Source of the DNA: Thermoanaerobaculia bacterium | Lineage (GTDB): Bacteria > Acidobacteriota > Thermoanaerobaculia > UBA5066 | Length of the DNA: 64,000 bases | Assembly (NCBI GenBank): GCA_963719225.1 | Contig: CAVRAY010000001.1 | Coordinates: 2,752,001 to 2,816,000 of the forward strand | Direction of reading: 5' to 3' | In this document: positions 1 to 64,000 of the stretch, piece after piece | How positions within the stretch are numbered: position 1 is the stretch's first letter | How the letters are laid out: each line of letters begins with the position of its first letter | Position numbers and translations under genes: made by a program | Notes under the pieces: model-generated | Databases searched by the model: none | What the model saw: only the letters and a program-made list of their open reading frames with translations | What the model was told of the DNA's origin: nothing

Positions 1-1512
1 CGCTACTCCCCCGACGAGCTTCTCGTACAGCTTCTTGAAGAGGCTCTTCTCGGCGTCCTGCCGGGCGTCGTAGACCTTCATCTCGCGGAACAGCGGCTTC
101 ACGTAGCCGTCGACCGCTCCGTTCTTCACCTTGAGCTCGCAGAAGAACGAAAACGCGCCGGCCGTGACGTCGAACTTGCCGTACGCCCGGAGGAGATCGT
201 TCATGAGCCGCATGTCGGTTTCGTGGATGGAGACCGCGATGTCGAAGTCGGGGCCTTTCGCGTCCGGTCGGAACGTCGCCTTCGCCTCCGCGGGTCCGTT
301 CCCCAGAAAACGCCCGGAGGCGCGAACGATCGCGGGGCCGGTACGAAGGCCGTTCGAGAGATTCGTGGCCGTGACCGACGCGGCGGACACGAAGACGCGA
401 TAGGCCGGATCCCTCGCCTTGTTCACGAATCCGAGCTCGCTGTCGGCGATGACGAGCCGATCCACGCGGAGATCCGTGTGTGGCGCGGCGGCGGCTTTCT
501 TGGCCGCCTGCTTCACGGCCTCGACTTGAGCCTTCTCCTTCGGCGCCGTGCCGGCCGTGTGGAGGTAGTCGATCGTGACTTTCCGGAGGCCGAGCTCGCG
601 CACGTGGACGACCTGGATGTTCGAGGCGGACTCGAGCTCGCCGGACGTCGACACGATCCCGCCCTTCACGACGAGGTTGGACCGGGCCACCAACGGCCGG
701 AACGGCCCGAGGGGAACGTCGACCAGGTCGAACAAGACGTGGAAACCGGGATAGGGCTCCGCGAGGAAGTCCGCGTGCCCCTCGATCGATCCCCGGCCGC
801 TCCCGAGGATCACGCCCGTCGCCTCGACCGGCGAAGGATAGACGTGCGCCTTCGAATGGATGTTGCGGATGTTCGTGGCGCGGATCTTGAGGCGCGTGAC
901 GCGCAGCGGCTCCGATTTTTCGTCGTCGATGTACGTGAGATCGCCGTCGTTCACCCGGAGGAGATTGATCTTCAGCGGGTAGATCGACTCGAGCGCCTGC
1001 TGCCATCCCCGTTGATTCACGGGAACGGCGTCCGCGACCTCCTTCAGCAGCTGCGGTCGATTCACGTGGAGCTCCGGCCGGTCGAAGAGAAAATCGGCGA
1101 CGAGGTGGAGCGTCAGGAGCTCCTTCCAATGCACGCTCGCCTTCAGGTGCGGCAGGGCCATCACCGGCGGATCGGGGTTCGCCAGCTGGGCCACCGAGAC
1201 GTTCCGCAGGGTGACCGAGAGGCCGAAGAGGTTGAGGTGGGCATGGCCGACCGAAGCCTTGTACCCCTTCAGCTTCTGGTTCATGTTCGATTCGATCGTG
1301 CGCCGGAGCGGCTCGTCTCCGAAGAACGTGGCGACGAAGAAGATCGCGAGGAGGACGCCGACCACTCCGAGGGGCCACCGCCAGCGCCGCCAGCGGGACG
1401 GCGCCGTCTGTCGATGGATCCGAGGCTCGGAGCGCTTCGGTTCGTCCCGTTCGACCCGCTCGTCCCGCTCGTCCGGTTCCTCGCCTTCGTGGCGTCGGAC
1501 AACTCTGCTCAC
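1..1512 (-). CDS. DUF748 domain-containing protein (AsmA-like), runs off the left window edge
   Basis: Manually translated open frame from GTG at 1512 to the edge: N-terminal TM anchor (WRWPLGVVGVLLAIFFVATFF), LRRTIESNMNQKLKGY, and QDAEKSLFKKLYEKLVGGVA at the edge. Absent from the ORF track because it is truncated. Confidence 0.75.
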   Translation of the reverse strand, partial: MSRVVRRHEGEEPDERDERVERDEPKRSEPRIHRQTAPSRWRRWRWPLGVVGVLLAIFFVATFFGDEPLRRTIESNMNQKLKGYKASVGHAHLNLFGLSVTLRNVSVAQLANPDPPVMALPHLKASVHWKELLTLHLVADFLFDRPELHVNRPQLLKEVADAVPVNQRGWQQALESIYPLKINLLRVNDGDLTYIDDEKSEPLRVTRLKIRATNIRNIHSKAHVYPSPVEATGVILGSGRGSIEGHADFLAEPYPGFHVLFDLVDVPLGPFRPLVARSNLVVKGGIVSTSGELESASNIQVVHVRELGLRKVTIDYLHTAGTAPKEKAQVEAVKQAAKKAAAAPHTDLRVDRLVIADSELGFVNKARDPAYRVFVSAASVTATNLSNGLRTGPAIVRASGRFLGNGPAEAKATFRPDAKGPDFDIAVSIHETDMRLMNDLLRAYGKFDVTAGAFSFFCELKVKNGAVDGYVKPLFREMKVYDARQDAEKSLFKKLYEKLVGGVA

Positions 1513-1584
1513 CCAAGGCGGGGAGCAAGTGGAATGCCACAGGTCCCGGAAGAAAATTCCAGCCGGTGTGCGGACGAGAACCCT

Positions 1585-2787
1585 CTAGACGAGCTTGAGG
1601 ATGTGCCCCATTTTGGCCTTCTTCGTCGTCAGGTAGTCGCGCGTGCCGTCCGTGGGAGGAATTTCAAGCGGGACGCGCTCGACGATCTCGAGGCCGTAGC
1701 CGTCGATGGCGACGTACTTCGACGGGTTGTTCGTGAGGAGGCGGATCTTGCGCACGCCGAGGTCCCGCAGGATCTGGCAGCCGATGCCGTAGTCGCGGAC
1801 GTCGGGCGCGAAGCCGAGCTTCTCGTTCGCGGCCACGGTGTCGAGGCCCTGCTCCTGCAGCTCGTAGGCCCGCAGCTTGTTCACGAGACCGATGCCCCGG
1901 CCCTCCTGGAGGAGATAGAGGAGGACGCCCTTGCCTTCCCGCGCGATCAGCTCCATCGCGCGCTCGAGCTGCGTCCCGCAGTCGCAGCGCTCCGAGTGGA
2001 AAACGTCGCCGGTGAGGCAGGAGGAATGGACGCGGACGAGGACCGGCTCGTCCTCGCTCCACTCTCCCGCCACGAGCGCGACGTGCTCCTCGTGCGTGAC
2101 GTCGGACCGGTAGGCGACGACGCGGAACAGGCCGCGGCGCGTCGGCAGCGTGGGCGAGGCCAGGCGCTGCACGAGGCGTTCGGTGCGCATCCGGTGGCGG
2201 ATGATGTCGGCCACGGACACGATCGGGATGCCGTGCTTCTCGGAGACGAGGAGAAGGTCCGGGACGCGGGCCATCGTCCCGTCCTCGTTCATGATCTCGC
2301 AGATGACGGCGGCGGGCGCGAGGCCGGCGATGCGCGCGAGGTCGACGGACGCCTCCGTCTGACCCGCCCGCTTCAGGACGCCGCCCTTCCGCGCTCTCAG
2401 CGGGAACGTGTGGCCGGGCCTCAGCAGGTCGTGGGGCTTCGTCTTCGGGTCGATGAGCGTCTTCACCGTCACCGCGCGGTCGGCCGCCGAGATGCCCGTC
2501 GTCGTCTTGCCGCGCGCCTCGACGGACACGGTGAAGGCCGTCCCGTAGTTGGACGTGTTCTGTTCGACCATCGGGTGCAGGTCCAGCTCGTCGCAGCGCT
2601 CTTCCGTCAAGGAGACGCAGACGAGGCCGCGGCCTTCGCGCGCCATGAAATTGATCGCGGCCGGCGTGACGTGCTCGGCCGCGAGGCACAGGTCGCCCTC
2701 GTTCTCGCGGTCCTCATCGTCGACGATGATCACGAAGCGGCCCTGCTTGTAGGCAGCCGCTGCCTGGGTGACGGAAACGAATCCCAC
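1585..2787 (-). CDS. ribBA: Bifunctional 3,4-dihydroxy-2-butanone 4-phosphate synthase / GTP cyclohydrolase II
   Basis: [49 protein letters not shown] and LLTNNP motifs. Confidence 0.97.
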
Positions 2788-2835
2788 TTTTTTCGTCCTT
2801 TCGGAATCCCAACGCGCCGCCGCGGGCGCCGCGCG

Positions 2836-4209
2836 TCAATTGTATCGGGAGGCGCCCGACCCGCCGGCCGGCGAGCCTCCGTCGAGGCGGTATCCCTTGA
2901 AGGGATGGTTCGCCAGGACGGACCTCTTCCCGATCTCCTTGACGAGAGTCTTCAGAAAGCCCTCGAACTGATGGGCGGCGGGCAGGAAGGACCTCGGCGG
3001 CCGCTCGCGGGAGAAACCGGCGAGGAAACGCTCGAACAGCGACCAGTCCTTGAACATGAGGTGACGCATGCCGCTCCGGCGGAAGGATTCGAGCTCGGCC
3101 ACGAGAGTCTTGAGCGACTTCTTGTCCGGCGCCTTCACGAAGTCGTGGGTCGCCTTCACGAGCTGGGAGATCTCGTCCCTCAGGACGAGGCTCTGGTCGA
3201 GCCGCGTCCGGTACTCGGGGAAGAGCGTCCGCTCGTCGAGCCCGGACGAGAAGGTCTCGGCCAGCGCGATGACGCTCTGCTGGTAGAGGTCGCGCACCAG
3301 GGCGGCCGCGTCCTCGAGGCGCGTGAGGACGAGGGCCGGATCCTTCATGAGCACGACGTCGACGAGCTCGACGTCCATGACCTTCTTCACCTCCGCCTCG
3401 AATGCGGTGACGATGCGTCGAAGCCCTGCGGCCTGGGGCGACGCTTCCGGGAAGCGTGGCGCGAGACGCTTCGAGATGAACGACGAGATCGACTCGCTCT
3501 CACCCTTGAGGAGGCTGAAGACGAGAAGAGCACGGGTGCGCGTCAGGGGCGACCCGGCCGCGGTGCGCGCGCGGTCCGCGTAGCGCAGGCCCTTGAAGAG
3601 CGCCACGAAGAGAGCTGCGAGCGCGCCCCGGTGCGAGGGTTCGGGCAGGCTCTCGAGCACCCGGCCGAGCGACTGCTTCGACTCCTTGTCGAGGACCGGC
3701 CTCAGGTTCTCGCGGAAGAGAACGCCGAGATTGGGATCGTGCCGGAGCGTGCCGACCACGATCCGGCCGAGCGACAGGTACGTCTGGAGCGCGACGAACG
3801 GCGCCCGCGAGAGCTCGTCGAGGATCTTCGCGAAGTCCTCGAGCTTCTCGACGACGAGCGCGAGCTCCGTCTCGGCGTTCCCGCGGCGGCGCGCGGCCAT
3901 CTCGCCGCTGCCCGTCCGCTGGACCTGGCTGTCGAGGTACACGAGGAACGACGCGAGGTCTTCCTTCCCTTCCCCGAGGAGCTGCGTCGTCAGCATCGCC
4001 ATGTGGGCCACGCCGGCGCGTACGGCTCCCACTTCCTCGACGTAGTTCTTGAGCGACGCGTGCGAACGCTCGAACGCCGAGAGCGGCAGGCAGTCGATCT
4101 GGAAGAACCGCTCGAGGCCCCTCAGCCACATCTCCATCTCGAACAGGTAGTCGTACTTGACGCGGTTCGAAAAGAGCGCCGAAGTCTCGAGAACCGTGAA
4201 GCGGGGCAT
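2836..4209 (-). CDS. Hypothetical alpha-helical protein, 457 aa
   Basis: Long ORF with normal amino-acid composition and a TAGAAT box 5 nt before the ATG; no recognised motif. Confidence 0.75.
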   Translation of the reverse strand: MPRFTVLETSALFSNRVKYDYLFEMEMWLRGLERFFQIDCLPLSAFERSHASLKNYVEEVGAVRAGVAHMAMLTTQLLGEGKEDLASFLVYLDSQVQRTGSGEMAARRRGNAETELALVVEKLEDFAKILDELSRAPFVALQTYLSLGRIVVGTLRHDPNLGVLFRENLRPVLDKESKQSLGRVLESLPEPSHRGALAALFVALFKGLRYADRARTAAGSPLTRTRALLVFSLLKGESESISSFISKRLAPRFPEASPQAAGLRRIVTAFEAEVKKVMDVELVDVVLMKDPALVLTRLEDAAALVRDLYQQSVIALAETFSSGLDERTLFPEYRTRLDQSLVLRDEISQLVKATHDFVKAPDKKSLKTLVAELESFRRSGMRHLMFKDWSLFERFLAGFSRERPPRSFLPAAHQFEGFLKTLVKEIGKRSVLANHPFKGYRLDGGSPAGGSGASRYN

Positions 4210-4242
4210 GGACCATTCTAAGCCCGCCCTGATTCATCTGCA

Positions 4243-4278
4243 TGAGAGTCTCGCGCCGCCTGGCGCGCGAGACTCTCA
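4243..4278. repeat. Perfect 14-bp inverted repeat in a divergent intergenic region
   Basis: TGAGAGTCTCGCGC-N8-GCGCGAGACTCTCA. Confidence 0.8.
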
Positions 4279-4281
4279 ACC

Positions 4282-4674
4282 GTGCGCGAGGCGACGCAGC
4301 CGCTTCCCGATCATTACCTGACGAGCCCGCGGCTCCGGCGCGAACGCCGGACGCTCGAGGCGATGCTTCGTATCTACTGCGGCGCGCACGACCACCAGAC
4401 GCCGGAGAACCGTCTTTGCGGCGGCTGTGCCGATCTGAGGGACTACGCGGCCGCACGGCTGAGGCACTGCCCCTACGGCGACGAGAAGCCCACGTGCGCG
4501 AGCTGTCCCATTCATTGCTACCGTCCCGACCGCCGCGAGCGCGTGAAGGAGGTCATGCGATTCTCGGGGCCGCGCATGCTCCTCTTCCATCCCGTCCTCG
4601 CGGTCCGGCACCTCCGCGACGAGCGGCGGCGGGCTCCCGCCCGTCCCGCGGCCGCGAGGCTTCAGAAGGGATAG
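4282..4674 (+). CDS. YgbA-like (nitrous oxide-stimulated promoter family) Cys-rich protein
   Basis: RERRTLEAMLRIYC...LCGGC...RLRHCPYGDEKPTCASCPIHCY...VMRFSGPRML pattern. Confidence 0.88.
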   Translation: MREATQPLPDHYLTSPRLRRERRTLEAMLRIYCGAHDHQTPENRLCGGCADLRDYAAARLRHCPYGDEKPTCASCPIHCYRPDRRERVKEVMRFSGPRMLLFHPVLAVRHLRDERRRAPARPAAARLQKG

Positions 4675-7466
4675 CCGACGGCGAACGCGAAGGCGCCGGC
4701 GTCCTCGCCCGGCTTGCGGTCGAGCTTCAGGCCGTACTCGAGGCGGATCGGACCGACCGGCGTCTGGTAGTGGAGGCCGAAGCCCGCACCGGAGCGGAGC
4801 TGTCCCAGACTGACGGTGCCCGGGTCGGCCCAGACGTTGCCGACGTCGAAAAAGAGCGCCGCCTCGAAGCCGCTGGCGACCGGAATGCGCCATTCGGCGT
4901 TCGCGATGAGCTCGACCGTCCCGCCGACGCCCACGCCGTCGGCATTCAGGGTTTCGCCCGGGATGCCGAGGTTGTCGCGCGGAAACGCGCGGTGGGTCGA
5001 CGACCCGCCCGCGAACAGACGCTCGGGAACGGGCACGATGAGATTCGGAGAGCAGGTCCCGGCCTCCTGCAGCTCCGGCGGGCACGCCTGACGGTTCCAG
5101 ATGATCCCGCCGCGCACCGAGAAGACGAACCGGGTCGTGCCGTAAGGCCGATAGAGGGCCGCCTGGAGGAGCGACTTGACGAAATCCGCGTCGGCGGTGA
5201 GGAAAGGGAAGGCGTACTTGACGTCCGCGGCCAGGAACGTTCCCGAACGCGGGTTCAGGGGGTCGTCCCGCCGGTCCCAGGTGACCCCGCCGGCGATCGA
5301 GCTGATGCGGCTCGGCTGGTTCGCGCGCTGGTCTGCGCCGAGCCCCGGGTCGGAGCTCGGATCCACGAGCTCGTACTGGTAGCGCAGGCCCGTCCGCAGC
5401 GAGGTCGACGGGTGGTACTCCACTTGAAGGAAGGCGCCCGTACGCTTCACGAGAATGTCCGAGAAGAAGTCGTTCGTGCGGTATGCGGCCACCGAGACGG
5501 GGACGAGGCCGCCGAAGAGCGAGCGGTCCCGCGCAGACAGGATGATCCGCGGGTCGCGATTCGAGAGTCGCCCTTCACCGCTGACCTCGAGCGCGCGTCC
5601 GAAGAGATTGTTGTAGGACACGCCGAGGGAAAGTCGCGCGGAGAGGTCGCTGCCGGCCGCCCGGGGCTGGTATTCGGCGCCGATGCCGTACGTGAGGCTC
5701 CACGGACGCGCTTCGGAGACGGTGACGAGCACGGCGCGGGACAGGGTCTCCGGGTCGGTCGAAAACGTGGAGACCTCGATCTTCTGGAAAATGCCGAGAC
5801 GCGCGAGATTCTGCTGCGTTTGGAGAAGCTTCGTGAGAGAGAACGGTGAGCCTTCCTTGTTCGCGAGGCGGTCCTCCACGATGAAAGGCTGGGTCCTCCG
5901 ATTTCCGCGCAGGATGGTCTTGCCGAAGGTCACGGGGGTGCCTTCGGTCACCTTGTACGTCACTTCCGCCCGCTCTCCCTCCGGCGGAACCGGATCCGGA
6001 AAGCGCACGGAGGACTCCACCTTCGCGTCCACGTAGCCCTGATCGACGTAGAGGGACTGAAGCAGCGCCGCGTCGTCGCTGACCGAAGATTCCGAGTACG
6101 GGAGGCCCGCCTGGACGACGAGACGCGGGAGGAGCGTCTTCTCCGGCATCGTCTTGATGCCCGTCACCGTCCGCGTCGCGACGTACGTCCTGAGCCCCTC
6201 CTCGACCTTGAACGTCACGTCGAGCGTGTCCCGCGAGGCCCCCTCGATGGCGGCGGGAGGCGACACCCTCGCGTATCGGAATCCGTTGGCACGATAGAGC
6301 GCCTCGAGGGCGTCCCGGTCCGCCGCCGCGTCTCCCTCCACGTATCGTCCCGCCTCGAGAAAACCGCGCGGGCGCATCTGGATCGCGCCGAAGACCTCCT
6401 TTCGCGACAGGCTCGTCACCCCCGTCACCTTCACGGAGGCGATCGTCCATCGCTCTCCTTTCTCGATCGTGAACACCACGAGCTCCTCGTCCGCCGTGGT
6501 CTCGAACGTGACGTCCACCTTCGCGCGTGCGTAGCCGCTTTCCTGGTACGTGCGCTTGAGGCCGTCTTTCAGGAGCTGGAGAGAGTCCTCATCCGAGGGC
6601 TCGCCGCGTGTCCACGGCGAGTCGGGATGCGCGCGCACGACCTTTTCGCTCTCGCCCGTGACCTTCAGGACGACGCGCGGGCCGACGAAGAGAGCGTAAT
6701 GCGGAATCACGACCGCTGAGGCGGCGTCGTACGACTCGTCGTCGAGGCGCACCTCCGCGCGCGAATACCCGGCCTTCCGGTAGGCCGCCGCATAGCGTTC
6801 CGCGTCCTCTCGCGCCGCGGCCCCGCGGTAGAACCTCCCCTTTTTCGATTTCGCCTTCGCGAGCAGAGTCGCCTCGTCGAGGGGCGCGATCGGCGCCGAG
6901 AAGCGCGGCGCTCCCGCGAGCGCGCGCGGCCCCCTTTCCACCTCGAACCGGACGACCACCGAGGTCTCGTCGGCGCCGGCTTCTACGACCGTCGCGATCT
7001 TCGGGCCGAAGTACCCCTCCTCGCGCAGGACGCGCCGGATCTCGGCTTCGTATCGGGGCTTGAGATCGCTCTGCCACGGATTCCCGGGCCCGAGACCGAT
7101 GGCGTCGAGGACACGGCCGGACGCGGGCACCCCCGACGAGAGCGTGAGCCGCTCGATCCGCGGCGCCGCTGAAAAAACGACGACCACGACGGAGCCGGCG
7201 GGCGAGGGCGACGCCTCGACGGCGAGGTCGGAAAAGAGGCGCGTCGCGAAGAGGTTGCGAAGGCTCGTCCGGACGGCCTCGCCCGTCAGGGTACGGCCCG
7301 GTGCGAGCTCGGTCAGGGCCGCGAGCCGCTCCTCGTCGACCGGGGCATCTCCGCGAAAGGACAGGGAGGCGATACCCGTTCCGTAGAACGTCGTCTCGGC
7401 GGCCCCGCGCGCCGCGACGAAAAGGAGCGTTCCGAGGCCGAGAAGAACGGCGCGGAACGATCTCAT
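4662..7466 (-). CDS. Omp85 family outer-membrane assembly factor (BamA/TamA-like, POTRA repeats plus beta-barrel)
   Basis: Signal peptide MRSFRAVLL at ATG 7466 overlapping the TamB stop; POTRA-like repeats; FAGGSSTHRAF, TPVGPIRLEYG and terminal VGYPF. Confidence 0.9.
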   Translation of the reverse strand: MRSFRAVLLGLGTLLFVAARGAAETTFYGTGIASLSFRGDAPVDEERLAALTELAPGRTLTGEAVRTSLRNLFATRLFSDLAVEASPSPAGSVVVVVFSAAPRIERLTLSSGVPASGRVLDAIGLGPGNPWQSDLKPRYEAEIRRVLREEGYFGPKIATVVEAGADETSVVVRFEVERGPRALAGAPRFSAPIAPLDEATLLAKAKSKKGRFYRGAAAREDAERYAAAYRKAGYSRAEVRLDDESYDAASAVVIPHYALFVGPRVVLKVTGESEKVVRAHPDSPWTRGEPSDEDSLQLLKDGLKRTYQESGYARAKVDVTFETTADEELVVFTIEKGERWTIASVKVTGVTSLSRKEVFGAIQMRPRGFLEAGRYVEGDAAADRDALEALYRANGFRYARVSPPAAIEGASRDTLDVTFKVEEGLRTYVATRTVTGIKTMPEKTLLPRLVVQAGLPYSESSVSDDAALLQSLYVDQGYVDAKVESSVRFPDPVPPEGERAEVTYKVTEGTPVTFGKTILRGNRRTQPFIVEDRLANKEGSPFSLTKLLQTQQNLARLGIFQKIEVSTFSTDPETLSRAVLVTVSEARPWSLTYGIGAEYQPRAAGSDLSARLSLGVSYNNLFGRALEVSGEGRLSNRDPRIILSARDRSLFGGLVPVSVAAYRTNDFFSDILVKRTGAFLQVEYHPSTSLRTGLRYQYELVDPSSDPGLGADQRANQPSRISSIAGGVTWDRRDDPLNPRSGTFLAADVKYAFPFLTADADFVKSLLQAALYRPYGTTRFVFSVRGGIIWNRQACPPELQEAGTCSPNLIVPVPERLFAGGSSTHRAFPRDNLGIPGETLNADGVGVGGTVELIANAEWRIPVASGFEAALFFDVGNVWADPGTVSLGQLRSGAGFGLHYQTPVGPIRLEYGLKLDRKPGEDAGAFAFAVGYPF

Positions 7467-10400
7467 CGCAGGCGCTGCCGGATGCGCAGCTCGAGCGAAT
7501 AGATTCCATTCTCGTCGAGCCGGGCCTGAATGGCTGCCGCGGGAGTGAGCTGGTAGTCGAGGGTGATGATCTGCTGCTGATTGCTCGACAGCACGAAGGA
7601 GACGGTCGCGTTGAAGTCCTTCCCGAGGCTCTTTCCGACGGTGACGCGCGGCGCGTCGAAGGACGTGCCCGTGATCGTGGGGTCGATCTGGAACCGGTCC
7701 AGCCGGAAAAACTCCTTCGTCCGGCTCGTGACGGCGGACGTCGCGAGGCTCGCGAGGAGCTCGCGTGCCGCCTTCGACACGGAATCGTCGGACGAGATCG
7801 GAGACCCTCCGACGGGCGCCCCCGCGACGGCGTTCTGCGGAATGTCGCCCGAGGTCATGAGCGAAACGATCTGCGCCTCGGAGAGCTGCGGGTCGGAGGA
7901 GAACCGGGGCACGAGGCGCGAAGGAGTTCCCGTGAGGCCGAACGACACCTGGTAACGGCTCACCGTTCCCCGCGCCTCGAGCTCGAAGAAGGGCTCGATG
8001 CGCAGCGGGTTCGAGAAGAGGACCTTGGCCGACAGGATTTCGTAGCGCTGGCCCTGCAGCGTGAGCCGGCCGCCCTCCTCGCCGGTGACTTCGCCGAACA
8101 GGAGCGGATGGCCCCACGTTCCGCGCACGAAGAGCTCGCCCGAGAGCTTCAGGCGTGCCACGTTGTTGCGCACCTCGATCGAGGAGGCCGGCGCAACCAG
8201 CCGGACGTCGAGCGTGACCGCGTCGAACGCAGTCGGGTTTCCGGCCGTCACGGCGGCGCGCTTGCGGGCGAGAAGCGACGCGATGTCCAGGGAAAAGTCG
8301 CGGCTGTAGATGGCCCGGTCGAGGGAGAGGTCGCCGCGCACGGTTCGAAGGGCCGTGTCGCCCAGGAGCACGAGATCTCCGGAGAACGTGGCCCGGAACC
8401 CGTCGAACGGCGACGCGCGCACGTGGCCGACGTGCGCGCTCAACCGGAAGGACGTGGGTTTGAGGCCGGACAGCGAGATGAAGCCTCCGAGATCCACCGT
8501 CCCGCCGTTGTATCGAACCGAGAAGTCCCCGACCGTGACGCGATCCTCCGAGAACAGGAGCGTTCCCGTCATCGACTCGAATGCCGTCCCGGCCGAAGAC
8601 GTGAGGTCCACGCCGTCGAGCGAGAGCCGGCCGAGGAGCACGGGCTTGGCGGCCGTCCCGGACACCCTGAGGTCCACGGTCGCGCGCCCGGCGGCGTTCA
8701 TTCCCTCGAGCGCCGGCTTGAGGAGCGCAGCGTCGAACGACCCGACCGCGGCCACGTCGACGGCGTGAGGCGCGCTCAGCCCCACACTGCCCGAGATCGT
8801 GAGCGCCGTCGGCGGCGCGGGCGGCAGGTCTTCGCGCGGCAGCTCGACGAGCGCGAGCTTTTCGAGAGAGACCTTTCCGTTTTCCGCCTTGAGAACTGCC
8901 GGTGCGCGGAGCTCGAGCGTCCTCCCGTAGGCCGTGACACGCGCGGCGGACACCGTGCCCGCGCCCCGCAGGGCATCCACGTCCTTCCCGGCCGAGAGCG
9001 ACACCTCGGCGGAGAGCCGCCCGTCCAGGCGGGCCTCCTCCGGCAAGCCGAAGAGGGACGCGAACGGCGCGAGCGAAGACACCTCGATGCGGCCGCGCCA
9101 TCGATCTCTCGTCGCGTCGGGTTCGAGCGTGGCTTCGGCCGCATCGGGGGCGCGCGCCAGGAACGTGTAGACGCCGCGGACGGCCTTGACCTGGACCTCG
9201 AGCTGCGTGCCGATTCGCTCGAGCGGGCTCCCGCTCCATGCCGCGTCGGCGACGAGTGCCGCCACCGATAAGTTCGGCTCGTCGAGGGTCCCCGATCCCT
9301 TCACCTGCCCCGTGAGAGTCCCGGTCAGAGGCAATCCCTCGGCCGCGTCCAGCCGGGCGATGGGAATGGAGCGGAGGTCGAGATCGAGCTCGTACGCCCG
9401 GTCGGCGTATCGAAAGAAGCCGCCGAGGCGCGCGGTTCCGTCCGCCAGCCGCGCCGTCGCGTTCTCGACGGCGATCCGGTCCTTCTCGAAAGCCAGGACG
9501 CCTTCGAGCGCGTCGATCTTCTGTCCCCACAGGCTCGCCTGGGTCAGGACGAGCGGAATCCGCCCCGACAGGGCCGGGGTCACGCCGTTCAGCGGAAGGC
9601 GTCCCGTACCTGCGCCGGTGATCGGCAGGTCGATGTCGAGGAACTTCAGCACGCGCTCGATCGGCCAGGCGGAAAACTCCGCCACGAGTCCGTCCAGGCG
9701 ATAGGCGCCCATGAGGGCCCCGCCCCAGCCGATCTTCCCGGTGAGGGAGAGAGAGGCGTTCCCGTCCGTCGCGGTGAAAGGCGAGAAGGTCGCCACGTTC
9801 CGGTCCACGAGGAACGCCGCCGACGCCGTGCCGAAGGGAACGTTCCGGAGCACGAAGCCCGTGGCGTCGAGGCGCCCTTCGATGCGCGGATCCGAGAAGC
9901 TGCGGGAGAGGCGAGCGGCGATCCGGCCCGTTCCCCCGAGCCCGAGGGGCGGCGTCAACGGTTCGTTCTGGATGGCGGGATAGAAGTTATCCGCGAGGCG
10001 CTCGACCTCGGCGAGGTCGTCGGAAGCGATCTCGAGCTGGAGATCCGGCTCCCAGGTTCCGAGGCGAATCCCGCCGTCGACCCGGATCCTGGCGCCTCCC
10101 GCCGTCGCGAAGTTGACGCCGTCGAAGAGGAGATGCCCGTCGCGGACCTCGAGGGGACCGCCTCCGGAGACCGGAAGCGCGAAACGGCCCTCGACTGCCG
10201 AAGGGCGTCCCGGCTCGGGCGTCAGGGTCATGCGTCCGATCCCGTCGGCATGCTCGATTCCGCCGCGTCCGAAAGTGAGAGTCGTGTCGAGATCGACGCG
10301 TCCCTCGAGCCCGGTTCCCCGGAGCCCGAGGTCCCCGAAGAACTGTTCGAAGTCCAGGCCGTGGCCGCGCAGCGCGATGCGGACCGGGAGGGGCGGGTTC

Positions 10401-11446
10401 TTGATCCGCTCGAGCTGGACGAGCGCCTCGAGCGTTCCTCCCGCGTAGCTCGCGCGCGTCACGTTCACGAGGAGGCCCTTCGGGTCCACGCGAAGGAGGC
10501 CCTCCCCGGTCATCGGAAACGGTCCGAACGCGGCGGCGACGAGGTCGAACGCGCCGTTGATGCGGAAGCCGCCCGGCTCGCCGAAGCGCATGGTGCCGCG
10601 CAGCGCAACGCCGCCGGTGACGGGAAGGCCGAGCCCGAAGACCTTCGACAGCGCCTCGCCGGTCGTCTCGGCGCGCGCGGCGAGCGCGAGAACGGGCTTC
10701 CTCAGATCATCGACGCCCCCCGAGGCCTCGAGCTTGAGCTTGTCGCCGCGCAGCCTCAGCCCCGTCAGGTGCACGCGCCCGGGCGCGAGAATCACTTCCG
10801 CGCCGATCGCGAACTCGAGCGTCTCGTTCTCCTCCAGCCGGAATCGTCCCTTGCGGCACGCGAGCGCGAGATGGGTCACCGTACGGCTGCGGCCGGCTCT
10901 GGCCGTGACCGCGGCGTTCTGGAGCACCGCGTCGATCTCGGAGTCCCATTCCCGGAAGCGGAGCGTCGCGCGCTGGATGACCGCCTCGCGGAGGCGGACG
11001 TCGACGCCGCCGTCGCCTCCTCCCGCGAAGGCATCGAGAATCGACTGCAGGTTCGTGGTGCCGTCCGGGAACACCTCGACGACCACGCGCGGTGAGACGA
11101 CGCGAAGCTTCGGGATGTCGACGCGGCTCTTCGTGATCGTCGGCAGGCCGCGCAGCTCGATCTCGGAGGCCGAGAAGGCCGGGCCCGCGAGGCCCCGCCG
11201 GTCGTTCGCCACCGAGACGTCGCGCACGAGAAACGCGAAGGGGACGAGCGCGAGGTCGAAGCTCCCGATCGTGACGGCCCGGCCGATCTTCGCCGTCAGA
11301 AGCGTTTCGGTCCGGCGGCGCAGCAGCTCCTGGAAACGCGAGGAGCGAAAAACCGCGTACAGGACCAGCGCCGTGAAGACGAGAAGAAGCGTGAAGAGAC
11401 GGACGAGCCGGACTTGCGTGAGGGAGAGGTGCGGAAGGCGGCGCAT
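7463..11446 (-). CDS. tamB: Translocation/assembly module TamB domain protein
   Basis: 1327 aa, N-terminal TM, beta-rich body, C-terminal FSSDPQLSEAQIVSL...VTVGKSL...ITLDYQL; adjacent to the Omp85 gene. Confidence 0.85.
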   Translation of the reverse strand: MRRLPHLSLTQVRLVRLFTLLLVFTALVLYAVFRSSRFQELLRRRTETLLTAKIGRAVTIGSFDLALVPFAFLVRDVSVANDRRGLAGPAFSASEIELRGLPTITKSRVDIPKLRVVSPRVVVEVFPDGTTNLQSILDAFAGGGDGGVDVRLREAVIQRATLRFREWDSEIDAVLQNAAVTARAGRSRTVTHLALACRKGRFRLEENETLEFAIGAEVILAPGRVHLTGLRLRGDKLKLEASGGVDDLRKPVLALAARAETTGEALSKVFGLGLPVTGGVALRGTMRFGEPGGFRINGAFDLVAAAFGPFPMTGEGLLRVDPKGLLVNVTRASYAGGTLEALVQLERIKNPPLPVRIALRGHGLDFEQFFGDLGLRGTGLEGRVDLDTTLTFGRGGIEHADGIGRMTLTPEPGRPSAVEGRFALPVSGGGPLEVRDGHLLFDGVNFATAGGARIRVDGGIRLGTWEPDLQLEIASDDLAEVERLADNFYPAIQNEPLTPPLGLGGTGRIAARLSRSFSDPRIEGRLDATGFVLRNVPFGTASAAFLVDRNVATFSPFTATDGNASLSLTGKIGWGGALMGAYRLDGLVAEFSAWPIERVLKFLDIDLPITGAGTGRLPLNGVTPALSGRIPLVLTQASLWGQKIDALEGVLAFEKDRIAVENATARLADGTARLGGFFRYADRAYELDLDLRSIPIARLDAAEGLPLTGTLTGQVKGSGTLDEPNLSVAALVADAAWSGSPLERIGTQLEVQVKAVRGVYTFLARAPDAAEATLEPDATRDRWRGRIEVSSLAPFASLFGLPEEARLDGRLSAEVSLSAGKDVDALRGAGTVSAARVTAYGRTLELRAPAVLKAENGKVSLEKLALVELPREDLPPAPPTALTISGSVGLSAPHAVDVAAVGSFDAALLKPALEGMNAAGRATVDLRVSGTAAKPVLLGRLSLDGVDLTSSAGTAFESMTGTLLFSEDRVTVGDFSVRYNGGTVDLGGFISLSGLKPTSFRLSAHVGHVRASPFDGFRATFSGDLVLLGDTALRTVRGDLSLDRAIYSRDFSLDIASLLARKRAAVTAGNPTAFDAVTLDVRLVAPASSIEVRNNVARLKLSGELFVRGTWGHPLLFGEVTGEEGGRLTLQGQRYEILSAKVLFSNPLRIEPFFELEARGTVSRYQVSFGLTGTPSRLVPRFSSDPQLSEAQIVSLMTSGDIPQNAVAGAPVGGSPISSDDSVSKAARELLASLATSAVTSRTKEFFRLDRFQIDPTITGTSFDAPRVTVGKSLGKDFNATVSFVLSSNQQQIITLDYQLTPAAAIQARLDENGIYSLELRIRQRLR

Positions 11447-11453
11447 CTCCTCG

Positions 11454-12353
11454 TTACCGAGCCGCGTTCTCCCGCTCGCCGCCGAACGAGAGCTTCCGCG
11501 CGAGGACGTCGAAGAAAGACGCTTCCGAGGCCCGCACGAGAGACACCGAGCCGGAGGACCGGGCGATCGAGATCCGCGTCGTCGAGCCCACGGGGAATCC
11601 CTCCTGGCCGTCGAGCGTCAGGAAGACGTCGGTGGGGTCGTTCTCCACGGAGAGGTCGAGGCGGACGGAATCCGGAAGGACAAAGGGACGCAGGGTCAGT
11701 GTGTGGGGGCAGATGGGCGTGAGAACGAGCGCCGGCAACGTCGGCTCGAGGATGGGGCCGCCCGCCGAGAGGTTGTAGGCCGTGGAGCCCGTCGGCGTCG
11801 ACACGATGAGGCCGTCTCCCCGGTACCGCGAGACCATGCGCCCGTCGACGTCGACGCGGATCGTCGCGATGCGCGCGAGCGCCGACTTCGAGAGCACGGC
11901 GTCGTTCACGACGTGATAACGGCGCGGCGCGCGCGTTCGATCCGACACGCGGACCGACAGGAGGCGCCGTCTCTCGAGGTGCGCCGTTCCCGCGAGCGCT
12001 CTCTCGAGCACGTCCTTCGATTCGTCCGGCCTGCAGGTCGTCAGGAAGCCGAGCGTGCCGATGTCGATCCCCAGGACCGGGACGCCGGGCGCGGGATGCC
12101 GCGCCACCGAGAGGAGCGTCCCGTCCCCTCCCAGCGTCACGACGAGATCCACGAGACGCGCGATCTGCGCGCGGGGCGCCCCGCCCGAAACGCCGCGGGC
12201 CCGCGAGGACTCGACGTCGTGGATCACCGTGATCCCGCGGCGCGAGAGCTGGCGCTCGAGCTTGCGCGAAAGAGAGATCGCCGCCGCGCTGCTGTAGCGC
12301 GTCACGAGACCCACGCGCCGCACGCGACGGCCCGGCCGAAGCCCGGATTTCAC
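11454..12353 (-). CDS. nadK: NAD(+) kinase
   Basis: LGGDGTLL, GTLGFL, ND and GDGLIVSTPTGSTAYNLSAGGP motifs. Confidence 0.95.
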   Translation of the reverse strand: MKSGLRPGRRVRRVGLVTRYSSAAAISLSRKLERQLSRRGITVIHDVESSRARGVSGGAPRAQIARLVDLVVTLGGDGTLLSVARHPAPGVPVLGIDIGTLGFLTTCRPDESKDVLERALAGTAHLERRRLLSVRVSDRTRAPRRYHVVNDAVLSKSALARIATIRVDVDGRMVSRYRGDGLIVSTPTGSTAYNLSAGGPILEPTLPALVLTPICPHTLTLRPFVLPDSVRLDLSVENDPTDVFLTLDGQEGFPVGSTTRISIARSSGSVSLVRASEASFFDVLARKLSFGGERENAAR

Positions 12354-13099
12354 CCCGGAAGTGTAGCGGGATTCCTCCGGAACACGGCGAGGAGCTCCAC
12401 GTTTCCTTCCGCCCCGGTGATCGGGGATTCGACTGCTCCGCGGCTGGTGAGAGAGAGCCGCGCGGCGGCCGCCACGACGCGCGCCAGGGCGCGCTCGCGC
12501 ACGGCTTCATCGCGCACGATGCCGCCCCGGCCGACCTCTCGGCGCGTCGCCTCGAACTGCGGCTTGACCAGGACGAGGACGTCGGCCTCGTCCGCGAGAA
12601 GCGGCACCGCCGCGGGCAGAACGAGCGTGAGCGAGATGAACGACAGGTCGGCCACGAGAAGCGAGGGAGCCTCCGGCACCTCGGCCCGGCTCAGGAACCG
12701 CGCGTTCACTTTCTCCCGCAGGACGACGCGCGGGTCGTTCCGAAGGCGGGCGTGGAGCTGGCCGTAGCCCACGTCGACGGCATAAACCCGCGAGGCGCCG
12801 CGTGCAAGGAGGACGTCCGTGAACCCTCCGGTCGACGCGCCCAGGTCGAGACAGATCCGCCCTTTCGGGTCGATCTCGAAACGAGTCAGGCCGAAGTCCA
12901 GCTTCACTCCCCCTCGCGAGACCCAGGGATGCTCGGGCTCCCCGACCGTGATTTCGGCGTCCAGGGTCACGGGCGTTCCGGGCTTGACCCGCTCGTGGCC
13001 GGCGACCGAAACCCGGCCCGCGAGGATCAGCGCCTCGGCCCGGGTCCGCGATTCCGCGAGACCGCGTTCCACGAGCGCGACGTCGAGACGTTTTCTCAG
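12350..13099 (-). CDS. tlyA: TlyA family RNA methyltransferase
   Basis: KRLDVALVERGL S4 domain, VSRGGVKL, LDLGASTGGFTDVLL, LVKPQFE; probable CTG start overlapping the upstream TGA. Confidence 0.92.
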   Translation of the reverse strand: MRKRLDVALVERGLAESRTRAEALILAGRVSVAGHERVKPGTPVTLDAEITVGEPEHPWVSRGGVKLDFGLTRFEIDPKGRICLDLGASTGGFTDVLLARGASRVYAVDVGYGQLHARLRNDPRVVLREKVNARFLSRAEVPEAPSLLVADLSFISLTLVLPAAVPLLADEADVLVLVKPQFEATRREVGRGGIVRDEAVRERALARVVAAAARLSLTSRGAVESPITGAEGNVELLAVFRRNPATLPG

Positions 13100-14112
13100 A
13101 GGGTCACGACGACCTTGAGGACGTCGCCCCCCTGCCGCGCCAGCGCGAAGGCCTCGGCCGCTCGCGCGAGAGGCACGCGGTTCGTCACGACGTCCCGGGC
13201 GCGGACGGCCCCGCGCTCGAGGAGTGTCAGGGCCTCCCGGAAATCCCGCGCGCCGCAAGAGTAGGAAAAGAGCATCGAAAGGTCGCGCAGGTAAGGCAGG
13301 TGCGGCTCGATCGTCCAGGTCTTGCCGGGCTGAATGGGTGAATAGAAGACGACCCGAGCCGCGGGGCCTGCCGCGGCGAGCGCCGCGGCCACGGCGGACT
13401 CCGCAGTCGGCAACACAAAGATGACGTCCGCGCCCGCGCGATCTCCTCTCTTCACCTTCTCAGAAAGGTCCTCTTCGGGCGCCAGCACCTGGTCGAAGCC
13501 GAGTCGAAAGGCATGGGCTCGCCGCGCGGGATCGGGATCGCAGCCGACGAGCGTCCCGGCGCCCGCCGACTTCGCGACGAGACCGAGCAGGATGCCGTTC
13601 GCCCCGAGGCCGATCACCGCGACGGAATCCCCCTCCGCGATCCGCGCCCGGCGCACCGCCTTCACCGCGCACGCGAGCGGCTCGACGAGGGCGCCGTCCT
13701 CGAACGAGAGGGCGTCCGGAAGGCGCAGCGTGTCCGTCGCGACCGCGGCGGCCTCGACGCGCACGTACTCCGCGAGCCCGCCTGGGTGGAGGCGCGTCTT
13801 CTTCCACTCTGGGCACATGACGTCCTCTCCGGCCCGGCAGAAGCGGCACGCGCCGCAGGCCGCGTGGTGGTGAACGACGACGCGGTCGCCGGGCCTGACG
13901 GCGTCGACGCCGGGTCCGGTCGCGGCGACGACGCCCGCCGGCTCGTGACCAAGGACGACCGGCGCCTTCGACGCGACGTACCACCCCGTCGTGTCGCTCC
14001 CGCAGATTCCGACGGCCTTCATGGCGACGGTGATTTCGCCCGGGCCCGGGACCGGCTTCTCCATCTCCACGACGGCGATGTCCTCCAGCGACCGGACGAG
14101 GACAGCCCTCAC
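13096..14112 (-). CDS. Zinc-dependent alcohol/polyol dehydrogenase (MDR family)
   Basis: GICGSD, GHEPAG, CGACRFC...C structural Zn motif, EPLAC, GLGANG; GTG start at 14112. Confidence 0.9.
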   Translation of the reverse strand: MRAVLVRSLEDIAVVEMEKPVPGPGEITVAMKAVGICGSDTTGWYVASKAPVVLGHEPAGVVAATGPGVDAVRPGDRVVVHHHAACGACRFCRAGEDVMCPEWKKTRLHPGGLAEYVRVEAAAVATDTLRLPDALSFEDGALVEPLACAVKAVRRARIAEGDSVAVIGLGANGILLGLVAKSAGAGTLVGCDPDPARRAHAFRLGFDQVLAPEEDLSEKVKRGDRAGADVIFVLPTAESAVAAALAAAGPAARVVFYSPIQPGKTWTIEPHLPYLRDLSMLFSYSCGARDFREALTLLERGAVRARDVVTNRVPLARAAEAFALARQGGDVLKVVVTL

Positions 14113-15221
14113 GGGATCAGGGCGACCTTCATCGCGGCTCTCCTCTCGACGAGGTCGAATGCCTCGCGCCACTCGGCGAGCCCCCGCCTCTCTTCGACGA
14201 GCGAGCCCACGGGGATCGCGCCTTCGCAGAGGAGGGCGAGGGCCGTGTCGACGTCGCGCGGCGTGTAGTGGAAAGCGCCTGTGATCGACACCTCGCGATA
14301 GTGCACCGCGTACGCGTCCACGCTCACGCGCGCCCCCTCCTGCATCCCGGCGAAGAGCACCACCGTGCCTCCATTCTCCGCGAGCGGGGGGAGCGCCGAG
14401 ATCACCTCGGGATCGCCGGTCGTGTCGAGGATCAATGAAAATCTTGCTCCCGAGCCGCGCGTGCCTTCGATGCGCAACGGCATCGGAGGATTTTCTTTGA
14501 AGGTGAATATGGGTGGCGGAGTGCCGGCGCCCGGGTCGCGCGACGAGCCCGCGATGCGCGCCACCTCCGCATTCATCCTTTCGAAGAAAGCGAGTCTCTC
14601 CGGTTTCCTTCCGGCGACGACGACCCGGCGCCCCGCGCCGCTGGTCCTCTCTCTTCCTTCTCCTCTTTCTTTCCCCCTCAAAAGAAAAAACATCATCGCG
14701 GCGATCGGGCCGGTCCCCACGACGAGAACGTCCCCGCCGTCTGCGGCGTTGGTTCTGCTCAGCGCGTGGACGACACTGGCCAGAGGATCCAGCAGCGCGG
14801 CCGCCTCGTCGGAGAGGTCCGGCGGGATTCTCCTGAGGCCGCTCGTCACGATGCGCTCCGGGACGAGCAGAAAATCCGCGAAGGCGCCGAAGAGAGGCCT
14901 CTCGAATGCGGTCGCGCAGAGATTCTCCCGGCCCCCGCGGCAGTCGTCGCAGCTCCCGCAGGGACCCGACACGGCCGAGGTGACGCGCTCGCCGGGCGAA
15001 AAGGGCGTTCCCGGGCCCGTCTCCTCGACGACGCCCGCGAACTCGTGCCCGAGGGTGAGCGGAAACGGAAACTTCGGATGCCCGCGCTTCGCGAGCTTGA
15101 AGTCGGTCGCGCACGTGAGCGCGACGCGAATGCGCACGAGGGCCTCGCCCGCCGCCGGACGGGGCGTCGCGACCTCGCGGAGCGCGAGCCGCTCCGGCCC
15201 CTCCGAGACGAGAGCCCGCAT
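14109..15221 (-). CDS. Zinc-dependent alcohol dehydrogenase (MDR family) with two atypical insertions
   Basis: TCATD, GHEFAG, CGSCDDC...C, GTGPI; ATG at 15221 preceded by TAGGCT. Confidence 0.88.
   Translation of the reverse strand: MRALVSEGPERLALREVATPRPAAGEALVRIRVALTCATDFKLAKRGHPKFPFPLTLGHEFAGVVEETGPGTPFSPGERVTSAVSGPCGSCDDCRGGRENLCATAFERPLFGAFADFLLVPERIVTSGLRRIPPDLSDEAAALLDPLASVVHALSRTNAADGGDVLVVGTGPIAAMMFFLLRGKERGEGRERTSGAGRRVVVAGRKPERLAFFERMNAEVARIAGSSRDPGAGTPPPIFTFKENPPMPLRIEGTRGSGARFSLILDTTGDPEVISALPPLAENGGTVVLFAGMQEGARVSVDAYAVHYREVSITGAFHYTPRDVDTALALLCEGAIPVGSLVEERRGLAEWREAFDLVERRAAMKVALIP
14491..14589. repeat. Convergent pair of the dispersed TTTTCTTNGAAGGTGAA motif
   Basis: TTTTCTTTGAAGGTGAA (14491-14507, +) and TTCATCCTTTCGAAGAAA (14572-14589, -); further minus copies at 14671-14690 and 13451-13466. 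Confidence 0.75.
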
Positions 15222-15295
15222 GGGCCAGAGCCTAGCAGGACGACTGATGCACCCGTGGCCTTGACGGCCCGAATCCGGCCCCTCACGCTCGGCCC

Positions 15296-16201
15296 GTGGC
15301 ACTCCGCCCCACTTTCTATGCAGGTGTTTCGATCGCCGCCGCGATCCTCACCGTCGGACTGAAGCTCTTCGCCTGGAAAGTCACGGGCTCCGTCGGTCTT
15401 CTCTCCGACGCCGCCGAGTCGGGCGTGAACCTCCTCGCGGCTCTCGTGGCGCTCTGGGCGCTCTGGCGCGCGGGCAAGCCGGCCGACGCGACCTACTCCT
15501 TCGGACAGACGAAGGCGGAGTACCTCTCGAGCGGCTTCGAGGGGCTGATGATCATCGCGGCGGCCGTCGCGATCGCGGTCGCTGCGGTCGAGCGCCTCAG
15601 GCACCTCCAGCCGATCGAGAACGTGGGGCTCGGGCTCGGGATCACGGTCGTCGCGTCCGCGATCAACGGGAGCACGGCCGTCCTTCTCCTGCGCGCGGGA
15701 AAGAGCCTGCGCTCCATCACGCTGAGGGCCGACGCCCACCACCTCTTCACGGACGTGTGGACCTCTCTCGGAGTCATCGTCGGCGTCTGCCTCGTGAAGG
15801 TGGCGGGCCTCCTCCTTCTCGATCCCCTCGTCGCGCTCCTCGTGGCCGCGAACATCGTCTGGACGGGCGTCCGGCTCCTCAAGGAGACCGAGCACGGCCT
15901 CCTCGACCGCGCGATCGGGGAGGACGAGCAGGCGGCGATCGCGGGGCTCCTCGAGCGCTTTCACGCGCGGGGCGTCGTCATCCACGGCCTGCGGACCCGC
16001 GCCGCCGGGCACCGCCGATTCGTCCAGATGCACGTCCTCGTGCCCGGCTCGTGGTCGGTCACGCAGGGCCACGATCTCTGCGAGGAGATCGAGCGCGGCG
16101 TCACCTCGGCGCTTCCCGGCAGCACGGTGACGACGCATCTCGAACCGCTCGAGGACCCGGCCTCGTGGGACGACCGCGGCCTCGACCGGCGGCTCAGCTA
16201 G
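15296..16201 (+). CDS. Cation diffusion facilitator family transporter (FieF-like)
   Basis: TGSVGLLSDAAES, LRADAHHLFTD, C-terminal GHDLCEEIE...THLEP. Confidence 0.92.
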   Translation: MALRPTFYAGVSIAAAILTVGLKLFAWKVTGSVGLLSDAAESGVNLLAALVALWALWRAGKPADATYSFGQTKAEYLSSGFEGLMIIAAAVAIAVAAVERLRHLQPIENVGLGLGITVVASAINGSTAVLLLRAGKSLRSITLRADAHHLFTDVWTSLGVIVGVCLVKVAGLLLLDPLVALLVAANIVWTGVRLLKETEHGLLDRAIGEDEQAAIAGLLERFHARGVVIHGLRTRAAGHRRFVQMHVLVPGSWSVTQGHDLCEEIERGVTSALPGSTVTTHLEPLEDPASWDDRGLDRRLS

Positions 16202-16232
16202 GAGCCCGCCTGGGTGATCAGCGGGCTCCTAG
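16198..16232. terminator. 12-bp hairpin between convergent genes (putative bidirectional terminator)
   Basis: CTAGGAGCCCGC-N11-GCGGGCTCCTAG; no U-tract. Confidence 0.5.
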
Positions 16233-16244
16233 CCGTGGGCACGT

Positions 16245-17150
16245 TCAGCGCGGAAGCGAGAGCGAGACGGTATTGTTCTGGTTACTGATGACGTACGCGA
16301 GTGGGTAGAGCCGTGTCGTTGACACGATCGTGGCGCGAGCAGCGGCAGCCTTCAGCGCTGCATTCCGCGCGCGAACATTGGCAAAGGACGTCGAGAAGAT
16401 GTCGTTGATCTGAGAGACCGTGCGCGCGGGCACCGTCACGTGGACGATGAGCGGAGACGCGCCGTCGGCGGAATACACGGATATCGTGACGTCCGCCGCG
16501 ACCGCGTCCGGGTTGATTAGCGAGAGGTTTACGCGCCGCTTCGAGTCCGTGTGGAGCCAGGGGAGGAGGATCGGCGCATCCGCGGGGAAGAAGTTCGAGC
16601 CGTTGTCGATGACGGGCCCTGCTCCTTGGTCGCAGCCGTCTGTATTGATTTCCGTCCCGTCCGGGTAAAAGATACCACCAACGTCATAGTCCCATCCGCC
16701 CGTCCATTCCGAGCAGCGAGCTCTGTCGCCCACCCCCCCATACTCTCCGCGTGGAATGCCCGTCAAAACCGCAGTTTGCACTGACAAGCCGTCCTCGACA
16801 TCCGCCACCGCGGCGCCGAAGGCACTGCGTGAGTCGCGTGTGTTGTCGTGAGCATGGACGCCGGCGTAGATGGCCCATCCGGAGATCGATTGCGTAGCCC
16901 CCGGCGGAATCGAGTACGAAGTCGCAGTCCACCCTGCGGTCCCGACCCAGTCGACGATCCGTAGTGTCTTCGGCGCCGACGAGAAGTTCGTCACACGCAC
17001 CTCGCTCGCCCAGACCGAGCCATTCGCTCCTTCCACGTGCGCGGCGAGTGCGGGCAGCAGTATTTCGGCTCCTTGACCACCTGTCGCCAGGCAGCCCAAC
17101 AGCGCCCCTAGGATTCGACAGACCACGCGAAGGAGCCGATTAGTACGCAT
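16245..17150 (-). CDS. Hypothetical secreted protein
   Basis: Signal peptide followed by LLPALAAHVEGANGSVWASEVRVTN; overlaps the S8 peptidase stop. Confidence 0.75.
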   Translation of the reverse strand: MRTNRLLRVVCRILGALLGCLATGGQGAEILLPALAAHVEGANGSVWASEVRVTNFSSAPKTLRIVDWVGTAGWTATSYSIPPGATQSISGWAIYAGVHAHDNTRDSRSAFGAAVADVEDGLSVQTAVLTGIPRGEYGGVGDRARCSEWTGGWDYDVGGIFYPDGTEINTDGCDQGAGPVIDNGSNFFPADAPILLPWLHTDSKRRVNLSLINPDAVAADVTISVYSADGASPLIVHVTVPARTVSQINDIFSTSFANVRARNAALKAAAARATIVSTTRLYPLAYVISNQNNTVSLSLPR

Positions 17151-19605
17151 TGTAGACGAACAGCGCCCAATCCTGGTTGGGATTACCGCTGTCCAACCCC
17201 GGCACCGCGACCTGATTCACGGAGCTGGCGACCATTTGAATTGTGAACGCACCCGAGAAGCTGTTCGGTGCGATGAGAGCGCGCTTGACGTTGTTATAGA
17301 AGTCGGGGAGCCAGCATGAGGAGCTTCGGTACGAGTATGGGGTGCCGTATTGACCATCGCAATAGACGGCGCCGCCCTGAAAAAGATACATGTCGATCTC
17401 GTTGACGGACGTGAAGCTTTGTCCCGCATTTGCAGCAGCGTCGGTGAAAACAAGCACCGCTATAACGGGTTTCGTTGGATCAGCAACAGTGAAGGAGAAG
17501 TTCTGGTAGGCGCCGGCTTGGGTGAATCGAAGGGACACGGAGTCCTTATAGACTTTTGGTGTGCCGTCCTGGAGAAGTTTCGCAAGGTCCAACCGACCCC
17601 AACCTTGCACTGTGGACGGTTCCCACCCCACTGTTGAATTCAATACATAGTTGTATCCGCCCTGCATGGACGAGGCCGTTCCGATAAGCGCCGCCTTGAT
17701 CATCGCTGGCGATGGCGTTCCGCCGATCTTCGCCTTGGCGAGGACCGCGGCACCCGTAACGAGAGCCGTCGAGAAGCTGGTGCCGTGACCTGCCCCATAG
17801 GGCCCGCCCTGCGACGGAAGCGCGGCCTGATAGGGCGTCAGCCCGGTGCTGGTCGCGCAGTCGCTGGCGCTCTGGTTCGGAGCGGTGGCGTCGGATGTGC
17901 GCGCTGACGTCACGCTTCGGCCTGGCGCCATGATGTCAGGCTTGAACCGGTTGAGGTCGTAAGCGAGGCCCATCCTGCTATTGGACGGGATGTCCGAGAT
18001 TACAATCCCGGTGTTGCACGCGCCCGGTAAGCCACTTCTAGGCAAGCCCGTCGCGCCCACGGTAATGACGTTCTTTGCGGTGCCTGGGCCGTGGACACTG
18101 TAGTCGCTCGTGGTCCCGTTGCCCGCCGAGACTGCAATCGTAAGTGCGTTCAGGTAGCTTGAGAAATTCCCGGACGCGTCCCGCACGAGGCGGTCCATCT
18201 CCCTGGACGTGAGCGAATAGGTCGTGTCATACAAAAAGTTCCAGCTGTTGTTCTGGAAGTGGGCACCATACGTGATGGTCCGTTGCCCGATCGAATCGAG
18301 GATACCGGGAATCGATTCCCCTGGGGGCGTCGATCCGCTGTTCGTCAGAATACGGGAGACCCCGAACTTCACGCCCGGCGCGACTCCCATGCCCCAGTAG
18401 TACCCGCTCGAGTCCGCTCCCCCAGTTCCGCCCGTCTGCGTCGAATCCCCCGCGATGAGTCCAGCTATGAAGGTGCCATGATAAAAGCTGTCATTCGTCG
18501 TCGTGAGGCCGTTATAGGCGCAGGCGTATGCCAGACGATTCCTGAGCGTTCGGTTAGGATCATTAGGATCATCAAAATTGAGATCCTGATGCCCACCCGG
18601 AATGGAAGCTCCCGTCAGGCAGCCACTCTGGTCGCCTAAGGAATTCTGGAGACCAGAGTCCACGATATCCACGATCTCGTTCGAAAAGGAGAGGCCCAGG
18701 TTCGTGAGCCAAGACTTGTACTGACCGGGGCTCGTCGCGTCCCACGTGGAATGATGTCCGACGCCTACCTGGCTCGCTCGCTCGTCCGAAGCTTGAGCCT
18801 GATAGATCGGTTCGATCCAGCGCGTGGTGGAAAGCGAAGCGAGCTTCTTCCAGTCGGCGGGGGCCGCAGAGAGAGCGATGAGCATCTCATCCATTTCCTT
18901 AGGGTACATCTTGAGCTCAGGGTCGGTGGACTGGAGTGCGGCAATCGTGCTCTTGAGATCCTGAGCGGAGTCGAGCAAGACCGAGACTGGCTGCCGAGCC
19001 GTGCCCGCAAGGACGGTCGCGTCTCGAAGAGCCGGCGCGAGCTTGAAGAATGGTTGCAGCACCCCCGCGAAGCGAACCTCGGGGCCAAGCGCGCCGCGGA
19101 GCTTCTCGATGCCGGCTGGCGCCGCGACGATATAGCTGTTCCGATAGACGTATTGGATGACTCGCACACCTGCGCCCTTGAGTGCGTTCAGCCATTCGGG
19201 CCGTGCGGGGCTATGGAACTGAAGGGCGTAGAGGCCCGTCGAACCGCTGTAATCGGTCAAAGCAAGATCGCTGGGGAGAGACTGAAGGACCTTGCCGGGA
19301 TCACGGGTGTCAAGGACGACGCCGCCGAGGTCGAGCACGAAGGCGTCCGGGTCGATGGACGCAGTCAAACCTGTTTCGGAATTGATCGACGCCAGATTCA
19401 CACTATCAGGAGCGGACGCGATCAGGAAGGGTCCATAGTCCTCGAGCACCCGGACGCTACGCGCCGAAAGCGCGTTGAACTGGCTTGAGGTCAAATTCGA
19501 GTACGTCGTGGCCGGCGGTTTTCGGATGTGGAGAATCTGTTCGCCGGCGGCAGATTGTGTGAGTCCAAGAATAGCTATGAAAAAGGCAAACGTGGATCTA
19601 TTCAT
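17140..19605 (-). CDS. S8 family (subtilisin-like) secreted serine peptidase with propeptide
   Basis: Triad contexts DIVDSG, HGTFIAG and GTSFST; SAGN oxyanion; TAKNVITVGA, KPDIMAPG, QGWGRLD; ATG 19605 with GGAGG RBS and signal peptide. Confidence 0.92.
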   Translation of the reverse strand: MNRSTFAFFIAILGLTQSAAGEQILHIRKPPATTYSNLTSSQFNALSARSVRVLEDYGPFLIASAPDSVNLASINSETGLTASIDPDAFVLDLGGVVLDTRDPGKVLQSLPSDLALTDYSGSTGLYALQFHSPARPEWLNALKGAGVRVIQYVYRNSYIVAAPAGIEKLRGALGPEVRFAGVLQPFFKLAPALRDATVLAGTARQPVSVLLDSAQDLKSTIAALQSTDPELKMYPKEMDEMLIALSAAPADWKKLASLSTTRWIEPIYQAQASDERASQVGVGHHSTWDATSPGQYKSWLTNLGLSFSNEIVDIVDSGLQNSLGDQSGCLTGASIPGGHQDLNFDDPNDPNRTLRNRLAYACAYNGLTTTNDSFYHGTFIAGLIAGDSTQTGGTGGADSSGYYWGMGVAPGVKFGVSRILTNSGSTPPGESIPGILDSIGQRTITYGAHFQNNSWNFLYDTTYSLTSREMDRLVRDASGNFSSYLNALTIAVSAGNGTTSDYSVHGPGTAKNVITVGATGLPRSGLPGACNTGIVISDIPSNSRMGLAYDLNRFKPDIMAPGRSVTSARTSDATAPNQSASDCATSTGLTPYQAALPSQGGPYGAGHGTSFSTALVTGAAVLAKAKIGGTPSPAMIKAALIGTASSMQGGYNYVLNSTVGWEPSTVQGWGRLDLAKLLQDGTPKVYKDSVSLRFTQAGAYQNFSFTVADPTKPVIAVLVFTDAAANAGQSFTSVNEIDMYLFQGGAVYCDGQYGTPYSYRSSSCWLPDFYNNVKRALIAPNSFSGAFTIQMVASSVNQVAVPGLDSGNPNQDWALFVYNAY

Positions 19606-19843
19606 AAGAACCTCCAGGGTTTCACCGGTCCAACGCAGGTCACTAAGATGAAAAAGGTTACGAACATAAAACACATCAGCTCGGATGCCTGAAGCTGCTC
19701 GGCAGCTTGTGCATCCCTTCACGAGTGACGTCGAGCCTGCGTTTCCTTCGTGATGCACCGGTACTACCCCGAAAGGGGTATGCCTCGAGCCAAAACGCCG
19801 CCTGCGATGCGGAGGCCCCCGTAGGTCCACAGCGCGACGACGG

Positions 19844-19903
19844 CTACTACTGTCGGAAAATTACGAACTCAACTCACTATTACTGTCGGAGAATTGCGAA
19901 CTC
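19844..19903. repeat. 27-bp tandem direct repeat (33-bp period)
   Basis: CTACTACTGTCGGAAAATTACGAACTC versus CTATTACTGTCGGAGAATTGCGAACTC (3 mismatches). Confidence 0.8.
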
Positions 19904-19990
19904 CAGGCTGGCGACTCGAGGCTTCAGCTTAAGCCTCCCCCAGCCAGCCCATCCGCTCAAGACTCGACAAGCCGGAGATCAGGTCGAAGG

Positions 19991-21916
19991 CTACGCCGAC
20001 CGCGTCGCGATCGGCACGACCTCGCCTTTCGCGCCGAAATGCCCGCGGAACGAGGCGAGGAGACCCTCCTCGTCCAGACCGAGCTCCTGGCGCTGCTCCG
20101 CCTGGGTCGCGTGCGCGACGAATCTGTCGGGAATGCCGAGCCTCTTCACGTCTGCCACGACGCCGATCTCCTCGAGGGCCTCGACCACGGCCGAGCCGAA
20201 CCCGCCCGCGAGCTGGTTCTCCTCGACCGTCAGGACCTTCGTCCTGCTCTTCACGAATTGCGCGAGGAGCTCGAGGTCGAGAGGCTTCACCCACCGGGCG
20301 TTCACGACGGTGAGCGAGGGCCCGCCTTTTTCCGCGAGGCGCTCGGCGGCCTTCCACGCGGGCACGACGGGATCGCCGATCGCGAAGACGACGCCGTCCT
20401 TTCCGACGCGCAGGACCTCGCCTTTTCCCACGGGGAGGATCCTGAGCTCGGGATCCATCGCGACGCCGTAGCCCGCCCCGCGGGGATATCGAATCGCCGT
20501 CGGATGAGACGAGGCGAGCGCCGTCGCGAGGAGATGCCGCAACTCGTTCTCGTCCTTCGGCGCGCAGACCTGCACGTTCGGGAAGACGCGTAGGTACGTC
20601 AGATCGAAGACGCCGTGGTGCGTCGGACCGTCCGCGCCGACGACTCCGGCCCGGTCGAGCGCGAAAACCACCGGCAGGTCCATGAGGCAGACGTCGTGCA
20701 TGATCTGGTCGTAGGCGCGCTGAAGGAACGTGGAGTAGATCGCGCACACGGGCCGGAAACCCTGCGTCGCGAGGCCCGCCGCGAAGAGCACGGCGTGCTG
20801 CTCGCAGATTCCCACGTCGAAGGCGCGGACGGGAAACCTCTTCGCGAAGCGGTCGATGCCCGTGCCCTCCGCCATCGCCGCCGTGACGCCGACGACGCGC
20901 GGGTCCTTTTCGGCGAGTTCCGAGAGAGCGTCCGCGAAGACGGCGGTATAGCTCGGCGACGCGGCCTTCTTCGAGATCTCGCCCGTGTCGACCTGAAACG
21001 GCGCCGGGCCATGCCAGTAGACCGGGTCCTTCTCGGCGAGCTGGTAGCCCTTGCCCTTCACGGTGCGCACGTGGAGGAGGACGGGCCCTTCGATCTGCTT
21101 CGTCTCCTTTAGCGTGCGCACCAGGACCGGAAGGTTGTGGCCGTCGATCGGGCCCACGTACCGGAAGCCCAGCTCCTCGAAGAGCGTGCCGGGCACGAGG
21201 GCCTTCTTGAAGCCGTCCTCCAGTGCCTCCGCGAGACCCGCGAGCTTCTGGCCGGCCGGGAGCTTCTTCAGGATGTGCGCGACGTCCTCGCGCACGCGCT
21301 GGTAGATCTGCCCGCGCGCGATCCGGAGGAGGTAGCCCGACATGGCGCCGACGTTCGGCGAGATCGACATGTCGTTGTCGTTCAGGATCACGAGGAGCCG
21401 GCTCTTGAGATAACCGGCCTGGTTGAGGCCCTCCATCGCGACGCCGCCGGTGAGGCCGCCGTCGCCCACGATCGCGACGACTTCCCTTTTCTCGCCGCGG
21501 AGGTCCCGCGCGATCGCCATCCCGAGAGCCGCCGAGATCGCCGTCGACGCGTGCGCGGCGCCGAACACGTCGTACTCGGATTCGGAGCGGTTCGTGAAGC
21601 CCGAGAGGCCGCCGGCCTGGCGGATCGTCTTGAGGCGGTCGCGCCGGCCCGTGAGCACCTTGTGCGGATACGTCTGGTGGCCGACGTCCCACACGAGGAG
21701 GTCGTTCGGCGTGTCGAAGACGTAGTGGAGCGCGACCGTCAGCTCGACCGCGCCGAGGCCGGACGCGAAGTGTCCGCCCGTCTTGGCGACGGTGTCGATG
21801 ACGAACGTGCGGAGCTCCTCCGCGAGCTGCGGCAGCTGGTCGGGCGTCAGCATGCGCAGGTCGCGCGGCCAAGTGACCTTGTCGAGGAGAGGGGTCGGAC
21901 GATGAAAGGGGCTCAT
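19991..21916 (-). CDS. dxs: 1-deoxy-D-xylulose-5-phosphate synthase
   Basis: GGHFASGLGAVELT, WDVGHQTYPHK, GDGGLTGG, LNDNDMSISPNVG, YSTFLQRAYDQ, DGPTHHG. Confidence 0.97.
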   Translation of the reverse strand: MSPFHRPTPLLDKVTWPRDLRMLTPDQLPQLAEELRTFVIDTVAKTGGHFASGLGAVELTVALHYVFDTPNDLLVWDVGHQTYPHKVLTGRRDRLKTIRQAGGLSGFTNRSESEYDVFGAAHASTAISAALGMAIARDLRGEKREVVAIVGDGGLTGGVAMEGLNQAGYLKSRLLVILNDNDMSISPNVGAMSGYLLRIARGQIYQRVREDVAHILKKLPAGQKLAGLAEALEDGFKKALVPGTLFEELGFRYVGPIDGHNLPVLVRTLKETKQIEGPVLLHVRTVKGKGYQLAEKDPVYWHGPAPFQVDTGEISKKAASPSYTAVFADALSELAEKDPRVVGVTAAMAEGTGIDRFAKRFPVRAFDVGICEQHAVLFAAGLATQGFRPVCAIYSTFLQRAYDQIMHDVCLMDLPVVFALDRAGVVGADGPTHHGVFDLTYLRVFPNVQVCAPKDENELRHLLATALASSHPTAIRYPRGAGYGVAMDPELRILPVGKGEVLRVGKDGVVFAIGDPVVPAWKAAERLAEKGGPSLTVVNARWVKPLDLELLAQFVKSRTKVLTVEENQLAGGFGSAVVEALEEIGVVADVKRLGIPDRFVAHATQAEQRQELGLDEEGLLASFRGHFGAKGEVVPIATRSA

Positions 21917-21950
21917 GCGTGGCACTCCAGGTCGGATATTCTGCCATTGC

Positions 21951-23426
21951 GTGCACGATTCCCTTGTCTCCGCGTTCGAATCTGCGCGCGGGCATCGGAC
22001 GTCGCGGATCCGAAGAGTGGCCTGGCTCGTTCTCGCCATCACGATTGTCCTCAAGACCGCTCTCCTCGTCACGCTGGAGCGGCGGCACCCCGAAGCTTTC
22101 CGGTGGGTCGACAGCGAGACCTATCTCGAGCCCGCCCGCGCGCTCGCGCGCTTCGGGACATACGCCGCTGGCCCGGACCGGCTCGCGACACCGGAGGTTG
22201 TCCGGACACCGGGATACCCGTTGATCGCGGCGATGCTCTTCCGAGTGTTCGCAGAGAAGGTCATCCTGCTTTCGCTCTTCGGTCTTGCCGTCTCGACGGG
22301 TTCCATCGTCGTCATCCTGACGCGATTTCAAGCCGCTCTCGGCGACCGCGCCTCGGCTCTCGCGGCAATCCTCCTCGCGCTGGACCCCGGCTCGTTCTGC
22401 AGGTCGCTCGAGGTCTTGTCCGAGACGACCTTCGCTTTCCTTCTCGTCGTGGGACTCTCATTCGTCGCGAAGCCGGATCGTCGAGCAGGTCTCTCCGTGG
22501 CGGCGGCGGGAAGTGCGGGCCTGTGCTTTTCGCTCGCGACGCTCGTCCGGCCGATCCTCGCGTGGTTTCTTCCGATCGCCGTGCTGCTCTTTTTCTGGAC
22601 CGAACGCCCCCGAAGACGGCAGTGGCCGGTCGTCGCGACGTTCGCCTTCCTCGCGCTCGCCCCGCCATTCCTCTGGATGGTGCGTAACGCGCGCCTGGGC
22701 GGTCGGCTCGTCCTCGCGCCCGTCGTGGGCCACCAGCTCCTGCATCGCCGGGCCGCGGCCGTGCTCGCCCTGACCGAGAAGCGGCGTCTCTCAGCCGTCC
22801 AGGAAGAGCTCGGGATGCGCGAGGCTTTTTTTCGCTTTCGCGGCCCATCCGCCGAGCGCGAGCTCTTTGGCGCGGCCGGCTACCGGGCGACTCATCCCCG
22901 GACGAGAGACCTTTCGATCTGGGAGCTCGACCGCCTCTGGTCCGCCCAGGCCACGGACATCTTTCGCCGACATCCGCTCGCCACGTCGTGGGTGATGGCG
23001 CGGAGCTCGCTGCTGGTCGTCGCGATCCCGCCTTCGCTTCTCCTGTCGGACCGGTACGGCCTCGTCGACCCTTCAGATGCGCTCGGCAGCGCGTGGGAAG
23101 ATCAGGATTGGCTCGCCGTCCTTCGCATCGGAATTCGCGAGGAGCCCGCGCTCGCTCTCGTCTCTCTGTTCCTGTTTCTCGCCCTTGTGCTCCAGGCCCT
23201 CCTCGCGGGCCGCGGGGCATTCCTGCTGGCGGGGCGGAGGACGCTCTTCGGCCTCCTTTGCGTCACGGCCTGCGGCTACCTGATTCTCGCGTCGGCCAGC
23301 ACCGATGCGTCCGACGACCGCTATCGGGTCGCCGTCGCACCGCTCCTGGCCGCTCTCTGCGCGGTCGGTGTGTCCAGGCGAGAGGTGCAGGATATCCCCC
23401 CACACTCGCGCCAGATGAGCGGATGA
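21951..23426 (+). CDS. Polytopic membrane protein, GT-C (ArnT/PMT-like) glycosyltransferase
   Basis: DSETY loop after TM1, RTPGYP, LSETTF, ATLVRP, PFLWMVRN, DRYR motifs; start uncertain. Confidence 0.7.
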   Translation: MHDSLVSAFESARGHRTSRIRRVAWLVLAITIVLKTALLVTLERRHPEAFRWVDSETYLEPARALARFGTYAAGPDRLATPEVVRTPGYPLIAAMLFRVFAEKVILLSLFGLAVSTGSIVVILTRFQAALGDRASALAAILLALDPGSFCRSLEVLSETTFAFLLVVGLSFVAKPDRRAGLSVAAAGSAGLCFSLATLVRPILAWFLPIAVLLFFWTERPRRRQWPVVATFAFLALAPPFLWMVRNARLGGRLVLAPVVGHQLLHRRAAAVLALTEKRRLSAVQEELGMREAFFRFRGPSAERELFGAAGYRATHPRTRDLSIWELDRLWSAQATDIFRRHPLATSWVMARSSLLVVAIPPSLLLSDRYGLVDPSDALGSAWEDQDWLAVLRIGIREEPALALVSLFLFLALVLQALLAGRGAFLLAGRRTLFGLLCVTACGYLILASASTDASDDRYRVAVAPLLAALCAVGVSRREVQDIPPHSRQMSG

Positions 23427-23427
23427 G

Positions 23428-24858
23428 ATGAAGAGCCTTGAACCGAGATCCCGCCCCTCTTCCAGAAAACGTGCCGCGGCCTTGCAGGTCCTGATCCTCG
23501 GAATCTTCGCCGCTCTCGTCTTCCTTCTCGCGTTCCGCCACGAGCCCTGGCGTGATGAAGCCGATTCCTGGCTGCTGGTGCGGGACGCTGGGCCGCTGGA
23601 GATCCTCCACCGGCTTGCTTACAAGGGCACGCCCGGACTCTGGTACGTGATTCTCTTTCCCTTCGCGAAATTCGGCCTTCCCGTCGAGGCGATGCAAGCT
23701 GTTCACGCCGCCCTCGCCGTTGCCGCGGCCGGCCTGCTGCTGTTTCGCGCGCCGTTCCCGCTCCTTCTTCGCGCCTCGTTCCTCTTCGGATACTACCTAT
23801 CGTACGAGTACGCCGTCGTCGCGCGCAGCTACGTGCTCGATGCCCTTCTGCTATTCACGCTCGCGTCTCTCCGGGATCCAGCAAAACGACCTGTCGCCTT
23901 CGGCGCCGCCCTTGTACTCCTCGCGAACGCTAACGTGCATGGGTTCCTTCTTGCTGGAGTTCTCGTCGTCGTCCTTTTCGACCGCCTGCCGCTTCCAACC
24001 CGCGCCATTGCCGCCGCCGGCCTCCTGGCCGCGCTCTGGCAGCTCTGGCCGCCCGCAGACGGACAGTTCACGCGAGCGGTGATCGGCTTCCGCGGGCGCC
24101 TCGCGCTCGACGCCCTCTCGCGCGCCTTCTTCCCGCTCGACGTGGAGCCCGTACGCGTCGCGGCCGCGGCGCTCCTGTGCGCGTTCGCGGCCTATTTCCT
24201 CGCTCGTCGCCCGAGAGCGCTCCTCCTTCTCGCGGGGGGATGGCTTGCGCTTCTCGCTCTCTTCACGGTTGTCCGCGGCGGTTCGGCCCGGTACGACGGC
24301 CTCCTGTGGATATGGTTGATCTTCGTCGCGTGGATCACCGATGGCACGCCGTCGCCGCTCGACGAACGGAGTCGTCGGTTCTTCCACGCGGCGCTCGGCG
24401 TGGCGGCCATCGTGTCGTTCGTCGCCGCCGCGCGGATCTGGATCCTCGAATGGAATCTTCCGTTCTCTGAGGCGCGCGAGATGGCGCGCGAGCTGACCCG
24501 TCGAGGTCTCGAGTCGACGCCCATCGCCGCGCACCCTGCCCCGCTCGCTGAAGCCGTGCTGGCGAATCTTCCCGCACGGAGATTCTGGTACCCGGGAATC
24601 GGAGAAGAGGGGTCGTTCATGAAATGGGATGTGGCATACCTAAGGGGACTCGACTTGACGACTGCGGAAGCTCTCGCCCGGGTCAGGCGACGTAACCCTT
24701 ACGGCACCCCCCCGCTCTTCCTGGCCAGCGAGCCTCTCGAGGAGCCGGGCCAAGAGGGCTACCGTCTGGCTTATGCGACCGAAGGTCGAGCTTTCGCGAA
24801 GCCGGATGAGAGGTACTACCTGTACGTTCCCGTCGACGGCTCACCTCGAAGCCCCTAG
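23428..24858 (+). CDS. Polytopic membrane protein, putative GT-C glycosyltransferase
   Basis: HEPWRDEADSWL after TM1, GTPGLWY, YEYAVVARSY; many TM segments. Confidence 0.65.
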   Translation: MKSLEPRSRPSSRKRAAALQVLILGIFAALVFLLAFRHEPWRDEADSWLLVRDAGPLEILHRLAYKGTPGLWYVILFPFAKFGLPVEAMQAVHAALAVAAAGLLLFRAPFPLLLRASFLFGYYLSYEYAVVARSYVLDALLLFTLASLRDPAKRPVAFGAALVLLANANVHGFLLAGVLVVVLFDRLPLPTRAIAAAGLLAALWQLWPPADGQFTRAVIGFRGRLALDALSRAFFPLDVEPVRVAAAALLCAFAAYFLARRPRALLLLAGGWLALLALFTVVRGGSARYDGLLWIWLIFVAWITDGTPSPLDERSRRFFHAALGVAAIVSFVAAARIWILEWNLPFSEAREMARELTRRGLESTPIAAHPAPLAEAVLANLPARRFWYPGIGEEGSFMKWDVAYLRGLDLTTAEALARVRRRNPYGTPPLFLASEPLEEPGQEGYRLAYATEGRAFAKPDERYYLYVPVDGSPRSP

Positions 24859-24951
24859 TTCCTCAGCACCGTCACCTTTCCGGTCTCGGCCGAGGGCGCT
24901 AGACACGCGGGAAACCGGTCGTTCCGCATACCGCGGAGTTAAGGTGGTGGT

Positions 24952-26598
24952 GTGCCAAAGGACGAGAGGTTTTTGAGGAGCCTCCATGGCCTCACTGACC
25001 GATCACCGATCGCAGCGAGGGCATTCCTCTTCTTTGCGATCGCTTTGAGCGCCTGGCGCTTCTACCGCATTCGTAACTATCTAGAGTTCCCCGACGAATC
25101 GGTCGAAATGACGACTGGCTGGCTTGTGAGCGAAGGCGAGACGCTCTACTCGAGCGTCTTCTCACACCACATGCCGCTCGTGACCTTGGCCTGCCAGCTC
25201 GTTTCGGTCGTTTCCCCCTCCGCCCATCCCGCGCACTTTCGGGCTGCACCCTGGGCAGCCTACGTCCTTCTCACGCTGGCCATCGCCTTCGGCCCGACCG
25301 GGCGGCGGAGCAATCTGGGCGGGCCGCTAGCAGCGGGGATCTTCCTTGTCGTCGTCTCGGCCGTGGCGCCTCTCATCTGGGGTCACATGGTCCTTAACGA
25401 CGTCTTCTGGGGGATCTCGTTCGCGACGTTCTTCGTCCTGTTCCCGATGGCACTGCTATTCGGCGACGATCCCAGCCCACGAGACGTTGCTCTTGCCGGC
25501 GCCGCCGCCGCTCTGGCCCTCGTGGGATCCCCACTGGCAATATTCCCTCTGCTCTTTTCCCTGGCGCTCGCAGTACTCACGACCCCGCCTGCGCGAGGCC
25601 TTTCAGAACTCGCGGCCTTTCTCGCCGGCATGGGAAGCGTTGCGGCATGCATGGCGGGTTGGCTTCTCCGATTCGGGAGCTTGACCGGCTTCGTCGAGGA
25701 AGTGTTCCGGTTCAACACGCGCATTTACGCTCGATTCGTCGCGGCTGAGAGCGGCTCGACCTCGCTCGTTCTTGAGAGCCTGCGGTCTTGGATGCTCTAC
25801 CTCGTTCACGCCGTACCAGACGCGATCCACAGTGAAACCGGCCCGCGCACCTGGCCGTCCTGGATCAGGATTTCGACGCCGATTGCGAGCACCTCACTCG
25901 ACGCACAGCTTCTCGCACCCACGATCATAGTGACGGTAATCGTGATCATCCTGGTGTTTCGTCGCGCGCACCTTGCAAGAGATCTGGCCCGAGCCGCGGC
26001 ACTCTCATCGCTAATCGTGCTGACGGTGCTTTCCCTCAGGATGCGCGGCGCCGGTTTTCGAGCCATTCCGCTGCATCTCACGATCGCGGCAGTCGGCGTC
26101 TTGCTGCCCGTGGCTCCGCGCTTGCGCTCAACCCGACTTATTGCCGTAGTCCTCGCGCTCGCGTTCGCACCAGCATTCGTGAAGGTGTCCCATCACAACT
26201 CTCTGCGCTTTCACGATGACGACAGGACAGCGGCGGAGGGCGCATGGACTAACGTCGCAAGGTACATTGCCCGGCACACGAGTCCGGACGAGCGGATCGC
26301 CGCGTTTCCCATGGGCGCGATCGTCTACATCGAGGCACGGCGGCGACCCGCGACAGATGCCCTCTTCTTTCTCCCCTGGCAGGCCGCCTGGGAGAACGAG
26401 AACCCGACCCGCCCGAACACGTGCACGCAACTGTATTCGCGCTCTCCGCGCTTCGTCGCGCTGCAGGAAATGGCGATCTGGAATGCCTATCCGTGGAAAG
26501 AATACGCGGGTTGCATCGATCGCTTCCTGAAAGCCAACTACGAACGGGTCGACGAGCCCGATCTCAAAGGGTTGCTTCTCAGGCGAAGGACGCCTTGA
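24952..26598 (+). CDS. Polytopic membrane protein, putative GT-C glycosyltransferase
   Basis: FPDE loop, GETLYSSVFSHHMP, many TMs, C-terminal YIARHTSPDERI soluble domain. Confidence 0.62.
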   Translation: MPKDERFLRSLHGLTDRSPIAARAFLFFAIALSAWRFYRIRNYLEFPDESVEMTTGWLVSEGETLYSSVFSHHMPLVTLACQLVSVVSPSAHPAHFRAAPWAAYVLLTLAIAFGPTGRRSNLGGPLAAGIFLVVVSAVAPLIWGHMVLNDVFWGISFATFFVLFPMALLFGDDPSPRDVALAGAAAALALVGSPLAIFPLLFSLALAVLTTPPARGLSELAAFLAGMGSVAACMAGWLLRFGSLTGFVEEVFRFNTRIYARFVAAESGSTSLVLESLRSWMLYLVHAVPDAIHSETGPRTWPSWIRISTPIASTSLDAQLLAPTIIVTVIVIILVFRRAHLARDLARAAALSSLIVLTVLSLRMRGAGFRAIPLHLTIAAVGVLLPVAPRLRSTRLIAVVLALAFAPAFVKVSHHNSLRFHDDDRTAAEGAWTNVARYIARHTSPDERIAAFPMGAIVYIEARRRPATDALFFLPWQAAWENENPTRPNTCTQLYSRSPRFVALQEMAIWNAYPWKEYAGCIDRFLKANYERVDEPDLKGLLLRRRTP

Positions 26599-26838
26599 CC
26601 TCGAATGGTAGTGCGGCCATTTCCTTTCTCACGCGTTTTGTCGAACGCTAATAGGACGTAAGAGCTGCACGTAACCCACGTCCCAATGGATCACGCTTCT
26701 CCCAAACGCCGTGGCTTTGTCATCTACCGAAGGGTTTCCCGAATCACTTGCACTCCTCGTCCGGAGGTAAACCACCGGTGTCTACATCTAGCGCCGCATC
26801 GGGTGAGCGTCGGTCACCCCGGAGCCTCATGGACACGC

Positions 26839-27984
26839 TCAGCGTGGGCCGCGCGGTCCGCCGGGCGCGTCCACGTACGCCGCGAGGGTCTTGGCGAAGA
26901 GCTCCGAGCCCTCGGAAGAGAAGTGAACGGGATCCAGGAAGTGCGCGTCGGTGAAGGCCCCCTCGCGAAACGGATCCAGGAACATGGCAAGCCCTTCGTC
27001 CCCGAGCTTCTTCGCGACGGCGTTGTAGCGGGCGAGACCCGCGAGATACCCCTTCGCCGTGAGTCCGGGTGTCCAGCCCTCCAGCCAGGCGAGATCCGTC
27101 TTCTCGAACCCGGCGCGCACGAGCGCGACCTGGGCCACGAGCAGCGTCCGCGCCCCGCGCGCGCTCGCGACGGCGATCGTGGAGCGCAGGTTGCGCTCGT
27201 AGACGGCGACGGCCTCGGCGGGGATGTCGTCGCGCCTCGGCCCGCCTTTCCATTCGTACGAGGGCGCATAGCCTTCGGCGGCCGGCATCGGGCCTTGTGA
27301 CTTCAGCCGGCCCCGCAACCACTCCACGAAGACGAGCCGGGAGACGAGACGCACGGGCACGGGGGCCACACCCGTCACCCGCGGAAGGAGCTCCGCATGC
27401 CCGACGGAGTAGTCGGCCGCGAACGGAACGTGTCCCGCAGGCTGAAGGTCGTTCACGCCCGAGTACACGACGACGAGGTCCGGCTGAAGATCGAGATCGC
27501 GAATCTCCAGCGACACGAGGCTCTCGAGGCTCGTCCAGCCGGAGAATCCCGCGTTCACGACGTCGGCGCGGGGACGGAGGAGCGTTCCGAGCCGCGCGGG
27601 CCAGGTCGCCGCGTCGTCCGGCGCGAGCAGGTCGAACGTCGTCGAGCCGCCCTCGCACACGACGCGATATGTGCCCACGGGCTTCGGCACCGGGACGTCG
27701 CGCACGTTCGTGACGCGCTGGCCGCGTGCGTTGAAATGCACGACGTGGCCCGCCGCTTCGAGAACGGCGTTCGGTCGGCCCACCACGATGAGCTGGGGAT
27801 GCGGCCGGTACGCCTTGCCGATCTTCTCCACGAACTTCGTGTACGCCTCGACCTGCGTCTCGGGCCAGGAGCCGGTCTTGACGCGAAGCGCGGCCCGGCA
27901 TCCCCCCTCGAGCACCACAAACAGCACCGCCGCGATCGCGAGCGGGACGAGGAGATTCGACGCGAGCGCGCGGAGCGGCTTCAC
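26839..27984 (-). CDS. SGNH/GDSL hydrolase family protein
   Basis: GGSTTF, VVNAGFSG, YSGVND and DPVHF blocks; N-terminal TM; GTG start at 27984. Confidence 0.88.
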   Translation of the reverse strand: MKPLRALASNLLVPLAIAAVLFVVLEGGCRAALRVKTGSWPETQVEAYTKFVEKIGKAYRPHPQLIVVGRPNAVLEAAGHVVHFNARGQRVTNVRDVPVPKPVGTYRVVCEGGSTTFDLLAPDDAATWPARLGTLLRPRADVVNAGFSGWTSLESLVSLEIRDLDLQPDLVVVYSGVNDLQPAGHVPFAADYSVGHAELLPRVTGVAPVPVRLVSRLVFVEWLRGRLKSQGPMPAAEGYAPSYEWKGGPRRDDIPAEAVAVYERNLRSTIAVASARGARTLLVAQVALVRAGFEKTDLAWLEGWTPGLTAKGYLAGLARYNAVAKKLGDEGLAMFLDPFREGAFTDAHFLDPVHFSSEGSELFAKTLAAYVDAPGGPRGPR

Positions 27985-28862
27985 GCGGCCTTCCTCGCGA
28001 CGACGCGGATCGCCAGAACCGAGAGCTCCTCGACGGGCAGCTTTCGGAACCGTGCCACGAACCGCTCGGGGCGAACGACGGAGGCGTCGAGGACGATGAC
28101 AGGCTCCATACTCTCGACCGCGAGACCCGCGCCTTCGAAGAGACCTTTCCACTCCGAGCTTCGCAGCCGGTTGCAGAAGACCTCGCCCGAAAACCCGCCG
28201 TCGAGGATCGTCCGGAGCGAGACCTCTCCATAGCGGGTCGCCCGACGCTCCCACACTTCGTCCTCGAGCTCGAGGAATTGGAGTGGATCTTCGGAGCCGT
28301 GATGCTTCAGGTCGATCTCGTGGACGGCCAGGCCGCCGGGCACGAGGACGCGAGCGATCTCGATCACCGTGCCCTCGGGGTTCGGGACGTGCTCGAGCGC
28401 CGCGACCGAGTAGACGAGATCGAAACTCCCGGAGGAAAACGGCAGCTCTTCCGACGACACGGCACTCCGGTAATCCACCGACGAAAGGAGGGTGGCGGCA
28501 GATGGAAACGACGACACCGACGGAAAGTCGACGCGCCCCGGCTGGGGCTCGGCGAAGGGCCGCCACCACGCAAAGCCCTCCACGGCGAGAAGGTAATCGC
28601 GGAGCGCTTCGTAGAACCCGTCCGACAGCGGCGGAAGCGGCGCCACGTCGACTCCCGCCGCGCGCGCACCCGAGGCCGCGAAGGCGAAGAGAGCTCCGAG
28701 GTTCGCGCCGGGGCCGATCTCGAGAACGGAACGCGGAAACGGGAGGCCATGGCGGCGCGCGAGGGCGTCCGTCTCGGCGAAGACGCGATGCGCGTAGAAA
28801 AGCGAGTCGTTTGCTTCCGCCCGCTCACGGACCGCCCGGACGAGCTCGGCGTCGAGCGTCAC
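27981..28862 (-). CDS. Class I SAM-dependent methyltransferase
   Basis: VLEIGPG, LPFSSGSFDLVYSVAALEHV, RVLVPGG. Confidence 0.85.
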   Translation of the reverse strand: MTLDAELVRAVRERAEANDSLFYAHRVFAETDALARRHGLPFPRSVLEIGPGANLGALFAFAASGARAAGVDVAPLPPLSDGFYEALRDYLLAVEGFAWWRPFAEPQPGRVDFPSVSSFPSAATLLSSVDYRSAVSSEELPFSSGSFDLVYSVAALEHVPNPEGTVIEIARVLVPGGLAVHEIDLKHHGSEDPLQFLELEDEVWERRATRYGEVSLRTILDGGFSGEVFCNRLRSSEWKGLFEGAGLAVESMEPVIVLDASVVRPERFVARFRKLPVEELSVLAIRVVARKAA

Positions 28863-29455
28863 GCCTTCGCCGCGAGGTGGCGCGAGCCCGGCGCGGCGAT
28901 CGGCTCGCCCCGCGCGCAGAGCGGGCAGGACGCGGGCTCCCACGCGGGAACCTCGAGCGCGAGGAGCGCGCGGAACGGAACGCCGTCGACGCCGGACGTC
29001 TTCTCGGACGCGGCCCTCCGGTCGACGATCGCCCCGCACACGACCGGCTCGGCGCCGGAGCCGCGAAGCACGGCGAGGACCTCGCGCGTGGACTTCCCCG
29101 TCGTCACGACGTCCTCGACGACCGCCACACGCTCGCCGGCCTCGAGGGCGAACCCGCGCCGGAGCGCGAAGACTCCCTCCACGCGCTCCGTGAAGATCGC
29201 GCGAACCGAGAGGCCGCGGCCCGTCTCGTGGCCGATGATCACGCCTCCCATGGCGGGCGAGACGACGACGGACGGGTGGAACGGGGCGAGCAGCGACGCG
29301 AGCCCAGCGCCGAGCGCGCCCGCGCGGTCGGGCCATTGGAGCACTTTCGCGCACTGCAGATACGCCTCGGAGTGGAGCCCGGACGAGAGCTTGAAGTGGC
29401 CGTGGAGGAGCGCCCCGGCTTCCGAGAAATGGCGGCGAACCTCGTCCTCGGTCAC
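28859..29455 (-). CDS. pyrE: Orotate phosphoribosyltransferase
   Basis: GHFKLSSGLHS, YLQCA, VVEDVVTTGKS PRPP-binding motif. Confidence 0.95.
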   Translation of the reverse strand: MTEDEVRRHFSEAGALLHGHFKLSSGLHSEAYLQCAKVLQWPDRAGALGAGLASLLAPFHPSVVVSPAMGGVIIGHETGRGLSVRAIFTERVEGVFALRRGFALEAGERVAVVEDVVTTGKSTREVLAVLRGSGAEPVVCGAIVDRRAASEKTSGVDGVPFRALLALEVPAWEPASCPLCARGEPIAAPGSRHLAAKA

Positions 29456-30897
29456 GGCGACTCCCGGCCTTCCGAGGGCTCGCGGTCCCGGCGCAGGCCG
29501 TACCGGTCGATCTTCTTGTAGAGGTTCGAGCGTGGCGTGTCGATGGCCTCAGCCGTGCGCGTCACGTTCCCGGCGTTTTCCGCGAGCTTCGCGACGAGAA
29601 AGAGCTTCTCCGTCTCGTCCTGAAACTCCTGGAGCGTGGGGATCGAAAGGATCTTCTCCCACGTACCGGCGCTCGCGGCGGCCGCGGCCGCGTCGACCAC
29701 GCGCCCGCCCCGCACGACGACCGCGGGCGGCGCGTCCTCCACCCGCGGATAACTTCCCGAATCCACGTTCTGAGCGTCGAGGACGTCGGCGTCCGACATG
29801 ATCATGAGGCGCTCCACGTGGTTCTTCAGCTCGCGCACGTTCCCGGGCCAGGGGCGCGCCGCGAGCGCCTCGAGGGCGGTGTCGGTGAACCGCTTCGGCC
29901 GGTAGTTGTTCGTGCGGGCGAAGAGCTCCGCGAAGTGGTTGACGAGGACGGGGACGTCCTCGGGACGGTCGGCGAGCGTGGGCGTCCTCAGGACGAGGAC
30001 GTTGAGGCGGTAATAGAGATCCTCGCGGAACTTTCCATGCGCGATGAGCACCGTGAGGTCGCGGTTCGTCGCGGCGACGACGCGCACCTTGACCTTCACG
30101 ACGCGCGGGCTGCCCACGGGCTCGACTTCGCCCTCCTGCAGGACGCGGAGCACCTTCGCCTGCGCGGAGGCGGACATGTCTCCCACCTCGTCGAGAAAGA
30201 TCGTGCCGCCGTCCGCTTCCACGAACTTGCCCGTCTGCTTGCGGTCCGCGCCCGTGAACGAGCCGCGCTCGTGGCCGAAGAGCTCCGATTCGATGAGACT
30301 GTCCGGGATGGCGGCGCAGTTCACCTGGACGAACGGACCCGCCTTCACGAGCGAGCCCTCGTGGATGGCCCGCGCGACGAGCTCCTTGCCCGTCCCGCTC
30401 GGCCCCACGATGAGGACCGTCGCGGGCGTCGGCGCGGCCTTCGCGACGTCGGCGAGCAGGCGGCGGATCGCCTCGCTGTTCCCGACGATGCGCGTGATGC
30501 CGAGGCGCGACTTCAGCTCGAGGTTCTCGCGCACGAGGCGCGTCGAATCGAGGACGCGCCGGAGCGCGTTCAGGACGTGCTCGGACGAGAGGGGCTTCTC
30601 GAGGAAGTCCTCGGCCCCGGCGTGCACGGCGTCCATCGCCGTCTTCACGTCGCCGTGGCCCGAGATGACGATCACGGGCGTCGCGATCCCGCGCGCGCGC
30701 AGCTTCGCGAGCGTCTCGAGCCCGTCCTGGCCGGGCATCTTGATGTCGAGGAGCACGGCGTCGTGATCCGGCGCCTCGGAGACCGCGCTCGCTCCCGAGG
30801 CGACCGCGGTGACCTCGTATCCCTCTTCCGAGAGCAGCGTCCGGAGCGATTCGCGGATGTCGGGTTCGTCGTCGCAGACGAGGATGCGTCGCGCCAT
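29452..30897 (-). CDS. Sigma-54-dependent response regulator (NtrX/NtrC-like)
   Basis: Receiver domain (LLDIKMPG), GPSGTGKE, ESELFGHERGSFTGA, WPGNVREL, C-terminal Fis-type HTH. Confidence 0.93.
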   Translation of the reverse strand: MARRILVCDDEPDIRESLRTLLSEEGYEVTAVASGASAVSEAPDHDAVLLDIKMPGQDGLETLAKLRARGIATPVIVISGHGDVKTAMDAVHAGAEDFLEKPLSSEHVLNALRRVLDSTRLVRENLELKSRLGITRIVGNSEAIRRLLADVAKAAPTPATVLIVGPSGTGKELVARAIHEGSLVKAGPFVQVNCAAIPDSLIESELFGHERGSFTGADRKQTGKFVEADGGTIFLDEVGDMSASAQAKVLRVLQEGEVEPVGSPRVVKVKVRVVAATNRDLTVLIAHGKFREDLYYRLNVLVLRTPTLADRPEDVPVLVNHFAELFARTNNYRPKRFTDTALEALAARPWPGNVRELKNHVERLMIMSDADVLDAQNVDSGSYPRVEDAPPAVVVRGGRVVDAAAAAASAGTWEKILSIPTLQEFQDETEKLFLVAKLAENAGNVTRTAEAIDTPRSNLYKKIDRYGLRRDREPSEGRESP

Positions 30898-30907
30898 CCC
30901 GGCGATC

Positions 30908-31585
30908 CTAGCAGCCCGATGTAAGGGCGCGCCGCGCGTCGGCGAGGGCCGCGGCGGTTTCGGCCATTCCCCGCTCGAGGTTCTCCTGGGAGCGAAGAGA
31001 AAGAGATTCTTCGAATGCAGAAATGGCGGCTCGGAGGTGCGCCTCTCGCCTGTCGGGCTCTGCCTCGGCCAGCTTTCGGAGGAGATTTCCCAGGGCGTGA
31101 AGCGTCACCCCTCGCGCGACGCGGCGCGAGGCGTCGCGAACCGTGAGGGACTGCTCGTAACAGGAAAGCGACTCCCTGAGGTCGTCCTCCGAGCGCGCGA
31201 GATTCTGGAGGGCGTTGCCGCGGTTGTGAAAAAGGCGTGCCCACGCCTCCAGGTCTTCGCTTCCGTAACCGGCGTCGAGAGATTCTTCGAAGAGAAGGAG
31301 GGAGGAGGAGAGGTTTTCGGCCGGCCCACGCGAGCCGAAGAACACCGCGAGGTTGTGCAGGAACCTCGCCTCTTCCCCCTTCGAAGAAAAAACCACCGTT
31401 CCCCTCATGTCCCACAGGTCGCTCGCGAGGGTCGTCGCCAAGGCACAAGATTCCGTCGTCCCCTCGTCCCTCAGGTGCTCCTGGAGCACGTACCAGTCGC
31501 TCAACGCGGCACGGGCGTCCTCCGCGAACCGCCGGCGGAAGAAGGCGACGAGGTCGCGGGTCGGAGGGAGATCGATGCCCGTCAG
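30908..31585 (-). CDS. Hypothetical TPR-like protein
   Basis: Helical repeats ARFLHNLA, ARLFHNRGNA, TLHALGNL; the frame extends to a CTG overlapping the cysK stop (TTG alternative at 31504). Confidence 0.65.
   Translation of the reverse strand: MTGIDLPPTRDLVAFFRRRFAEDARAALSDWYVLQEHLRDEGTTESCALATTLASDLWDMRGTVVFSSKGEEARFLHNLAVFFGSRGPAENLSSSLLLFEESLDAGYGSEDLEAWARLFHNRGNALQNLARSEDDLRESLSCYEQSLTVRDASRRVARGVTLHALGNLLRKLAEAEPDRREAHLRAAISAFEESLSLRSQENLERGMAETAAALADARRALTSGC
31281..31390. repeat. Convergent pair of the dispersed motif (degenerate)
   Basis: GATTCTTCGAAGAGAA (31281, +) and TTCCCCCTTCGAAGAAAA (31373-31390, -); a further + copy near 31005. Confidence 0.6.
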
Positions 31586-32526
31586 GCCGGAAGCTCGTCG
31601 CTTCCTTCGGTGATCCCCTCGAAGAGGATCGTCGAGAGGTAGCGCTCACCCGTGTCGGGCAGCATCGCGAGGAGGACGGAGCCCTTCGGCGCCTTCTCGG
31701 CCACCTTGCGTGCCGCGGCGAACGTGCCACCCGAGGAGATCCCGCAGAAGATGCCTTCCTTGAAGGCGAGCTCGCGTGCCGCGTCCCGCGCCTCGACGTC
31801 GGTCACGAGGACGACCTCGTCGTAGACGTTGCGGTTGAAGACGGCCGGGACGAAATCCGGGAGCCAGCCCTGGATCTTGTGAGGCGCCCATTCGCCCTTC
31901 GAGACGAGGGGCGCGCCGGCCGGCTCCGTATAGATGATCTTGACCTCGGGGCGGGCCAGCTTCAGCACCTCGCCCGCGCCCGTGATCGTGCCCCCGGTGC
32001 CGATGCCCGACACGAAGTAGTCGAGCCGCCGGCTCGCGAAGTCGCGCAGGATCTCGGGGCCGGTCGTCTGGCGGTGATACGCGGGATTCGACGGGTTCTC
32101 GAACTGCTGCGGAAGGAACCAGCCGTGCTTGTCGGCCAGCTCCTTGGCCTTCTTGACCATTCCGGTGCCGCGCTCGGCCGCGGGATGAAGGATCACTTTC
32201 GCGCCGAGGCCCTTCATGAGCTTCCGGCGCTCGACCGAGAACGAGTCCGACATGATCGCGACGAAGGGATAACCCTTCACCGCGCACACCATCGCGAGCG
32301 CGATTCCGGTGTTGCCCGACGTCGGCTCGATGACCGTCTGGCCCGGCTTCAGGACGCCGCGCTTCTCGGCGTCCTCGATCATCGCGATCGCGAGGCGATC
32401 CTTCACCGAGCTCATCGGATTGAAGGCCTCGCACTTGACGTAGATCGTCGTTCCCGCCGGCGCGAGGCGGTTGATGCGAACGACCGGAGTGTTTCCGATT
32501 GTGCCGAGGATGCTGTCGTGAATCAT
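31582..32526 (-). CDS. cysK: Cysteine synthase A
   Basis: IGNTPVV, NPMSSVKDR (PLP lysine), EPTSGNTG, GIGTGGT, PHKIQG, PDTGERYLST. Confidence 0.95.
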   Translation of the reverse strand: MIHDSILGTIGNTPVVRINRLAPAGTTIYVKCEAFNPMSSVKDRLAIAMIEDAEKRGVLKPGQTVIEPTSGNTGIALAMVCAVKGYPFVAIMSDSFSVERRKLMKGLGAKVILHPAAERGTGMVKKAKELADKHGWFLPQQFENPSNPAYHRQTTGPEILRDFASRRLDYFVSGIGTGGTITGAGEVLKLARPEVKIIYTEPAGAPLVSKGEWAPHKIQGWLPDFVPAVFNRNVYDEVVLVTDVEARDAARELAFKEGIFCGISSGGTFAAARKVAEKAPKGSVLLAMLPDTGERYLSTILFEGITEGSDELPA

Positions 32527-32562
32527 GCCGTCCTCCCGAGGGCCGGAATCATAGCGCCACGC

Positions 32563-33039
32563 TCACTGCGCCAGCTTCCACTTGCCGCCTTCGAGCACGA
32601 AGGGAATGGCGATGGTGTTCGACGACGAGCTCACGGTCCCGGGCTCCGACGACTTCTGCTCGACCTGGACGACGTTGAGCGTCGCACGCGAATCGTCTTC
32701 GATGATGAGAATGCCGCCGGCCTGGATCCCGGCCGCGAGGGCTGCCTTCTTCGGCAGCATCTTCTTTCGGAAAGCCGTGCTCTCGGCCCGCTCGCTCGCG
32801 GGGAGGGCTTTCCAGTCGGCTTGTGCCTTGCTGCTGGCGAGCTTCATCGCATCGTCCATCCGGCCGCCGTGGAGAGCCTCCGCATACCTCAACGCGAGGT
32901 CACCGACGGGATGCTTCAGGATCTCGGCCCCCTGAATCCGCCTCTCCTTCGCGGGCTCGGCCGAGTCCGCCGAAAGTGCCGCAAAAACCCCAAGGATGAG
33001 CATCGGAAGGACCGCCACGCGCACGGCTGTCTTTTTCAT
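32563..33039 (-). CDS. Hypothetical secreted protein (NTF2-like C-terminal pattern)
   Basis: Signal peptide, GGGAG RBS, terminal FVLEGGKWKL. Confidence 0.7.
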   Translation of the reverse strand: MKKTAVRVAVLPMLILGVFAALSADSAEPAKERRIQGAEILKHPVGDLALRYAEALHGGRMDDAMKLASSKAQADWKALPASERAESTAFRKKMLPKKAALAAGIQAGGILIIEDDSRATLNVVQVEQKSSEPGTVSSSSNTIAIPFVLEGGKWKLAQ

Positions 33040-33147
33040 GGATTCTCCCTTTCATAAGGCTACCCTATTCCGCGGGAGCGTCTGGATCCCGGCCCTCGAA
33101 GCGTCAAGTCCGCGAAGCGTCAAGAACAGTTAGGGAAGGAGTTTCGA

Positions 33148-33963
33148 ATGAGAGTCCTCACGATGTCCGTCCTTCTGCTCGTCGCCATGTCGACAACCTC
33201 CATTTCGGCAGACCAACCGACGGATCCGGGACGGAGGCCCCTCGGAGAAGAATCGCGGTCCGCGCGAACCGCGGAGGGCAGGCAGGCGCTCGCCGTGGGC
33301 GCCGTGTCACATCTTCTGCTCCCGACCTCCGCCAACGTCCACGGCAATTTCGGCGCCTTCTTCAAGACGAAGGTGAGCATCTTCAACGCCGTGAACGCCA
33401 CCTACAGCATCCGGGTGGGGTTGAGCGTCTCGACCGGCGAGATCGCGCACGCCTTCATCATCCTGTCACCCGGTCAGACCCGGACCTTCGACAACATCCT
33501 CGACGATCTCTTCGGCTATACCGGCGGCGCCGCGATCGATCTCGACAGCCAGAACACGTCGTTCCGGTTCATCGTGAATGCCCAGGTCTACGTGGACACG
33601 ACGAACGGCCGCTACACGACGGCGTTTCAGTTCGCCGACGACCTCGGGGACATCACGCCCTCCCGCCCGGGCTACGTGGTCGGCGTCTCGGTCAACGCGA
33701 CGAAACGTACGAACGTCGGATGCGCCAGCAACAGTGCCTCCCCTCAGACGATCAGGTTTCAGGGGTTCGATGCGAACAACTTCGCCGTCGGAAGCGAGCT
33801 GAGCTTCACGCTCGCCGGCTTCGGCTGGGCCCAGTACGCGGCGAATTTCACGCTCACGAACGGAGGGATCTACATCACCGCGTCGGACAACGCCGTCTGC
33901 TACGCGGTCGAGGTGGACAACAACACGAACGACGGCACGTTCCAGCTCGCGACGCCGTTCTAG
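33148..33963 (+). CDS. Hypothetical secreted protein
   Basis: AAGGAG RBS, signal peptide, LLLPTSANVHGNFGAFFKTKVSIFN, VDNNTNDG. Confidence 0.8.
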   Translation: MRVLTMSVLLLVAMSTTSISADQPTDPGRRPLGEESRSARTAEGRQALAVGAVSHLLLPTSANVHGNFGAFFKTKVSIFNAVNATYSIRVGLSVSTGEIAHAFIILSPGQTRTFDNILDDLFGYTGGAAIDLDSQNTSFRFIVNAQVYVDTTNGRYTTAFQFADDLGDITPSRPGYVVGVSVNATKRTNVGCASNSASPQTIRFQGFDANNFAVGSELSFTLAGFGWAQYAANFTLTNGGIYITASDNAVCYAVEVDNNTNDGTFQLATPF

Positions 33964-33990
33964 GACCGCGAGGCCGGTTCGACGCCGGCT

Positions 33991-34422
33991 TTACTGCTCG
34001 AGTCCTCTGCCGAAGGCGTCCAGCCCGTTGCCCGCGGTCGCCATGGCCGAGCAGTAGGCGTCGATGCTCTTCGTGGCGGGGACGCCGTCGTCGTCGTAAC
34101 GAACTTCCAGGTGGAGGTACGGCGCAGGCGACATCCACCCTTCGAACTGCGTGGGCTCCACGCGGCTGACGCTCGACCAGCGGTCCGGCGGATAGCCGGG
34201 CTTGACCGCGGTCAACGTCCACTCCACGACGAAGGCCGTCGGCCCGACATTCGTCACCATGACCCACGTCTGGCCCTTCGCATCGCAGTACGAGAAGAGA
34301 TTCAGCGCGGAGTCGTCGACTCTCTGGGGGGCATGAAGTCCCACGGAGGGTTGGGCCGCGTGGCGGACCGGGAGATGCGGGGCCCGCAGCGTGAGGGCGG
34401 TGGCGAGAAGGGGGGCGATCAT
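33991..34422 (-). CDS. Hypothetical secreted protein
   Basis: GGAGG RBS before ATG 34422, signal-like N-terminus, two Cys. Confidence 0.6.
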   Translation of the reverse strand: MIAPLLATALTLRAPHLPVRHAAQPSVGLHAPQRVDDSALNLFSYCDAKGQTWVMVTNVGPTAFVVEWTLTAVKPGYPPDRWSSVSRVEPTQFEGWMSPAPYLHLEVRYDDDGVPATKSIDAYCSAMATAGNGLDAFGRGLEQ

Positions 34423-34559
34423 GGCCGTTCCTCCTCTCTCGGCACGATTTCTCGTGCCAGTCATCCGTCCGTTGCAACAAGCGCGCCGGGGCTGTCTGGA
34501 GCGTTCTTCCAAACTGTGAGGCGCGTCATGGGCGCGATGCTCCGCGGCGGAGAAAGGAG

Positions 34560-34658
34560 TGGCGGAAGCGTGTGGGGGTCGAACCCACCCGCCGCCCCTC
34601 TCGGAGCGGGCACGCTGGTTTTGAAGACCAGGAGGGCCGCCGGGCCCCTTGCGCTTCC
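34560..34658 (-). tRNA. selC: tRNA-Sec (UCA)
   Basis: Reverse complement reads GGAAGCGC...CTGGT-CTTCAAA-ACCAG...GTGGG-TTCGACC-CCCAC-ACGCTTCC-G-CCA; 6-bp D stem, long variable arm, encoded CCA; TAGAAT upstream. Confidence 0.95.
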
Positions 34659-34711
34659 GCGGCAGATTCTACCGGGCATGCCTTCTGCAAACGTGGATCG
34701 CGTGTTTCCAG

Positions 34712-34738
34712 TCATCCGGCGCTGAGGGGAATTTCGTA
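34712..34738 (+). promoter_or_regulatory. Putative ECF-sigma promoter of the DUF4331 operon
   Basis: TCATCC-N17-CGTA, matching the element in front of the ECF gene. Confidence 0.55.
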
Positions 34739-34833
34739 CAAGGCAGCGAATGTCGCCCGTGCACCACGTCCGAGACGCTTAATCGATCGCCAAGCGGGAA
34801 CGAACCACGTTCGAACCACCCCAAGGAGGTCCC

Positions 34834-36492
34834 ATGTCCAGAACGGGAGAACTGCGTTTACGCGGCATCGTCACGGCCGTCACGGCCGGAATCCTGGCGG
34901 CCGCCGCGCTCCTCGCGCCTACCCCGGCGCTCGCGTCCAGCCACAACGAGGCCCCCTTCACGTCCCGGAACCCCAGCCTCGACGACACGGACTTCTACAT
35001 GTTCCGGGACCCGAACGACCCCTCGATGGTGAACCTGATCGCCTGTCGCTACGGGCTCATCGAGCCGCAGGGCGGCCCGAATTACGCGGGCTTCCAGGAC
35101 GGCGCCTGGTACGACATCAAGATCGACAACAACGGCGACGGCGTCGAGGACATCACGTACCGCTTCACGTTCAAGACCACGTACAAGGACCCGAACACGT
35201 TCCTCTACGCGCTCCCGGGCCTGACGTCGTTCACGGATCCGAACCTCCTCGTGACACAGACGTACACGCTCGACCGGATCGCGGGCCCTGCGGGAAACCC
35301 GTCGGCCGGCCAGATCACGCGGATCCTCACGGATCAGCCGGTGGTCCCGCCGTACATCGGCCCCAAGACGTTTCCGAATTACGTGAGCCTGCCGAACGGC
35401 ATCCAGAAGACCGCGGACGGCAAGACCTCCGTCTTCGTCGGCCCCCGGCAGGATCCCTTCTTCGTGGACCTCGGCATGGTCTTCGACGCGGTCAACCTCG
35501 AGGTCGGCGCCGGTAACGGCCGGCCGGGCGTGGGCGTCGGCGCCACGGGAAGCGGCCGGGACACCCTGTTCGGCTACACGGTCCTTTCGACGGCTCTCCA
35601 GGTTCCCATCGCGAACCTCACCTCCGTCGGCTTTCAGGTCGGCGACCCGACGAACTCGGTCGCCGTCATCGGGGGGTGGGCCTCGGTCAGCATCCCCGCC
35701 ACGCGCACGATCAACCCCGACGGCACGATCACGTCCGGCACCAACTACATCCAGGTCTCGCGGCTCGGCAACCCGCTCGTGAACGAGGTCCTCGTCGGCG
35801 TGGGCCGCAAGGACAGGTGGAATTCCGTCGGGCCGGCGAACGAATCCTTCTTCCAGGGGAACGCCACGACCCCGGGCGAGCTCTTCCCGATCCTCGCGAC
35901 GTACATGACGGTGCTCTTCCCCGGCGTCAACGTGCCTCCTGGCCCCCGCGGGGACATCGAGCTCGCGCTCTTCCGCGGCCTCGGGCCCGCGGCCGCCGCC
36001 CAGTTCGGGGTCCAGATCAACTCGCACCCGGGCGAGGTGTACGCGGACGAGCTCCGGCTGAACACGGCCGTCGCGCCGACTCCCTTCTCGAGCGCGAACC
36101 GGCTCGGGTACCTGGGCGGCGACGCCGCCGGTTTCCCGAACGGCCGGCGGCCCTGCGACGACGTCGTGGACGTCGAGCTGCGCGTCGTCGCGGGCGTTCT
36201 CGTCGGACCGCCCTTCAACGCTTCGCCGAACAGCCTCCTCGGAGACGGAGTGGACTTCCCGGAGCGCGGCTGCCGGTACAATTTCCCCTACATGTGGTCG
36301 CCCACGAGCGGCTTCGCGGCCTTCCACGCCGGCCCGCCGCAGGCAGCGCACAACGCTCAGGTGAAGGGAATTCGCGATTCCAGCGCCAAGGGCTTTCCCG
36401 AAGGCATCACCGACGAGGAGTTCGCCGAGCGCGTCCGCATCGCCCGCGATCGCGACGACCTCGCGAAGATCCAGCCCGTGGACCTCAAGTAA
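34834..36492 (+). CDS. DUF4331 domain-containing secreted protein
   Basis: ASSHNEAP, DDTDFYMF, GPRQDPFFVDL, QVSRLGNPLVNE, GFPNGRRPCDDVVD; AAGGAGG RBS. Confidence 0.92.
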   Translation: MSRTGELRLRGIVTAVTAGILAAAALLAPTPALASSHNEAPFTSRNPSLDDTDFYMFRDPNDPSMVNLIACRYGLIEPQGGPNYAGFQDGAWYDIKIDNNGDGVEDITYRFTFKTTYKDPNTFLYALPGLTSFTDPNLLVTQTYTLDRIAGPAGNPSAGQITRILTDQPVVPPYIGPKTFPNYVSLPNGIQKTADGKTSVFVGPRQDPFFVDLGMVFDAVNLEVGAGNGRPGVGVGATGSGRDTLFGYTVLSTALQVPIANLTSVGFQVGDPTNSVAVIGGWASVSIPATRTINPDGTITSGTNYIQVSRLGNPLVNEVLVGVGRKDRWNSVGPANESFFQGNATTPGELFPILATYMTVLFPGVNVPPGPRGDIELALFRGLGPAAAAQFGVQINSHPGEVYADELRLNTAVAPTPFSSANRLGYLGGDAAGFPNGRRPCDDVVDVELRVVAGVLVGPPFNASPNSLLGDGVDFPERGCRYNFPYMWSPTSGFAAFHAGPPQAAHNAQVKGIRDSSAKGFPEGITDEEFAERVRIARDRDDLAKIQPVDLK

Positions 36493-36501
36493 GCTCTTTT
36501 C

Positions 36502-37707
36502 GTGCATCCTCTCCGGCCGCCGCTCTCCCTTTTCGTGCGGGCGGCGGCCGCCGCGCTTCTCCTGCCCTTCGCCGTGAGGGGAGCCGAACCCGGAGGGAAG
36601 AACGGCCCGCTCGCGCTCGCCGAAGAGCGATACCAGCGCTATCGGAGGACGCTCGATCCCTCCGACCTCGCCGCTTCCGAGGCCGCGGTGGCGAAAGGCC
36701 TCGCCGCCGCGCCGACCGACTTCGGCCTCCGAAAATTCCGGCTGAGGCTCCTCCTTCCCCACCACCGCTTCGAGGAGCTGGCGCGCGAGGCCGCGGCGCT
36801 GAAGGCGGAACGGCCGGACGACCCGGAGCTGGACGGCGCGCTCGGGGACGCGTTCTTCGAAGTCGGCCGCTATCCGGAGGCCTTCGCCGCCTACGACCGC
36901 TTCGTGGCGGCAAAGCGCTGCACGGCTTCGTTCAGCCGCGCCGCTCTCGCGAAAGACGCCGTGGGCGACCTCCCGGGCGCGCTCGCCGCGCTGGACCTCG
37001 CCGCGAACGCCGCGCTGCCCGCGGACCTCGAGGGCTACGCCTGGTGCCGGGCGCGCGCCGCCCGGATCCTGCTCAAGATGAACCGGTACGAAGACGCGGA
37101 AGGGCGCCTCGTCGAAGCCCTCCTCCGTGTTCCGAATCACGCGCCGGCGCTCGCCGCCGCGGCGGAGATCGCGGCCCGCAAGGGACTCTGGGAGCCGGCC
37201 ACGCGTCTCGCCGAGCGCTCCTTCTCCTTCGTGCCCGAGTTCTCCGTCGCCGCCGCTCTCGTCGACTATCGGCGCGCGATGGGCGACGTCGCCGGCGAGG
37301 AGCGCGCGAAGGCGACCGTGAAGACCCTCGAGGCGCTTCTTCCCGCCGCGGAGAAGAAGGTCCATCGCCTCCTCGCGTTGTATCTGGCGGAGCACGGCGA
37401 CGCCAAGCGGGCGGTCGAGATGACGTCGAGGGAGCTCGAGACCCGCAAGGACATCGGCGGATACGACGCGTATGCGTGGTGCCTGTACCGGGCCGGACGT
37501 GCCCGCGATGCCGTGGAGCCCATGGCGAAAGCCCTCGCGACCGGTACGATCGACCCCGTGCTCGAGTTCCACGCGGGCGCGATCGCCCGAGCAGCGGGCG
37601 ATTGCCAGTCGGCCGTGAAGCACCTCACGCGCGCGCTGGAAATCGACTCGCGCTTCCACGTGCTCCATGCGGAAGAAGCGAGGAGGATGAAGAAAGAGAT
37701 CGAATGA
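36502..37707 (+). CDS. Tetratricopeptide repeat protein (DUF4331-associated)
   Basis: LHHRF-like segment, LGDAFFEVGRY, YDAYAWCLYRAGR, FHAGAI helical repeats. Confidence 0.85.
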   Translation: MHPLRPPLSLFVRAAAAALLLPFAVRGAEPGGKNGPLALAEERYQRYRRTLDPSDLAASEAAVAKGLAAAPTDFGLRKFRLRLLLPHHRFEELAREAAALKAERPDDPELDGALGDAFFEVGRYPEAFAAYDRFVAAKRCTASFSRAALAKDAVGDLPGALAALDLAANAALPADLEGYAWCRARAARILLKMNRYEDAEGRLVEALLRVPNHAPALAAAAEIAARKGLWEPATRLAERSFSFVPEFSVAAALVDYRRAMGDVAGEERAKATVKTLEALLPAAEKKVHRLLALYLAEHGDAKRAVEMTSRELETRKDIGGYDAYAWCLYRAGRARDAVEPMAKALATGTIDPVLEFHAGAIARAAGDCQSAVKHLTRALEIDSRFHVLHAEEARRMKKEIE

Positions 37708-38324
37708 GAAAATCTTCCTCTGTATTTCTTTTCCTCTTTCTTCTCCTCTCTTCAGCAAAATCTTTCTCCCATCCCATGGGGAATTTCTCCGTGAACCGCT
37801 GGACGCGGCTTTCGCCGCGCGCGGGGGGCATCGACGTGACGCACGTCATCGACCTCGCGGAGATCCCGACGCAGAAGGCGCTTTCGGACTCGAACCTGAC
37901 GAGCGCGCCGCGAGGCGAGGCGCTCGCGAAGCTGCGGGACGCGCTCGGCGCGCGCTTTCTGCCGGGCTTGGTTCTCACCGTCGACGGCGCGCGCGTGGCG
38001 CTCGCGGTCGTGAGAAGCGATCTGGAGTTCACCCCGGGAGTCGCGGACCTCCCGACCGCGCGCCTGACGCTGGACCTCGAGGCGAAGGCACTGCTCGAGG
38101 GCGTCAGGGCCGTGGCGTTCTCGGATACGAACTTCGAAGGCCGCGCGGGCTGGAAGGAAGTCGTCGCGGTAGCCGGAAAAGGGGCCGCGATTCTCGCCGC
38201 CGACGTGCCCGCCTCGGACCGCACCCGGGGGCTGACCGAATACCCGACCGACCCGTCGGAGCCGCCGGCGGAGGTCACGCGCGCGGCGTTGCGCGTGAGG
38301 TTCGGCGCAGGGCGGGTCCCCTGA
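37704..38324 (+). CDS. Secreted protein resembling the HP(L/M)GNF N-terminal domain of Ni/Co transporter fusions
   Basis: Signal peptide then HPMGNFSVN...DLAEIPT...GWKEVVA...LTEYP; no membrane transporter domain follows. Confidence 0.6.
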   Translation: MRKSSSVFLFLFLLLSSAKSFSHPMGNFSVNRWTRLSPRAGGIDVTHVIDLAEIPTQKALSDSNLTSAPRGEALAKLRDALGARFLPGLVLTVDGARVALAVVRSDLEFTPGVADLPTARLTLDLEAKALLEGVRAVAFSDTNFEGRAGWKEVVAVAGKGAAILAADVPASDRTRGLTEYPTDPSEPPAEVTRAALRVRFGAGRVP

Positions 38325-38929
38325 TGCAGCTCGTGGACCCGCCGGGACGCGTCGTGCGCCCGCCGAGCGCCGCCCGGGAAGCCGCGGGCGTAGCAGCCGC
38401 ACTCGCGATCGTGCTGGCCGCCGGGGCATTGCGCGTCCTGACGCTGGACCGTTCGAGCGCGTCCGCGGCGATTCCGGCCACGACGGCGCTCGAGGGGACC
38501 GATCAGACGCTCTTCCAGGCGATCCTGGTCTCGGTCGACGCCATCGCGGACCTGAAACGAAGAACCGGTGCCTGGCCGGACGTCGCGGCTCTCGCCGCGG
38601 ACGACGTCCCCCCGTTTGCGCCCGCGCTCCTTCCCGCCGAGGCGCGCGGCCTAGATTGGAAACGGCGCGTCGACGGCACGTCCGCGGACTACGCGGGGCT
38701 CGACCCGAAGGGCCGCCGAACGGCGTTCCTGCTCCGCGTCTCCGAGAGGTCGACGAGCGGCCTCGACCAGGGCACGCCCACGCGTGCCGCGCGCGCGGGG
38801 CCGCGTGTCGCGGCCGAAGTATGGATCGTCAAGGGCGGCACCGCGCTGCCCGGCGCTTATCCCGCGACCGACGGCTGGTTTCAGCTCGTCGCGCTCGACG
38901 GCGAGGCCGGAGCAGGAGCGCGGCGGTGA
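38324..38929 (+). CDS. DUF6162 / FpvK-like membrane-anchored protein
   Basis: VVRPPSAARE plus one TM, WPDVAALAADDVPPFA, EVWI, GW; directly precedes the metal SBP. Confidence 0.6.
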   Translation: MQLVDPPGRVVRPPSAAREAAGVAAALAIVLAAGALRVLTLDRSSASAAIPATTALEGTDQTLFQAILVSVDAIADLKRRTGAWPDVAALAADDVPPFAPALLPAEARGLDWKRRVDGTSADYAGLDPKGRRTAFLLRVSERSTSGLDQGTPTRAARAGPRVAAEVWIVKGGTALPGAYPATDGWFQLVALDGEAGAGARR

Positions 38930-39816
38930 GAGCGCGCGCCGCGGCGCTCGCGCTTCTTTCTTTCGCGGCGTTCCCCGCCGCCGGGTCCCGGGCGCGCCCG
39001 CTGCGCGTCGGCGTCACGCTCAATCCCTATTACTCGTGGATCGCGAACGTGGGCGGGAACGCCGTCACCGTGGTCTCGGTGGTGCCCGCCGGCGCCGATC
39101 CACATTCGTACCAGCCGCGGCCCGAAGACCTCGCGGCGCTCGAGTCGCTCGACGCCGTCGTCGTGAACGGGCTCGGCCACGACGCCTTCCTGGAGCCGAT
39201 GCTCGAGGCCGCCGGCAAGAACGGCCTCGCGCGGCTCGACCCGAACCGTGGCGTCCCGCTCCTTCCCGGAGCCTCGGGGGGAGCGAACAGCCACTCCTTC
39301 CTCTCGGTTCTCGCGGCCTCGCAGCAGATCCAGACCCTGGCGAAAGAGCTCTCCCGCCTCGATCCCGAGGACGCCGCGCTTTTCGAGGAGAACGCAAGGA
39401 GCTATACGAAGAAGCTGCGGCGCCTCCTCGCCGAGGCTCTCGCGCGTCTCGACGGGCTGGACCTCTCCGCTGTCCGCATCGCGACGGTCCACGACGGCTA
39501 TGCCTATCTCTTCTCCGATCTCGGCCTGAAAGTGCAGGCGGTCGTTCAGCCCCGGCACGGCCTCGAGCCCTCGGCGCAGCAGCTCGCCGACACGATCGCG
39601 CGCATCCGGGCGGCGCACGTGAACCTCCTGTTCACGGAAATGGGCCTCGATCGCCGGTACGTCGATACGATCGAGAAGGAGACCGGCTGCCGGATCTTCC
39701 GGCTCACGCACATGGCGGGCGGCGAGGTTTCGAAAGGCCGGTTTCTTCGCGACACGCAAGCGAACCTCGACGCGATCGTCTCCGGCGTCGCGGCGGTCGC
39801 GGGGCGCCGCCCGTGA
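38926..39816 (+). CDS. Metal ABC transporter substrate-binding protein (TroA/ZnuA family, FpvC-like)
   Basis: VGVTLNPYYSW, DPHSYQP, NGLGHD, NSHSFLS, HDGYAY, HGLEPS. Confidence 0.9.
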   Translation: MRARAAALALLSFAAFPAAGSRARPLRVGVTLNPYYSWIANVGGNAVTVVSVVPAGADPHSYQPRPEDLAALESLDAVVVNGLGHDAFLEPMLEAAGKNGLARLDPNRGVPLLPGASGGANSHSFLSVLAASQQIQTLAKELSRLDPEDAALFEENARSYTKKLRRLLAEALARLDGLDLSAVRIATVHDGYAYLFSDLGLKVQAVVQPRHGLEPSAQQLADTIARIRAAHVNLLFTEMGLDRRYVDTIEKETGCRIFRLTHMAGGEVSKGRFLRDTQANLDAIVSGVAAVAGRRP

Positions 39817-40514
39817 GCGCCGCGGCGGGTCCGGTCGTCGCGATCCGCGGGCTGAGCGTTTCGCGCGGACGCGACCTCGCGCTCGACGGCGTCGACCTGG
39901 ACGTCTTCGCGGGCGAGGTCCACGGGCTTGCCGGCCCGAACGGCGCTGGAAAGACGACGCTCCTTCAGTGTCTCCTCGGCCGAATGGCGTTCACCGGCAC
40001 GATCCGCCTCGCCCTTTCCCCAGGCGAGCCGATCGGCTACGTGCCACAGAGCCTCGAGCTCGACCCGGCGCTGCCCGTCTCCGTATCCGACCTCGTCGCG
40101 CTCGCGCTCCGCCGCGCTCCCGTCCTCGGACGGCATTCCCCGGCGCTTCGCTCCCGCATCGCCTCCGCGCTCGCGGAGACCGGATCCGAGGGCCTCGCCG
40201 TGCGCCGTCTCCCCGAGCTTTCCGGCGGCGAGCTGCGGCGCGTCCTTCTGGCGCAGGCGCTCGTTCCGCGGCCGAAGCTTCTCCTCCTCGACGAGCCGGC
40301 CAGCCACGTCGACGACGAGGGAACACGCCTCATCGAGGCGCTGCTTCCCCGCCTCGCGAGGCGAGGCACCGCCGTCCTCCTCGTCGAGCACGACCTCGGC
40401 CTCCTCGGGCGGGTCTCGACGCGCGTCACCTTCCTGAACCGGCGGGTCGTCTCGACGGGCGATCCGGCACGGCTGTCCATTACGGATCCCGTCGCGGAAG
40501 GGATCGCACCGTGA
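39813..40514 (+). CDS. Metal ABC transporter ATP-binding protein
   Basis: GPNGAGKT, YVPQ, LSGGELRRVLLAQAL, LLLLDEP. Confidence 0.93.
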   Translation: MSAAAGPVVAIRGLSVSRGRDLALDGVDLDVFAGEVHGLAGPNGAGKTTLLQCLLGRMAFTGTIRLALSPGEPIGYVPQSLELDPALPVSVSDLVALALRRAPVLGRHSPALRSRIASALAETGSEGLAVRRLPELSGGELRRVLLAQALVPRPKLLLLDEPASHVDDEGTRLIEALLPRLARRGTAVLLVEHDLGLLGRVSTRVTFLNRRVVSTGDPARLSITDPVAEGIAP

Positions 40515-41395
40515 GCGGCGTCTACGAGACGGTGGCCGGATGGGCGCGCGCGGGGTTCCTGCCGGCGATCTTCGTCCACGCGTTCATGGTCCGCGGCCTG
40601 ATCGGCGCCCTCCTTCTCGGCCCTCTCTTCGGAGGGGTCGGCACTCTCGTCGTGGCGAGGCGGATGTCGTTCTTCACGCAGGCGATCGGAAACGCGGCGA
40701 TGACGGGAACGGCCCTCGGCCTTCTGCTCGGCGAGCCGCCCGGATCCACCTGGGCCGGCCTCTACGGATTCTGTTTCGCCTCGGCGATCCTCGTCATTTT
40801 CGTCCAGCACCGCGGCCGCATTCCGTCCGACACCGTCACCGGCCTGTTCCTCGCGCAGACGCTGGGCCTCGGCGTTCTCATGGTGTCGCTCGTCTCGAAG
40901 CGGTTCGACATCCACCAGATCGAGGGGACGCTCTTCGGCAGCCTCCTGACGCTGCGCGACGCCGATCTCGCCATCCTGCTCGCGACGGCGGTCGCGGCGG
41001 CGCTCGCGGGCGGATTCCTCTTCAACGACCTCGTTCTCGCGAGCCTCAGCCCGTCGCTGGCGGCCGCGCGCGGGAAGAAGCCCGCGCTTCTCGACTACGT
41101 CTTCGTGACGCTGGCGACGGCGGTCGTCGTCTCGGGCCTGAAGCTGGTGGGCGCGCTCCTCGTCCTGGTCATGATCGTCGTGCCCGCCGCCGCGGCGCAG
41201 AACGTGGCCTCGAACCTGCGCCAGTTCTTTTTCGCGAGCGTCGCTCTTTCCACGCTCGCCGCCGTGGGCGGACTGTTTCTCTCGGGTTTCCTCCCCGTTC
41301 CGACGGGCGGCGCCATCGCGCTCGTCTCGACAGCCCTCTTCTATCTCACGCTCGCGTGGCGCCCGGTCCGCCGGCGCCGGAAGGTGATTCCATGA
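40511..41395 (+). CDS. Metal ABC transporter permease (ABC-3 / ZnuB family, FpvE-like)
   Basis: GTLVVARRMSFF, LFGSLL, KLVGALLV, VPAAAA, PTGGAI. Confidence 0.9.
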   Translation: MSGVYETVAGWARAGFLPAIFVHAFMVRGLIGALLLGPLFGGVGTLVVARRMSFFTQAIGNAAMTGTALGLLLGEPPGSTWAGLYGFCFASAILVIFVQHRGRIPSDTVTGLFLAQTLGLGVLMVSLVSKRFDIHQIEGTLFGSLLTLRDADLAILLATAVAAALAGGFLFNDLVLASLSPSLAAARGKKPALLDYVFVTLATAVVVSGLKLVGALLVLVMIVVPAAAAQNVASNLRQFFFASVALSTLAAVGGLFLSGFLPVPTGGAIALVSTALFYLTLAWRPVRRRRKVIP

Positions 41396-41712
41396 GGCGC
41401 TTCTTCGTGCTCGCGCTGCTTCTCGCGGTCTCGGGCTCCCTCCTCGCCCATGACATCGCCGTTTGGGCCGAGGTCATGAAGGGCCGCGTCCACGTCGAGG
41501 TGTATTTCAGCGACGGCTCGCCCGTGGGCGACGCGCCGATCGAGGTCTCGAACGCAAAGGGGAAGGTCCTTCTCACCGGGCGCACGGACGCGAAGGGGGT
41601 CTTCGATTTCGCGCCTCCCGAAAGGACCGCGCTCACGATCACCGTTTCCGTGGGCTACGGTCACGAGGCGACGGCGCAGGTGAAAGCCGAGGACCTGAAG
41701 GAACCCGAATAG
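41392..41712 (+). CDS. Small secreted protein with predicted His at the mature N-terminus and FSDGS motif (FpvJ / Ni-transport accessory-like)
   Basis: Signal peptide ending LLA-H, YFSDGSP, GRTDAKGVFDF, GYGH. Confidence 0.65.
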   Translation: MRRFFVLALLLAVSGSLLAHDIAVWAEVMKGRVHVEVYFSDGSPVGDAPIEVSNAKGKVLLTGRTDAKGVFDFAPPERTALTITVSVGYGHEATAQVKAEDLKEPE

Positions 41713-41734
41713 TAGGCCCGCGTCGAGCCCGGGG

Positions 41735-41760
41735 TGATCCGGCCGCGGCCGGGATCCGTA
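41735..41760 (+). promoter_or_regulatory. Putative autoregulatory ECF promoter
   Basis: TGATCC-N16-CGTA, resembling RpoE/ChrR-type promoters. Confidence 0.6.
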
Positions 41761-41840
41761 TTCTGCGTATGGCCCGCGCCCTGCCGATGCTCGGGGAACG
41801 CCGGGCCGGGCATAATCCCGGCCTGAATGCGAGACCGTTC

Positions 41841-42434
41841 ATGAGCGTGGTGCCGCGGCAGGACGGCGCTCGCGCACGGCATGCCGAGCTGATGCACCGG
41901 ATCGCCGCGGGAGACCCCTCCGCGCTGTCCGAGCTCTACGACCTCTCGAGCCGTTACGTCTACGGCATTTGTCTCAAGGTGCTCCGCAACCACGCGGATG
42001 CCGAGGAAGTGACCCTCGACGTCTACGCCCAGGCCTGGCGCCAGTCGGCCCGGTTCGACGCGAGCCGCGGTGAGCCGGTCGCCTGGCTTCTGATGCTCGC
42101 CCGCTCGCGTGCCATCGACCGGCTTCGCGCCCGGGGAGGCATCTCCCGGCACGAAGAGAGCTTCGACCAGGTGCGGGATTTCCCGTCCCCTCTCACGGAC
42201 CCGGAGTCGGGCACGGCGCTGGAGCAGCGCGCGTCCCACGTGCGCGCCGCGCTCGCGTGTCTCCCCGCCGAGCAGCGCGAGGTCATCGAGCTCGCGTACT
42301 TCCAGGGTCTCACGCACACGGAAATCGCCGAGAAGCTCGCGCAACCCCTCGGAACCGCGAAATCGAGGATCCGGCTCGCGCTCCATCGCTTGCGCCAGAC
42401 GCTCGGACCCAATTCGGAAGGGTGGACGTCGTGA
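41841..42434 (+). CDS. ECF RNA polymerase sigma factor (SigK/RpoE-like)
   Basis: ALSELYD, DAEEV, WLLMLARSRAIDRLR, LAYFQGLTHTEIA, PLGTAKSRIR; alternative ATG at 41769. Confidence 0.92.
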   Translation: MSVVPRQDGARARHAELMHRIAAGDPSALSELYDLSSRYVYGICLKVLRNHADAEEVTLDVYAQAWRQSARFDASRGEPVAWLLMLARSRAIDRLRARGGISRHEESFDQVRDFPSPLTDPESGTALEQRASHVRAALACLPAEQREVIELAYFQGLTHTEIAEKLAQPLGTAKSRIRLALHRLRQTLGPNSEGWTS

Positions 42435-42937
42435 GCGACGAGACGAACGACCGCGACGCCCTCGAGCTCGGACGCGAATTCAGCGACGTCATCGAGGCGC
42501 TCGCGTTCTCCGCCGCGGCGACGCCGCCGCCGCACCTCAAGAAACGCATCCTCGAGAGGATCGCCTCCGAGGCTTCCCTGCCTCCCGGCGGACGCGCCGT
42601 GCTGCCCGGCGTCACCGCGGTGCTCGTCGCCGACACCTCGTGGATTCCGGCTCCGCTGCCCGGCCTGGACTACAAGCTCCTTCACCGGGACGATGCCCGG
42701 GGCTACACGACGCGCCTCCTGCGGTTCGCTCCCGGCTCGACGTATCCCGCGCACCGTCACGGCGCCACGGAGGAGGTCTTCATCGTCGCCGGCTCCGTGC
42801 TCCTGAACGGCGTGATGCTCCGCGCCGGCGATTATTGCCGCTCAGAGGCGGGCACCACCGAAACCGCGGCGTACAGCGCGGAAGGCGGGATCGCGATCAT
42901 CGTCTCGTCGGACACCGACGAATTCCTCAGCGCGTAA
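42431..42937 (+). CDS. ChrR-like cupin domain anti-sigma factor
   Basis: PPPHLKKRIL linker then cupin PGSTYPAHRHGATEEVFIVAG...AGDY; coupled to the ECF gene. Confidence 0.78.
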   Translation: MSDETNDRDALELGREFSDVIEALAFSAAATPPPHLKKRILERIASEASLPPGGRAVLPGVTAVLVADTSWIPAPLPGLDYKLLHRDDARGYTTRLLRFAPGSTYPAHRHGATEEVFIVAGSVLLNGVMLRAGDYCRSEAGTTETAAYSAEGGIAIIVSSDTDEFLSA

Positions 42938-42961
42938 CCCGCGCCCGGAGGCTGATCGGCG

Positions 42962-43390
42962 TCACCGCCGCGTGAGAGTGAACGTTCCCGAGACGTTTCC
43001 GCAGCAGGTCGCCCCGGTGCCGGTCGCCTCTCCGCTGTAGCTCCCCGTGAGGCCGCCGGAGGGCGTCAGCGTGGCGCTGCCGCTCGCCGAGCCGCCGCAC
43101 GGCGAAAACCCGCTGAAGCCGATCGAGAAGACGAGCGTCCCGCCCGAGACCGCTCCCTGGAGGCTGCCGACGCCCGGGAATTCCGCGACGACGGTGCAGG
43201 ACGTTTGAAAGAGCGTGACGTCTTCGGTCTTCGAGAGGCCGCACGAGTCCGTGAAAACTCCCGTGTACTGGCCCGTGAGGGGAATGCAGGACGGCATCGC
43301 CGTGGGAGACGTGTCCTGGCGGCAGCCTCCGAGAGGGAGGACGCCCGCGAGGAAACCCGCACAGACGAGGCCGAGCGCCGCCCTTTTCAC
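42962..43390 (-). CDS. Hypothetical Cys/Gly/Ser-rich lipoprotein
   Basis: Lipobox-like LGGC and several further Cys. Confidence 0.65.
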   Translation of the reverse strand: MKRAALGLVCAGFLAGVLPLGGCRQDTSPTAMPSCIPLTGQYTGVFTDSCGLSKTEDVTLFQTSCTVVAEFPGVGSLQGAVSGGTLVFSIGFSGFSPCGGSASGSATLTPSGGLTGSYSGEATGTGATCCGNVSGTFTLTRR

Positions 43391-44694
43391 TCTGCTCCGC
43401 GCGCCGAGGCGAGCCTCTCGACGCTTCCGACGCAGTCCTTGGCCTTATACGTGTGCCCTCCGCACGCGAGGAGAAGCGCGTCGAACGCGCGGCAGAGCGC
43501 GATGAGGCGGCTCGCGTTTCTCCTCGAGACCGGGAAATCCAGAGCGAGCGAGAAGCCGTCGGGCGCGTACCCTCGTGAAGAGCGGTCCGCCCGGTGGCGT
43601 TTGACGACCGCGAGAGAGGAGACGACTCCCATCTCGTGCTGGAGACGCAGCGCTTTTTCGAAGGCCGCCTCGGCGGCATCCCGCGGCACGAAGAGCTGGT
43701 ACTGGATGAACCCGCCCGGCCGGTAGGCCTCGTTCCAGCCGGGCAGATAGTCGAGGAGAAAGGAATACGCGACGAGCGACTGGCGATAGCGCGCCCGCCC
43801 GTGCAGGCGCGAGACGGCGTACTTTCCGAGGTTCACGAACCGCATTTGAGGTCCGGCGGCCATGAGCTTGAGAGCGAAGAGGAGGACCGGCTGCGGCATC
43901 GGCCCGATCCGGATGTCCGCGACCTGCTCCTCGACGCTCAAGCCGTTCCGCTCCCCCTGTTTCACCGCGTGCTCGTTCGCGACGTGGACGACGCTCCGGC
44001 CGAGGCCCGCGCCCCTCGGCCAGCAGTCCATCCACCCGACGACGTAATCCCAGTCTTCCTTCGCGCCGTCGAGAGCTGCGAGCGTCGCGGCGAGATCGGG
44101 CGCCACGAAGGCCTCGACGTCGAGGTAGCCGGTCGCGATCTTCTTGAGCTTCAGCGAGACCTCGACGATCGGATCGCGGAGCCGCCAGTTGCCGACGACC
44201 TCGTCGAAGTCCGGCGTCCCGCGTGCGATCGTCTCGATTCGCCCTCCGTCGCGCAGGATCGAGACGCTCTCGACGTGCTCCGAGATCGTGCCCTTCTTCC
44301 AGCCGTTCTTGCCGTGCACGTTCATGGCCACGGCGCCGCCGAGAGTGACGTGCATCGTCCCCGTCACGACGGGCGGCCAGTAGCCGCGGGGGATCGACCA
44401 TTTCCACAGGTCGCCGAGGGTGAGGCCCGCCCCGGCCCGGACGATCCCGGAGGCTTCGTCGAAGCCGGCCACCGCGTTCAGGCCTGTCATCTCCACGACG
44501 GGGCCGGCGGGGTTCGTCGAGGCGTCGCCGTACGAGCGGCCCGCGCCGCGGAAGACGGGCGTCGCCCCGCTCGCGGCACAGGCCGCGAGCGCCTCGCGAA
44601 GCGCGTCGAGCGAGCGGGGCCGGAAGACCGGGGACACGGACACGTTGTAAAGGCCGAAACCCTCCAGGCGCTCGGGGGGAGGAAGCGCGCTCAC
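43387..44694 (-). CDS. FAD-binding oxidoreductase, DprE1-like
   Basis: RGAGRSYGDAS, PVVTGTMHVTLGGAVAMNVHGKN, GFIQYQ, SLALDFP, YKAKD. Confidence 0.85.
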   Translation of the reverse strand: MSALPPPERLEGFGLYNVSVSPVFRPRSLDALREALAACAASGATPVFRGAGRSYGDASTNPAGPVVEMTGLNAVAGFDEASGIVRAGAGLTLGDLWKWSIPRGYWPPVVTGTMHVTLGGAVAMNVHGKNGWKKGTISEHVESVSILRDGGRIETIARGTPDFDEVVGNWRLRDPIVEVSLKLKKIATGYLDVEAFVAPDLAATLAALDGAKEDWDYVVGWMDCWPRGAGLGRSVVHVANEHAVKQGERNGLSVEEQVADIRIGPMPQPVLLFALKLMAAGPQMRFVNLGKYAVSRLHGRARYRQSLVAYSFLLDYLPGWNEAYRPGGFIQYQLFVPRDAAEAAFEKALRLQHEMGVVSSLAVVKRHRADRSSRGYAPDGFSLALDFPVSRRNASRLIALCRAFDALLLACGGHTYKAKDCVGSVERLASARGAE

Positions 44695-45434
44695 GGCGGG
44701 CCGAACCTCTTGAACAGGAAACGGGGCACGTGCCGCATCGCCAGGCCGAGGAGAGCCCAGCGCCGGTAGACGTAGAAGACCTCGTGCTGCTTTTCGAGAC
44801 GGTCTGCGATGATCCGCGCCGCCTCCTCGGCCGGCGCGACCCAGAAAGTTCCCGCCTTCCCGGCCGTCATCCGCGTCGCGACGTAGCCGGGTTTCACGGT
44901 CGAGACGGTCACGCCGAACGGCGCGAGCCGGTTGCGAAGGCCCTCGAGGAACGTCGAGAGAGCGGCCTTCGAGGCGTTGTACGCGGGATTCCCCTTGCGG
45001 CCCCGGTCGCCCGCGATGGAGGAAATGGCCGCGATCTGCCCGCGCCCGGCGATTCGAAACCAGTTCGAGGCCAGGCCCAGCAGCCTCACGGCCGCGACCG
45101 CGTTGATCTCCATCGTCTCGGCGTCGAATCGGGGCACGCTCGTGACGCCATCGCCATTGTGCATGACCCCGGCGTTGTAGAGGAAGAGGTCGCAGTGGCC
45201 CGTCACGGCGAGGGCTTCGTGGAACGCGGGCTCGAGCCGTGCCGAATCCGCGACGTCGCAGACGACGCCGTTGACCGTCGCGATCGGGAAGCGCCGCCTG
45301 AGATCGGCGACGAGCGCTTCGAGCTTCTCCGGCGACCGCCCGAGGATCGTCACCCAGAAGCCGCGGGCGGCGTACACCTCCGCAAGGGCCTTCCCGAGGC
45401 CGTCCGTCGCGCCGACGAGGATCACCCGCTTCAC
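44691..45434 (-). CDS. SDR family oxidoreductase, DprE2-like
   Basis: GATDGLG, ISSIAGDRGRKGNPAYNASKAAL, TVKPGYVATRMT. Confidence 0.85.
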   Translation of the reverse strand: MKRVILVGATDGLGKALAEVYAARGFWVTILGRSPEKLEALVADLRRRFPIATVNGVVCDVADSARLEPAFHEALAVTGHCDLFLYNAGVMHNGDGVTSVPRFDAETMEINAVAAVRLLGLASNWFRIAGRGQIAAISSIAGDRGRKGNPAYNASKAALSTFLEGLRNRLAPFGVTVSTVKPGYVATRMTAGKAGTFWVAPAEEAARIIADRLEKQHEVFYVYRRWALLGLAMRHVPRFLFKRFGPP

Positions 45435-45474
45435 ACCCTGCTGCTCTCCCGCCGAATCTTCGCAGAGAAGGCGC

Positions 45475-46428
45475 TCACGGCCACACGCTCTCCTTCTCCT
45501 CGTGCCAGTCGCGGGTCATGTCGAGCCAGAACGCGAGGCCCGCATGCGGTCCGAAAGATGCGTAGACCCGGGCGACGCGTGCGTCCTTCACGGCGCGCCC
45601 CCGAAACCTCAGGGTCGCGACCTTCTTGCGTGACCAGGCGTCGAGGCCCAGCTTGCGGTGTCGGCCGAGGAGACGCCCCAGCGTGTCGGCGGCGTAAGGG
45701 CCAAAGCCCTTTTCCGCCCGAATCTCCTCCTCGACTTCCTCGTCGGGACGTTCCGGATCCTCCCAGCGCGTCAGCTCCAGCTTTCCGGAGGCGACGCGCC
45801 GCGCGAAGGAGGCGAGATACGGCGCCCGGTAGCCCCACTTCGCCGCCGCGAGAGTGCGCGCGGTCATTCCCGCGACGAACGGCGCGTCGGGAAACGCGCC
45901 GCCTCGATCGAAACGCTCGATCAGGTTCGTCACCATGACCTTCGTCAGGCCCCAGGTGCAGTTCGTCGTCGCGAGGACCTTCACGGCGTCCTCGAAGAGC
46001 GTCGGCGCGCGCAGGATCCGCCCCGCCCCGCGCCGCGCGACCCACGCGAAGCGGGGGTCGCCGGCGCAGAGGGAATGGAAGGAAGAAAGATCTGCTTTCA
46101 GATCGAGGACCCTCTCTAGAACGCGACCTACGGCGCGAGAAGAAATGTCCGAAGAGAGATTTTCTTTGAAAGGTGAAGAGGGCACGCCCGCCGCCGCGGC
46201 GCGACAAGATGCGCCGCCGCGCAATTCACCCTTCGAAGAAAGCGCCCGTGCCGTCGCGACCAGTCCGCTCGTGCGTTCCCCGACGATGACGCGCACGGGG
46301 CATTCTCCGACCAAGAAAATCAATCCCAGTGTCTTCTCTTTCTCGTCCCACGCGAACGGGGGCAGGTCGTACCAGCCGTGACTCCGCACGACGAGCCCCA
46401 GGTCCATCGGCGGGAGCCTGAGCATCAC
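45475..46428 (-). CDS. HhH-GPD family DNA glycosylase (AlkA/Ogg-like)
   Basis: SHGWYDLPPF, GRILRAPTLFEDAVKVLATTNCTW, WGYRA, KGFGPYAA HhH motif. Confidence 0.8.
   Translation of the reverse strand: MMLRLPPMDLGLVVRSHGWYDLPPFAWDEKEKTLGLIFLVGECPVRVIVGERTSGLVATARALSSKGELRGGASCRAAAAGVPSSPFKENLSSDISSRAVGRVLERVLDLKADLSSFHSLCAGDPRFAWVARRGAGRILRAPTLFEDAVKVLATTNCTWGLTKVMVTNLIERFDRGGAFPDAPFVAGMTARTLAAAKWGYRAPYLASFARRVASGKLELTRWEDPERPDEEVEEEIRAEKGFGPYAADTLGRLLGRHRKLGLDAWSRKKVATLRFRGRAVKDARVARVYASFGPHAGLAFWLDMTRDWHEEKESVWP
46160..46241. repeat. Convergent pair of the dispersed motif inside the glycosylase gene
   Basis: TTTTCTTTGAAAGGTGAA (46160-46177) and TTCACCCTTCGAAGAAA (46225-46241). Confidence 0.8.
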
Positions 46429-48872
46429 GGGCTCGAGCCGATGCCGGGGCCCGGCCCGTCGCCGCCGTGCACGTTGCAGCGCTCGGTGGGCGCGGTGCCC
46501 TCGAGGAAGACCTCGTTGAGGGATTTGGGGCACTCCTCCGTGACGAGCATGCCCGTCGTCGGATCGATCGAAGCCGTCACGATGCCCGGCGTGGTCGGGA
46601 ACGGCGCCTCGAAATACTGCGAGGGGAGACGCCGCACGAAGTCGGCGAAGATCGGAAGCGCCGCCGAAGAGCCCGAGAGGTTCAGGCCGCGGTTGTCGTC
46701 GAAGCCCACCCAGACGGCCACGAGAAGGCGCGGCGAGAAGCCGATGAACCAGGCGTCGCGTCCGTCGTTGGTCGTGCCCGTCTTGCCCGCGAGGATGCCC
46801 TGCGCCCCGAGGCGGCGGGCGGAGGCGCCCGTGCCGTGATCCACGACCCCCTGCAGGACGGAGTCGAGGATCGAGATCGCGTCCGCGTCCGCGCCGCGCA
46901 CGACGGGCTCGTCCTTCGTCTCGATGCGCCGGGCGTTCGGACCAACGATGCCGAGCAGCGCGTTCGGTCGCACGCGAAAACCGCCGTTCGCGAACGTGCA
47001 GTAGGCGGCCGCGATCTCCATGGGGCTCGTCTCGAACGCTCCGAGTGCGAGCGACGGGAACGGCCTCATGGGGGACGCGATGCCGGTGCGCCGCGCCGTG
47101 TCGACGATGTCCGGGAGAAGGGTTCGCCCCGGCGCGGTCTCGGTGACGGCGATGCGCACCGTCGGGATGTTGATGGACTGTTCCAGCGCCTGGCGCGCGG
47201 TCATCGGCCCCCGGAACTCGCCGTCGTAGTTCTTCGGCGACCAGGTCTCGTCCTCGCCCTTGCCCCACACGAGCGCGATGGGCGAGTCGACGAAAATCGA
47301 GGCGGGCGTGATGGGCTTCGGGAGGTCGCGCTTTCCGAATGCCGTCAGATAGACGAACGGCTTGAACAGCGAGCCCGGCTGGCGGCGGGCCTGCACGACG
47401 CGGTTGAACTGGCTGACCTGATAGTCGCGTCCCCCCACGAGCGCGCGCACGGATCCCGTCGCCGGGTCGAGCGCGATGACGGCGGCCTGGAGCGCGTCGT
47501 CCTCGCCTTTCGGCCGAAGCCGCTTGTAGCGCCTTTCGAGCTCTTCGAGTCCCTTGAGAACGGCCGCCTGCGCGGCCTGCTGCATGTCGGGGTCGAGCGT
47601 CGTGTAGACCGAAAGCCCGTCCTCCTTCACGAAGCCGGGTGCTTCCTTCACCTGGTTGAGGACGAAGTCGACGAAGTGCGGCGCGATGATGCCCGCGGGA
47701 GGACCCTTCGACCGCGTGAGAGGCGCGCCGAGCGCGGCTTCGTAGGCGGCCTTGTCGATCTTCTTCTGCTCGAGCATCCCCTTGAGGACGAGGGCGCGTC
47801 GCGCCCGGGCGTTCTCGGGATTCCGGTAAGGCGAGTACTTTCCCGGCGAGGAGATGAGACCCGCGAGCATCGCGGCTTCCGGGAGGTCCAGCCTCGAGAC
47901 GCTCTTCCCGAAGTAGAAGCGCGACGCCTCCTCGACGCCCGTGACCGAGATCGAGCCGCGCTGGCCGAGGTAGATCTCGTTCAGGTACGCCTCGAGGATC
48001 TGCTTCTTGTCGTATTTAGCCTCGAGAATGACCGCCATCAGGGCCTCGACGACCTTGCGCTTCAGCTTCCGCTCGGGCGTCAGGAACATGTTCTTCACGA
48101 GCTGCTGCGTGAGCGTGGAGGTTCCGCGAACCGCACCGCGCCGTGCCGCGCCCTGGAGGACGGCGCCCACGAGTCTTCGGAACGCGATGCCCCCATGCGT
48201 GAAGAAATCGCGGTCTTCGGTCGTGAGAATCGCGTCGAGGACCACCTGGGGGACCTGGTCGAGCGTGACGAGCGTCCGGTCCTGCATCTTCTCGTCGTAG
48301 ACGGACCCCACGACTTCCGGCTCGAACACGACGTAGGGCAGCGGAGTTCCGTCGTCCGCGCGCTTGAGCGCCGCGACCCGACGCCCCGAGAAGTCCATTT
48401 CGGCCGGCACACCGGGCGTCCGCCCCCAGGCCGTCTCCCGCGCGTTCGAGGTGACGGCGATGCGTCCCCGGACGTGCGCGTACTGCCCCGCGGCGACCGG
48501 CGGCTTCGGGACCTCGACGTAGCGCAGGCGCGAGAGCCGCCGGACCACGTCGTCGGCCGAAAGCGTGTCTCCCGGCCGGACGGCCCACACGTCCGAATAG
48601 AGGCGCGTCGGAAGCGACCACCGCCGACCGTCCATCGTGCGGGAGACGACACGGGAGAAATAGAGGACGACCACAAGGCCTGCGACGAGGAAGAGGGCGA
48701 GCGTGGCGCCCAGGAAGAAAAGTACGGGGTGCGGGACGCGGCGCAGGCGTTCGGTGAGCGCGCGCAGCGCCGGAGCCAGGCGCGCCCGGAGCGCGCGCGC
48801 GGCCTGAGCGGCCTTCTCCGAGGCCCGCGCCAGCTTCTCTTTCGCGGCGCTCCGCGCGCTCCGGAAATCCAC
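46425..48872 (-). CDS. mrcB: Class A penicillin-binding protein 1B
   Basis: TM plus UB2H-like segment, EDRDFFTHGG, GTSTLTQQLVKN, RKVVE, YLNEIYLG, QPGSLFKP, QSINIP, GKTGT. Confidence 0.88.
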   Translation of the reverse strand: MDFRSARSAAKEKLARASEKAAQAARALRARLAPALRALTERLRRVPHPVLFFLGATLALFLVAGLVVVLYFSRVVSRTMDGRRWSLPTRLYSDVWAVRPGDTLSADDVVRRLSRLRYVEVPKPPVAAGQYAHVRGRIAVTSNARETAWGRTPGVPAEMDFSGRRVAALKRADDGTPLPYVVFEPEVVGSVYDEKMQDRTLVTLDQVPQVVLDAILTTEDRDFFTHGGIAFRRLVGAVLQGAARRGAVRGTSTLTQQLVKNMFLTPERKLKRKVVEALMAVILEAKYDKKQILEAYLNEIYLGQRGSISVTGVEEASRFYFGKSVSRLDLPEAAMLAGLISSPGKYSPYRNPENARARRALVLKGMLEQKKIDKAAYEAALGAPLTRSKGPPAGIIAPHFVDFVLNQVKEAPGFVKEDGLSVYTTLDPDMQQAAQAAVLKGLEELERRYKRLRPKGEDDALQAAVIALDPATGSVRALVGGRDYQVSQFNRVVQARRQPGSLFKPFVYLTAFGKRDLPKPITPASIFVDSPIALVWGKGEDETWSPKNYDGEFRGPMTARQALEQSINIPTVRIAVTETAPGRTLLPDIVDTARRTGIASPMRPFPSLALGAFETSPMEIAAAYCTFANGGFRVRPNALLGIVGPNARRIETKDEPVVRGADADAISILDSVLQGVVDHGTGASARRLGAQGILAGKTGTTNDGRDAWFIGFSPRLLVAVWVGFDDNRGLNLSGSSAALPIFADFVRRLPSQYFEAPFPTTPGIVTASIDPTTGMLVTEECPKSLNEVFLEGTAPTERCNVHGGDGPGPGIGSSP

Positions 48873-48915
48873 GTCCGGAGTCTAGCGAAGGGCCCGGCCG
48901 ATGCTAGGATTCAGC

Positions 48916-49467
48916 GTGCGGCTGATGACGTCCCCTCTCCGCAGGGTCCTCGAAGAGCTCGACGATTGGCGCGAGCGCATTCCCCTTCCCGAGCTGAAGC
49001 GCGCCCTGGCGGACTTGACGGTCACTCTCGAGGACGTTCGTCCGTTCGTGAAGTTCGACGGCGACGGTTACCGCCGCAACCTCATGCACTCGGGGCCGGT
49101 CTATCAGGCGCTCGTCCTCTGCTGGCGGAACGGCCAGCGGAGTCCGATCCACGACCACCGCGGATCGAGCTGCGGCGTGCGCGTCCTCCACGGCACGGCG
49201 CTCGAGACCGTCTTCGAGCGCGCCCGCAACCGGATGATCTATGCCGTCCGCTCCCACGAGATGAAGCCGGGATCGATCTGCGCGACCCAGGACGACGACA
49301 TCCACCAGGTCTCGAACCTGGCGGCCGACGGCGGCGACCTCGTCACGCTCCACGTCTATTCCCCGCCCCTCCTCCAGATGGGCACGTACTCGCTCTTCGA
49401 CACGGAGGTCAAGCCTTTCTCCGAGCCCGTGTACGAGGAAGCGCTCGTGGACGGCGGGGGGATCTAG
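48916..49467 (+). CDS. Cysteine dioxygenase family protein
   Basis: YRRNL, LCWRNGQRSPIHDHRGSSC, IHQVSN, TLHVYSPP. Confidence 0.88.
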   Translation: MRLMTSPLRRVLEELDDWRERIPLPELKRALADLTVTLEDVRPFVKFDGDGYRRNLMHSGPVYQALVLCWRNGQRSPIHDHRGSSCGVRVLHGTALETVFERARNRMIYAVRSHEMKPGSICATQDDDIHQVSNLAADGGDLVTLHVYSPPLLQMGTYSLFDTEVKPFSEPVYEEALVDGGGI

Positions 49468-49481
49468 TACCCCGCACGGGC

Positions 49482-50423
49482 TCAGGAGATCCAGCCGGCT
49501 TTCAGCGCCGCGAGCGTCGCCGAGGCCGCGAGGACCCAGAGAGCCACGCCGAGGGCGACGGGCTTCAGACCCACGCGCCTCAAGGCATCCCGCGTCAGAG
49601 ACGTCCCGATCAGGAAGAGCGTCACGACGAGGACCCGCTTTGCGCCCGCGGCGACGGCGACGCCGGCAGGGCGCAGCGCGGGCACTCCCGTGGCGAGAGC
49701 CGCGACGGCCACGAAGCCGACGAGAAACCAGGGCGGCGCCGTGACGGATTTCCCGCGCTCGCCCGTTCGGCGCGCCCGCGCCCATCCGATGACGAGCGCG
49801 ACCGGCACGATCCACAGCGCGCGTGCGAGCTTCACGGTCGTGGCCACCTCCACGGCCTTCGGCCCGTAGGCCGCGGCCGCGCCGACGACCGAGCTCGTAT
49901 CGTGGATCGCCAGCGCCGCGAACAGGCCGAATCTCGCCTCGTCGAGCCCGGCGAACCGCCCGAGCGGCGGGAACACGACGAGCGCGACGGCGTTGAGGAG
50001 GAAGACCGTCGCGAGCGCGACCGAGATGGACTCGGCTTTCGCCTTGATCGCCGGCGCCACGGCCGCGATCGCGCTGCCTCCGCAGATCGCGGTCCCCGTC
50101 GTCACGAGGAGCGCCGTGTCCTCCTCGACGCCGAAAAGGCGCGCGAGGAGGAGCCCGGCGCAGAACGTCAGCCCGATCCCGACGGCCGTGTATCCGATTC
50201 CCCGCGCTCCCACCCGCCCCACGACGCCGAGATCGGCGGCCCCTCCGAGCCCCATGACCGACAGACCGAGCAGCAGATGCGCGAGCCTTCGCGTCCCCGA
50301 AAGCCACGGGTTCCCGGCGCCGAGCGCGACGAGGATCCCCGACACGAGCGCGGCCGCTGGCGGGACGAACGGCAGGGCCGCGAGAACCGCGAGCAGCGGC
50401 ACGAGGATGTGTCCGGGCGTCAA
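49482..50423 (-). CDS. YeiH / putative sulfate exporter family membrane protein
   Basis: GTAICGGSAIAA, IHDTSSVVGAA, ATTVKLARALWI. Confidence 0.9.
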   Translation of the reverse strand: MTPGHILVPLLAVLAALPFVPPAAALVSGILVALGAGNPWLSGTRRLAHLLLGLSVMGLGGAADLGVVGRVGARGIGYTAVGIGLTFCAGLLLARLFGVEEDTALLVTTGTAICGGSAIAAVAPAIKAKAESISVALATVFLLNAVALVVFPPLGRFAGLDEARFGLFAALAIHDTSSVVGAAAAYGPKAVEVATTVKLARALWIVPVALVIGWARARRTGERGKSVTAPPWFLVGFVAVAALATGVPALRPAGVAVAAGAKRVLVVTLFLIGTSLTRDALRRVGLKPVALGVALWVLAASATLAALKAGWIS

Positions 50424-50430
50424 GGGCCCG

Positions 50431-50440
50431 AGTGTAGGCT
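50431..50440. promoter_or_regulatory. Overlapping back-to-back -10 boxes for divergent leaderless genes
   Basis: AGTGTAGGCT reads TACACT on the minus strand (7 nt before TTG 50423) and TAGGCT on the plus strand (6 nt before GTG 50447). Confidence 0.6.
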
Positions 50441-50446
50441 AGCGGC

Positions 50447-51313
50447 GTGACCGACACGCACCGCGACGCCTCCGTGTCGACGCTCGTGTACCGCAGCGAC
50501 GGGAAGGGGACGCGCTGGGAGAAGGACTCCCTCGTCGCCGAGGAGCCGCTCGAGATCCGCTTGCGGGAAGGCGGCGCCGAGCCCGAGCGGTTCGTCGTCA
50601 CGATGCGGACGCCGGGCGACGACGACGACCTCGTCACGGGCCTTCTTTATGGAGAGGGCGTCATCGAGGAGATCGGCGAGATCGTGGCCATCGAGGCGCC
50701 GGACGAGGGAAGCGTCTCGCGCGAGCTCGCGAAGAACGTCCGGGTCGTCACGCTCGCCCCGCGCTCGGGCCGCCGGCGCGCCCGCCGGGCCACGGTCATG
50801 GGCTCGGCCTGCGGAGTCTGCGGCCGCACGTCGGTCGAGGACGTCGCGGCCCTCGCCGCGGCCGCGCGCCGCGGGAAGGAAACGCCCCTCCCCGGCGCGT
50901 CGCCGGACCTGACGATCTCCGCGTCAATCCTCACGTCGCTTCCCGGACTCCTCCGCGCGCAGCAGTCGGTGTTTTCCTCCACGGGCGGCCTCCACGCGGC
51001 GGGCCTCTTCGAGGCGGACGGGACCTTCCTCCTCGCGCGCGAGGACGTAGGGCGCCACAACGCGACCGACAAGGCCGTCGGCGCCCTCCTGAGGAGCCGG
51101 CGGCCGTGCCCGCCGATCCTCCTCGTCTCGGGCCGGCTCGGGTTCGAGATCGCCCAGAAGGCGGCGCTCGCCGGGGCGGTCATCGTGGCCGCCGTGTCGG
51201 CGCCCACAAGCCTCGCGGTCGACCTCGCCGAAGAGACGGGCCTCACGCTCGTCGGCTTCCTGCGCGGCGAGCGCTTCAACGTGTACACGCACCCCGAGCG
51301 CATCTCGAGGTAG
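50447..51313 (+). CDS. fdhD: Formate dehydrogenase accessory sulfurtransferase
   Basis: EEPLEI, TMRTPG, SACGVCG, TGGLHAA, REDVGRHNATDK, SAPTSLAV. Confidence 0.95.
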   Translation: MTDTHRDASVSTLVYRSDGKGTRWEKDSLVAEEPLEIRLREGGAEPERFVVTMRTPGDDDDLVTGLLYGEGVIEEIGEIVAIEAPDEGSVSRELAKNVRVVTLAPRSGRRRARRATVMGSACGVCGRTSVEDVAALAAAARRGKETPLPGASPDLTISASILTSLPGLLRAQQSVFSSTGGLHAAGLFEADGTFLLAREDVGRHNATDKAVGALLRSRRPCPPILLVSGRLGFEIAQKAALAGAVIVAAVSAPTSLAVDLAEETGLTLVGFLRGERFNVYTHPERISR

Positions 51314-51330
51314 CTCGGAAGGAAAACGAA

Positions 51331-53331
51331 CTACTTGAGCAGATGGTCCTCGACGAACTTCAGCGTCGCGAGGAACTGGAAGTCCTGGTTGTTCTTCTTG
51401 GAGAAGCCGTGGCCCTCGTTCTTCGCGAGGAGGTACCACACGGGCCCGCCGTTCTTCTTGATCGCCGCGACCATCTGCTCGGCCTCGGTGTACGGCACTC
51501 GGGGGTCGTTGCGCCCCTGGACGATGAACATCGGCTTCGTGATCTTGCCGGCGCTCGTGAGGGGTGACATCGTCAGGAGCTTCTCGCGCATCTTCGGATC
51601 GCGCTCGTCGCCGTACTCGACCCGTCGCAGGTCGCGCCGATAGCTTTCCGTGTGCTCGAGGAACGTCACCCAGTTCGAGATCCCGACGACGTCGAGGGCG
51701 CACCGGAAACGGTCGTTGTAGTGCGTCATCGAGGCGAGCGTCATGTAGCCGCCGTACGACCCCCCCATCACCATGACCCGGCTCTTGTCCAGCGAAGGCT
51801 GCGACGCGATCCAGTCGAGGAGCGCGCCGATGTCCTTCACGGAATCCTCGCGCTTCTCCGCGTTGTCGAGCGTGAGGAACGTCTTGCCGAAGCCGGACGA
51901 GCCGCGCACGTTCGGGTAGATCAGCGCGACGCCGAGCTCGTTCAGGTAGAAGTTGTTCCGGCCGAGAAAGCCGGGCTGGTACTGCCCCTCCGGGCCCCCG
52001 TGGATGCTGACGATCACCGGGCGCGGTCCCGTGAAGGTCGCCGGCGGGCGATAGAGGAATCCCGTGATCGTCCGTCCGTCGAAGCTCTTCCACGAGATCT
52101 TCTCGGGCTCGGAGAGAGCCGCGGCGTCGAGCCCGCCCAGCTCGCTTTCCGTCCAGCGCTCGATCTTCCCGGTCGCACCGGCCGTCACGTCGATCGAATA
52201 CACGTCGGAAGCGGAGCGCGCGGAGGCGAGCGAGAAGGCGAGGTCCTTCCCGTTCGCGTGAAAGCGCACCGCGCCGATCGTCCCGAGCGGGAGCTTCGGG
52301 AGCGCGATCCCCTTTCTCGTGGCCGTGTCGAGGACGTGCAGCGTCTCGACGCCGCCCTCGTTCACGACGAACGCCAGCTTGCCGCCGTCCTCGGAGAGAC
52401 TGAGTGAAGACACGTCCCAGTCGATGCCGGGCGCGAGCACCGTGATCTTCTTCGACGCGAGATCGAGCGACACGAGGCGGTGGAACTCGGCGCCCGAGTC
52501 CGTCGTCGTGTAAACCGATTTGCCGTCCTTGGCGAAGATGGCGCGGCCCCAGGCGACCTTCTCCTTCGATTCAGGCGTCGCGAGGCTCTTCGCGCCCGTT
52601 GCGGCGTCCACGAGCCAGTACCGGCTCTCGTTCGCGGAGACGTACTCGCCCACGAGGAGAGTCTTGTCGTCGGGCGACCAGTCGGAGACTCCCCATCCGC
52701 CACCCGAGACCTCGAGGACCTTCCGCTCGGTCTTCGCGTCGGCCGGGTCGACGACCCAGACGTCGTTGTCCTTCCCGTTCCGGCGCGTCGACTGGTATGC
52801 GAGCCACTTTCCGGAATGCGAGAAGTCGCCGCCCGTGTTGCGGGACTTGCCGTCCGTGAACATCGTGACCTTGCCCGTCTTCTCGTCCCGCCAGAAGAGC
52901 TGGTACCACTCGCCGCCGCCGACGTCCTTGTTGAAGACGAAGCCGTCGCCCGACAGGGGGCGGAACCGCGCGCCGCCCGTGCGCTCGGGATAAAAGGTGA
53001 GCTGCGTGCGCGCTCCGCCGGGGAACTTCACGCGGTGGACCTGCGCGACGTCCGCGAAGCGCGTCCCGATGAGCATCTCGCGGCGCACGGGATGCCAGGC
53101 TTCGAACACAGCGCCCCGCGACTCGGTCCAGGGCGCGACGCGCTCGGCGAGCGCTTTCGGGATGGGCGGCAAGCCGTCGGCGACGAGGTTCTCGTTCGGG
53201 GGGACGAGGGCTTCGTCGCCCATCGCCCGAAGGCAAGGCACGAAGAGCACCAGGAAAAGGGAAATTCTGCTTAGAAAGAGAAAGACGGGGGCCGTTGCTC
53301 TCCCGCTGCTCATACTTTCGTTCAAACGCAT
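51331..53331 (-). CDS. S9 family peptidase (prolyl oligopeptidase-like, beta-propeller plus hydrolase)
   Basis: IHGGPEGQ, PNVRGSSGFG, GGSYGG, QGRNDPRVP, EGHGF; start uncertain (53331 or 53313). Confidence 0.93.
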   Translation of the reverse strand: MRLNESMSSGRATAPVFLFLSRISLFLVLFVPCLRAMGDEALVPPNENLVADGLPPIPKALAERVAPWTESRGAVFEAWHPVRREMLIGTRFADVAQVHRVKFPGGARTQLTFYPERTGGARFRPLSGDGFVFNKDVGGGEWYQLFWRDEKTGKVTMFTDGKSRNTGGDFSHSGKWLAYQSTRRNGKDNDVWVVDPADAKTERKVLEVSGGGWGVSDWSPDDKTLLVGEYVSANESRYWLVDAATGAKSLATPESKEKVAWGRAIFAKDGKSVYTTTDSGAEFHRLVSLDLASKKITVLAPGIDWDVSSLSLSEDGGKLAFVVNEGGVETLHVLDTATRKGIALPKLPLGTIGAVRFHANGKDLAFSLASARSASDVYSIDVTAGATGKIERWTESELGGLDAAALSEPEKISWKSFDGRTITGFLYRPPATFTGPRPVIVSIHGGPEGQYQPGFLGRNNFYLNELGVALIYPNVRGSSGFGKTFLTLDNAEKREDSVKDIGALLDWIASQPSLDKSRVMVMGGSYGGYMTLASMTHYNDRFRCALDVVGISNWVTFLEHTESYRRDLRRVEYGDERDPKMREKLLTMSPLTSAGKITKPMFIVQGRNDPRVPYTEAEQMVAAIKKNGGPVWYLLAKNEGHGFSKKNNQDFQFLATLKFVEDHLLK

Positions 53332-53358
53332 TGCTCATACCTCTTTTCGAAGAAAATC
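53265..53358. repeat. Convergent pair of the dispersed motif (degenerate)
   Basis: TTCTGCTTAGAAAGAGAA (53265-53282) and TACCTCTTTTCGAAGAAAATC (53338-53358). Confidence 0.6.
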
Positions 53359-53372
53359 CCGGTTCTTCTCTT

Positions 53373-55463
53373 CTACTTCCACGGCTCGATCTTCTCGATG
53401 ACCAGACTCTCGCCGAGGACGTTCGCTTTTTCGCCGACCGTCTTTCCGAGCAGCGCTTTCCCCAGGTCCGACAGATAGGAGTAGATCCCCTCTTCGGGCT
53501 TCGAGTCCCAGGGGCCGAGGAGGGTGACGGTCTTCCCGCCGGTCGCGCCCTTCAGGGTTACCCGCGCGCCCGGCCTCACCTCGGTCGTGTCCACGGTCGC
53601 GGAGTCGAGGGCGCGCGCCTTCAACAGCTCCTCCTGGATCTTGCCAGCGCGCGCGGACAGGAGCTGCTGCTTGTCGCGGCGCGCCTTGTATTCGAAGTTC
53701 TCCGTGAGGTCGCCTTCCGCGGCCGCGATCGTGATTCCCTTCGTGTTCTCGGGGATCTCGACCTTGAGGATGTTCTCCAGCTCCTTGCGTTTGGCCTCGA
53801 TGGCCGGCGCCGTGACGAAGAAGGTGTCGTCCTCGGTCCGCCTGAGATCGGGAAAGCGCATCTCGGCGGCGGCGACGAGCCCGTCGCGCCGGTGCGGCTC
53901 GAGCTCGTGGTGGCGCGAGAGGGCCTCGAGGAAGAGGCGCGCGTCCTCGACGGTGGCCTGCTTCACGAGCCAGCCGGCGACGAGGCCCGTCCGGTCGAAC
54001 ATCTCCCGGACCTTCGAGCGCGCGGCTCCCAGCTCGTCCCACGTGAGCGCGTCGAGAAGGCGCGCGAGAACGGCCGGGTTGAGACGCGCGCGGAAGGAAT
54101 CGTCCTCGACCGAGCGCTGGACGAGCCAGATGAACGCACGCGGCCCGACGCGGGGCGACTTGACGAGCTTCTCGAGGGTCCGCTCGCGCGTGGACGGCTC
54201 GATCTCGGCGAGGCGCCGGTCGATTGCCTCGAGCGTGCGCACGTCCTCCTCCTTGAAGAACCAGTCGGCGAGGATCGCGGGTGCCTCCGCCGGCCGCTCC
54301 TTGACGACGATCTCCAGGGCCCGCTCGCGCATCACCCGGTCCCCCAGGCGCGGGAGCAGCGCCAGCGGCTGCGCGAGGACGTGCCTCTCGATCGCGCCCG
54401 CGAGAGAGACGCCGGGAATCTTCTCGACGAGAACCGCGATCTCGAAGGCGAGGGCGGGATCGCGATCCTCGAGCGCCTCGGCTTCCTTCGCGAGAGTCCT
54501 GGCCATGGCCGTCGCGAGGTCGGCCGAGCGCTTCTGGTTCTTGCGAAAAAGGTCGACCTGGTCCCGCAGAGAGGCCCTCTCGAAGCGCGCGAGGAGCGAG
54601 GCGTCCGCGGCGTCCGCCGAGTGCGACCATTCCACGGTCGCCGTCTTTCCGCTGCCGTGCACGACGGCCTGCGGGTTCTTGCGCGCCGCGGTCCACCACG
54701 AGGTCCACGCCTCTTCGGGGATCAGCCCCTTCACGGCTTCCTTCACCTCGGCCATCGTCAACGGCCTGCTGAAGGACTCGACGAGGTGCTTGAGGGCGAG
54801 GCCGGGGTCCGCGAGGACCCGCTTCCTCAGGGACTCGGGAGAGGTCAGCTTCTCGAAGAGGAAATGTCCCTCCTGGAGCGGAACGAGATTCTTCGACGCG
54901 ACACCGATCGGAATGGCGATCCCCTTCGCCGCTTCGAAGTCCATCCGCACGGAATCGAGGGCGAAGTTCGTCTCGACGACCACCCCCGCTCCGCGGCCCG
55001 CCATCGAAAAGACCCGGCCGACCTCGAACGGCAGCCATTTCTCGGCCTTCTCGGCACGCGTGAGACCGTCCGCGGGATCCTTTGCCTCCCGGAACTTGAA
55101 GCGCCCGAGAAGGGCCTGGAGCGAAGGGCGGGACGGCCATGCGGCGGCCAGGGCTTCCTCGAAGAGCTTGTGAAAGCCGTCGGGTGTCGAGGGGGTCGCC
55201 CCCGCGCGGACCGCCTCCTTCAGGATCGTCCAGCGAAGGCGCGCCGCGACCGGATCGGACGACCTTCTCTTCAGCTCGGCCTCGGCCATCCCCGCGACGG
55301 CCTGTACGCGTGCCTTCTGCCCGGCCCGCGCGAGGCCGCGCACCGCGGCGAGCAGGGTCTCGGACTTCCCGACGGGGTCGGAGAGCGCGTCCAGGAAGGC
55401 GGTTTCGACGAGATCGAAGCGTTTTTCGGAGAGCAGGCTCTGAAGAGGGGCGCCGTTCGTCAA
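53373..55463 (-). CDS. greA: Long-form GreA/GreB family transcription elongation factor
   Basis: C-terminal AAAEGDLTENFEYKA, LLGPWDS, SYLSDLGKALLG; about 540-aa N-terminal extension with WTSWWTAARK. Confidence 0.8.
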   Translation of the reverse strand: MTNGAPLQSLLSEKRFDLVETAFLDALSDPVGKSETLLAAVRGLARAGQKARVQAVAGMAEAELKRRSSDPVAARLRWTILKEAVRAGATPSTPDGFHKLFEEALAAAWPSRPSLQALLGRFKFREAKDPADGLTRAEKAEKWLPFEVGRVFSMAGRGAGVVVETNFALDSVRMDFEAAKGIAIPIGVASKNLVPLQEGHFLFEKLTSPESLRKRVLADPGLALKHLVESFSRPLTMAEVKEAVKGLIPEEAWTSWWTAARKNPQAVVHGSGKTATVEWSHSADAADASLLARFERASLRDQVDLFRKNQKRSADLATAMARTLAKEAEALEDRDPALAFEIAVLVEKIPGVSLAGAIERHVLAQPLALLPRLGDRVMRERALEIVVKERPAEAPAILADWFFKEEDVRTLEAIDRRLAEIEPSTRERTLEKLVKSPRVGPRAFIWLVQRSVEDDSFRARLNPAVLARLLDALTWDELGAARSKVREMFDRTGLVAGWLVKQATVEDARLFLEALSRHHELEPHRRDGLVAAAEMRFPDLRRTEDDTFFVTAPAIEAKRKELENILKVEIPENTKGITIAAAEGDLTENFEYKARRDKQQLLSARAGKIQEELLKARALDSATVDTTEVRPGARVTLKGATGGKTVTLLGPWDSKPEEGIYSYLSDLGKALLGKTVGEKANVLGESLVIEKIEPWK

Positions 55464-56029
55464 CCCAGCATTCCCTTCTTCAGATCCTCGGACGGCGGCT
55501 TCGGCCCGAGCCAGAGCAGGAAGACGACGTCGGCGAAGTCCTTGCCCTCGAACGTCCCGAGCTCCTTGTCGCCGGCGAAGAAGGTCGTGCCTTTCCCGGG
55601 CACGTAGACGAACGACAGCGTCGCGCCTTCCTTCACGTCCGGCACGAGTGCGAGCATCTTGTCGAGTGCCGCTTTGTGGGCCGCTGCCTTCTCCTTCGCG
55701 TTGGCCTCGAATCCCTCGGAGAAAGCCTCGGTGAGCTGTGATTTCTTGAGGTCGCGGAGGAAGTGCATGCGCACCGCCTTCGGAGCATCGGCGGCGACGA
55801 TTCCCGCGGCGTCCTTCGAAGGGGTTTCGAGGTAGAGGCCGCCCACGTAGACCTTGAAGATGGCCTTCTTGCGCAGGCCGAGCCCGTTCAGCTTGAGCGT
55901 CTTGTCGCCCGCCGAAAGCGTGTCCGGCAGGGTGACGCCCGCCATGTCGCGGGCGAGAGCGGGGCGGTCGGCCAGGAAGAGGCCCGAGAGAGCGAAGACC
56001 CCGAGTGAGAGAGACGAAATGCGTTTCAT
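55460..56029 (-). CDS. Chalcone isomerase-like periplasmic protein
   Basis: Signal peptide, LKLNGLGLRKK, KVYVGGLYL, WLGPKPPSEDLKKGMLG; GGAGG RBS. Confidence 0.85.
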   Translation of the reverse strand: MKRISSLSLGVFALSGLFLADRPALARDMAGVTLPDTLSAGDKTLKLNGLGLRKKAIFKVYVGGLYLETPSKDAAGIVAADAPKAVRMHFLRDLKKSQLTEAFSEGFEANAKEKAAAHKAALDKMLALVPDVKEGATLSFVYVPGKGTTFFAGDKELGTFEGKDFADVVFLLWLGPKPPSEDLKKGMLG

Positions 56030-56114
56030 CGAATCCTCCTGCGAGGGATGGATTCTACGGGCACGGGAGGCCATTTCGAAGGCCGGGACACGATTCCTCG
56101 ATGAGAATGCGGCC

Positions 56115-57029
56115 GTGGGTGCGCTGCTCCTTCTCGGAATCTCCGCGCTCGCGGCGTCGGGCGCGTTCAGCACGGGCACGTCGACCGGGCGGATCAGGAT
56201 CGTGGATGCCGACGAGGCCGCGGGCTTTCCGGAAGTCGTCGTTCTCGACGCGCGCTCCGCGAAGGATTTCGCGGCCGGTCACGTCCCGGGAGCGCAGCGC
56301 GTCGACTGGCGCGAGTGGACGCTCGAGAAGCCGGGCACGCTGAACGCCTTCTTCGGAAATCCCGCCCGCTGGGGCCGGGTCCCGAACGCGGACGCGGTTC
56401 TTCAGAAGCGTCTCTCGGACCTCGGGCTCTCGAACGCGCGCCCCGTTCTCGTCGTCGGGGCGCCCGGGGGCTGGGGCGAGGAAGGCCGCGTCGCCTGGAA
56501 TCTGCTCTATTGGGGGGCGGAAGAAGTCCGGCTCCTCGACGGCGGCTTCCCCGCGTGGCGAAAGAATCCCGCGAGGCCGGTCGAGGTCGGCGCGGCGCGC
56601 CGCGTCGCGCCCGGAAATTTCGTCCTCGACGTCCGCCCCCAGCGACGGATCGAGGCGAAGAAGCTGAAGGCGGCTGCGGACGCGAAGGCCACGGCGCTTC
56701 TCGACGCGCGCACCCCGGCGGAGTTCGCGGGGAAGAGGATGGCCGGGCAGAAGCGCGGCGGCCACATCCCGGGCGCACGTCTCGTCCCCGCGAAGAGCCT
56801 GTATGCCGCCGACGGCCGGTACGTCGATGCCGAAGAGCTGAAGCGCCTCGCGGGAATCGGCCCGGACTCGACGAGCCCCCGAGCAAGACCGATCACGTAT
56901 TGCACCGGCGGCGTGCGCTCGGCCCTCCTCGCCGTCCTTCTCGAAGCGCGCCTCGGCGTCGTCTCGGCAAATTACGACGGATCGCTCTGGGAGTGGTCGG
57001 CCGATCCTTCGCTGCCGCTCGTCAAGTAG
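56115..57029 (+). CDS. Tandem rhodanese-domain sulfurtransferase (possibly exported)
   Basis: LDARS...GHVPGA, LDGGFPAW, GHIPGA, YCTGGVRS, YDGSLWEW. Confidence 0.9.
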   Translation: MGALLLLGISALAASGAFSTGTSTGRIRIVDADEAAGFPEVVVLDARSAKDFAAGHVPGAQRVDWREWTLEKPGTLNAFFGNPARWGRVPNADAVLQKRLSDLGLSNARPVLVVGAPGGWGEEGRVAWNLLYWGAEEVRLLDGGFPAWRKNPARPVEVGAARRVAPGNFVLDVRPQRRIEAKKLKAAADAKATALLDARTPAEFAGKRMAGQKRGGHIPGARLVPAKSLYAADGRYVDAEELKRLAGIGPDSTSPRARPITYCTGGVRSALLAVLLEARLGVVSANYDGSLWEWSADPSLPLVK

Positions 57030-57112
57030 AAGAGAACAAGAGATTTCTGCTTCCCTCTCGGATCGTTTCGGCGGTGTGCGACGTGCTACAGCGAAGCGAA
57101 GGCACGGTTGTT

Positions 57113-57204
57113 TTTTCTTAGAAGGTGAAAGAATCACGGGCGCCGCCGAAGCCAAGGAGGAGGCCCGATGCGCAACCCCGGGTCCCATTCACTTTCTAAG
57201 AAAA
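57113..57204. repeat. Convergent pair of the dispersed motif (best conserved)
   Basis: TTTTCTTAGAAGGTGAA (57113-57129) and TTCACTTTCTAAGAAAA (57188-57204): 16/17 inverted match. Confidence 0.88.
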
Positions 57205-57929
57205 GAACATCGAAAAGTCCTGCTAAGAGTCGCCCGGCTATAAGTCGGGCTCCCCGGCCTGCTCCGAAAGCAAAGAAACCTTCGTCTTCTCCCGCCCCGA
57301 CTCTCACCGTCTCCTTCGTCTCCATCGAGGTGATGCACAACGGCTGGCCCGGTGAAGGCGTTCGCGCGACGGATCTTTCGCTCGTCCTTCAGCTCGAGGA
57401 TCCCGATCCCGCCGTAGCCGGCGAAAAAGCCGCGCTCGCCTCCGCGCACCTTCCGTTCTCGGCATCCTCGGGGCAGACGGTCACCGCGGCGCAGCTGCCG
57501 CCCGATCAGAATGGAAACCCGCTCTTCGGCGGAGCCGTGAAGCTTTCGAGCCACGTGAACCTCCACGCGCGCCTCTTCGTGGAGCGCACGAACGCGGTCG
57601 GCCCGATCCTGGGAGCAGCCCTGAATACCGTGATCGGGCAGTTCCTGGGCCGCATTCCGCTCCTCGCGACGCCGGCGCGGGAAGTCCTCCACGTCCAGAT
57701 CGGAAAAGTGATCGCGACCGAGCTCGCGCGCGCGACGGCGATCGTGCCCGTGGACGCGACGTTCCGCGGGTCCCATCCCGTCACGCTCGCACTCGTGGCT
57801 CCGGTGACGATTCCCGGCATTTACGCTCCGCCGGGGAGCCCCGAGGGCTACAAGAAGGGCGTCATCTCGACGGAGGGAGACCTTACGGCCCTCCTCCACC
57901 TCACGCTCGACCTGGAGCTCGCGGGCTGA
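57168..57929 (+). CDS. Hypothetical protein
   Basis: AAGGAGGAGG RBS; basic low-complexity N-terminus followed by a globular region. Confidence 0.65.
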   Translation: MRNPGSHSLSKKRTSKSPAKSRPAISRAPRPAPKAKKPSSSPAPTLTVSFVSIEVMHNGWPGEGVRATDLSLVLQLEDPDPAVAGEKAALASAHLPFSASSGQTVTAAQLPPDQNGNPLFGGAVKLSSHVNLHARLFVERTNAVGPILGAALNTVIGQFLGRIPLLATPAREVLHVQIGKVIATELARATAIVPVDATFRGSHPVTLALVAPVTIPGIYAPPGSPEGYKKGVISTEGDLTALLHLTLDLELAG

Positions 57930-57965
57930 GGCGGCTCGCACGGCGCCTTCCAGCCCTGCATCTCG

Positions 57966-58514
57966 ATGCGCAGCTTTCTCGCGGGCGCGGTCCTCGCCAC
58001 TTCCGGGGACATCACGCGGCAAAACGTCGACGCCATCGTGAACGCCGCGAACAGCTCCCTCCTGGGCGGGGGCGGCGTGGACGGGGCCATCCATCGCGCG
58101 GGCGGGCCGGCCATCCTATCGGCCTGCCAGGAGCTGAGGCGCACGGTGTGGCCTTCCGGGCTTCCCACCGGAGAGACGGTCATGACGCCCGGCGGCGACC
58201 TTCCCGCCAGATTCGTGATTCACACTGTTGGACCGGTCTATGGATCACATTCGGGAAACGAGGCGGCCCTTCTCGCTTCCTGCTATCGGAAGTCGCTCTT
58301 TCTCGCGGAGGAGCACGGTCTCCATACCATTGCGTTTCCGGCGATCTCGACAGGCATCTACGGCTTTCCGCGCCCGGAAGCCGCCGAGGTCGCGTCCTCG
58401 GCGATCGCCTCGACACTCGCGGAGCTCCCGCGGATTCGCGAGGTCCGGCTCGTTTTCTTTTCGCCCCGGGATCTCGAGGTGTTCCTTGAGAACGAGAAGT
58501 TCGGCGCGGCCTGA
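57966..58514 (+). CDS. Macro domain protein (O-acetyl-ADP-ribose deacetylase, YmdB-like)
   Basis: GDIT, DAIVNAAN, GGGGVDGAIH, HTVGP, FPAISTGIYGFP. Confidence 0.95.
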   Translation: MRSFLAGAVLATSGDITRQNVDAIVNAANSSLLGGGGVDGAIHRAGGPAILSACQELRRTVWPSGLPTGETVMTPGGDLPARFVIHTVGPVYGSHSGNEAALLASCYRKSLFLAEEHGLHTIAFPAISTGIYGFPRPEAAEVASSAIASTLAELPRIREVRLVFFSPRDLEVFLENEKFGAA

Positions 58515-58556
58515 CGTCTCGCTCGATCCCCTCACGTCGCTTGATATCGTCGGGCC

Positions 58557-59024
58557 GTGGGGACGAGCGTTCCAGCCGGGTTGGAGATCCGGCCCGCAGC
58601 TCGGGACGACGCGAACGTGATCTCGGAGCTTCTGACGGAGCTCGGTCATCCCCTCGAGCCGGTCCTCGCCCGAACGCAATTGGAACGGATTCAGGCCCTC
58701 GCCCCGAACCACGCCGTCTTCGTCGCGGTTGTGGATGGAACGGTCGTCGGGCTCGTCTCCGCATTCTCGACGCCGGTTCTCCACCGGGCTCTGCCCGTGG
58801 GACGCGTCAGCGTTCTCGTCGTGGCCCGAGCGCACACGGGAAAGGGAGTCGGCTCCGTGCTTCTTCGCCATGCCGAGCAATTCCTGGCCGCGCTCGGCTG
58901 CTGCCGCATCGAGGTGACGAGCGCGTCGCACCGCGAGGCGGCGCATCGCTTCTACCGCGAACGGGGATACGCGCAGCAGGGTGTCAAGTTCACGCGCGAC
59001 ATCCCGGAAATGACGACGCCATGA
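58557..59024 (+). CDS. GNAT family N-acetyltransferase
   Basis: IRPAARDD, LVV...GKGVGSVLL, AHRFYRERGY. Confidence 0.88.
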   Translation: MGTSVPAGLEIRPAARDDANVISELLTELGHPLEPVLARTQLERIQALAPNHAVFVAVVDGTVVGLVSAFSTPVLHRALPVGRVSVLVVARAHTGKGVGSVLLRHAEQFLAALGCCRIEVTSASHREAAHRFYRERGYAQQGVKFTRDIPEMTTP

Positions 59025-59626
59025 CGCAGACGAATCGCGGCAATTTCCTCGTCGCGGCCTACGAGACCGAGCGGCTGAAGACGTTGAGCGTGTGGTCTTG
59101 CTTCGGCGACTCGGATCTCGGCTTCCAGCCGGCGCCGAGGTCTCGCACGCCGCTCGAGCACATGGTTCACCAGTGCGTGTCGGAAGACACCTGGATGAAG
59201 AACATGCTCGGCATCGAGGTAACGCTTCCCGCGCTGCCCGCGCGCGAGGACCGCCTCGGCTTCCTACACCACTACGCCGAGGCGTCCGGGAAACGGCGCG
59301 AGATTCTCGCGACGAAAACCCCAGACTGGTGGGACACGGAGACGAAGTTCTTCGACGTGGAGGAGACGCGCTCGTGGGTGTTCCTCCGGCGGCTGACGCA
59401 CTCGTCGCACCATCGCGGCCAGCTCACCGTCTACTTGCGTCTCCTGGGCCGCCCGCTCTACTCGACGTACGGGCCGACGGCCGACACGGGCGGGCTTTTT
59501 CTCAACAAGGCCCCGACGCTCTACCGTTACCGCTCGCTCGAGCACCTGCTCGCCGCCGAAGACGCCGGCGGCGAGTGGCCGGAGCTGCCCGGCCCGGGTG
59601 AAAAACCGCCCACGGAGAGGCCATGA
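59021..59626 (+). CDS. DinB family protein
   Basis: HMVHQCVSED, THSSHHRGQLTVYLR, STYGPTAD. Confidence 0.88.
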   Translation: MTQTNRGNFLVAAYETERLKTLSVWSCFGDSDLGFQPAPRSRTPLEHMVHQCVSEDTWMKNMLGIEVTLPALPAREDRLGFLHHYAEASGKRREILATKTPDWWDTETKFFDVEETRSWVFLRRLTHSSHHRGQLTVYLRLLGRPLYSTYGPTADTGGLFLNKAPTLYRYRSLEHLLAAEDAGGEWPELPGPGEKPPTERP

Positions 59627-60096
59627 AACTTCGAGCCGCGGTCCTGTCCCTCGCGATCGCCGCAAACGCCGCGGGATCGCCCGCAGACCCGCCCGCGCCG
59701 CAGTTCTTTCCCTCTCCCGATCCCGCGCTCAAAGCCCTTCCTTTCTCGGAGGCCGTGCGGACCGGCGACCTGCTCTTCGTCTCCGGTCAGATCGGGAACG
59801 CGCCCGGCACGCTCGACCTCGTTCCGGGTGGGATCGACGCGGAGGGCCGGCGGGCTCTCGAGAACATGCGGGCGATCCTCGAACGGCACGGCTCCTCGCT
59901 GGACCGTGTCGTGAAGTGCACGGTATTTCTGGCCGACATGCGCGAGTGGCCGGCCTTCAACGAGGTGTACCGGCGCTTCTTCACGCACGGCCTTCCCGCG
60001 CGCAGCGCTCTCGGCGCGAGCGGCCTCGCCCGGGGCGCGCGCGTGGAGATCGAGTGCGTGGCTTCGGTCGGCCCCCGCAGGCCTAAGGCGCGCTGA
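59623..60096 (+). CDS. RidA/YjgF family protein with signal-peptide-like N-terminus
   Basis: PFSEAV, FVSGQIG, VVKCTVFL, FNEVY, PARS, VEIEC. Confidence 0.92.
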   Translation: MKLRAAVLSLAIAANAAGSPADPPAPQFFPSPDPALKALPFSEAVRTGDLLFVSGQIGNAPGTLDLVPGGIDAEGRRALENMRAILERHGSSLDRVVKCTVFLADMREWPAFNEVYRRFFTHGLPARSALGASGLARGARVEIECVASVGPRRPKAR

Positions 60097-60121
60097 AGGC
60101 GAGGCTTTCCTAGGCGTAAAA

Positions 60122-60158
60122 ACTTACGCTTGACTTACGTCTCAGGCGGACCTACGTT
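60122..60158 (+). promoter_or_regulatory. imuA promoter with overlapping direct-repeat operator
   Basis: ACTTACGCTTGACTTACG (60122-60139) over TTGACT-N17-TACGTT, 6 nt before the GTG. Confidence 0.75.
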
Positions 60159-60164
60159 GGCCGG

Positions 60165-61019
60165 GTGTCGGCGCTGCTTCTTTCCGCCCCGCTGCCCCTT
60201 CCTGACTTGCCTCGAGAGATCGCCGCCCGGCTGACGACCGCCTCCGGACTTTCGCGCGAACGGTTCGTACCGGGGTTCCTGCCCACACGCATCGAGGGGC
60301 TGGACCGATTGTTGGGAGGCGGGCTGCCCCGCGGCGCGCTCGTGGAGATTTCGGGGCGCGCAACCTCGGGCCGTTTTTCGGTGGCGCTCTCTGCCCTCGC
60401 CGCAACCACGCAGACGGGCGAAGTCGCCGCGCTCGTTGATCCCGGCGACCACTTCGATCCGCAGGGGGCGGCTGCCGCCGGCGCCGAGCTTTCACGGATG
60501 CTTTGGCTGCGCCCGCGTGGGCTAAAGCCGGCGCTCGCCGCGGCCGAGACCATCCTCGCGACGGGCTTCGCGCTCGTCGTCCTCGACCTCGGGCTCTCAC
60601 GCATCTCCAGGCGGCGTTTCGACGACGCCGTCTGGCTGCGCCTCGCGCGGCGCGCCCGCTTCCACGACGCGGCGCTCCTCGTCCTGGCGCCTTACCGCGT
60701 CACGGGCACCGCGGCGCACGTCGTGCTCGCGGCCGATGCGGCTCACGCGGGCTGGGACCGCGCGAGCCTGGACCGGCGGGCGCAGAGCGTGTCGCTCCTC
60801 GACGGCCTGTCCTCGCGCCTCGTGCTCGAGAAAACGCGGGACTCGAAGATGAATATGAATATGAAAGACAAGACGAGCTTGCTGAATCTCTCCCTGCTGG
60901 ATGCGGTTCAGGCAGGTAAGGAAGAGAGAAAAGAAAGAAAGATTTGCTTAGAAAGGGAAGAAAGAGAAAGAGAGAACGCCGTTTCGTTTTCCAGGCATTC
61001 ATCCGCATTCGAGCGTTGA
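60165..61019 (+). CDS. imuA: ImuA-like (RecA/RadA-fold) mutasome accessory protein
   Basis: LDRLLGGGLPRGALVEISGRATSGR (degenerate Walker A), LVDPGDHFDP, ALVVLD; upstream of imuB. Confidence 0.8.
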   Translation: MSALLLSAPLPLPDLPREIAARLTTASGLSRERFVPGFLPTRIEGLDRLLGGGLPRGALVEISGRATSGRFSVALSALAATTQTGEVAALVDPGDHFDPQGAAAAGAELSRMLWLRPRGLKPALAAAETILATGFALVVLDLGLSRISRRRFDDAVWLRLARRARFHDAALLVLAPYRVTGTAAHVVLAADAAHAGWDRASLDRRAQSVSLLDGLSSRLVLEKTRDSKMNMNMKDKTSLLNLSLLDAVQAGKEERKERKICLEREERERENAVSFSRHSSAFER

Positions 61020-61057
61020 GGGGTCTGGGAGCCAGGGATATTCACCTTCTAAGAAAA
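60943..61057. repeat. Convergent pair of the dispersed motif at the imuA 3' end
   Basis: TTTGCTTAGAAAGGGAA (60943-60959) and TTCACCTTCTAAGAAAA (61041-61057, exact reverse complement of 57113-57129). Confidence 0.82.
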
Positions 61058-61088
61058 ACTGCATGACATCAACCGAGGCACAGCAGGC

Positions 61089-62672
61089 ATGGAACGACCG
61101 GCAGATGCGCATGCGGAGCAGCAAAAAAATTCGTCCCCGGCCACTCCGGCCGCTCCCCGCCTCGCGTGTCTCGTGGTGCCGCTGTTCCCCCTCGCCGCCC
61201 GGCTGCGCAGCGAGCCCGCGCTGCGGGACGAGGCGGTCATCCTGTGCGAAGGGAACGGGACGGCCGCGCACGTGGTCGCGGCCACGCGCAAGGCGCGCAA
61301 GGTCGGCATCCGCCCGGGCTTCACGCTGCCGCAGGCGCGGGCGCTTCTGCCCGACCTCCTCACGCGCGCGCGCGACGCGGAGAGCGAGCGCGCCGCGCAG
61401 GAGGCTCTCCTCGACGTGGCCGGCACGGTGTCGCCGCGCGTGGAGGACGCGGGCGACGGTGTCGTGTACCTCGACGCGGACGGCCTCGAGCGCCTCTTTC
61501 CCGACGAGCACGACCTCGGCCGCGCCCTGATCGCCGCCGCGAAGCGCGAGTCTTTGCCCGCGCGCTGCGGGCTCGCGTCGAGCAAGCTCGCCGCGCGCGT
61601 GGCCGCGACGTTGCCGGACTCTCCCGTCGCCGTGCCCGCAGGCGGCGAAGCCGCGTTCCTCGCGCCGCTGCCTCTCGCGAAGCTGGATCCCGACGCCGAG
61701 ATCGTCGAGACGCTCGCGCGCTGGGGTCTCTCCTCGGTGGGCGACCTCGCGAAGCTGCCCGCGGCCGACGTCGCGAGCCGGCTCGGCGCGCGCGGACACG
61801 CGCTGCACGAAATCGCGCGCGGGCGCGACCCGCGCCCCCTCGTGCCGCGCCGGCCGCCGCCGGGCTTCACGGAAGGCATGGAGCTGGAGTGGCCGCTCCT
61901 CACGCTCGAGCCGTTCCTCGCGCTGGCCGAGAGCGCGCTCGAACGCCTCGCGCGGCGCCTCGAGGCGGAGGCCGTGGGCTGCGCGCGGCTGGACATCTCC
62001 CTGACGCTCGAGCCCGAAGGCTGCGACACGCGCAGCCTGGATCTGCCCGCGCCCACGCGCGACGTGAAGACGCTGCTCACCCTCGTGCGTCTCGGGCTCG
62101 AGGGCCGGCCGCCGGGCGCCGCCGTGACGGGCTTTTCCCTCACGGCGCAACCCGACGCCCCGCGCAAGAGCCAGCTCACGCTCTTCGGGCCGGCCGAGAT
62201 CTCGCCCGATCGCCTCGCGACGGCGCTCGCGAGGCTCTTCGCGCTCCTCGGGCCCGGGCGCGTGGGCGCGCCGAGCCCCGTGGACGGCTACCGACCCGAG
62301 CGCTTCGCGCTCGTGCCATTCGCGCCGCCGCCGCCTCCCGTGGTACGCAAAATGCCGAAGACGGGCCGTGGCCTTCTCTCGGTGCGCGTGCTGCGGCCGC
62401 CGGTGCCGCTCGAGGTGCTTCTCGAAGGCGAGCGGCCCACTTCGCTGCGCGCGCTCGAGCCCCGTTCCACGGAGGGCGGCGGGGGACGGCCGGTGGACGT
62501 GGCCGGCACCGTGCGCGTGGCCTCCGGGCCCTGGCGCCTCGAGGAAGGGTGGTGGCAGGAGGCGCCTGCCTTCCGCGCGTACTGGGACGTGGAGCTTTCG
62601 GGCGGCGGCCTCTACCGCATCTTCCACGACGAAGCGGGCGGCGAGTGGTTCGCAGACGGCGTGTACGACTAG
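61089..62672 (+). CDS. imuB: ImuB, catalytically inactive Y-family DNA polymerase
   Basis: RLACLVVPLFPL, GIRPGFTLPQARALLP, SPRVED...YLDADG, C-terminal GPWRLEEGWW...RAYWDVEL...WFADGVYD. Confidence 0.88.
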   Translation: MERPADAHAEQQKNSSPATPAAPRLACLVVPLFPLAARLRSEPALRDEAVILCEGNGTAAHVVAATRKARKVGIRPGFTLPQARALLPDLLTRARDAESERAAQEALLDVAGTVSPRVEDAGDGVVYLDADGLERLFPDEHDLGRALIAAAKRESLPARCGLASSKLAARVAATLPDSPVAVPAGGEAAFLAPLPLAKLDPDAEIVETLARWGLSSVGDLAKLPAADVASRLGARGHALHEIARGRDPRPLVPRRPPPGFTEGMELEWPLLTLEPFLALAESALERLARRLEAEAVGCARLDISLTLEPEGCDTRSLDLPAPTRDVKTLLTLVRLGLEGRPPGAAVTGFSLTAQPDAPRKSQLTLFGPAEISPDRLATALARLFALLGPGRVGAPSPVDGYRPERFALVPFAPPPPPVVRKMPKTGRGLLSVRVLRPPVPLEVLLEGERPTSLRALEPRSTEGGGGRPVDVAGTVRVASGPWRLEEGWWQEAPAFRAYWDVELSGGGLYRIFHDEAGGEWFADGVYD

Positions 62673-62725
62673 ATCTTCGCCGTGCTCCCCTGCAGGCGTT
62701 ATCGTCCGATCGCAACGAGGTCGAA

Positions 62726-62980
62726 ATGAAAAAGGCCAAACGCGCTCCTGTTTCCGCCGAATTCGTCTGCACGCGCGTCGGAAAGGCGTACGTCAGCTTT
62801 CACCTGATGCCGATCTACATGTCTCCCGAACTCGCGAAACAGATCTCTCCGGCGCTGAAAAGGCGCATGCAGGGCAAGGCCTGCTTCAACTTCAAGGCAC
62901 CGGATCCGGCGCTCTTCAAGGATCTCTCCGGCCTCACGAAGTCGGCCTACGAGACGTGGAAGAAGGAAGGACTCGTCTGA
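62726..62980 (+). CDS. Small hypothetical protein (DUF1801-like, possibly N-terminally truncated)
   Basis: GAGG RBS; YVSFHLMPIY...LKRRMQGKACFNFK. Confidence 0.6.
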   Translation: MKKAKRAPVSAEFVCTRVGKAYVSFHLMPIYMSPELAKQISPALKRRMQGKACFNFKAPDPALFKDLSGLTKSAYETWKKEGLV

Positions 62981-63609
62981 AAAGAAAGCTCTACGACGAG
63001 GCGTACTTCCGGAAGTGGTATCGCGATCCGAAGAAGCGCATCGTGCGTCGTGCGGGCGTCGCGCGCAAGGTCGCGATGGCCGTCTTCGTCGCGGAGCATC
63101 TCCTCGGCCGTCCGATCGATTCGGTGCTCGACGTGGGCTGCGGCGAGGGCGGCTGGTTTCCGCTGCTGCGCGCGCTGCGCCCGAGGCTGCGCTACCTGGG
63201 CCTCGATACGAGCGACTACGCCGTGCGTCGGTTCTGCCGCTCGCGCAACGTGCATCGGGGCTCCTGGGGCGAGCTCTCGGAGCTGCGCTTCGACCAGCCG
63301 TTCGATCTCGTCGTGTGCTCGGACACGCTCCACTACGTGCGGACGTCCGAGCTCGTGCGGGGCCTCGAGGTCCTGCCGGAGCTCGTGGCGGGCGTCGCGT
63401 ATCTCGACTTCCTCTCGGCCGACGACGATCTCGAAACGGGCATCGAGGGCGATCTCGTCGGCTTCAAGATGCGCCGCACCTCCTGGTATCGGCGAAAGTT
63501 CCGCGAGGCGGGTCTCGTCGAGTGCGGCCTCGGCTTCTGGGCTGCGTCGGAGCTCGCTCCCCGGCTCACCTTGCTCGAGCGCGCACCCGGACAGAAACAG
63601 GCGCCTTGA
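62977..63609 (+). CDS. Class I SAM-dependent methyltransferase
   Basis: YDEAYFRKWY, SVLDVGCGEG, FDLVVCSDTLHY; probable CTG start overlapping the upstream TGA. Confidence 0.82.
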   Translation: MKRKLYDEAYFRKWYRDPKKRIVRRAGVARKVAMAVFVAEHLLGRPIDSVLDVGCGEGGWFPLLRALRPRLRYLGLDTSDYAVRRFCRSRNVHRGSWGELSELRFDQPFDLVVCSDTLHYVRTSELVRGLEVLPELVAGVAYLDFLSADDDLETGIEGDLVGFKMRRTSWYRRKFREAGLVECGLGFWAASELAPRLTLLERAPGQKQAP

Positions 63610-63635
63610 CTTACGCTTTACTTACGCCATAGGCT
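63606..63635 (+). promoter_or_regulatory. dnaE2 promoter with overlapping direct-repeat operator
   Basis: TTGACT-N18-TAGGCT, 6 nt before the ATG; contains ACTTACGCTTTACTTACG (63609-63626). Confidence 0.75.
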
Positions 63636-63641
63636 CGCCCC

Positions 63642-64000
63642 ATGGCGGAAGGGCCCCCCAGCCGTGACTTCATCGGCCCATACATCGGATGCGGCCTGCA
63701 TTCCTCGGCGGGCGCGCGCAAGGAGAAAGCGCGCGTGCGCGCGTTCGAGCGGCCGCCCGTTCCTCCGAAGCGCGCGAGACCGTATGCCGAGCTGCGCGTC
63801 GCCTCGGCGTTCTCGTTTCTGAACGGCTCGTCGCTGCCGGAGGATCTCGTCGTGCGAGCGGCGGCGCTCGACCTCCCCGCGATGGCACTCGTGGACACGA
63901 ACGGCCTCTCCGGCGCCCCGCGCTTCTGGAAGGCGGCGAAAGCGGCGGGAGTGAAAGCGCTGGTTGGAGCGGAGGTCGTCATCGCGCCGCACCCGGCTCT
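63642..64000 (+). CDS. dnaE2: Error-prone DNA polymerase DnaE2 (ImuC), 5' part only
   Basis: Manual translation gives YAELRVASAFSFLNGSSLPEDLV...MALVDTNGLSGAPRF...ALVGAEV (PHP domain); downstream of imuAB. Confidence 0.88.
   Translation, partial: MAEGPPSRDFIGPYIGCGLHSSAGARKEKARVRAFERPPVPPKRARPYAELRVASAFSFLNGSSLPEDLVVRAAALDLPAMALVDTNGLSGAPRFWKAAKAAGVKALVGAEVVIAPHPA

Follow-up and report, generated by a model that had tools for sequence, protein, structure and literature searches.

The window analysed here, the whole 64-kb stretch of DNA, carries six pairs of a short oriented motif, each consisting of a copy on the + strand followed by a copy on the - strand, together with two unpaired sites (Table 1). 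An initial annotation had listed these six pairs and all of them are present as it described, including the identical reading of 57113-57129 (+) and 61041-61057 (-). The consensus proposed there stands in part: all 12 copies score between 17.5 and 32.4 bits with the weight matrix described below, but its stated form was tighter than the data, matching 4 copies exactly, 4 with 1-3 mismatches and 4 with more than 3. A zinc-binding dehydrogenase gene (14109-15221, - strand) holds the left arm of pair 1 in an inserted loop, and the right arm was made by amino-acid substitutions where the encoded protein aligns. The left arm of pair 4 is intergenic, with a GreA-domain gene on one side and a gene for an S9 peptidase on the other. 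The purine-then-pyrimidine patch at 37.7 kb is possibly a decayed pair. An Rfam search of the window returned tRNA-Sec as its sole match.

Table 1. Motif copies and the related patch in the 64-kb window
Feature	Coordinates	Strand	Score (bits)	Centre spacing of pair (bp)
Unpaired site in second dehydrogenase gene	13450..13469	-	19.4	
Pair 1, left arm	14489..14508	+	31.8	87
Pair 1, right arm	14573..14592	-	17.5	
Outer unpaired site, aimed at pair 2 and 276 bp to its left	31003..31022	+	20.2	
Pair 2, left arm	31279..31298	+	20.6	97
Pair 2, right arm	31373..31392	-	26.4	
Purine-then-pyrimidine patch	37670..37775	.	no site of at least 8	
Pair 3, left arm, intergenic	46158..46177	+	29.0	70
Pair 3, right arm	46225..46244	-	19.5	
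Pair 4, left arm	53264..53283	+	24.4	78
Pair 4, right arm	53339..53358	-	23.8	
Pair 5, left arm, past rhodanese gene	57111..57130	+	31.2	79
Pair 5, right arm	57187..57206	-	27.4	
Pair 6, left arm, long purine tract	60941..60960	+	28.0	102
Pair 6, right arm	61040..61059	-	32.4	

Genome-wide, the signal is one-sided, spans about 30 bases and occurs in about 800 copies, most of them in facing pairs with a distance of about 75 bases. Its consensus is a purine tract followed by WTTTCTTHGAARGKGAA; the site thus comprises the purine tract, a TTC-N3-GAA dyad with unequal flanks and a GGTGAA-like tail, in all a motif of about 25 bits. A weight-matrix scan with a cutoff of 17 bits found 802 sites vs about 10 expected in a fourth-order Markov sequence of equal size, which excludes a chance origin, although this score is partly circular because the matrix was trained on the genome that was scanned (G000, the source genome of the window). 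Non-circular support is given by the pairing bias and by counts of exact patterns in relatives, for which the reversed pattern served as control. When codons were preserved (8 synonymous shuffles), 538 coding sites were observed vs 32.6 and 166 pairs vs 1.1, so that counts lie far above shuffled expectation, as the proposal of the initial annotation required. A search of plasmids gave weak short matches only, and three pair patterns gave 1, 3 and 0 matches in viral contigs, all of 36-44% GC and taken as chance. No RNA run with the motif words, and no run with half of the words, was recorded in a search of sequencing runs, and no published description of the motif was found in a literature search that covered the main texts of open papers.

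Orientation is the most regular property of the sites. A facing partner lies 25-300 bp ahead of 629 of the 801 sites and behind 28 of them; among couples at most 400 bp apart (cutoff 18 bits), 288 are convergent, 12 divergent and 76 tandem, which bears out the orientation bias proposed from the window. Clusters are mainly of the type +- (204), followed by ++- (35), +-- (33) and -+ (7), and a mirror test on nested clusters gave 4 of 11 vs 1.7 (p ~0.06). Centre spacing has its mode at 75-79 bp and a second one at 135-140 bp, distances below about 68 bp are uncommon and spacing is otherwise free; a peak at 93 bp came largely from paralogous kinases and was excluded. No helical phasing was detected in 197 pairs (Rayleigh Z of 2.2 at 10.5 bp and 3.9 at 10.0 bp) or in the pooled set (1.7 and 3.0, respectively), which argues against a rigid form of the looping that had been considered for the window. 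Arm identity within pairs equals that of shuffled partners (12.80 vs 12.83+/-0.11, 231 pairs) and no covariation was seen in 109 pairs from relatives; since the arms do not covary, a hairpin or cruciform and terminal repeats are excluded. Nothing is conserved between the arms, where the DNA is GC-rich (0.70-0.71).

Most of the sites (551/801, 69%) lie inside predicted genes, in all frames and equally in sense (278) and antisense (273), and 151 of 250 pairs fall within a single gene. The hosts include essential genes and conserved proteins, and 74 of the 270 TTA codons sit in sites. The site is therefore a signal at the DNA level. The operator of a single regulon was rejected, as the sites are not limited to promoters and the intergenic ones show no preference for gene starts. 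An extended Shine-Dalgarno sequence was likewise rejected: the 3' end of 16S rRNA matches partially, yet there is neither a sense nor a start-codon bias.

Site density depends on chromosome position. In steps of 400 kb from the origin it amounts to 9.8, 8.5, 12.2, 21.0, 23.8 and 26.5 sites per 100 kb, with medians of 7 and 24 in 100-kb bins; the terminus half (2.2 Mb) is two to three times denser and the origin half holds 244 of the 801 sites. The same rise is found in DNA shared with relatives (7.6, 1.5 and 8.9 vs 25.6, 46.5 and 29.1) and in the relative G019 (47 vs 146 sites per 400 kb), the gradient being drawn from two syntenic, non-independent genomes and relying on the joining of two contigs. 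GC3, rare codons and other purine runs are all flat from origin to terminus. Two pairs flank dif, and four sites occur in 2 of 115 similar intergenic regions. The motif has no replication polarity (237 leading vs 221 lagging), and unpaired sites point toward dif in 129 cases and away from it in 148. A separate word of the genome, GGGGAG, is polarised (1886 vs 1207).

The reading we favour, with moderate confidence, is that the pairs are predicted binding or loading sites, oriented toward each other, for a sequence-specific protein that organises the chromosome. Such a role for paired protein-binding sites had been predicted from the window, and the arms without covariation, the symmetry of sense and antisense sites and the origin-terminus gradient support it. 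Its main effect would be in the chromosome half around the terminus, where the pairs are densest. The dyad may be read by a dimer while its flanks give the direction; two complexes that face each other, each occupying some 35 bp on its inner side, would then come together through short-range sliding or a flexible bridge, and the GC-rich interior would be folded or pinned between them. Selection for pairs would have been strong enough to alter codons and amino acids.

Chromosome-organising systems already described offer partial parallels. The sites of Noc (NBS), SlmA (SBS), MatP (matS) and ParB (parS) are also scattered regardless of genes and biased between origin and terminus. Unlike them, the motif is about ten times more numerous, one-sided instead of palindromic, obligately head-to-head and enriched, not excluded, over the 2.2-Mb terminus half. 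The parS/NBS consensus is a 16-bp palindrome with a TTTC-N4-GAAA core, whereas the core here is TTC-N3-GAA with unequal flanks; a separate canonical parS-like site is present near the origin. matS sites are origin-terminus-biased and confined to the terminus macrodomain, unlike the motif, which also populates the origin half. Chi and KOPS are many, short, intragenic and clade-specific signals like the motif, but they are polarised with replication and the motif has neither this polarity nor a direction to dif. NBS number about 70, are palindromic and, according to PMC4331003, are absent from the terminus, and parS clusters at the origin, while the motif is enriched toward the terminus. By analogy, a facing pair could form a two-arm bridged shape such as that of CHINs, in which H-NS/StpA bridge two arms around an unbound centre (PMC12460168); however, CHINs belong to AT-rich foreign genes with no strict motif, unlike a 25-bit motif in core genes with a GC-rich interior.

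Among relatives, the motif is limited to two sister genera of Thermoanaerobaculia according to the exact-pattern counts; within the family, 37 genomes are carriers and 26 are non-carriers. Density near dif is 27.5 per 100 kb in the source genome, 8.0 in G003 and 2.0 in G050, and this span of over tenfold is easier to reconcile with gradual accumulation than with a fixed requirement. No site lies near dif in 3 of 21 loci of the genus and in 4 of 7 of the sister genus. No different motif with the same architecture was found in a small sample of motif-free relatives (600 kb near dif, 5 genomes). These data bear on the main alternative, an unlikely one, of a drive comparable to uptake sequences, in which a DNA import, export or packaging machine of this clade would prefer fragments that bear pairs; the sites would then build up at positions where proteins tolerate them and have no job on the resident chromosome. 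The clade-limited motif and the spread of densities are in favour of it, as are the presence of a ComEC gene and the scarcity of sites in DNA not shared with a relative (G003, 1.2 vs 20.6 per 100 kb in shared DNA). On the other hand, ComEC is also found in both motif-free genomes searched (5/5 genomes overall), and a finer measure in G019 has the opposite sign (30 per 100 kb in shared vs 49 in unshared DNA), probably because alignments break at the patches. USS of Pasteurellaceae and DUS of Neisseriaceae resemble the motif in having hundreds to about a thousand non-palindromic copies, mostly genic, in both orientations, at poorly conserved residues and clade-specific (PMC2817400); in Haemophilus influenzae, 65% of USS lie in ORFs, at poorly conserved amino acids. 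However, the same source describes USS/DUS as spread more evenly than random and paired mainly as intergenic terminators, whereas the pairs described here form within genes, spaced by at least about 70 bp, with non-covarying arms and an outer purine tract, and their density depends on the position on the chromosome.

The way in which sites arise and persist was followed in proteins, where they originate mainly by substitutions in place and persist across species. In protein alignments of 54 sites, 29 fall in ungapped parts and 8 in insertions, and the residues at sites are poorly conserved (local identity 0.275 vs 0.57). In G003, 40 of 46 alignable sites are retained, with core identity of 0.86-1.0 vs about 0.72 in the flanks, and in G019, 31 of 52 mappable pairs are retained as pairs with freely varying spacing. 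It is improbable that the motif, its partner and the purine tracts are the product of local mutation or repair without functional selection, brought about at a seed site by an enzyme that nicks or modifies DNA or is error-prone. Slippage-like tracts do adjoin the sites (94 of 126 purine runs of at least 22 nt and 35 of 92 poly-serine runs), and some lineage-specific gains and losses of sites are 36-50 bp indels or 84-bp tandem duplications; however, partners are not copies of each other, cores are better conserved than flanks, over half of the aligned sites are ungapped and composition has no origin-terminus gradient.

Less probable still is a role of the pairs in loading two motors head to head (back-up helicases, or a translocating nuclease or repair complex) that would converge in the interior. 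The opposed arrangement, the minimum distance and the lack of phasing match two-site loading in outline, for which type III restriction enzymes are a parallel. Opposed ORC sites are another (PMC12440816). Nevertheless, the GC-rich interiors are not unwinding elements, strand skew shows one clean switch at dnaA and one at dif, and no skew extends beyond about 150 bp from pairs. Remnants of MITEs, REP/REPIN or other mobile palindromes, or an RNA-level signal (terminator, ribosome-binding, Hfq or Rho site), are very improbable and largely refuted: inverted arms with a variable interior, the partial 16S match and some sites in insertions recall them, but arm covariation is lacking, the near-identical flanks seen among top-ranked site pairs belong to paralogous genes or to one IS, the Y1 (RAYT) transposase PF01797 was not found in the source genome or G019 (it is present in G050, G070 and G071), no sense or start-codon bias exists and tRNA-Sec is the only Rfam match in the window. 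An old domesticated palindromic element, which the initial annotation had also considered, is likewise unsupported because sites form mostly by substitution and this transposase was not found in the source genome. REP/BIME and REPIN doublets share with the motif hundreds of copies that are often inverted doublets, and BIMEs bind IHF and gyrase according to PMC3184786. Unlike REP, which are GC-rich, extragenic, RAYT-linked stem-loops, the motif is AT-rich and mostly intragenic with arms that are not mutually complementary.

For the favoured chromosome-organising protein, none of the known families tested fits the motif. In family-level searches, HU/IHF (3-4 copies), ParB (2), SMC and HTH_17 are present in carriers and motif-free genomes alike, the histone fold PF00808 was found in 0 of 5 genomes, and no carrier-limited binding protein was found among the families searched. 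In the stretch around dif covered by G070, the carrier-limited genes are an ArsR-methyltransferase-like gene and a large enzyme-like gene. A second ParB-family protein, a ParB paralogue, is encoded beside dif order-wide, in the source genome at C1:2037865-2038766 (- strand). It has an alanine at the position matching ParB 179 and a basic residue at 184 in 29/29 motif-bearing and 0/25 motif-free genomes, a tracking over 54 loci that amounts to one evolutionary event; apart from these residues, the recognition helix differs little between carriers and genomes that lack the motif. From these sequence comparisons it is a candidate reader, as a weak and rather doubtful lead.

Tentatively, two sister genera of Acidobacteriota may have evolved a chromosome-folding code in which several hundred head-to-head pairs organise the terminus half, read by the dif-side ParB-family clamp or another protein and valuable enough to have rewritten hundreds of proteins, with tRNA synthetases among them. 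Whatever the reader, a force on bacterial genomes that the compared systems do not explain is apparent: a 25-bit signal has arisen some 800 times as oriented pairs, and core enzymes have changed amino acids to accommodate it. A role in chromosome organisation would make it an orientation-dependent pairing code in bacteria whose terminus bias is the reverse of that of Noc and SlmA, whereas an uptake-type drive would add a new clade and a two-site form that is likewise new. Because the clade limit is sharp, carriers differ in density and a candidate protein can be named, the question is testable with synthetic DNA and heterologous expression. Separately, a 15-bp palindrome unlike the motif occurs in three copies before a LexA-like gene.

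Scanning of the source genome (4.75 Mb, two contigs, 68% GC) with a matrix trained on it showed 802 sites scoring 17 bits or more; a 4th-order Markov control had about 10. The site has a highly informative core of about 20 bp, WTTTCTTHGAARGKGAA, that comprises a TTC-N3-GAA dyad with unequal flanks and follows a purine-rich tract on its 5' side; of 126 purine runs at least 22 nt long, 94 have a neighbouring site on the same strand and 3 have one on the opposite strand. The six facing pairs claimed for the window by the initial annotation were all correctly located (centre-to-centre spacings of 87, 97, 70, 78, 79 and 102 bp); its consensus is exact in 4 of their 12 copies, and all 12 score 17.5–32.4 bits on the genome-trained matrix. 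The inward orientation that it had proposed extends to the whole genome: an opposite-strand partner scoring 8 bits or more is found 25–300 bp in front of 629 of 801 sites and at the rear of 28, and site clusters are polar (+- 204, ++- 35, +-- 33, -+ 7, with 226 singles). Pair spacing bottoms out near 68 bp, peaks at 75–79 bp and, more weakly, at 135–140 bp, and has a long tail; no 10.5-bp period was convincingly seen. Arms within a pair resemble each other no more than random arms do (12.80 matches vs 12.83 ± 0.11, 231 pairs), also in 109 pairs from relatives, and no common motif was found in the pair interiors, which are GC-rich and GpC-rich, intergenic ones included (GC 0.70 vs 0.65 in site-free intergenic DNA).

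By the gene calls made in this analysis, 551 of 801 sites fall inside genes, in every frame (278 sense, 273 antisense), and 151 of 250 pairs lie wholly within one gene. The predicted enrichment persists against a synonymous-codon shuffle that leaves proteins unchanged: real genes carry 538 sites and 166 pairs compared to 32.6 and 1.1 in 8 shuffles. Of 54 sites compared with orthologues from motif-free genomes, 29 align without gaps, 11 border a gap, 8 fall within insertions and 6 lie beyond the aligned region, and local protein identity at sites is 0.275 compared to 0.57 gene-wide; six of them are held by a single gene, which from its sequence we take to be isoleucyl-tRNA synthetase. For a dehydrogenase gene of the window, 23 of the 25 loci from the genus have the site of the aligned stretch and 18 have that of the loop, the loop being duplicated (84 bp) in several relatives; no site occurs in the 5 dehydrogenase loci of other families, one of which (G025) could be dropped without affecting this result. 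In such protein remodelling the motif is closest to uptake sequences, as these are described in PMC2817400, and an uptake-type drive could account for the sites, an explanation that we regard as improbable; the motif fails a defining test for every known family considered, and no description of it was found in the literature. Serine/threonine kinase paralogues are expanded in the source genome, and the same 93-bp pair of this family is found in both sister genera that bear the motif (carriers), which makes it older than the genus split. Five copies of the end of an element, presumably IS110-like, have one site each and adjoin sequences that we read as attC-like; we also take one gene to be integron-integrase-like.

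In the compared genome G003, 40 of 46 alignable sites are retained (5 of 51 are not alignable), with cores 0.86–1.0 identical vs about 0.72 in flanks. In G019, 52 mappable pairs (9 of 61 are unmappable) comprise 31 retained as pairs, 13 as a single site and 8 lost, the spacing of retained pairs varying freely between the two genomes. It appears quite improbable that a local mutational process writes the sites. A 13-base pattern occurs 79–405 times in each of the 28 other genus genomes, 1–47 times in all 8 genomes of the second genus and 0–2 times in the remaining 26 family genomes; in a quick single-protein tree the two carrier genera form one group. In a phylum sample of 301 genomes, the 297 outside the genus showed 0–7 matches, which is the control level. 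An exact-pair scan of GTDB species matched at least 115 stretches; among the matches listed, 74 of 80 titles name Thermoanaerobaculia or Acidobacteriota, and AT-rich single hits elsewhere make up 6 of the 115. A genome from another family (G236) harbors a single exact facing pair, 94 bp apart, possibly a transferred gene. 600 kb of dif-proximal sequence from five motif-free genomes showed no replacement motif.

Contig 2 of the source genome carries dnaA and the skew minimum, and the sole dif-like site is close to the skew maximum, on contig 1. Assuming that both contigs join as one circle, sites per 100 kb are 9.8, 8.5, 12.2, 21.0, 23.8 and 26.5 in 400-kb steps from the origin, and GC3, rare codons and unrelated purine runs, the controls for this gradient, are flat. 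The contrast is also present in DNA that the source genome has in common with relatives, and in G019 the 400 kb around dnaA contain 47 sites vs 146 in 400 kb matching the terminus half of the source genome. No strand polarity of sites along replication was seen in the source genome; GGGGAG, its most replication-polarised hexamer (1886 on the leading strand, 1207 on the lagging), is a candidate for a KOPS-like word. The ribosomal-protein cluster and single 16S gene lie about 1.4–1.5 Mb from the origin, unusually distant. Two pairs flank dif, a four-site arrangement that occurs in 2 of 115 comparable regions between genes. Near dif, a site of at least 11 bits is present in 18 of the 21 loci from the genus, in 3 of the 7 from the sister genus and in none of the 24 others. 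In the 200 kb around dif, sites per 100 kb number 27.5 in the source genome, 8.0 in G003 and 2.0 in G050, a tenfold-plus spread that counts against a fixed need.

The sites are oriented, independent signals at the DNA level, free in spacing above a steric-looking floor, biased to the terminus and kept at a cost to proteins. In their position bias they are closest to chromosome-maintenance site sets (matS, and NBS as described in PMC4331003). We somewhat favor a sequence-specific protein binding facing sites: it would bind every site in one fixed direction, two facing complexes would meet via sliding or flexible bridging, and these would pin or fold the short interior between arms, which would help compact or segregate the half that is replicated late. 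That the facing sites are loading points for head-to-head motors is considered very improbable. A mobile-element remnant or RNA signal receives hardly any weight; Y1 transposase was not found in G000 (the source genome) or G019.

Regarding a protein that binds facing sites, none matching the motif distribution was found among the families searched: HU/IHF, ParB, SMC, HTH_17 and ComEC families are present both with and without the motif, and no histone fold was found in the genomes searched. A second parA-parB operon adjoins dif, as in 52 of 54 loci across the order (L236, L238–L290), and no account of terminus-linked ParAB was found in the literature. Among 30 carriers and 30 non-carriers, this ParB was found in 29 and 25, respectively. 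PMC7383237 attributes ParB-family specificity to residues 173, 179, 184 and 201. At the matching positions, the dif-linked ParB has Ala179 with Arg or Lys184 in 29 of 29 carriers and 0 of 25 non-carriers, and Arg201, aligned by eye, distinguishes the genus with high site density from the sister genus with low density; of the five columns that set the clade apart within the family, two lie in the recognition helix. These residues suggest it as a doubtful candidate reader of the sites, rated low because the pattern is a single evolutionary event, was spotted post hoc, and the motif centre has three bases, compared to four in parS and NBS.

Locations of features in the window, the source genome (G000; C1, contig 1) and one compared genome
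Feature	Location	Remark
Dehydrogenase gene	window 14109-15221	one site by substitution in aligned stretch, partner in inserted loop
tRNA-Sec gene	window 34560-34658 (-)	
Kinase paralogues (examples)	G000:C1:1361483, 1739141, 2295924	also loci L185-L188
IS110-like ends / attC-like sequences	G000:C1:1112473-1112942, 2198494-2209791	
Integron-integrase-like gene	G000:C1:1115037	
Second parA-parB operon	G000:C1:2037575-2039524	locus L236
15-bp palindrome, other places	G000:C1:1590215-1590313 and 679324-679371	
Ribosomal-protein cluster	G000:C1:2684000-2730000	
16S gene	G000:C1:903987-905542	
Low-complexity stretch	G000:C1:57600-61400	T/G-rich
Single facing pair	G236:C33:12206-12311	

The low-complexity stretch, with long poly-T and poly-A runs, is probably an assembly artefact. 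Beyond dif, 40 loci of the family have a 15-bp palindrome (CC..A-N5-T..GG), which in the source genome lies about 29 bp past the dif centre; since three copies of it precede a gene that we read as LexA-like, it is likely the SOS box of the family.

Follow-up and report, generated by a model that had tools for sequence, protein, structure and literature searches.

An imuA-imuB-dnaE2 locus lies at the end of the window, which is the whole 64,000-nucleotide stretch of Thermoanaerobaculia DNA that was analysed, and a direct repeat recurs at its two promoters. The features are listed below; scores in bits come from a matrix built from 93 lexA and imuA sites, all from other genomes.

60115..60119, + strand: inverted half-site CGTAA, part of CGTAA-N4-TTACG (60115-60128)
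60122..60139, + strand: candidate operator at imuA, ACTTACG half-sites at 60122-60128 and 60133-60139, 11 bp apart; 21.3 bits
60130..60158, + strand: predicted sigma-70-type promoter of imuA-imuB, -35 TTGACT (60130-60135), 17-bp spacer, -10 TACGTT (60153-60158)
60165..61019, + strand: imuA-like gene, RecA-like, 284 aa from GTG; PF00154 (E 8.8e-11), ImuA_translesion (E 2.2e-12)
61089..62672, + strand: imuB-like gene, Y-family polymerase fold, 527 aa; PF00817 (E 2.3e-20), weak DNA polymerase IV matches
62728..63609, + strand: two genes inserted between imuB and dnaE2, an 83-aa ORF and a methyltransferase
63606..63635, + strand: predicted dnaE2 promoter, -35 TTGACT (63606-63611), 18-bp spacer containing the repeat, -10 TAGGCT (63630-63635)
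63609..63626, + strand: candidate operator at dnaE2, ACTTACG half-sites at 63609-63615 and 63620-63626, 11 bp apart; 23.1 bits, the top score genome-wide
63642..64000, + strand: 5' end of dnaE2, error-prone polymerase with a PHP domain; the gene extends past the window

Both promoters were predicted from sequence only. The best NCBIfam match of the imuA-like gene, ImuA_translesion, scores below that model's cut-off, and the first 619 aa of dnaE2 best match the error-prone DNA polymerase model NF004225 (E 1e-145). The 83-aa ORF gave no Pfam match, and the TGA stop of the methyltransferase gene (63607-63609) falls within the dnaE2 -35 box. An Rfam scan of the window returned tRNA-Sec only.

A preliminary description of this DNA had noted that the 18-mers at 60122-60139 and 63609-63626 match at 17 of 18 positions, that both are 11-bp-period direct repeats overlapping a TTGACT -35 box, and that the element is found nowhere else in the window. 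We verified the coordinates and the single base difference, as well as the overlap with TTGACT, which at imuA includes the first bases of the second half-site and at dnaE2 those of the first. An exact search of the 4.75-Mb genome gave two occurrences of ACTTACG-N4-ACTTACG, those at these two promoters, and thus none elsewhere in the window. Genome heptamer frequencies give a chance expectation of about 3e-6 exact dyads per window, a value that applies to a motif picked after being seen. A window search with 3 mismatches was dropped as support, being not above chance: 36 of 100 shuffles yielded at least 2 matches. The SOS-type character and the 11-bp period proposed for the element held up, and the two perfect heptamers gave way to a core of TT[AG]CG-N6-T[TA]NCG, a direct repeat on the TTGACT -35 box. 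The inverted half-site reported at imuA is present but not conserved, since CG[TC]AA-N4-TT[AG]CG was found in just 2 of 69 imuA upstream regions; a palindromic reading of the imuA site was ruled out on this count, by which the inverted half-site is incidental.

The six highest matrix matches in the genome lie at dnaE2 (23.1 bits), radical SAM (21.8), lexA (21.4), imuA (21.3), radical SAM (19.1) and intI (18.7), both radical-SAM matches belonging to one repair gene. The lexA site, at C1:1590112, is where autoregulation by LexA would place it. At these five loci, the half-sites read TTACG, TTGCG or TTTCG, and the repeat occupies the -35 box and spacer of the predicted promoters, which serve lexA, imuA-imuB, dnaE2, a radical-SAM/HhH repair gene and an integron integrase. 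The seventh match (18.0 bits, minus strand, window position 26662) sits between convergent genes, has no evident gene downstream of it, and is probably a chance match. A scan upstream of lexA, recA, uvrA, ssb and ruvA, which the preliminary description had suggested, was positive for lexA and negative for the other four: in this genome, two uvrA copies, ssb, ruvA, recN and dinB have no site (best 7.8 bits within 2.5 kb), and 0 of 30 recA loci in Thermoanaerobaculia, where a LexA operator might be expected, have one at 13 bits or more (best 12.3). The regulon is likely to be small, with mutagenesis genes, one repair gene and lexA inside it and recA outside.

An alternative is that the two sites match because a promoter was duplicated, or because they are part of a conserved (sigma-factor) promoter element. 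In this genome, the similarity of the imuA and intI promoters does extend beyond the repeat, and intI stands just downstream of imuAB in many relatives, so that this pair is probably of common origin; the intI site, found in 4 of 30 loci, all within the genome's own genus, is for the same resemblance not an independent one. The first half-site also has bases in common with TTGACT. However, the sequences that flank the imuA site otherwise differ from those at dnaE2, and a half-site follows the -35 box in only 4 of 152 promoter-like sequences of the genome, all at regulon genes. Moreover, the promoters of lexA, dnaE2 and the radical-SAM gene retain both half-sites across many families despite a variable 6-bp linker, and the lexA repeat in the genome's own genus is displaced from the -35 box. 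We regard this explanation as very improbable.

Conservation across Thermoanaerobaculia points to an operator. Neither dnaE2 nor the radical-SAM gene was used for matrix training. At dnaE2, 24 of 30 loci had a site of at least 15 bits (control maximum 8.9 bits in 58 coding windows); in 4 of the 6 misses, imuB ends 364-604 bp upstream. The radical-SAM gene was preceded by the site in 21 of 22 loci. Counts for lexA (48/53 class loci, outside families f6, f8 and f9) and imuA (48/49, outside f6, f8, f9 and f11) overlap the training set. The core TTACGCTTGACTTACG was identical in all nine genus-level imuA loci shown. The -35-plus-repeat pattern was present in 99 of 151 class genomes, with 180 matches versus 30 for a reversed control; among the 20 extra matches retrieved, most weak ones had no plausible target. 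In family f8, lexA is present and scores are low (lexA 1/13, imuA 2/8), with only a degenerate related repeat. Overlap with predicted core promoters is conserved at DNA-damage genes (dnaE2, radical SAM, imuA), as for a LexA operator. An SOS-type operator is thus supported by the presence of the site at lexA and other damage-response genes, by class-wide conservation, and by the fact that the repeat is not a general promoter feature.

The preliminary description had found no lexA in the window, which we confirmed, and had suggested a divergent LexA or another repressor as the binder. The genome has one lexA, at C1:1590309-1590917, scoring above the TIGR00498 cut-off, and only one S24 gene. Its product has the features of canonical LexA, namely a winged-helix and an S24 domain, an Ala-Gly cleavage site and a Ser/Lys dyad; it was aligned with E. 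coli LexA, and A89, G90, S123 and K160 are invariant in 34 aligned proteins. The likely binder is this single canonical protein, and no LexA paralog was found. We place the probability that the repeat is its operator at roughly 0.9. LexA DNA-binding domains would sit on half-sites one helical turn apart, two or at some promoters three, and the bound protein would block RNA polymerase. Upon DNA damage, LexA would be induced by RecA filaments to cleave itself through the conserved Ala89-Gly90, Ser123 and Lys160, releasing the mutasome genes. The dnaE2 gene would have its own operator copy because it is separated from imuAB, and recA, uvrA, ssb, ruvA, recN and dinB, which lack the site, would remain outside the regulon.

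Like this repeat, activator or sigma-adaptation sites can overlap the -35 box at a constant phase. Another damage-responsive factor might bind it, for example the product of the one WYL-domain gene of the genome (HTH-WYL, PafB/PafC-like) as a -35 activator, with lexA merely a target; the absence of recA from the targets would fit. Yet this WYL gene has no site itself, and the repeat fills the spacer and in the genome's own genus is additionally found upstream of the -35 box, an arrangement more in line with steric repression. Family f11, in which a LexA query gave no match and no canonical lexA was found, had the -35-plus-repeat pattern in 0 of 16 genomes, although this loss represents a single lineage. 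Its imuA is divergent from an HTH_3-S24 repressor gene and has a different palindrome, TGAC-N10-GTCA, a strict pattern of which occurs in 6 of 16 f11 genomes plus 6 other genomes. Also against a WYL factor, the half-site tracks the LexA recognition helix across the phylum, and we consider such a factor improbable.

LexA as the binder is consistent with 184 lexA upstream regions from Acidobacteriota, in which the period is constant and the half-site type follows residue 41 (E. coli numbering) of LexA helix 3. Regions with Gly41 had a T[AG]CG-type half-site in 104 of 108 cases, those with Ala or Ser/Thr a TTCG type in 42 of 49, and those with Asn an xxCA type in 11 of 11; these residue and half-site patterns were defined after data inspection. 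The readout was not anchored on the -35 box, an anchored version having missed the displaced lexA sites of the own genus. In the Gly group, the 11-bp period accounted for 104 of 108 regions, compared with 9-19 of 108 for neighbouring spacers. A tree of 180 LexA C-terminal domains had 22 of 176 branches supported, and the 1-3 independent pairs that it offered were not enough for testing. Asn41 of E. coli LexA contacts DNA (PMC5999292, PMC13416735; excerpts). The change of the half-site to TT[AG]CG is likely tied to Gly at this position, which is helix-3 residue 42 in the LexA of this genome.

A broader reading, to which we give somewhat less than even odds, is that the phylum has a series of 11-bp-period LexA boxes whose half-site would be set by one recognition-helix residue (Ala/Ser41 TTCG; Gly41 TACG/TGCG; Asn41 xxCA), with LexA coating these promoters in head-to-tail order over two or three half-sites that are in phase. 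The Thermoanaerobaculia regulon would be for mutagenesis only, without recA, and f11 would have replaced LexA with a phage-type repressor.

For most of a large class whose members are known chiefly from metagenome assemblies, these data provide the likely SOS operator and the likely regulon, here reduced to lexA, genes for mutagenesis and a single repair gene. LexA boxes often differ from one lineage to another, with 17 motifs listed in the excerpted text of PMC8565304, and hence one more motif would by itself be no surprise to a specialist. What is gained beyond this is a set of natural LexA/operator pairs in which one helix residue and one or two bases differ, so that direct-repeat recognition by LexA becomes testable via simple swaps. 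The residue-41 series, if true, would supply a code, ready to be tested, by which a LexA dimer reads direct repeats.

Our literature search, which did not extend to most subscription papers, supplements and motif databases (CollecTF, RegPrecise), yielded no account of the motif or of a Thermoanaerobaculia LexA box. Known SOS targets include imuA-imuB-dnaE2, integron integrases and the COG4277 radical-SAM gene (PMC3323433, PMC8565304; excerpts). The Bdellovibrio LexA box, TTAC-N3-GTAA in the same excerpts (PMC8565304, PMC3323433), shares the TTAC half-site and differs in being palindromic; in our genome, CGTAA-N3-TTACG occurs once and TTACG-N3-CGTAA not at all, and no such palindrome is conserved. 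The Balneolaeota direct repeat, TTACACATATTTTWTACATA (PMC7739468; excerpt), likewise starts with TTAC and serves a regulon that has translesion polymerases and a radical-SAM gene at its core. As far as that excerpt goes, it belongs to another phylum and has a 13-bp period (TTACA...WTACA), a TACA half-site, an AT-rich linker and recA among its targets, whereas the repeat described here has a period of 11 and half-sites ending in CG. Bacteroidetes have non-canonical, phage-repressor-like SOS repressors (PMC8565304; excerpt), which f11 resembles with its HTH_3 and S24 gene divergent from imuA and a palindrome of its own; our genome, having a canonical LexA, is unlike that case.

The direct-repeat LexA box of Alphaproteobacteria is GTTC-N7-GTTC (PMC3323433, PMC8565304; excerpts). 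Compared with that box, the half-site here is TT[AG]CG (the second often TACCG) instead of GTTCG, so that GTTC itself is not found, the LexA helix reads S[FY]GT..KH instead of SLATVHKH, and recA and uvrA are without a site. The same box was reportedly described for Acidobacterium capsulatum by Mazon et al. in 2006. In other Acidobacteriota, we found NTTCG-N6-NTTCG at the same promoter position, with TT[AG]CG in register with its half-site. Shared with GTTC-N7-GTTC are the direct repeat, the 11-bp period and the presence at lexA and imuA-imuB-dnaE2, and the putative Thermoanaerobaculia operator is most likely a variant of that box.

The two 18-mers at 60122-60139 and 63609-63626, which the preliminary description had called near-identical, are indeed one base apart, and each lies on a predicted sigma-70 promoter:

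imuA promoter: TTGACT-17-TACGTT, 5' of the imuA GTG at 60165, operator on top
dnaE2 promoter: TTGACT-18-TAGGCT, 5' of the dnaE2 ATG at 63642, operator on top

Pattern search of the 4.75-Mb genome (G000) found exact ACTTACG-N4-ACTTACG at these two sites only, so that its absence from the rest of the window extends genome-wide, and TTAC-N7-TTAC likewise had no match beyond them. Heptamer frequency predicts about 3e-6 exact dyads per window for this motif, which was picked post hoc; a window search allowing three mismatches cannot discriminate, 36 of 100 shuffles doing as well. Genes in the window were identified by Pfam and NCBIfam matches, which for imuA and imuB fell below the curated family cut-offs. 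Two unrelated genes lie between imuB and dnaE2, and this separation from imuAB accounts for dnaE2 having its own operator copy. The dnaE2 frame ends at 1082 aa, past the window end (stop at 2818888-2818890 of contig C1 of G000), just 5' of the C-terminal OB-fold region, which goes on in another frame; the break may be an assembly error or a real frameshift. One of the uvrA copies of G000 is also split. A tRNA-Sec gene occupies window 34564-34658, minus strand.

Allowing one mismatch, three further matches were found genome-wide at two loci: the integron integrase gene intI, which scores above the TIGR02249 cut-off, and a radical-SAM/HhH gene that resembles TIGR03916 and has three in-phase half-sites; at three mismatches lexA joined, among 55 matches. 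The genome holds one lexA and one S24 gene. We trained a matrix on 93 sites at lexA or imuA in other genomes, with G000, G004 and families f6, f8, f9 and f11 excluded. Among 52 matches of at least 13 bits in G000, the first six were dnaE2, radical SAM, lexA, imuA, radical SAM and intI, and the seventh (18.0 bits) has no clear target. Of the genes earlier proposed for scanning, lexA carries a site and the others do not: recA, both uvrA copies, ssb and ruvA, as well as recN and dinB, had none, with a best score of 7.8 bits within 2.5 kb. A half-site follows the -35 box in 4 of 152 promoter-like sequences of G000, all four at regulon genes. The radical-SAM/HhH gene (L319:1408-2319, 304 aa) is without part of the TIGR03916 model that some genus members keep. 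The seventh matrix match is a motif-like triple (TTACG, TTACG, TAGCG) between convergent genes at window 26645-26675, minus strand, and is probably a chance match.

Close homologues with a named source place G000 within Thermoanaerobaculia (Acidobacteriota). The repeat is conserved among relatives, where the best-scoring loci per gene were scored (hand-picked loci from other families being added for lexA and imuA) and sites were called at 13 bits or more. Outside f6, f8, f9 and f11, sites were present at 48 of 53 lexA and 48 of 49 imuA loci, both overlapping the training set. At dnaE2, 24 of the best 30 loci (137 genomes had a match) carried one, and 58 coding windows scored no higher than 8.9 bits; of the six misses, four, with imuB ending 364-604 bp upstream, are probably operonic, one is truncated by a contig end and one is unexplained. 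Of 30 radical-SAM loci, 8 were dropped for want of an N-terminal match; 21 of the remaining 22 had the site, the sole miss being a homologue at 35% identity. No site was found at the 30 best-scoring recA loci. TTGHHTTRCG-N6-TWVCG matched 99 of 151 class genomes, with 1-5 matches per genome and 180 in total versus 30 for a reversed control; the unpublished genome G004 is counted here and in the imuA and recA figures, and dropping it shifts each by one without affecting any conclusion. The proposed SOS-type operator is supported by these orthologous sites and by the one at lexA itself. The repeat is a real feature, and we put at roughly nine in ten the probability that it is the LexA operator of most Thermoanaerobaculia. 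Binding by a different regulator (the single WYL protein of G000, for example) fits this lexA-linked pattern poorly, as does a plain promoter element.

At intI, sites were found in 4 of the 30 best-scoring loci, every one in the genus of G000. The G000 gene stands apart from imuA-imuB with its own operator copy, which probably shares its origin with the imuA promoter. In many f1, f2 and f11 genomes (e.g., G052, G140, G148, G108, G124, G040, G128, G082, G086, G050), intI lies a few kb 3' of imuA-imuB(-dnaE2) and in the same orientation, which suggests co-transcription with the mutasome genes. Strong operator copies also precede a small HTH_3 (XRE) gene, a possible additional regulon member, in three f15 genomes (L396, L399, L400), and another copy precedes an unknown 167-aa ORF (L397).

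In a set of 184 distinct lexA loci, taken from the class, its phylum and some others, the 11-bp repeat keeps its promoter position, and its sequence tracks the residue aligned to E. coli LexA Asn41, which touches operator DNA (available portions of PMC5999292, PMC13416735). The half-site was T[AG]CG-type in 104 of 108 loci with Gly41, TTCG-type in 42 of 49 with Ala or Ser-Thr, and xxCA-type in 11 of 11 with Asn (neighbouring spacers: 9-19, 0-2 and 0-2, respectively). Among f8-like helices, 12 of 16 loci had none of these types; f8 itself combines a STASAQKH-type helix with a degenerate TTAY-type repeat. TACG repeats also accompany three Gly-type LexA proteins outside the class (L181, L259, L268), whose tree placement is weak. 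Since the patterns were composed after data inspection and only 1-3 independent pairs lie on supported branches, this co-variation is suggestive, short of demonstration. Asn41 lineages of other Acidobacteriota (L165-L167, L170, L173, L178-L180, L183, L187, L192) have TTCAC/TTACAC-type 11-bp repeats at lexA, which are further undescribed box variants; two of these loci have TTACAC repeats together with an SPNAA helix like that of E. coli. Records labelled as Binatota, Gemmatimonadota or deltaproteobacteria likewise show TTCG-type 11-bp repeats ahead of lexA (L243, L246, L247, L252, L255, L260, L261, L264, L266, L274), and therefore the direct-repeat box extends past Acidobacteriota.

In family f11 (L106-L117, L146-L151, L154, L155), a LexA query had no match in 16 genomes, the LexA DNA-binding domain exceeded cut-off in none of five checked, and the repeat was absent from all 12 imuA promoters scored (13 fetched, one without a match). 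Ten of the 12 carry TGAC-N10-GTCA, as one or two palindromes within the promoter region that imuA has in common with a divergent HTH_3 + S24 gene, and all seven matches to the strict palindrome pattern in f11 genomes sit at this locus. The phage-repressor-like HTH_3 + S24 protein is likely a non-canonical SOS repressor, by analogy with those of Bacteroidetes. This probable LexA replacement and the residue-to-base series are the parts most worth following.

Most likely, LexA binds the in-phase half-sites across the -35 box and spacer and keeps polymerase out; RecA-stimulated self-cleavage would then release imuAB, dnaE2, the radical-SAM gene, intI and lexA. The cleavage and catalytic residues A89-G90, S123 and K160 are conserved. 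Our data show where the repeat lies and that it is conserved, and we infer binding, repression and induction at the repeat from established LexA biology.

The literature searched (subscription papers, supplements and motif databases being outside its scope) contained no account of the Thermoanaerobaculia motif. Mazon et al. (2006) reportedly described a direct-repeat LexA box in Acidobacterium capsulatum. Compared with the known direct-repeat box GTTC-N7-GTTC (available portions of PMC3323433, PMC8565304), the Thermoanaerobaculia repeat has the same 11-bp period, and by analogy the same mode of working, but fails the GTTC sequence, bearing out the preliminary description. The Balneolaeota LexA repeat has a period of 13 bp instead of 11 (PMC7739468, in part), and the Bdellovibrio LexA box is a palindrome, whereas the Thermoanaerobaculia motif is a direct repeat.
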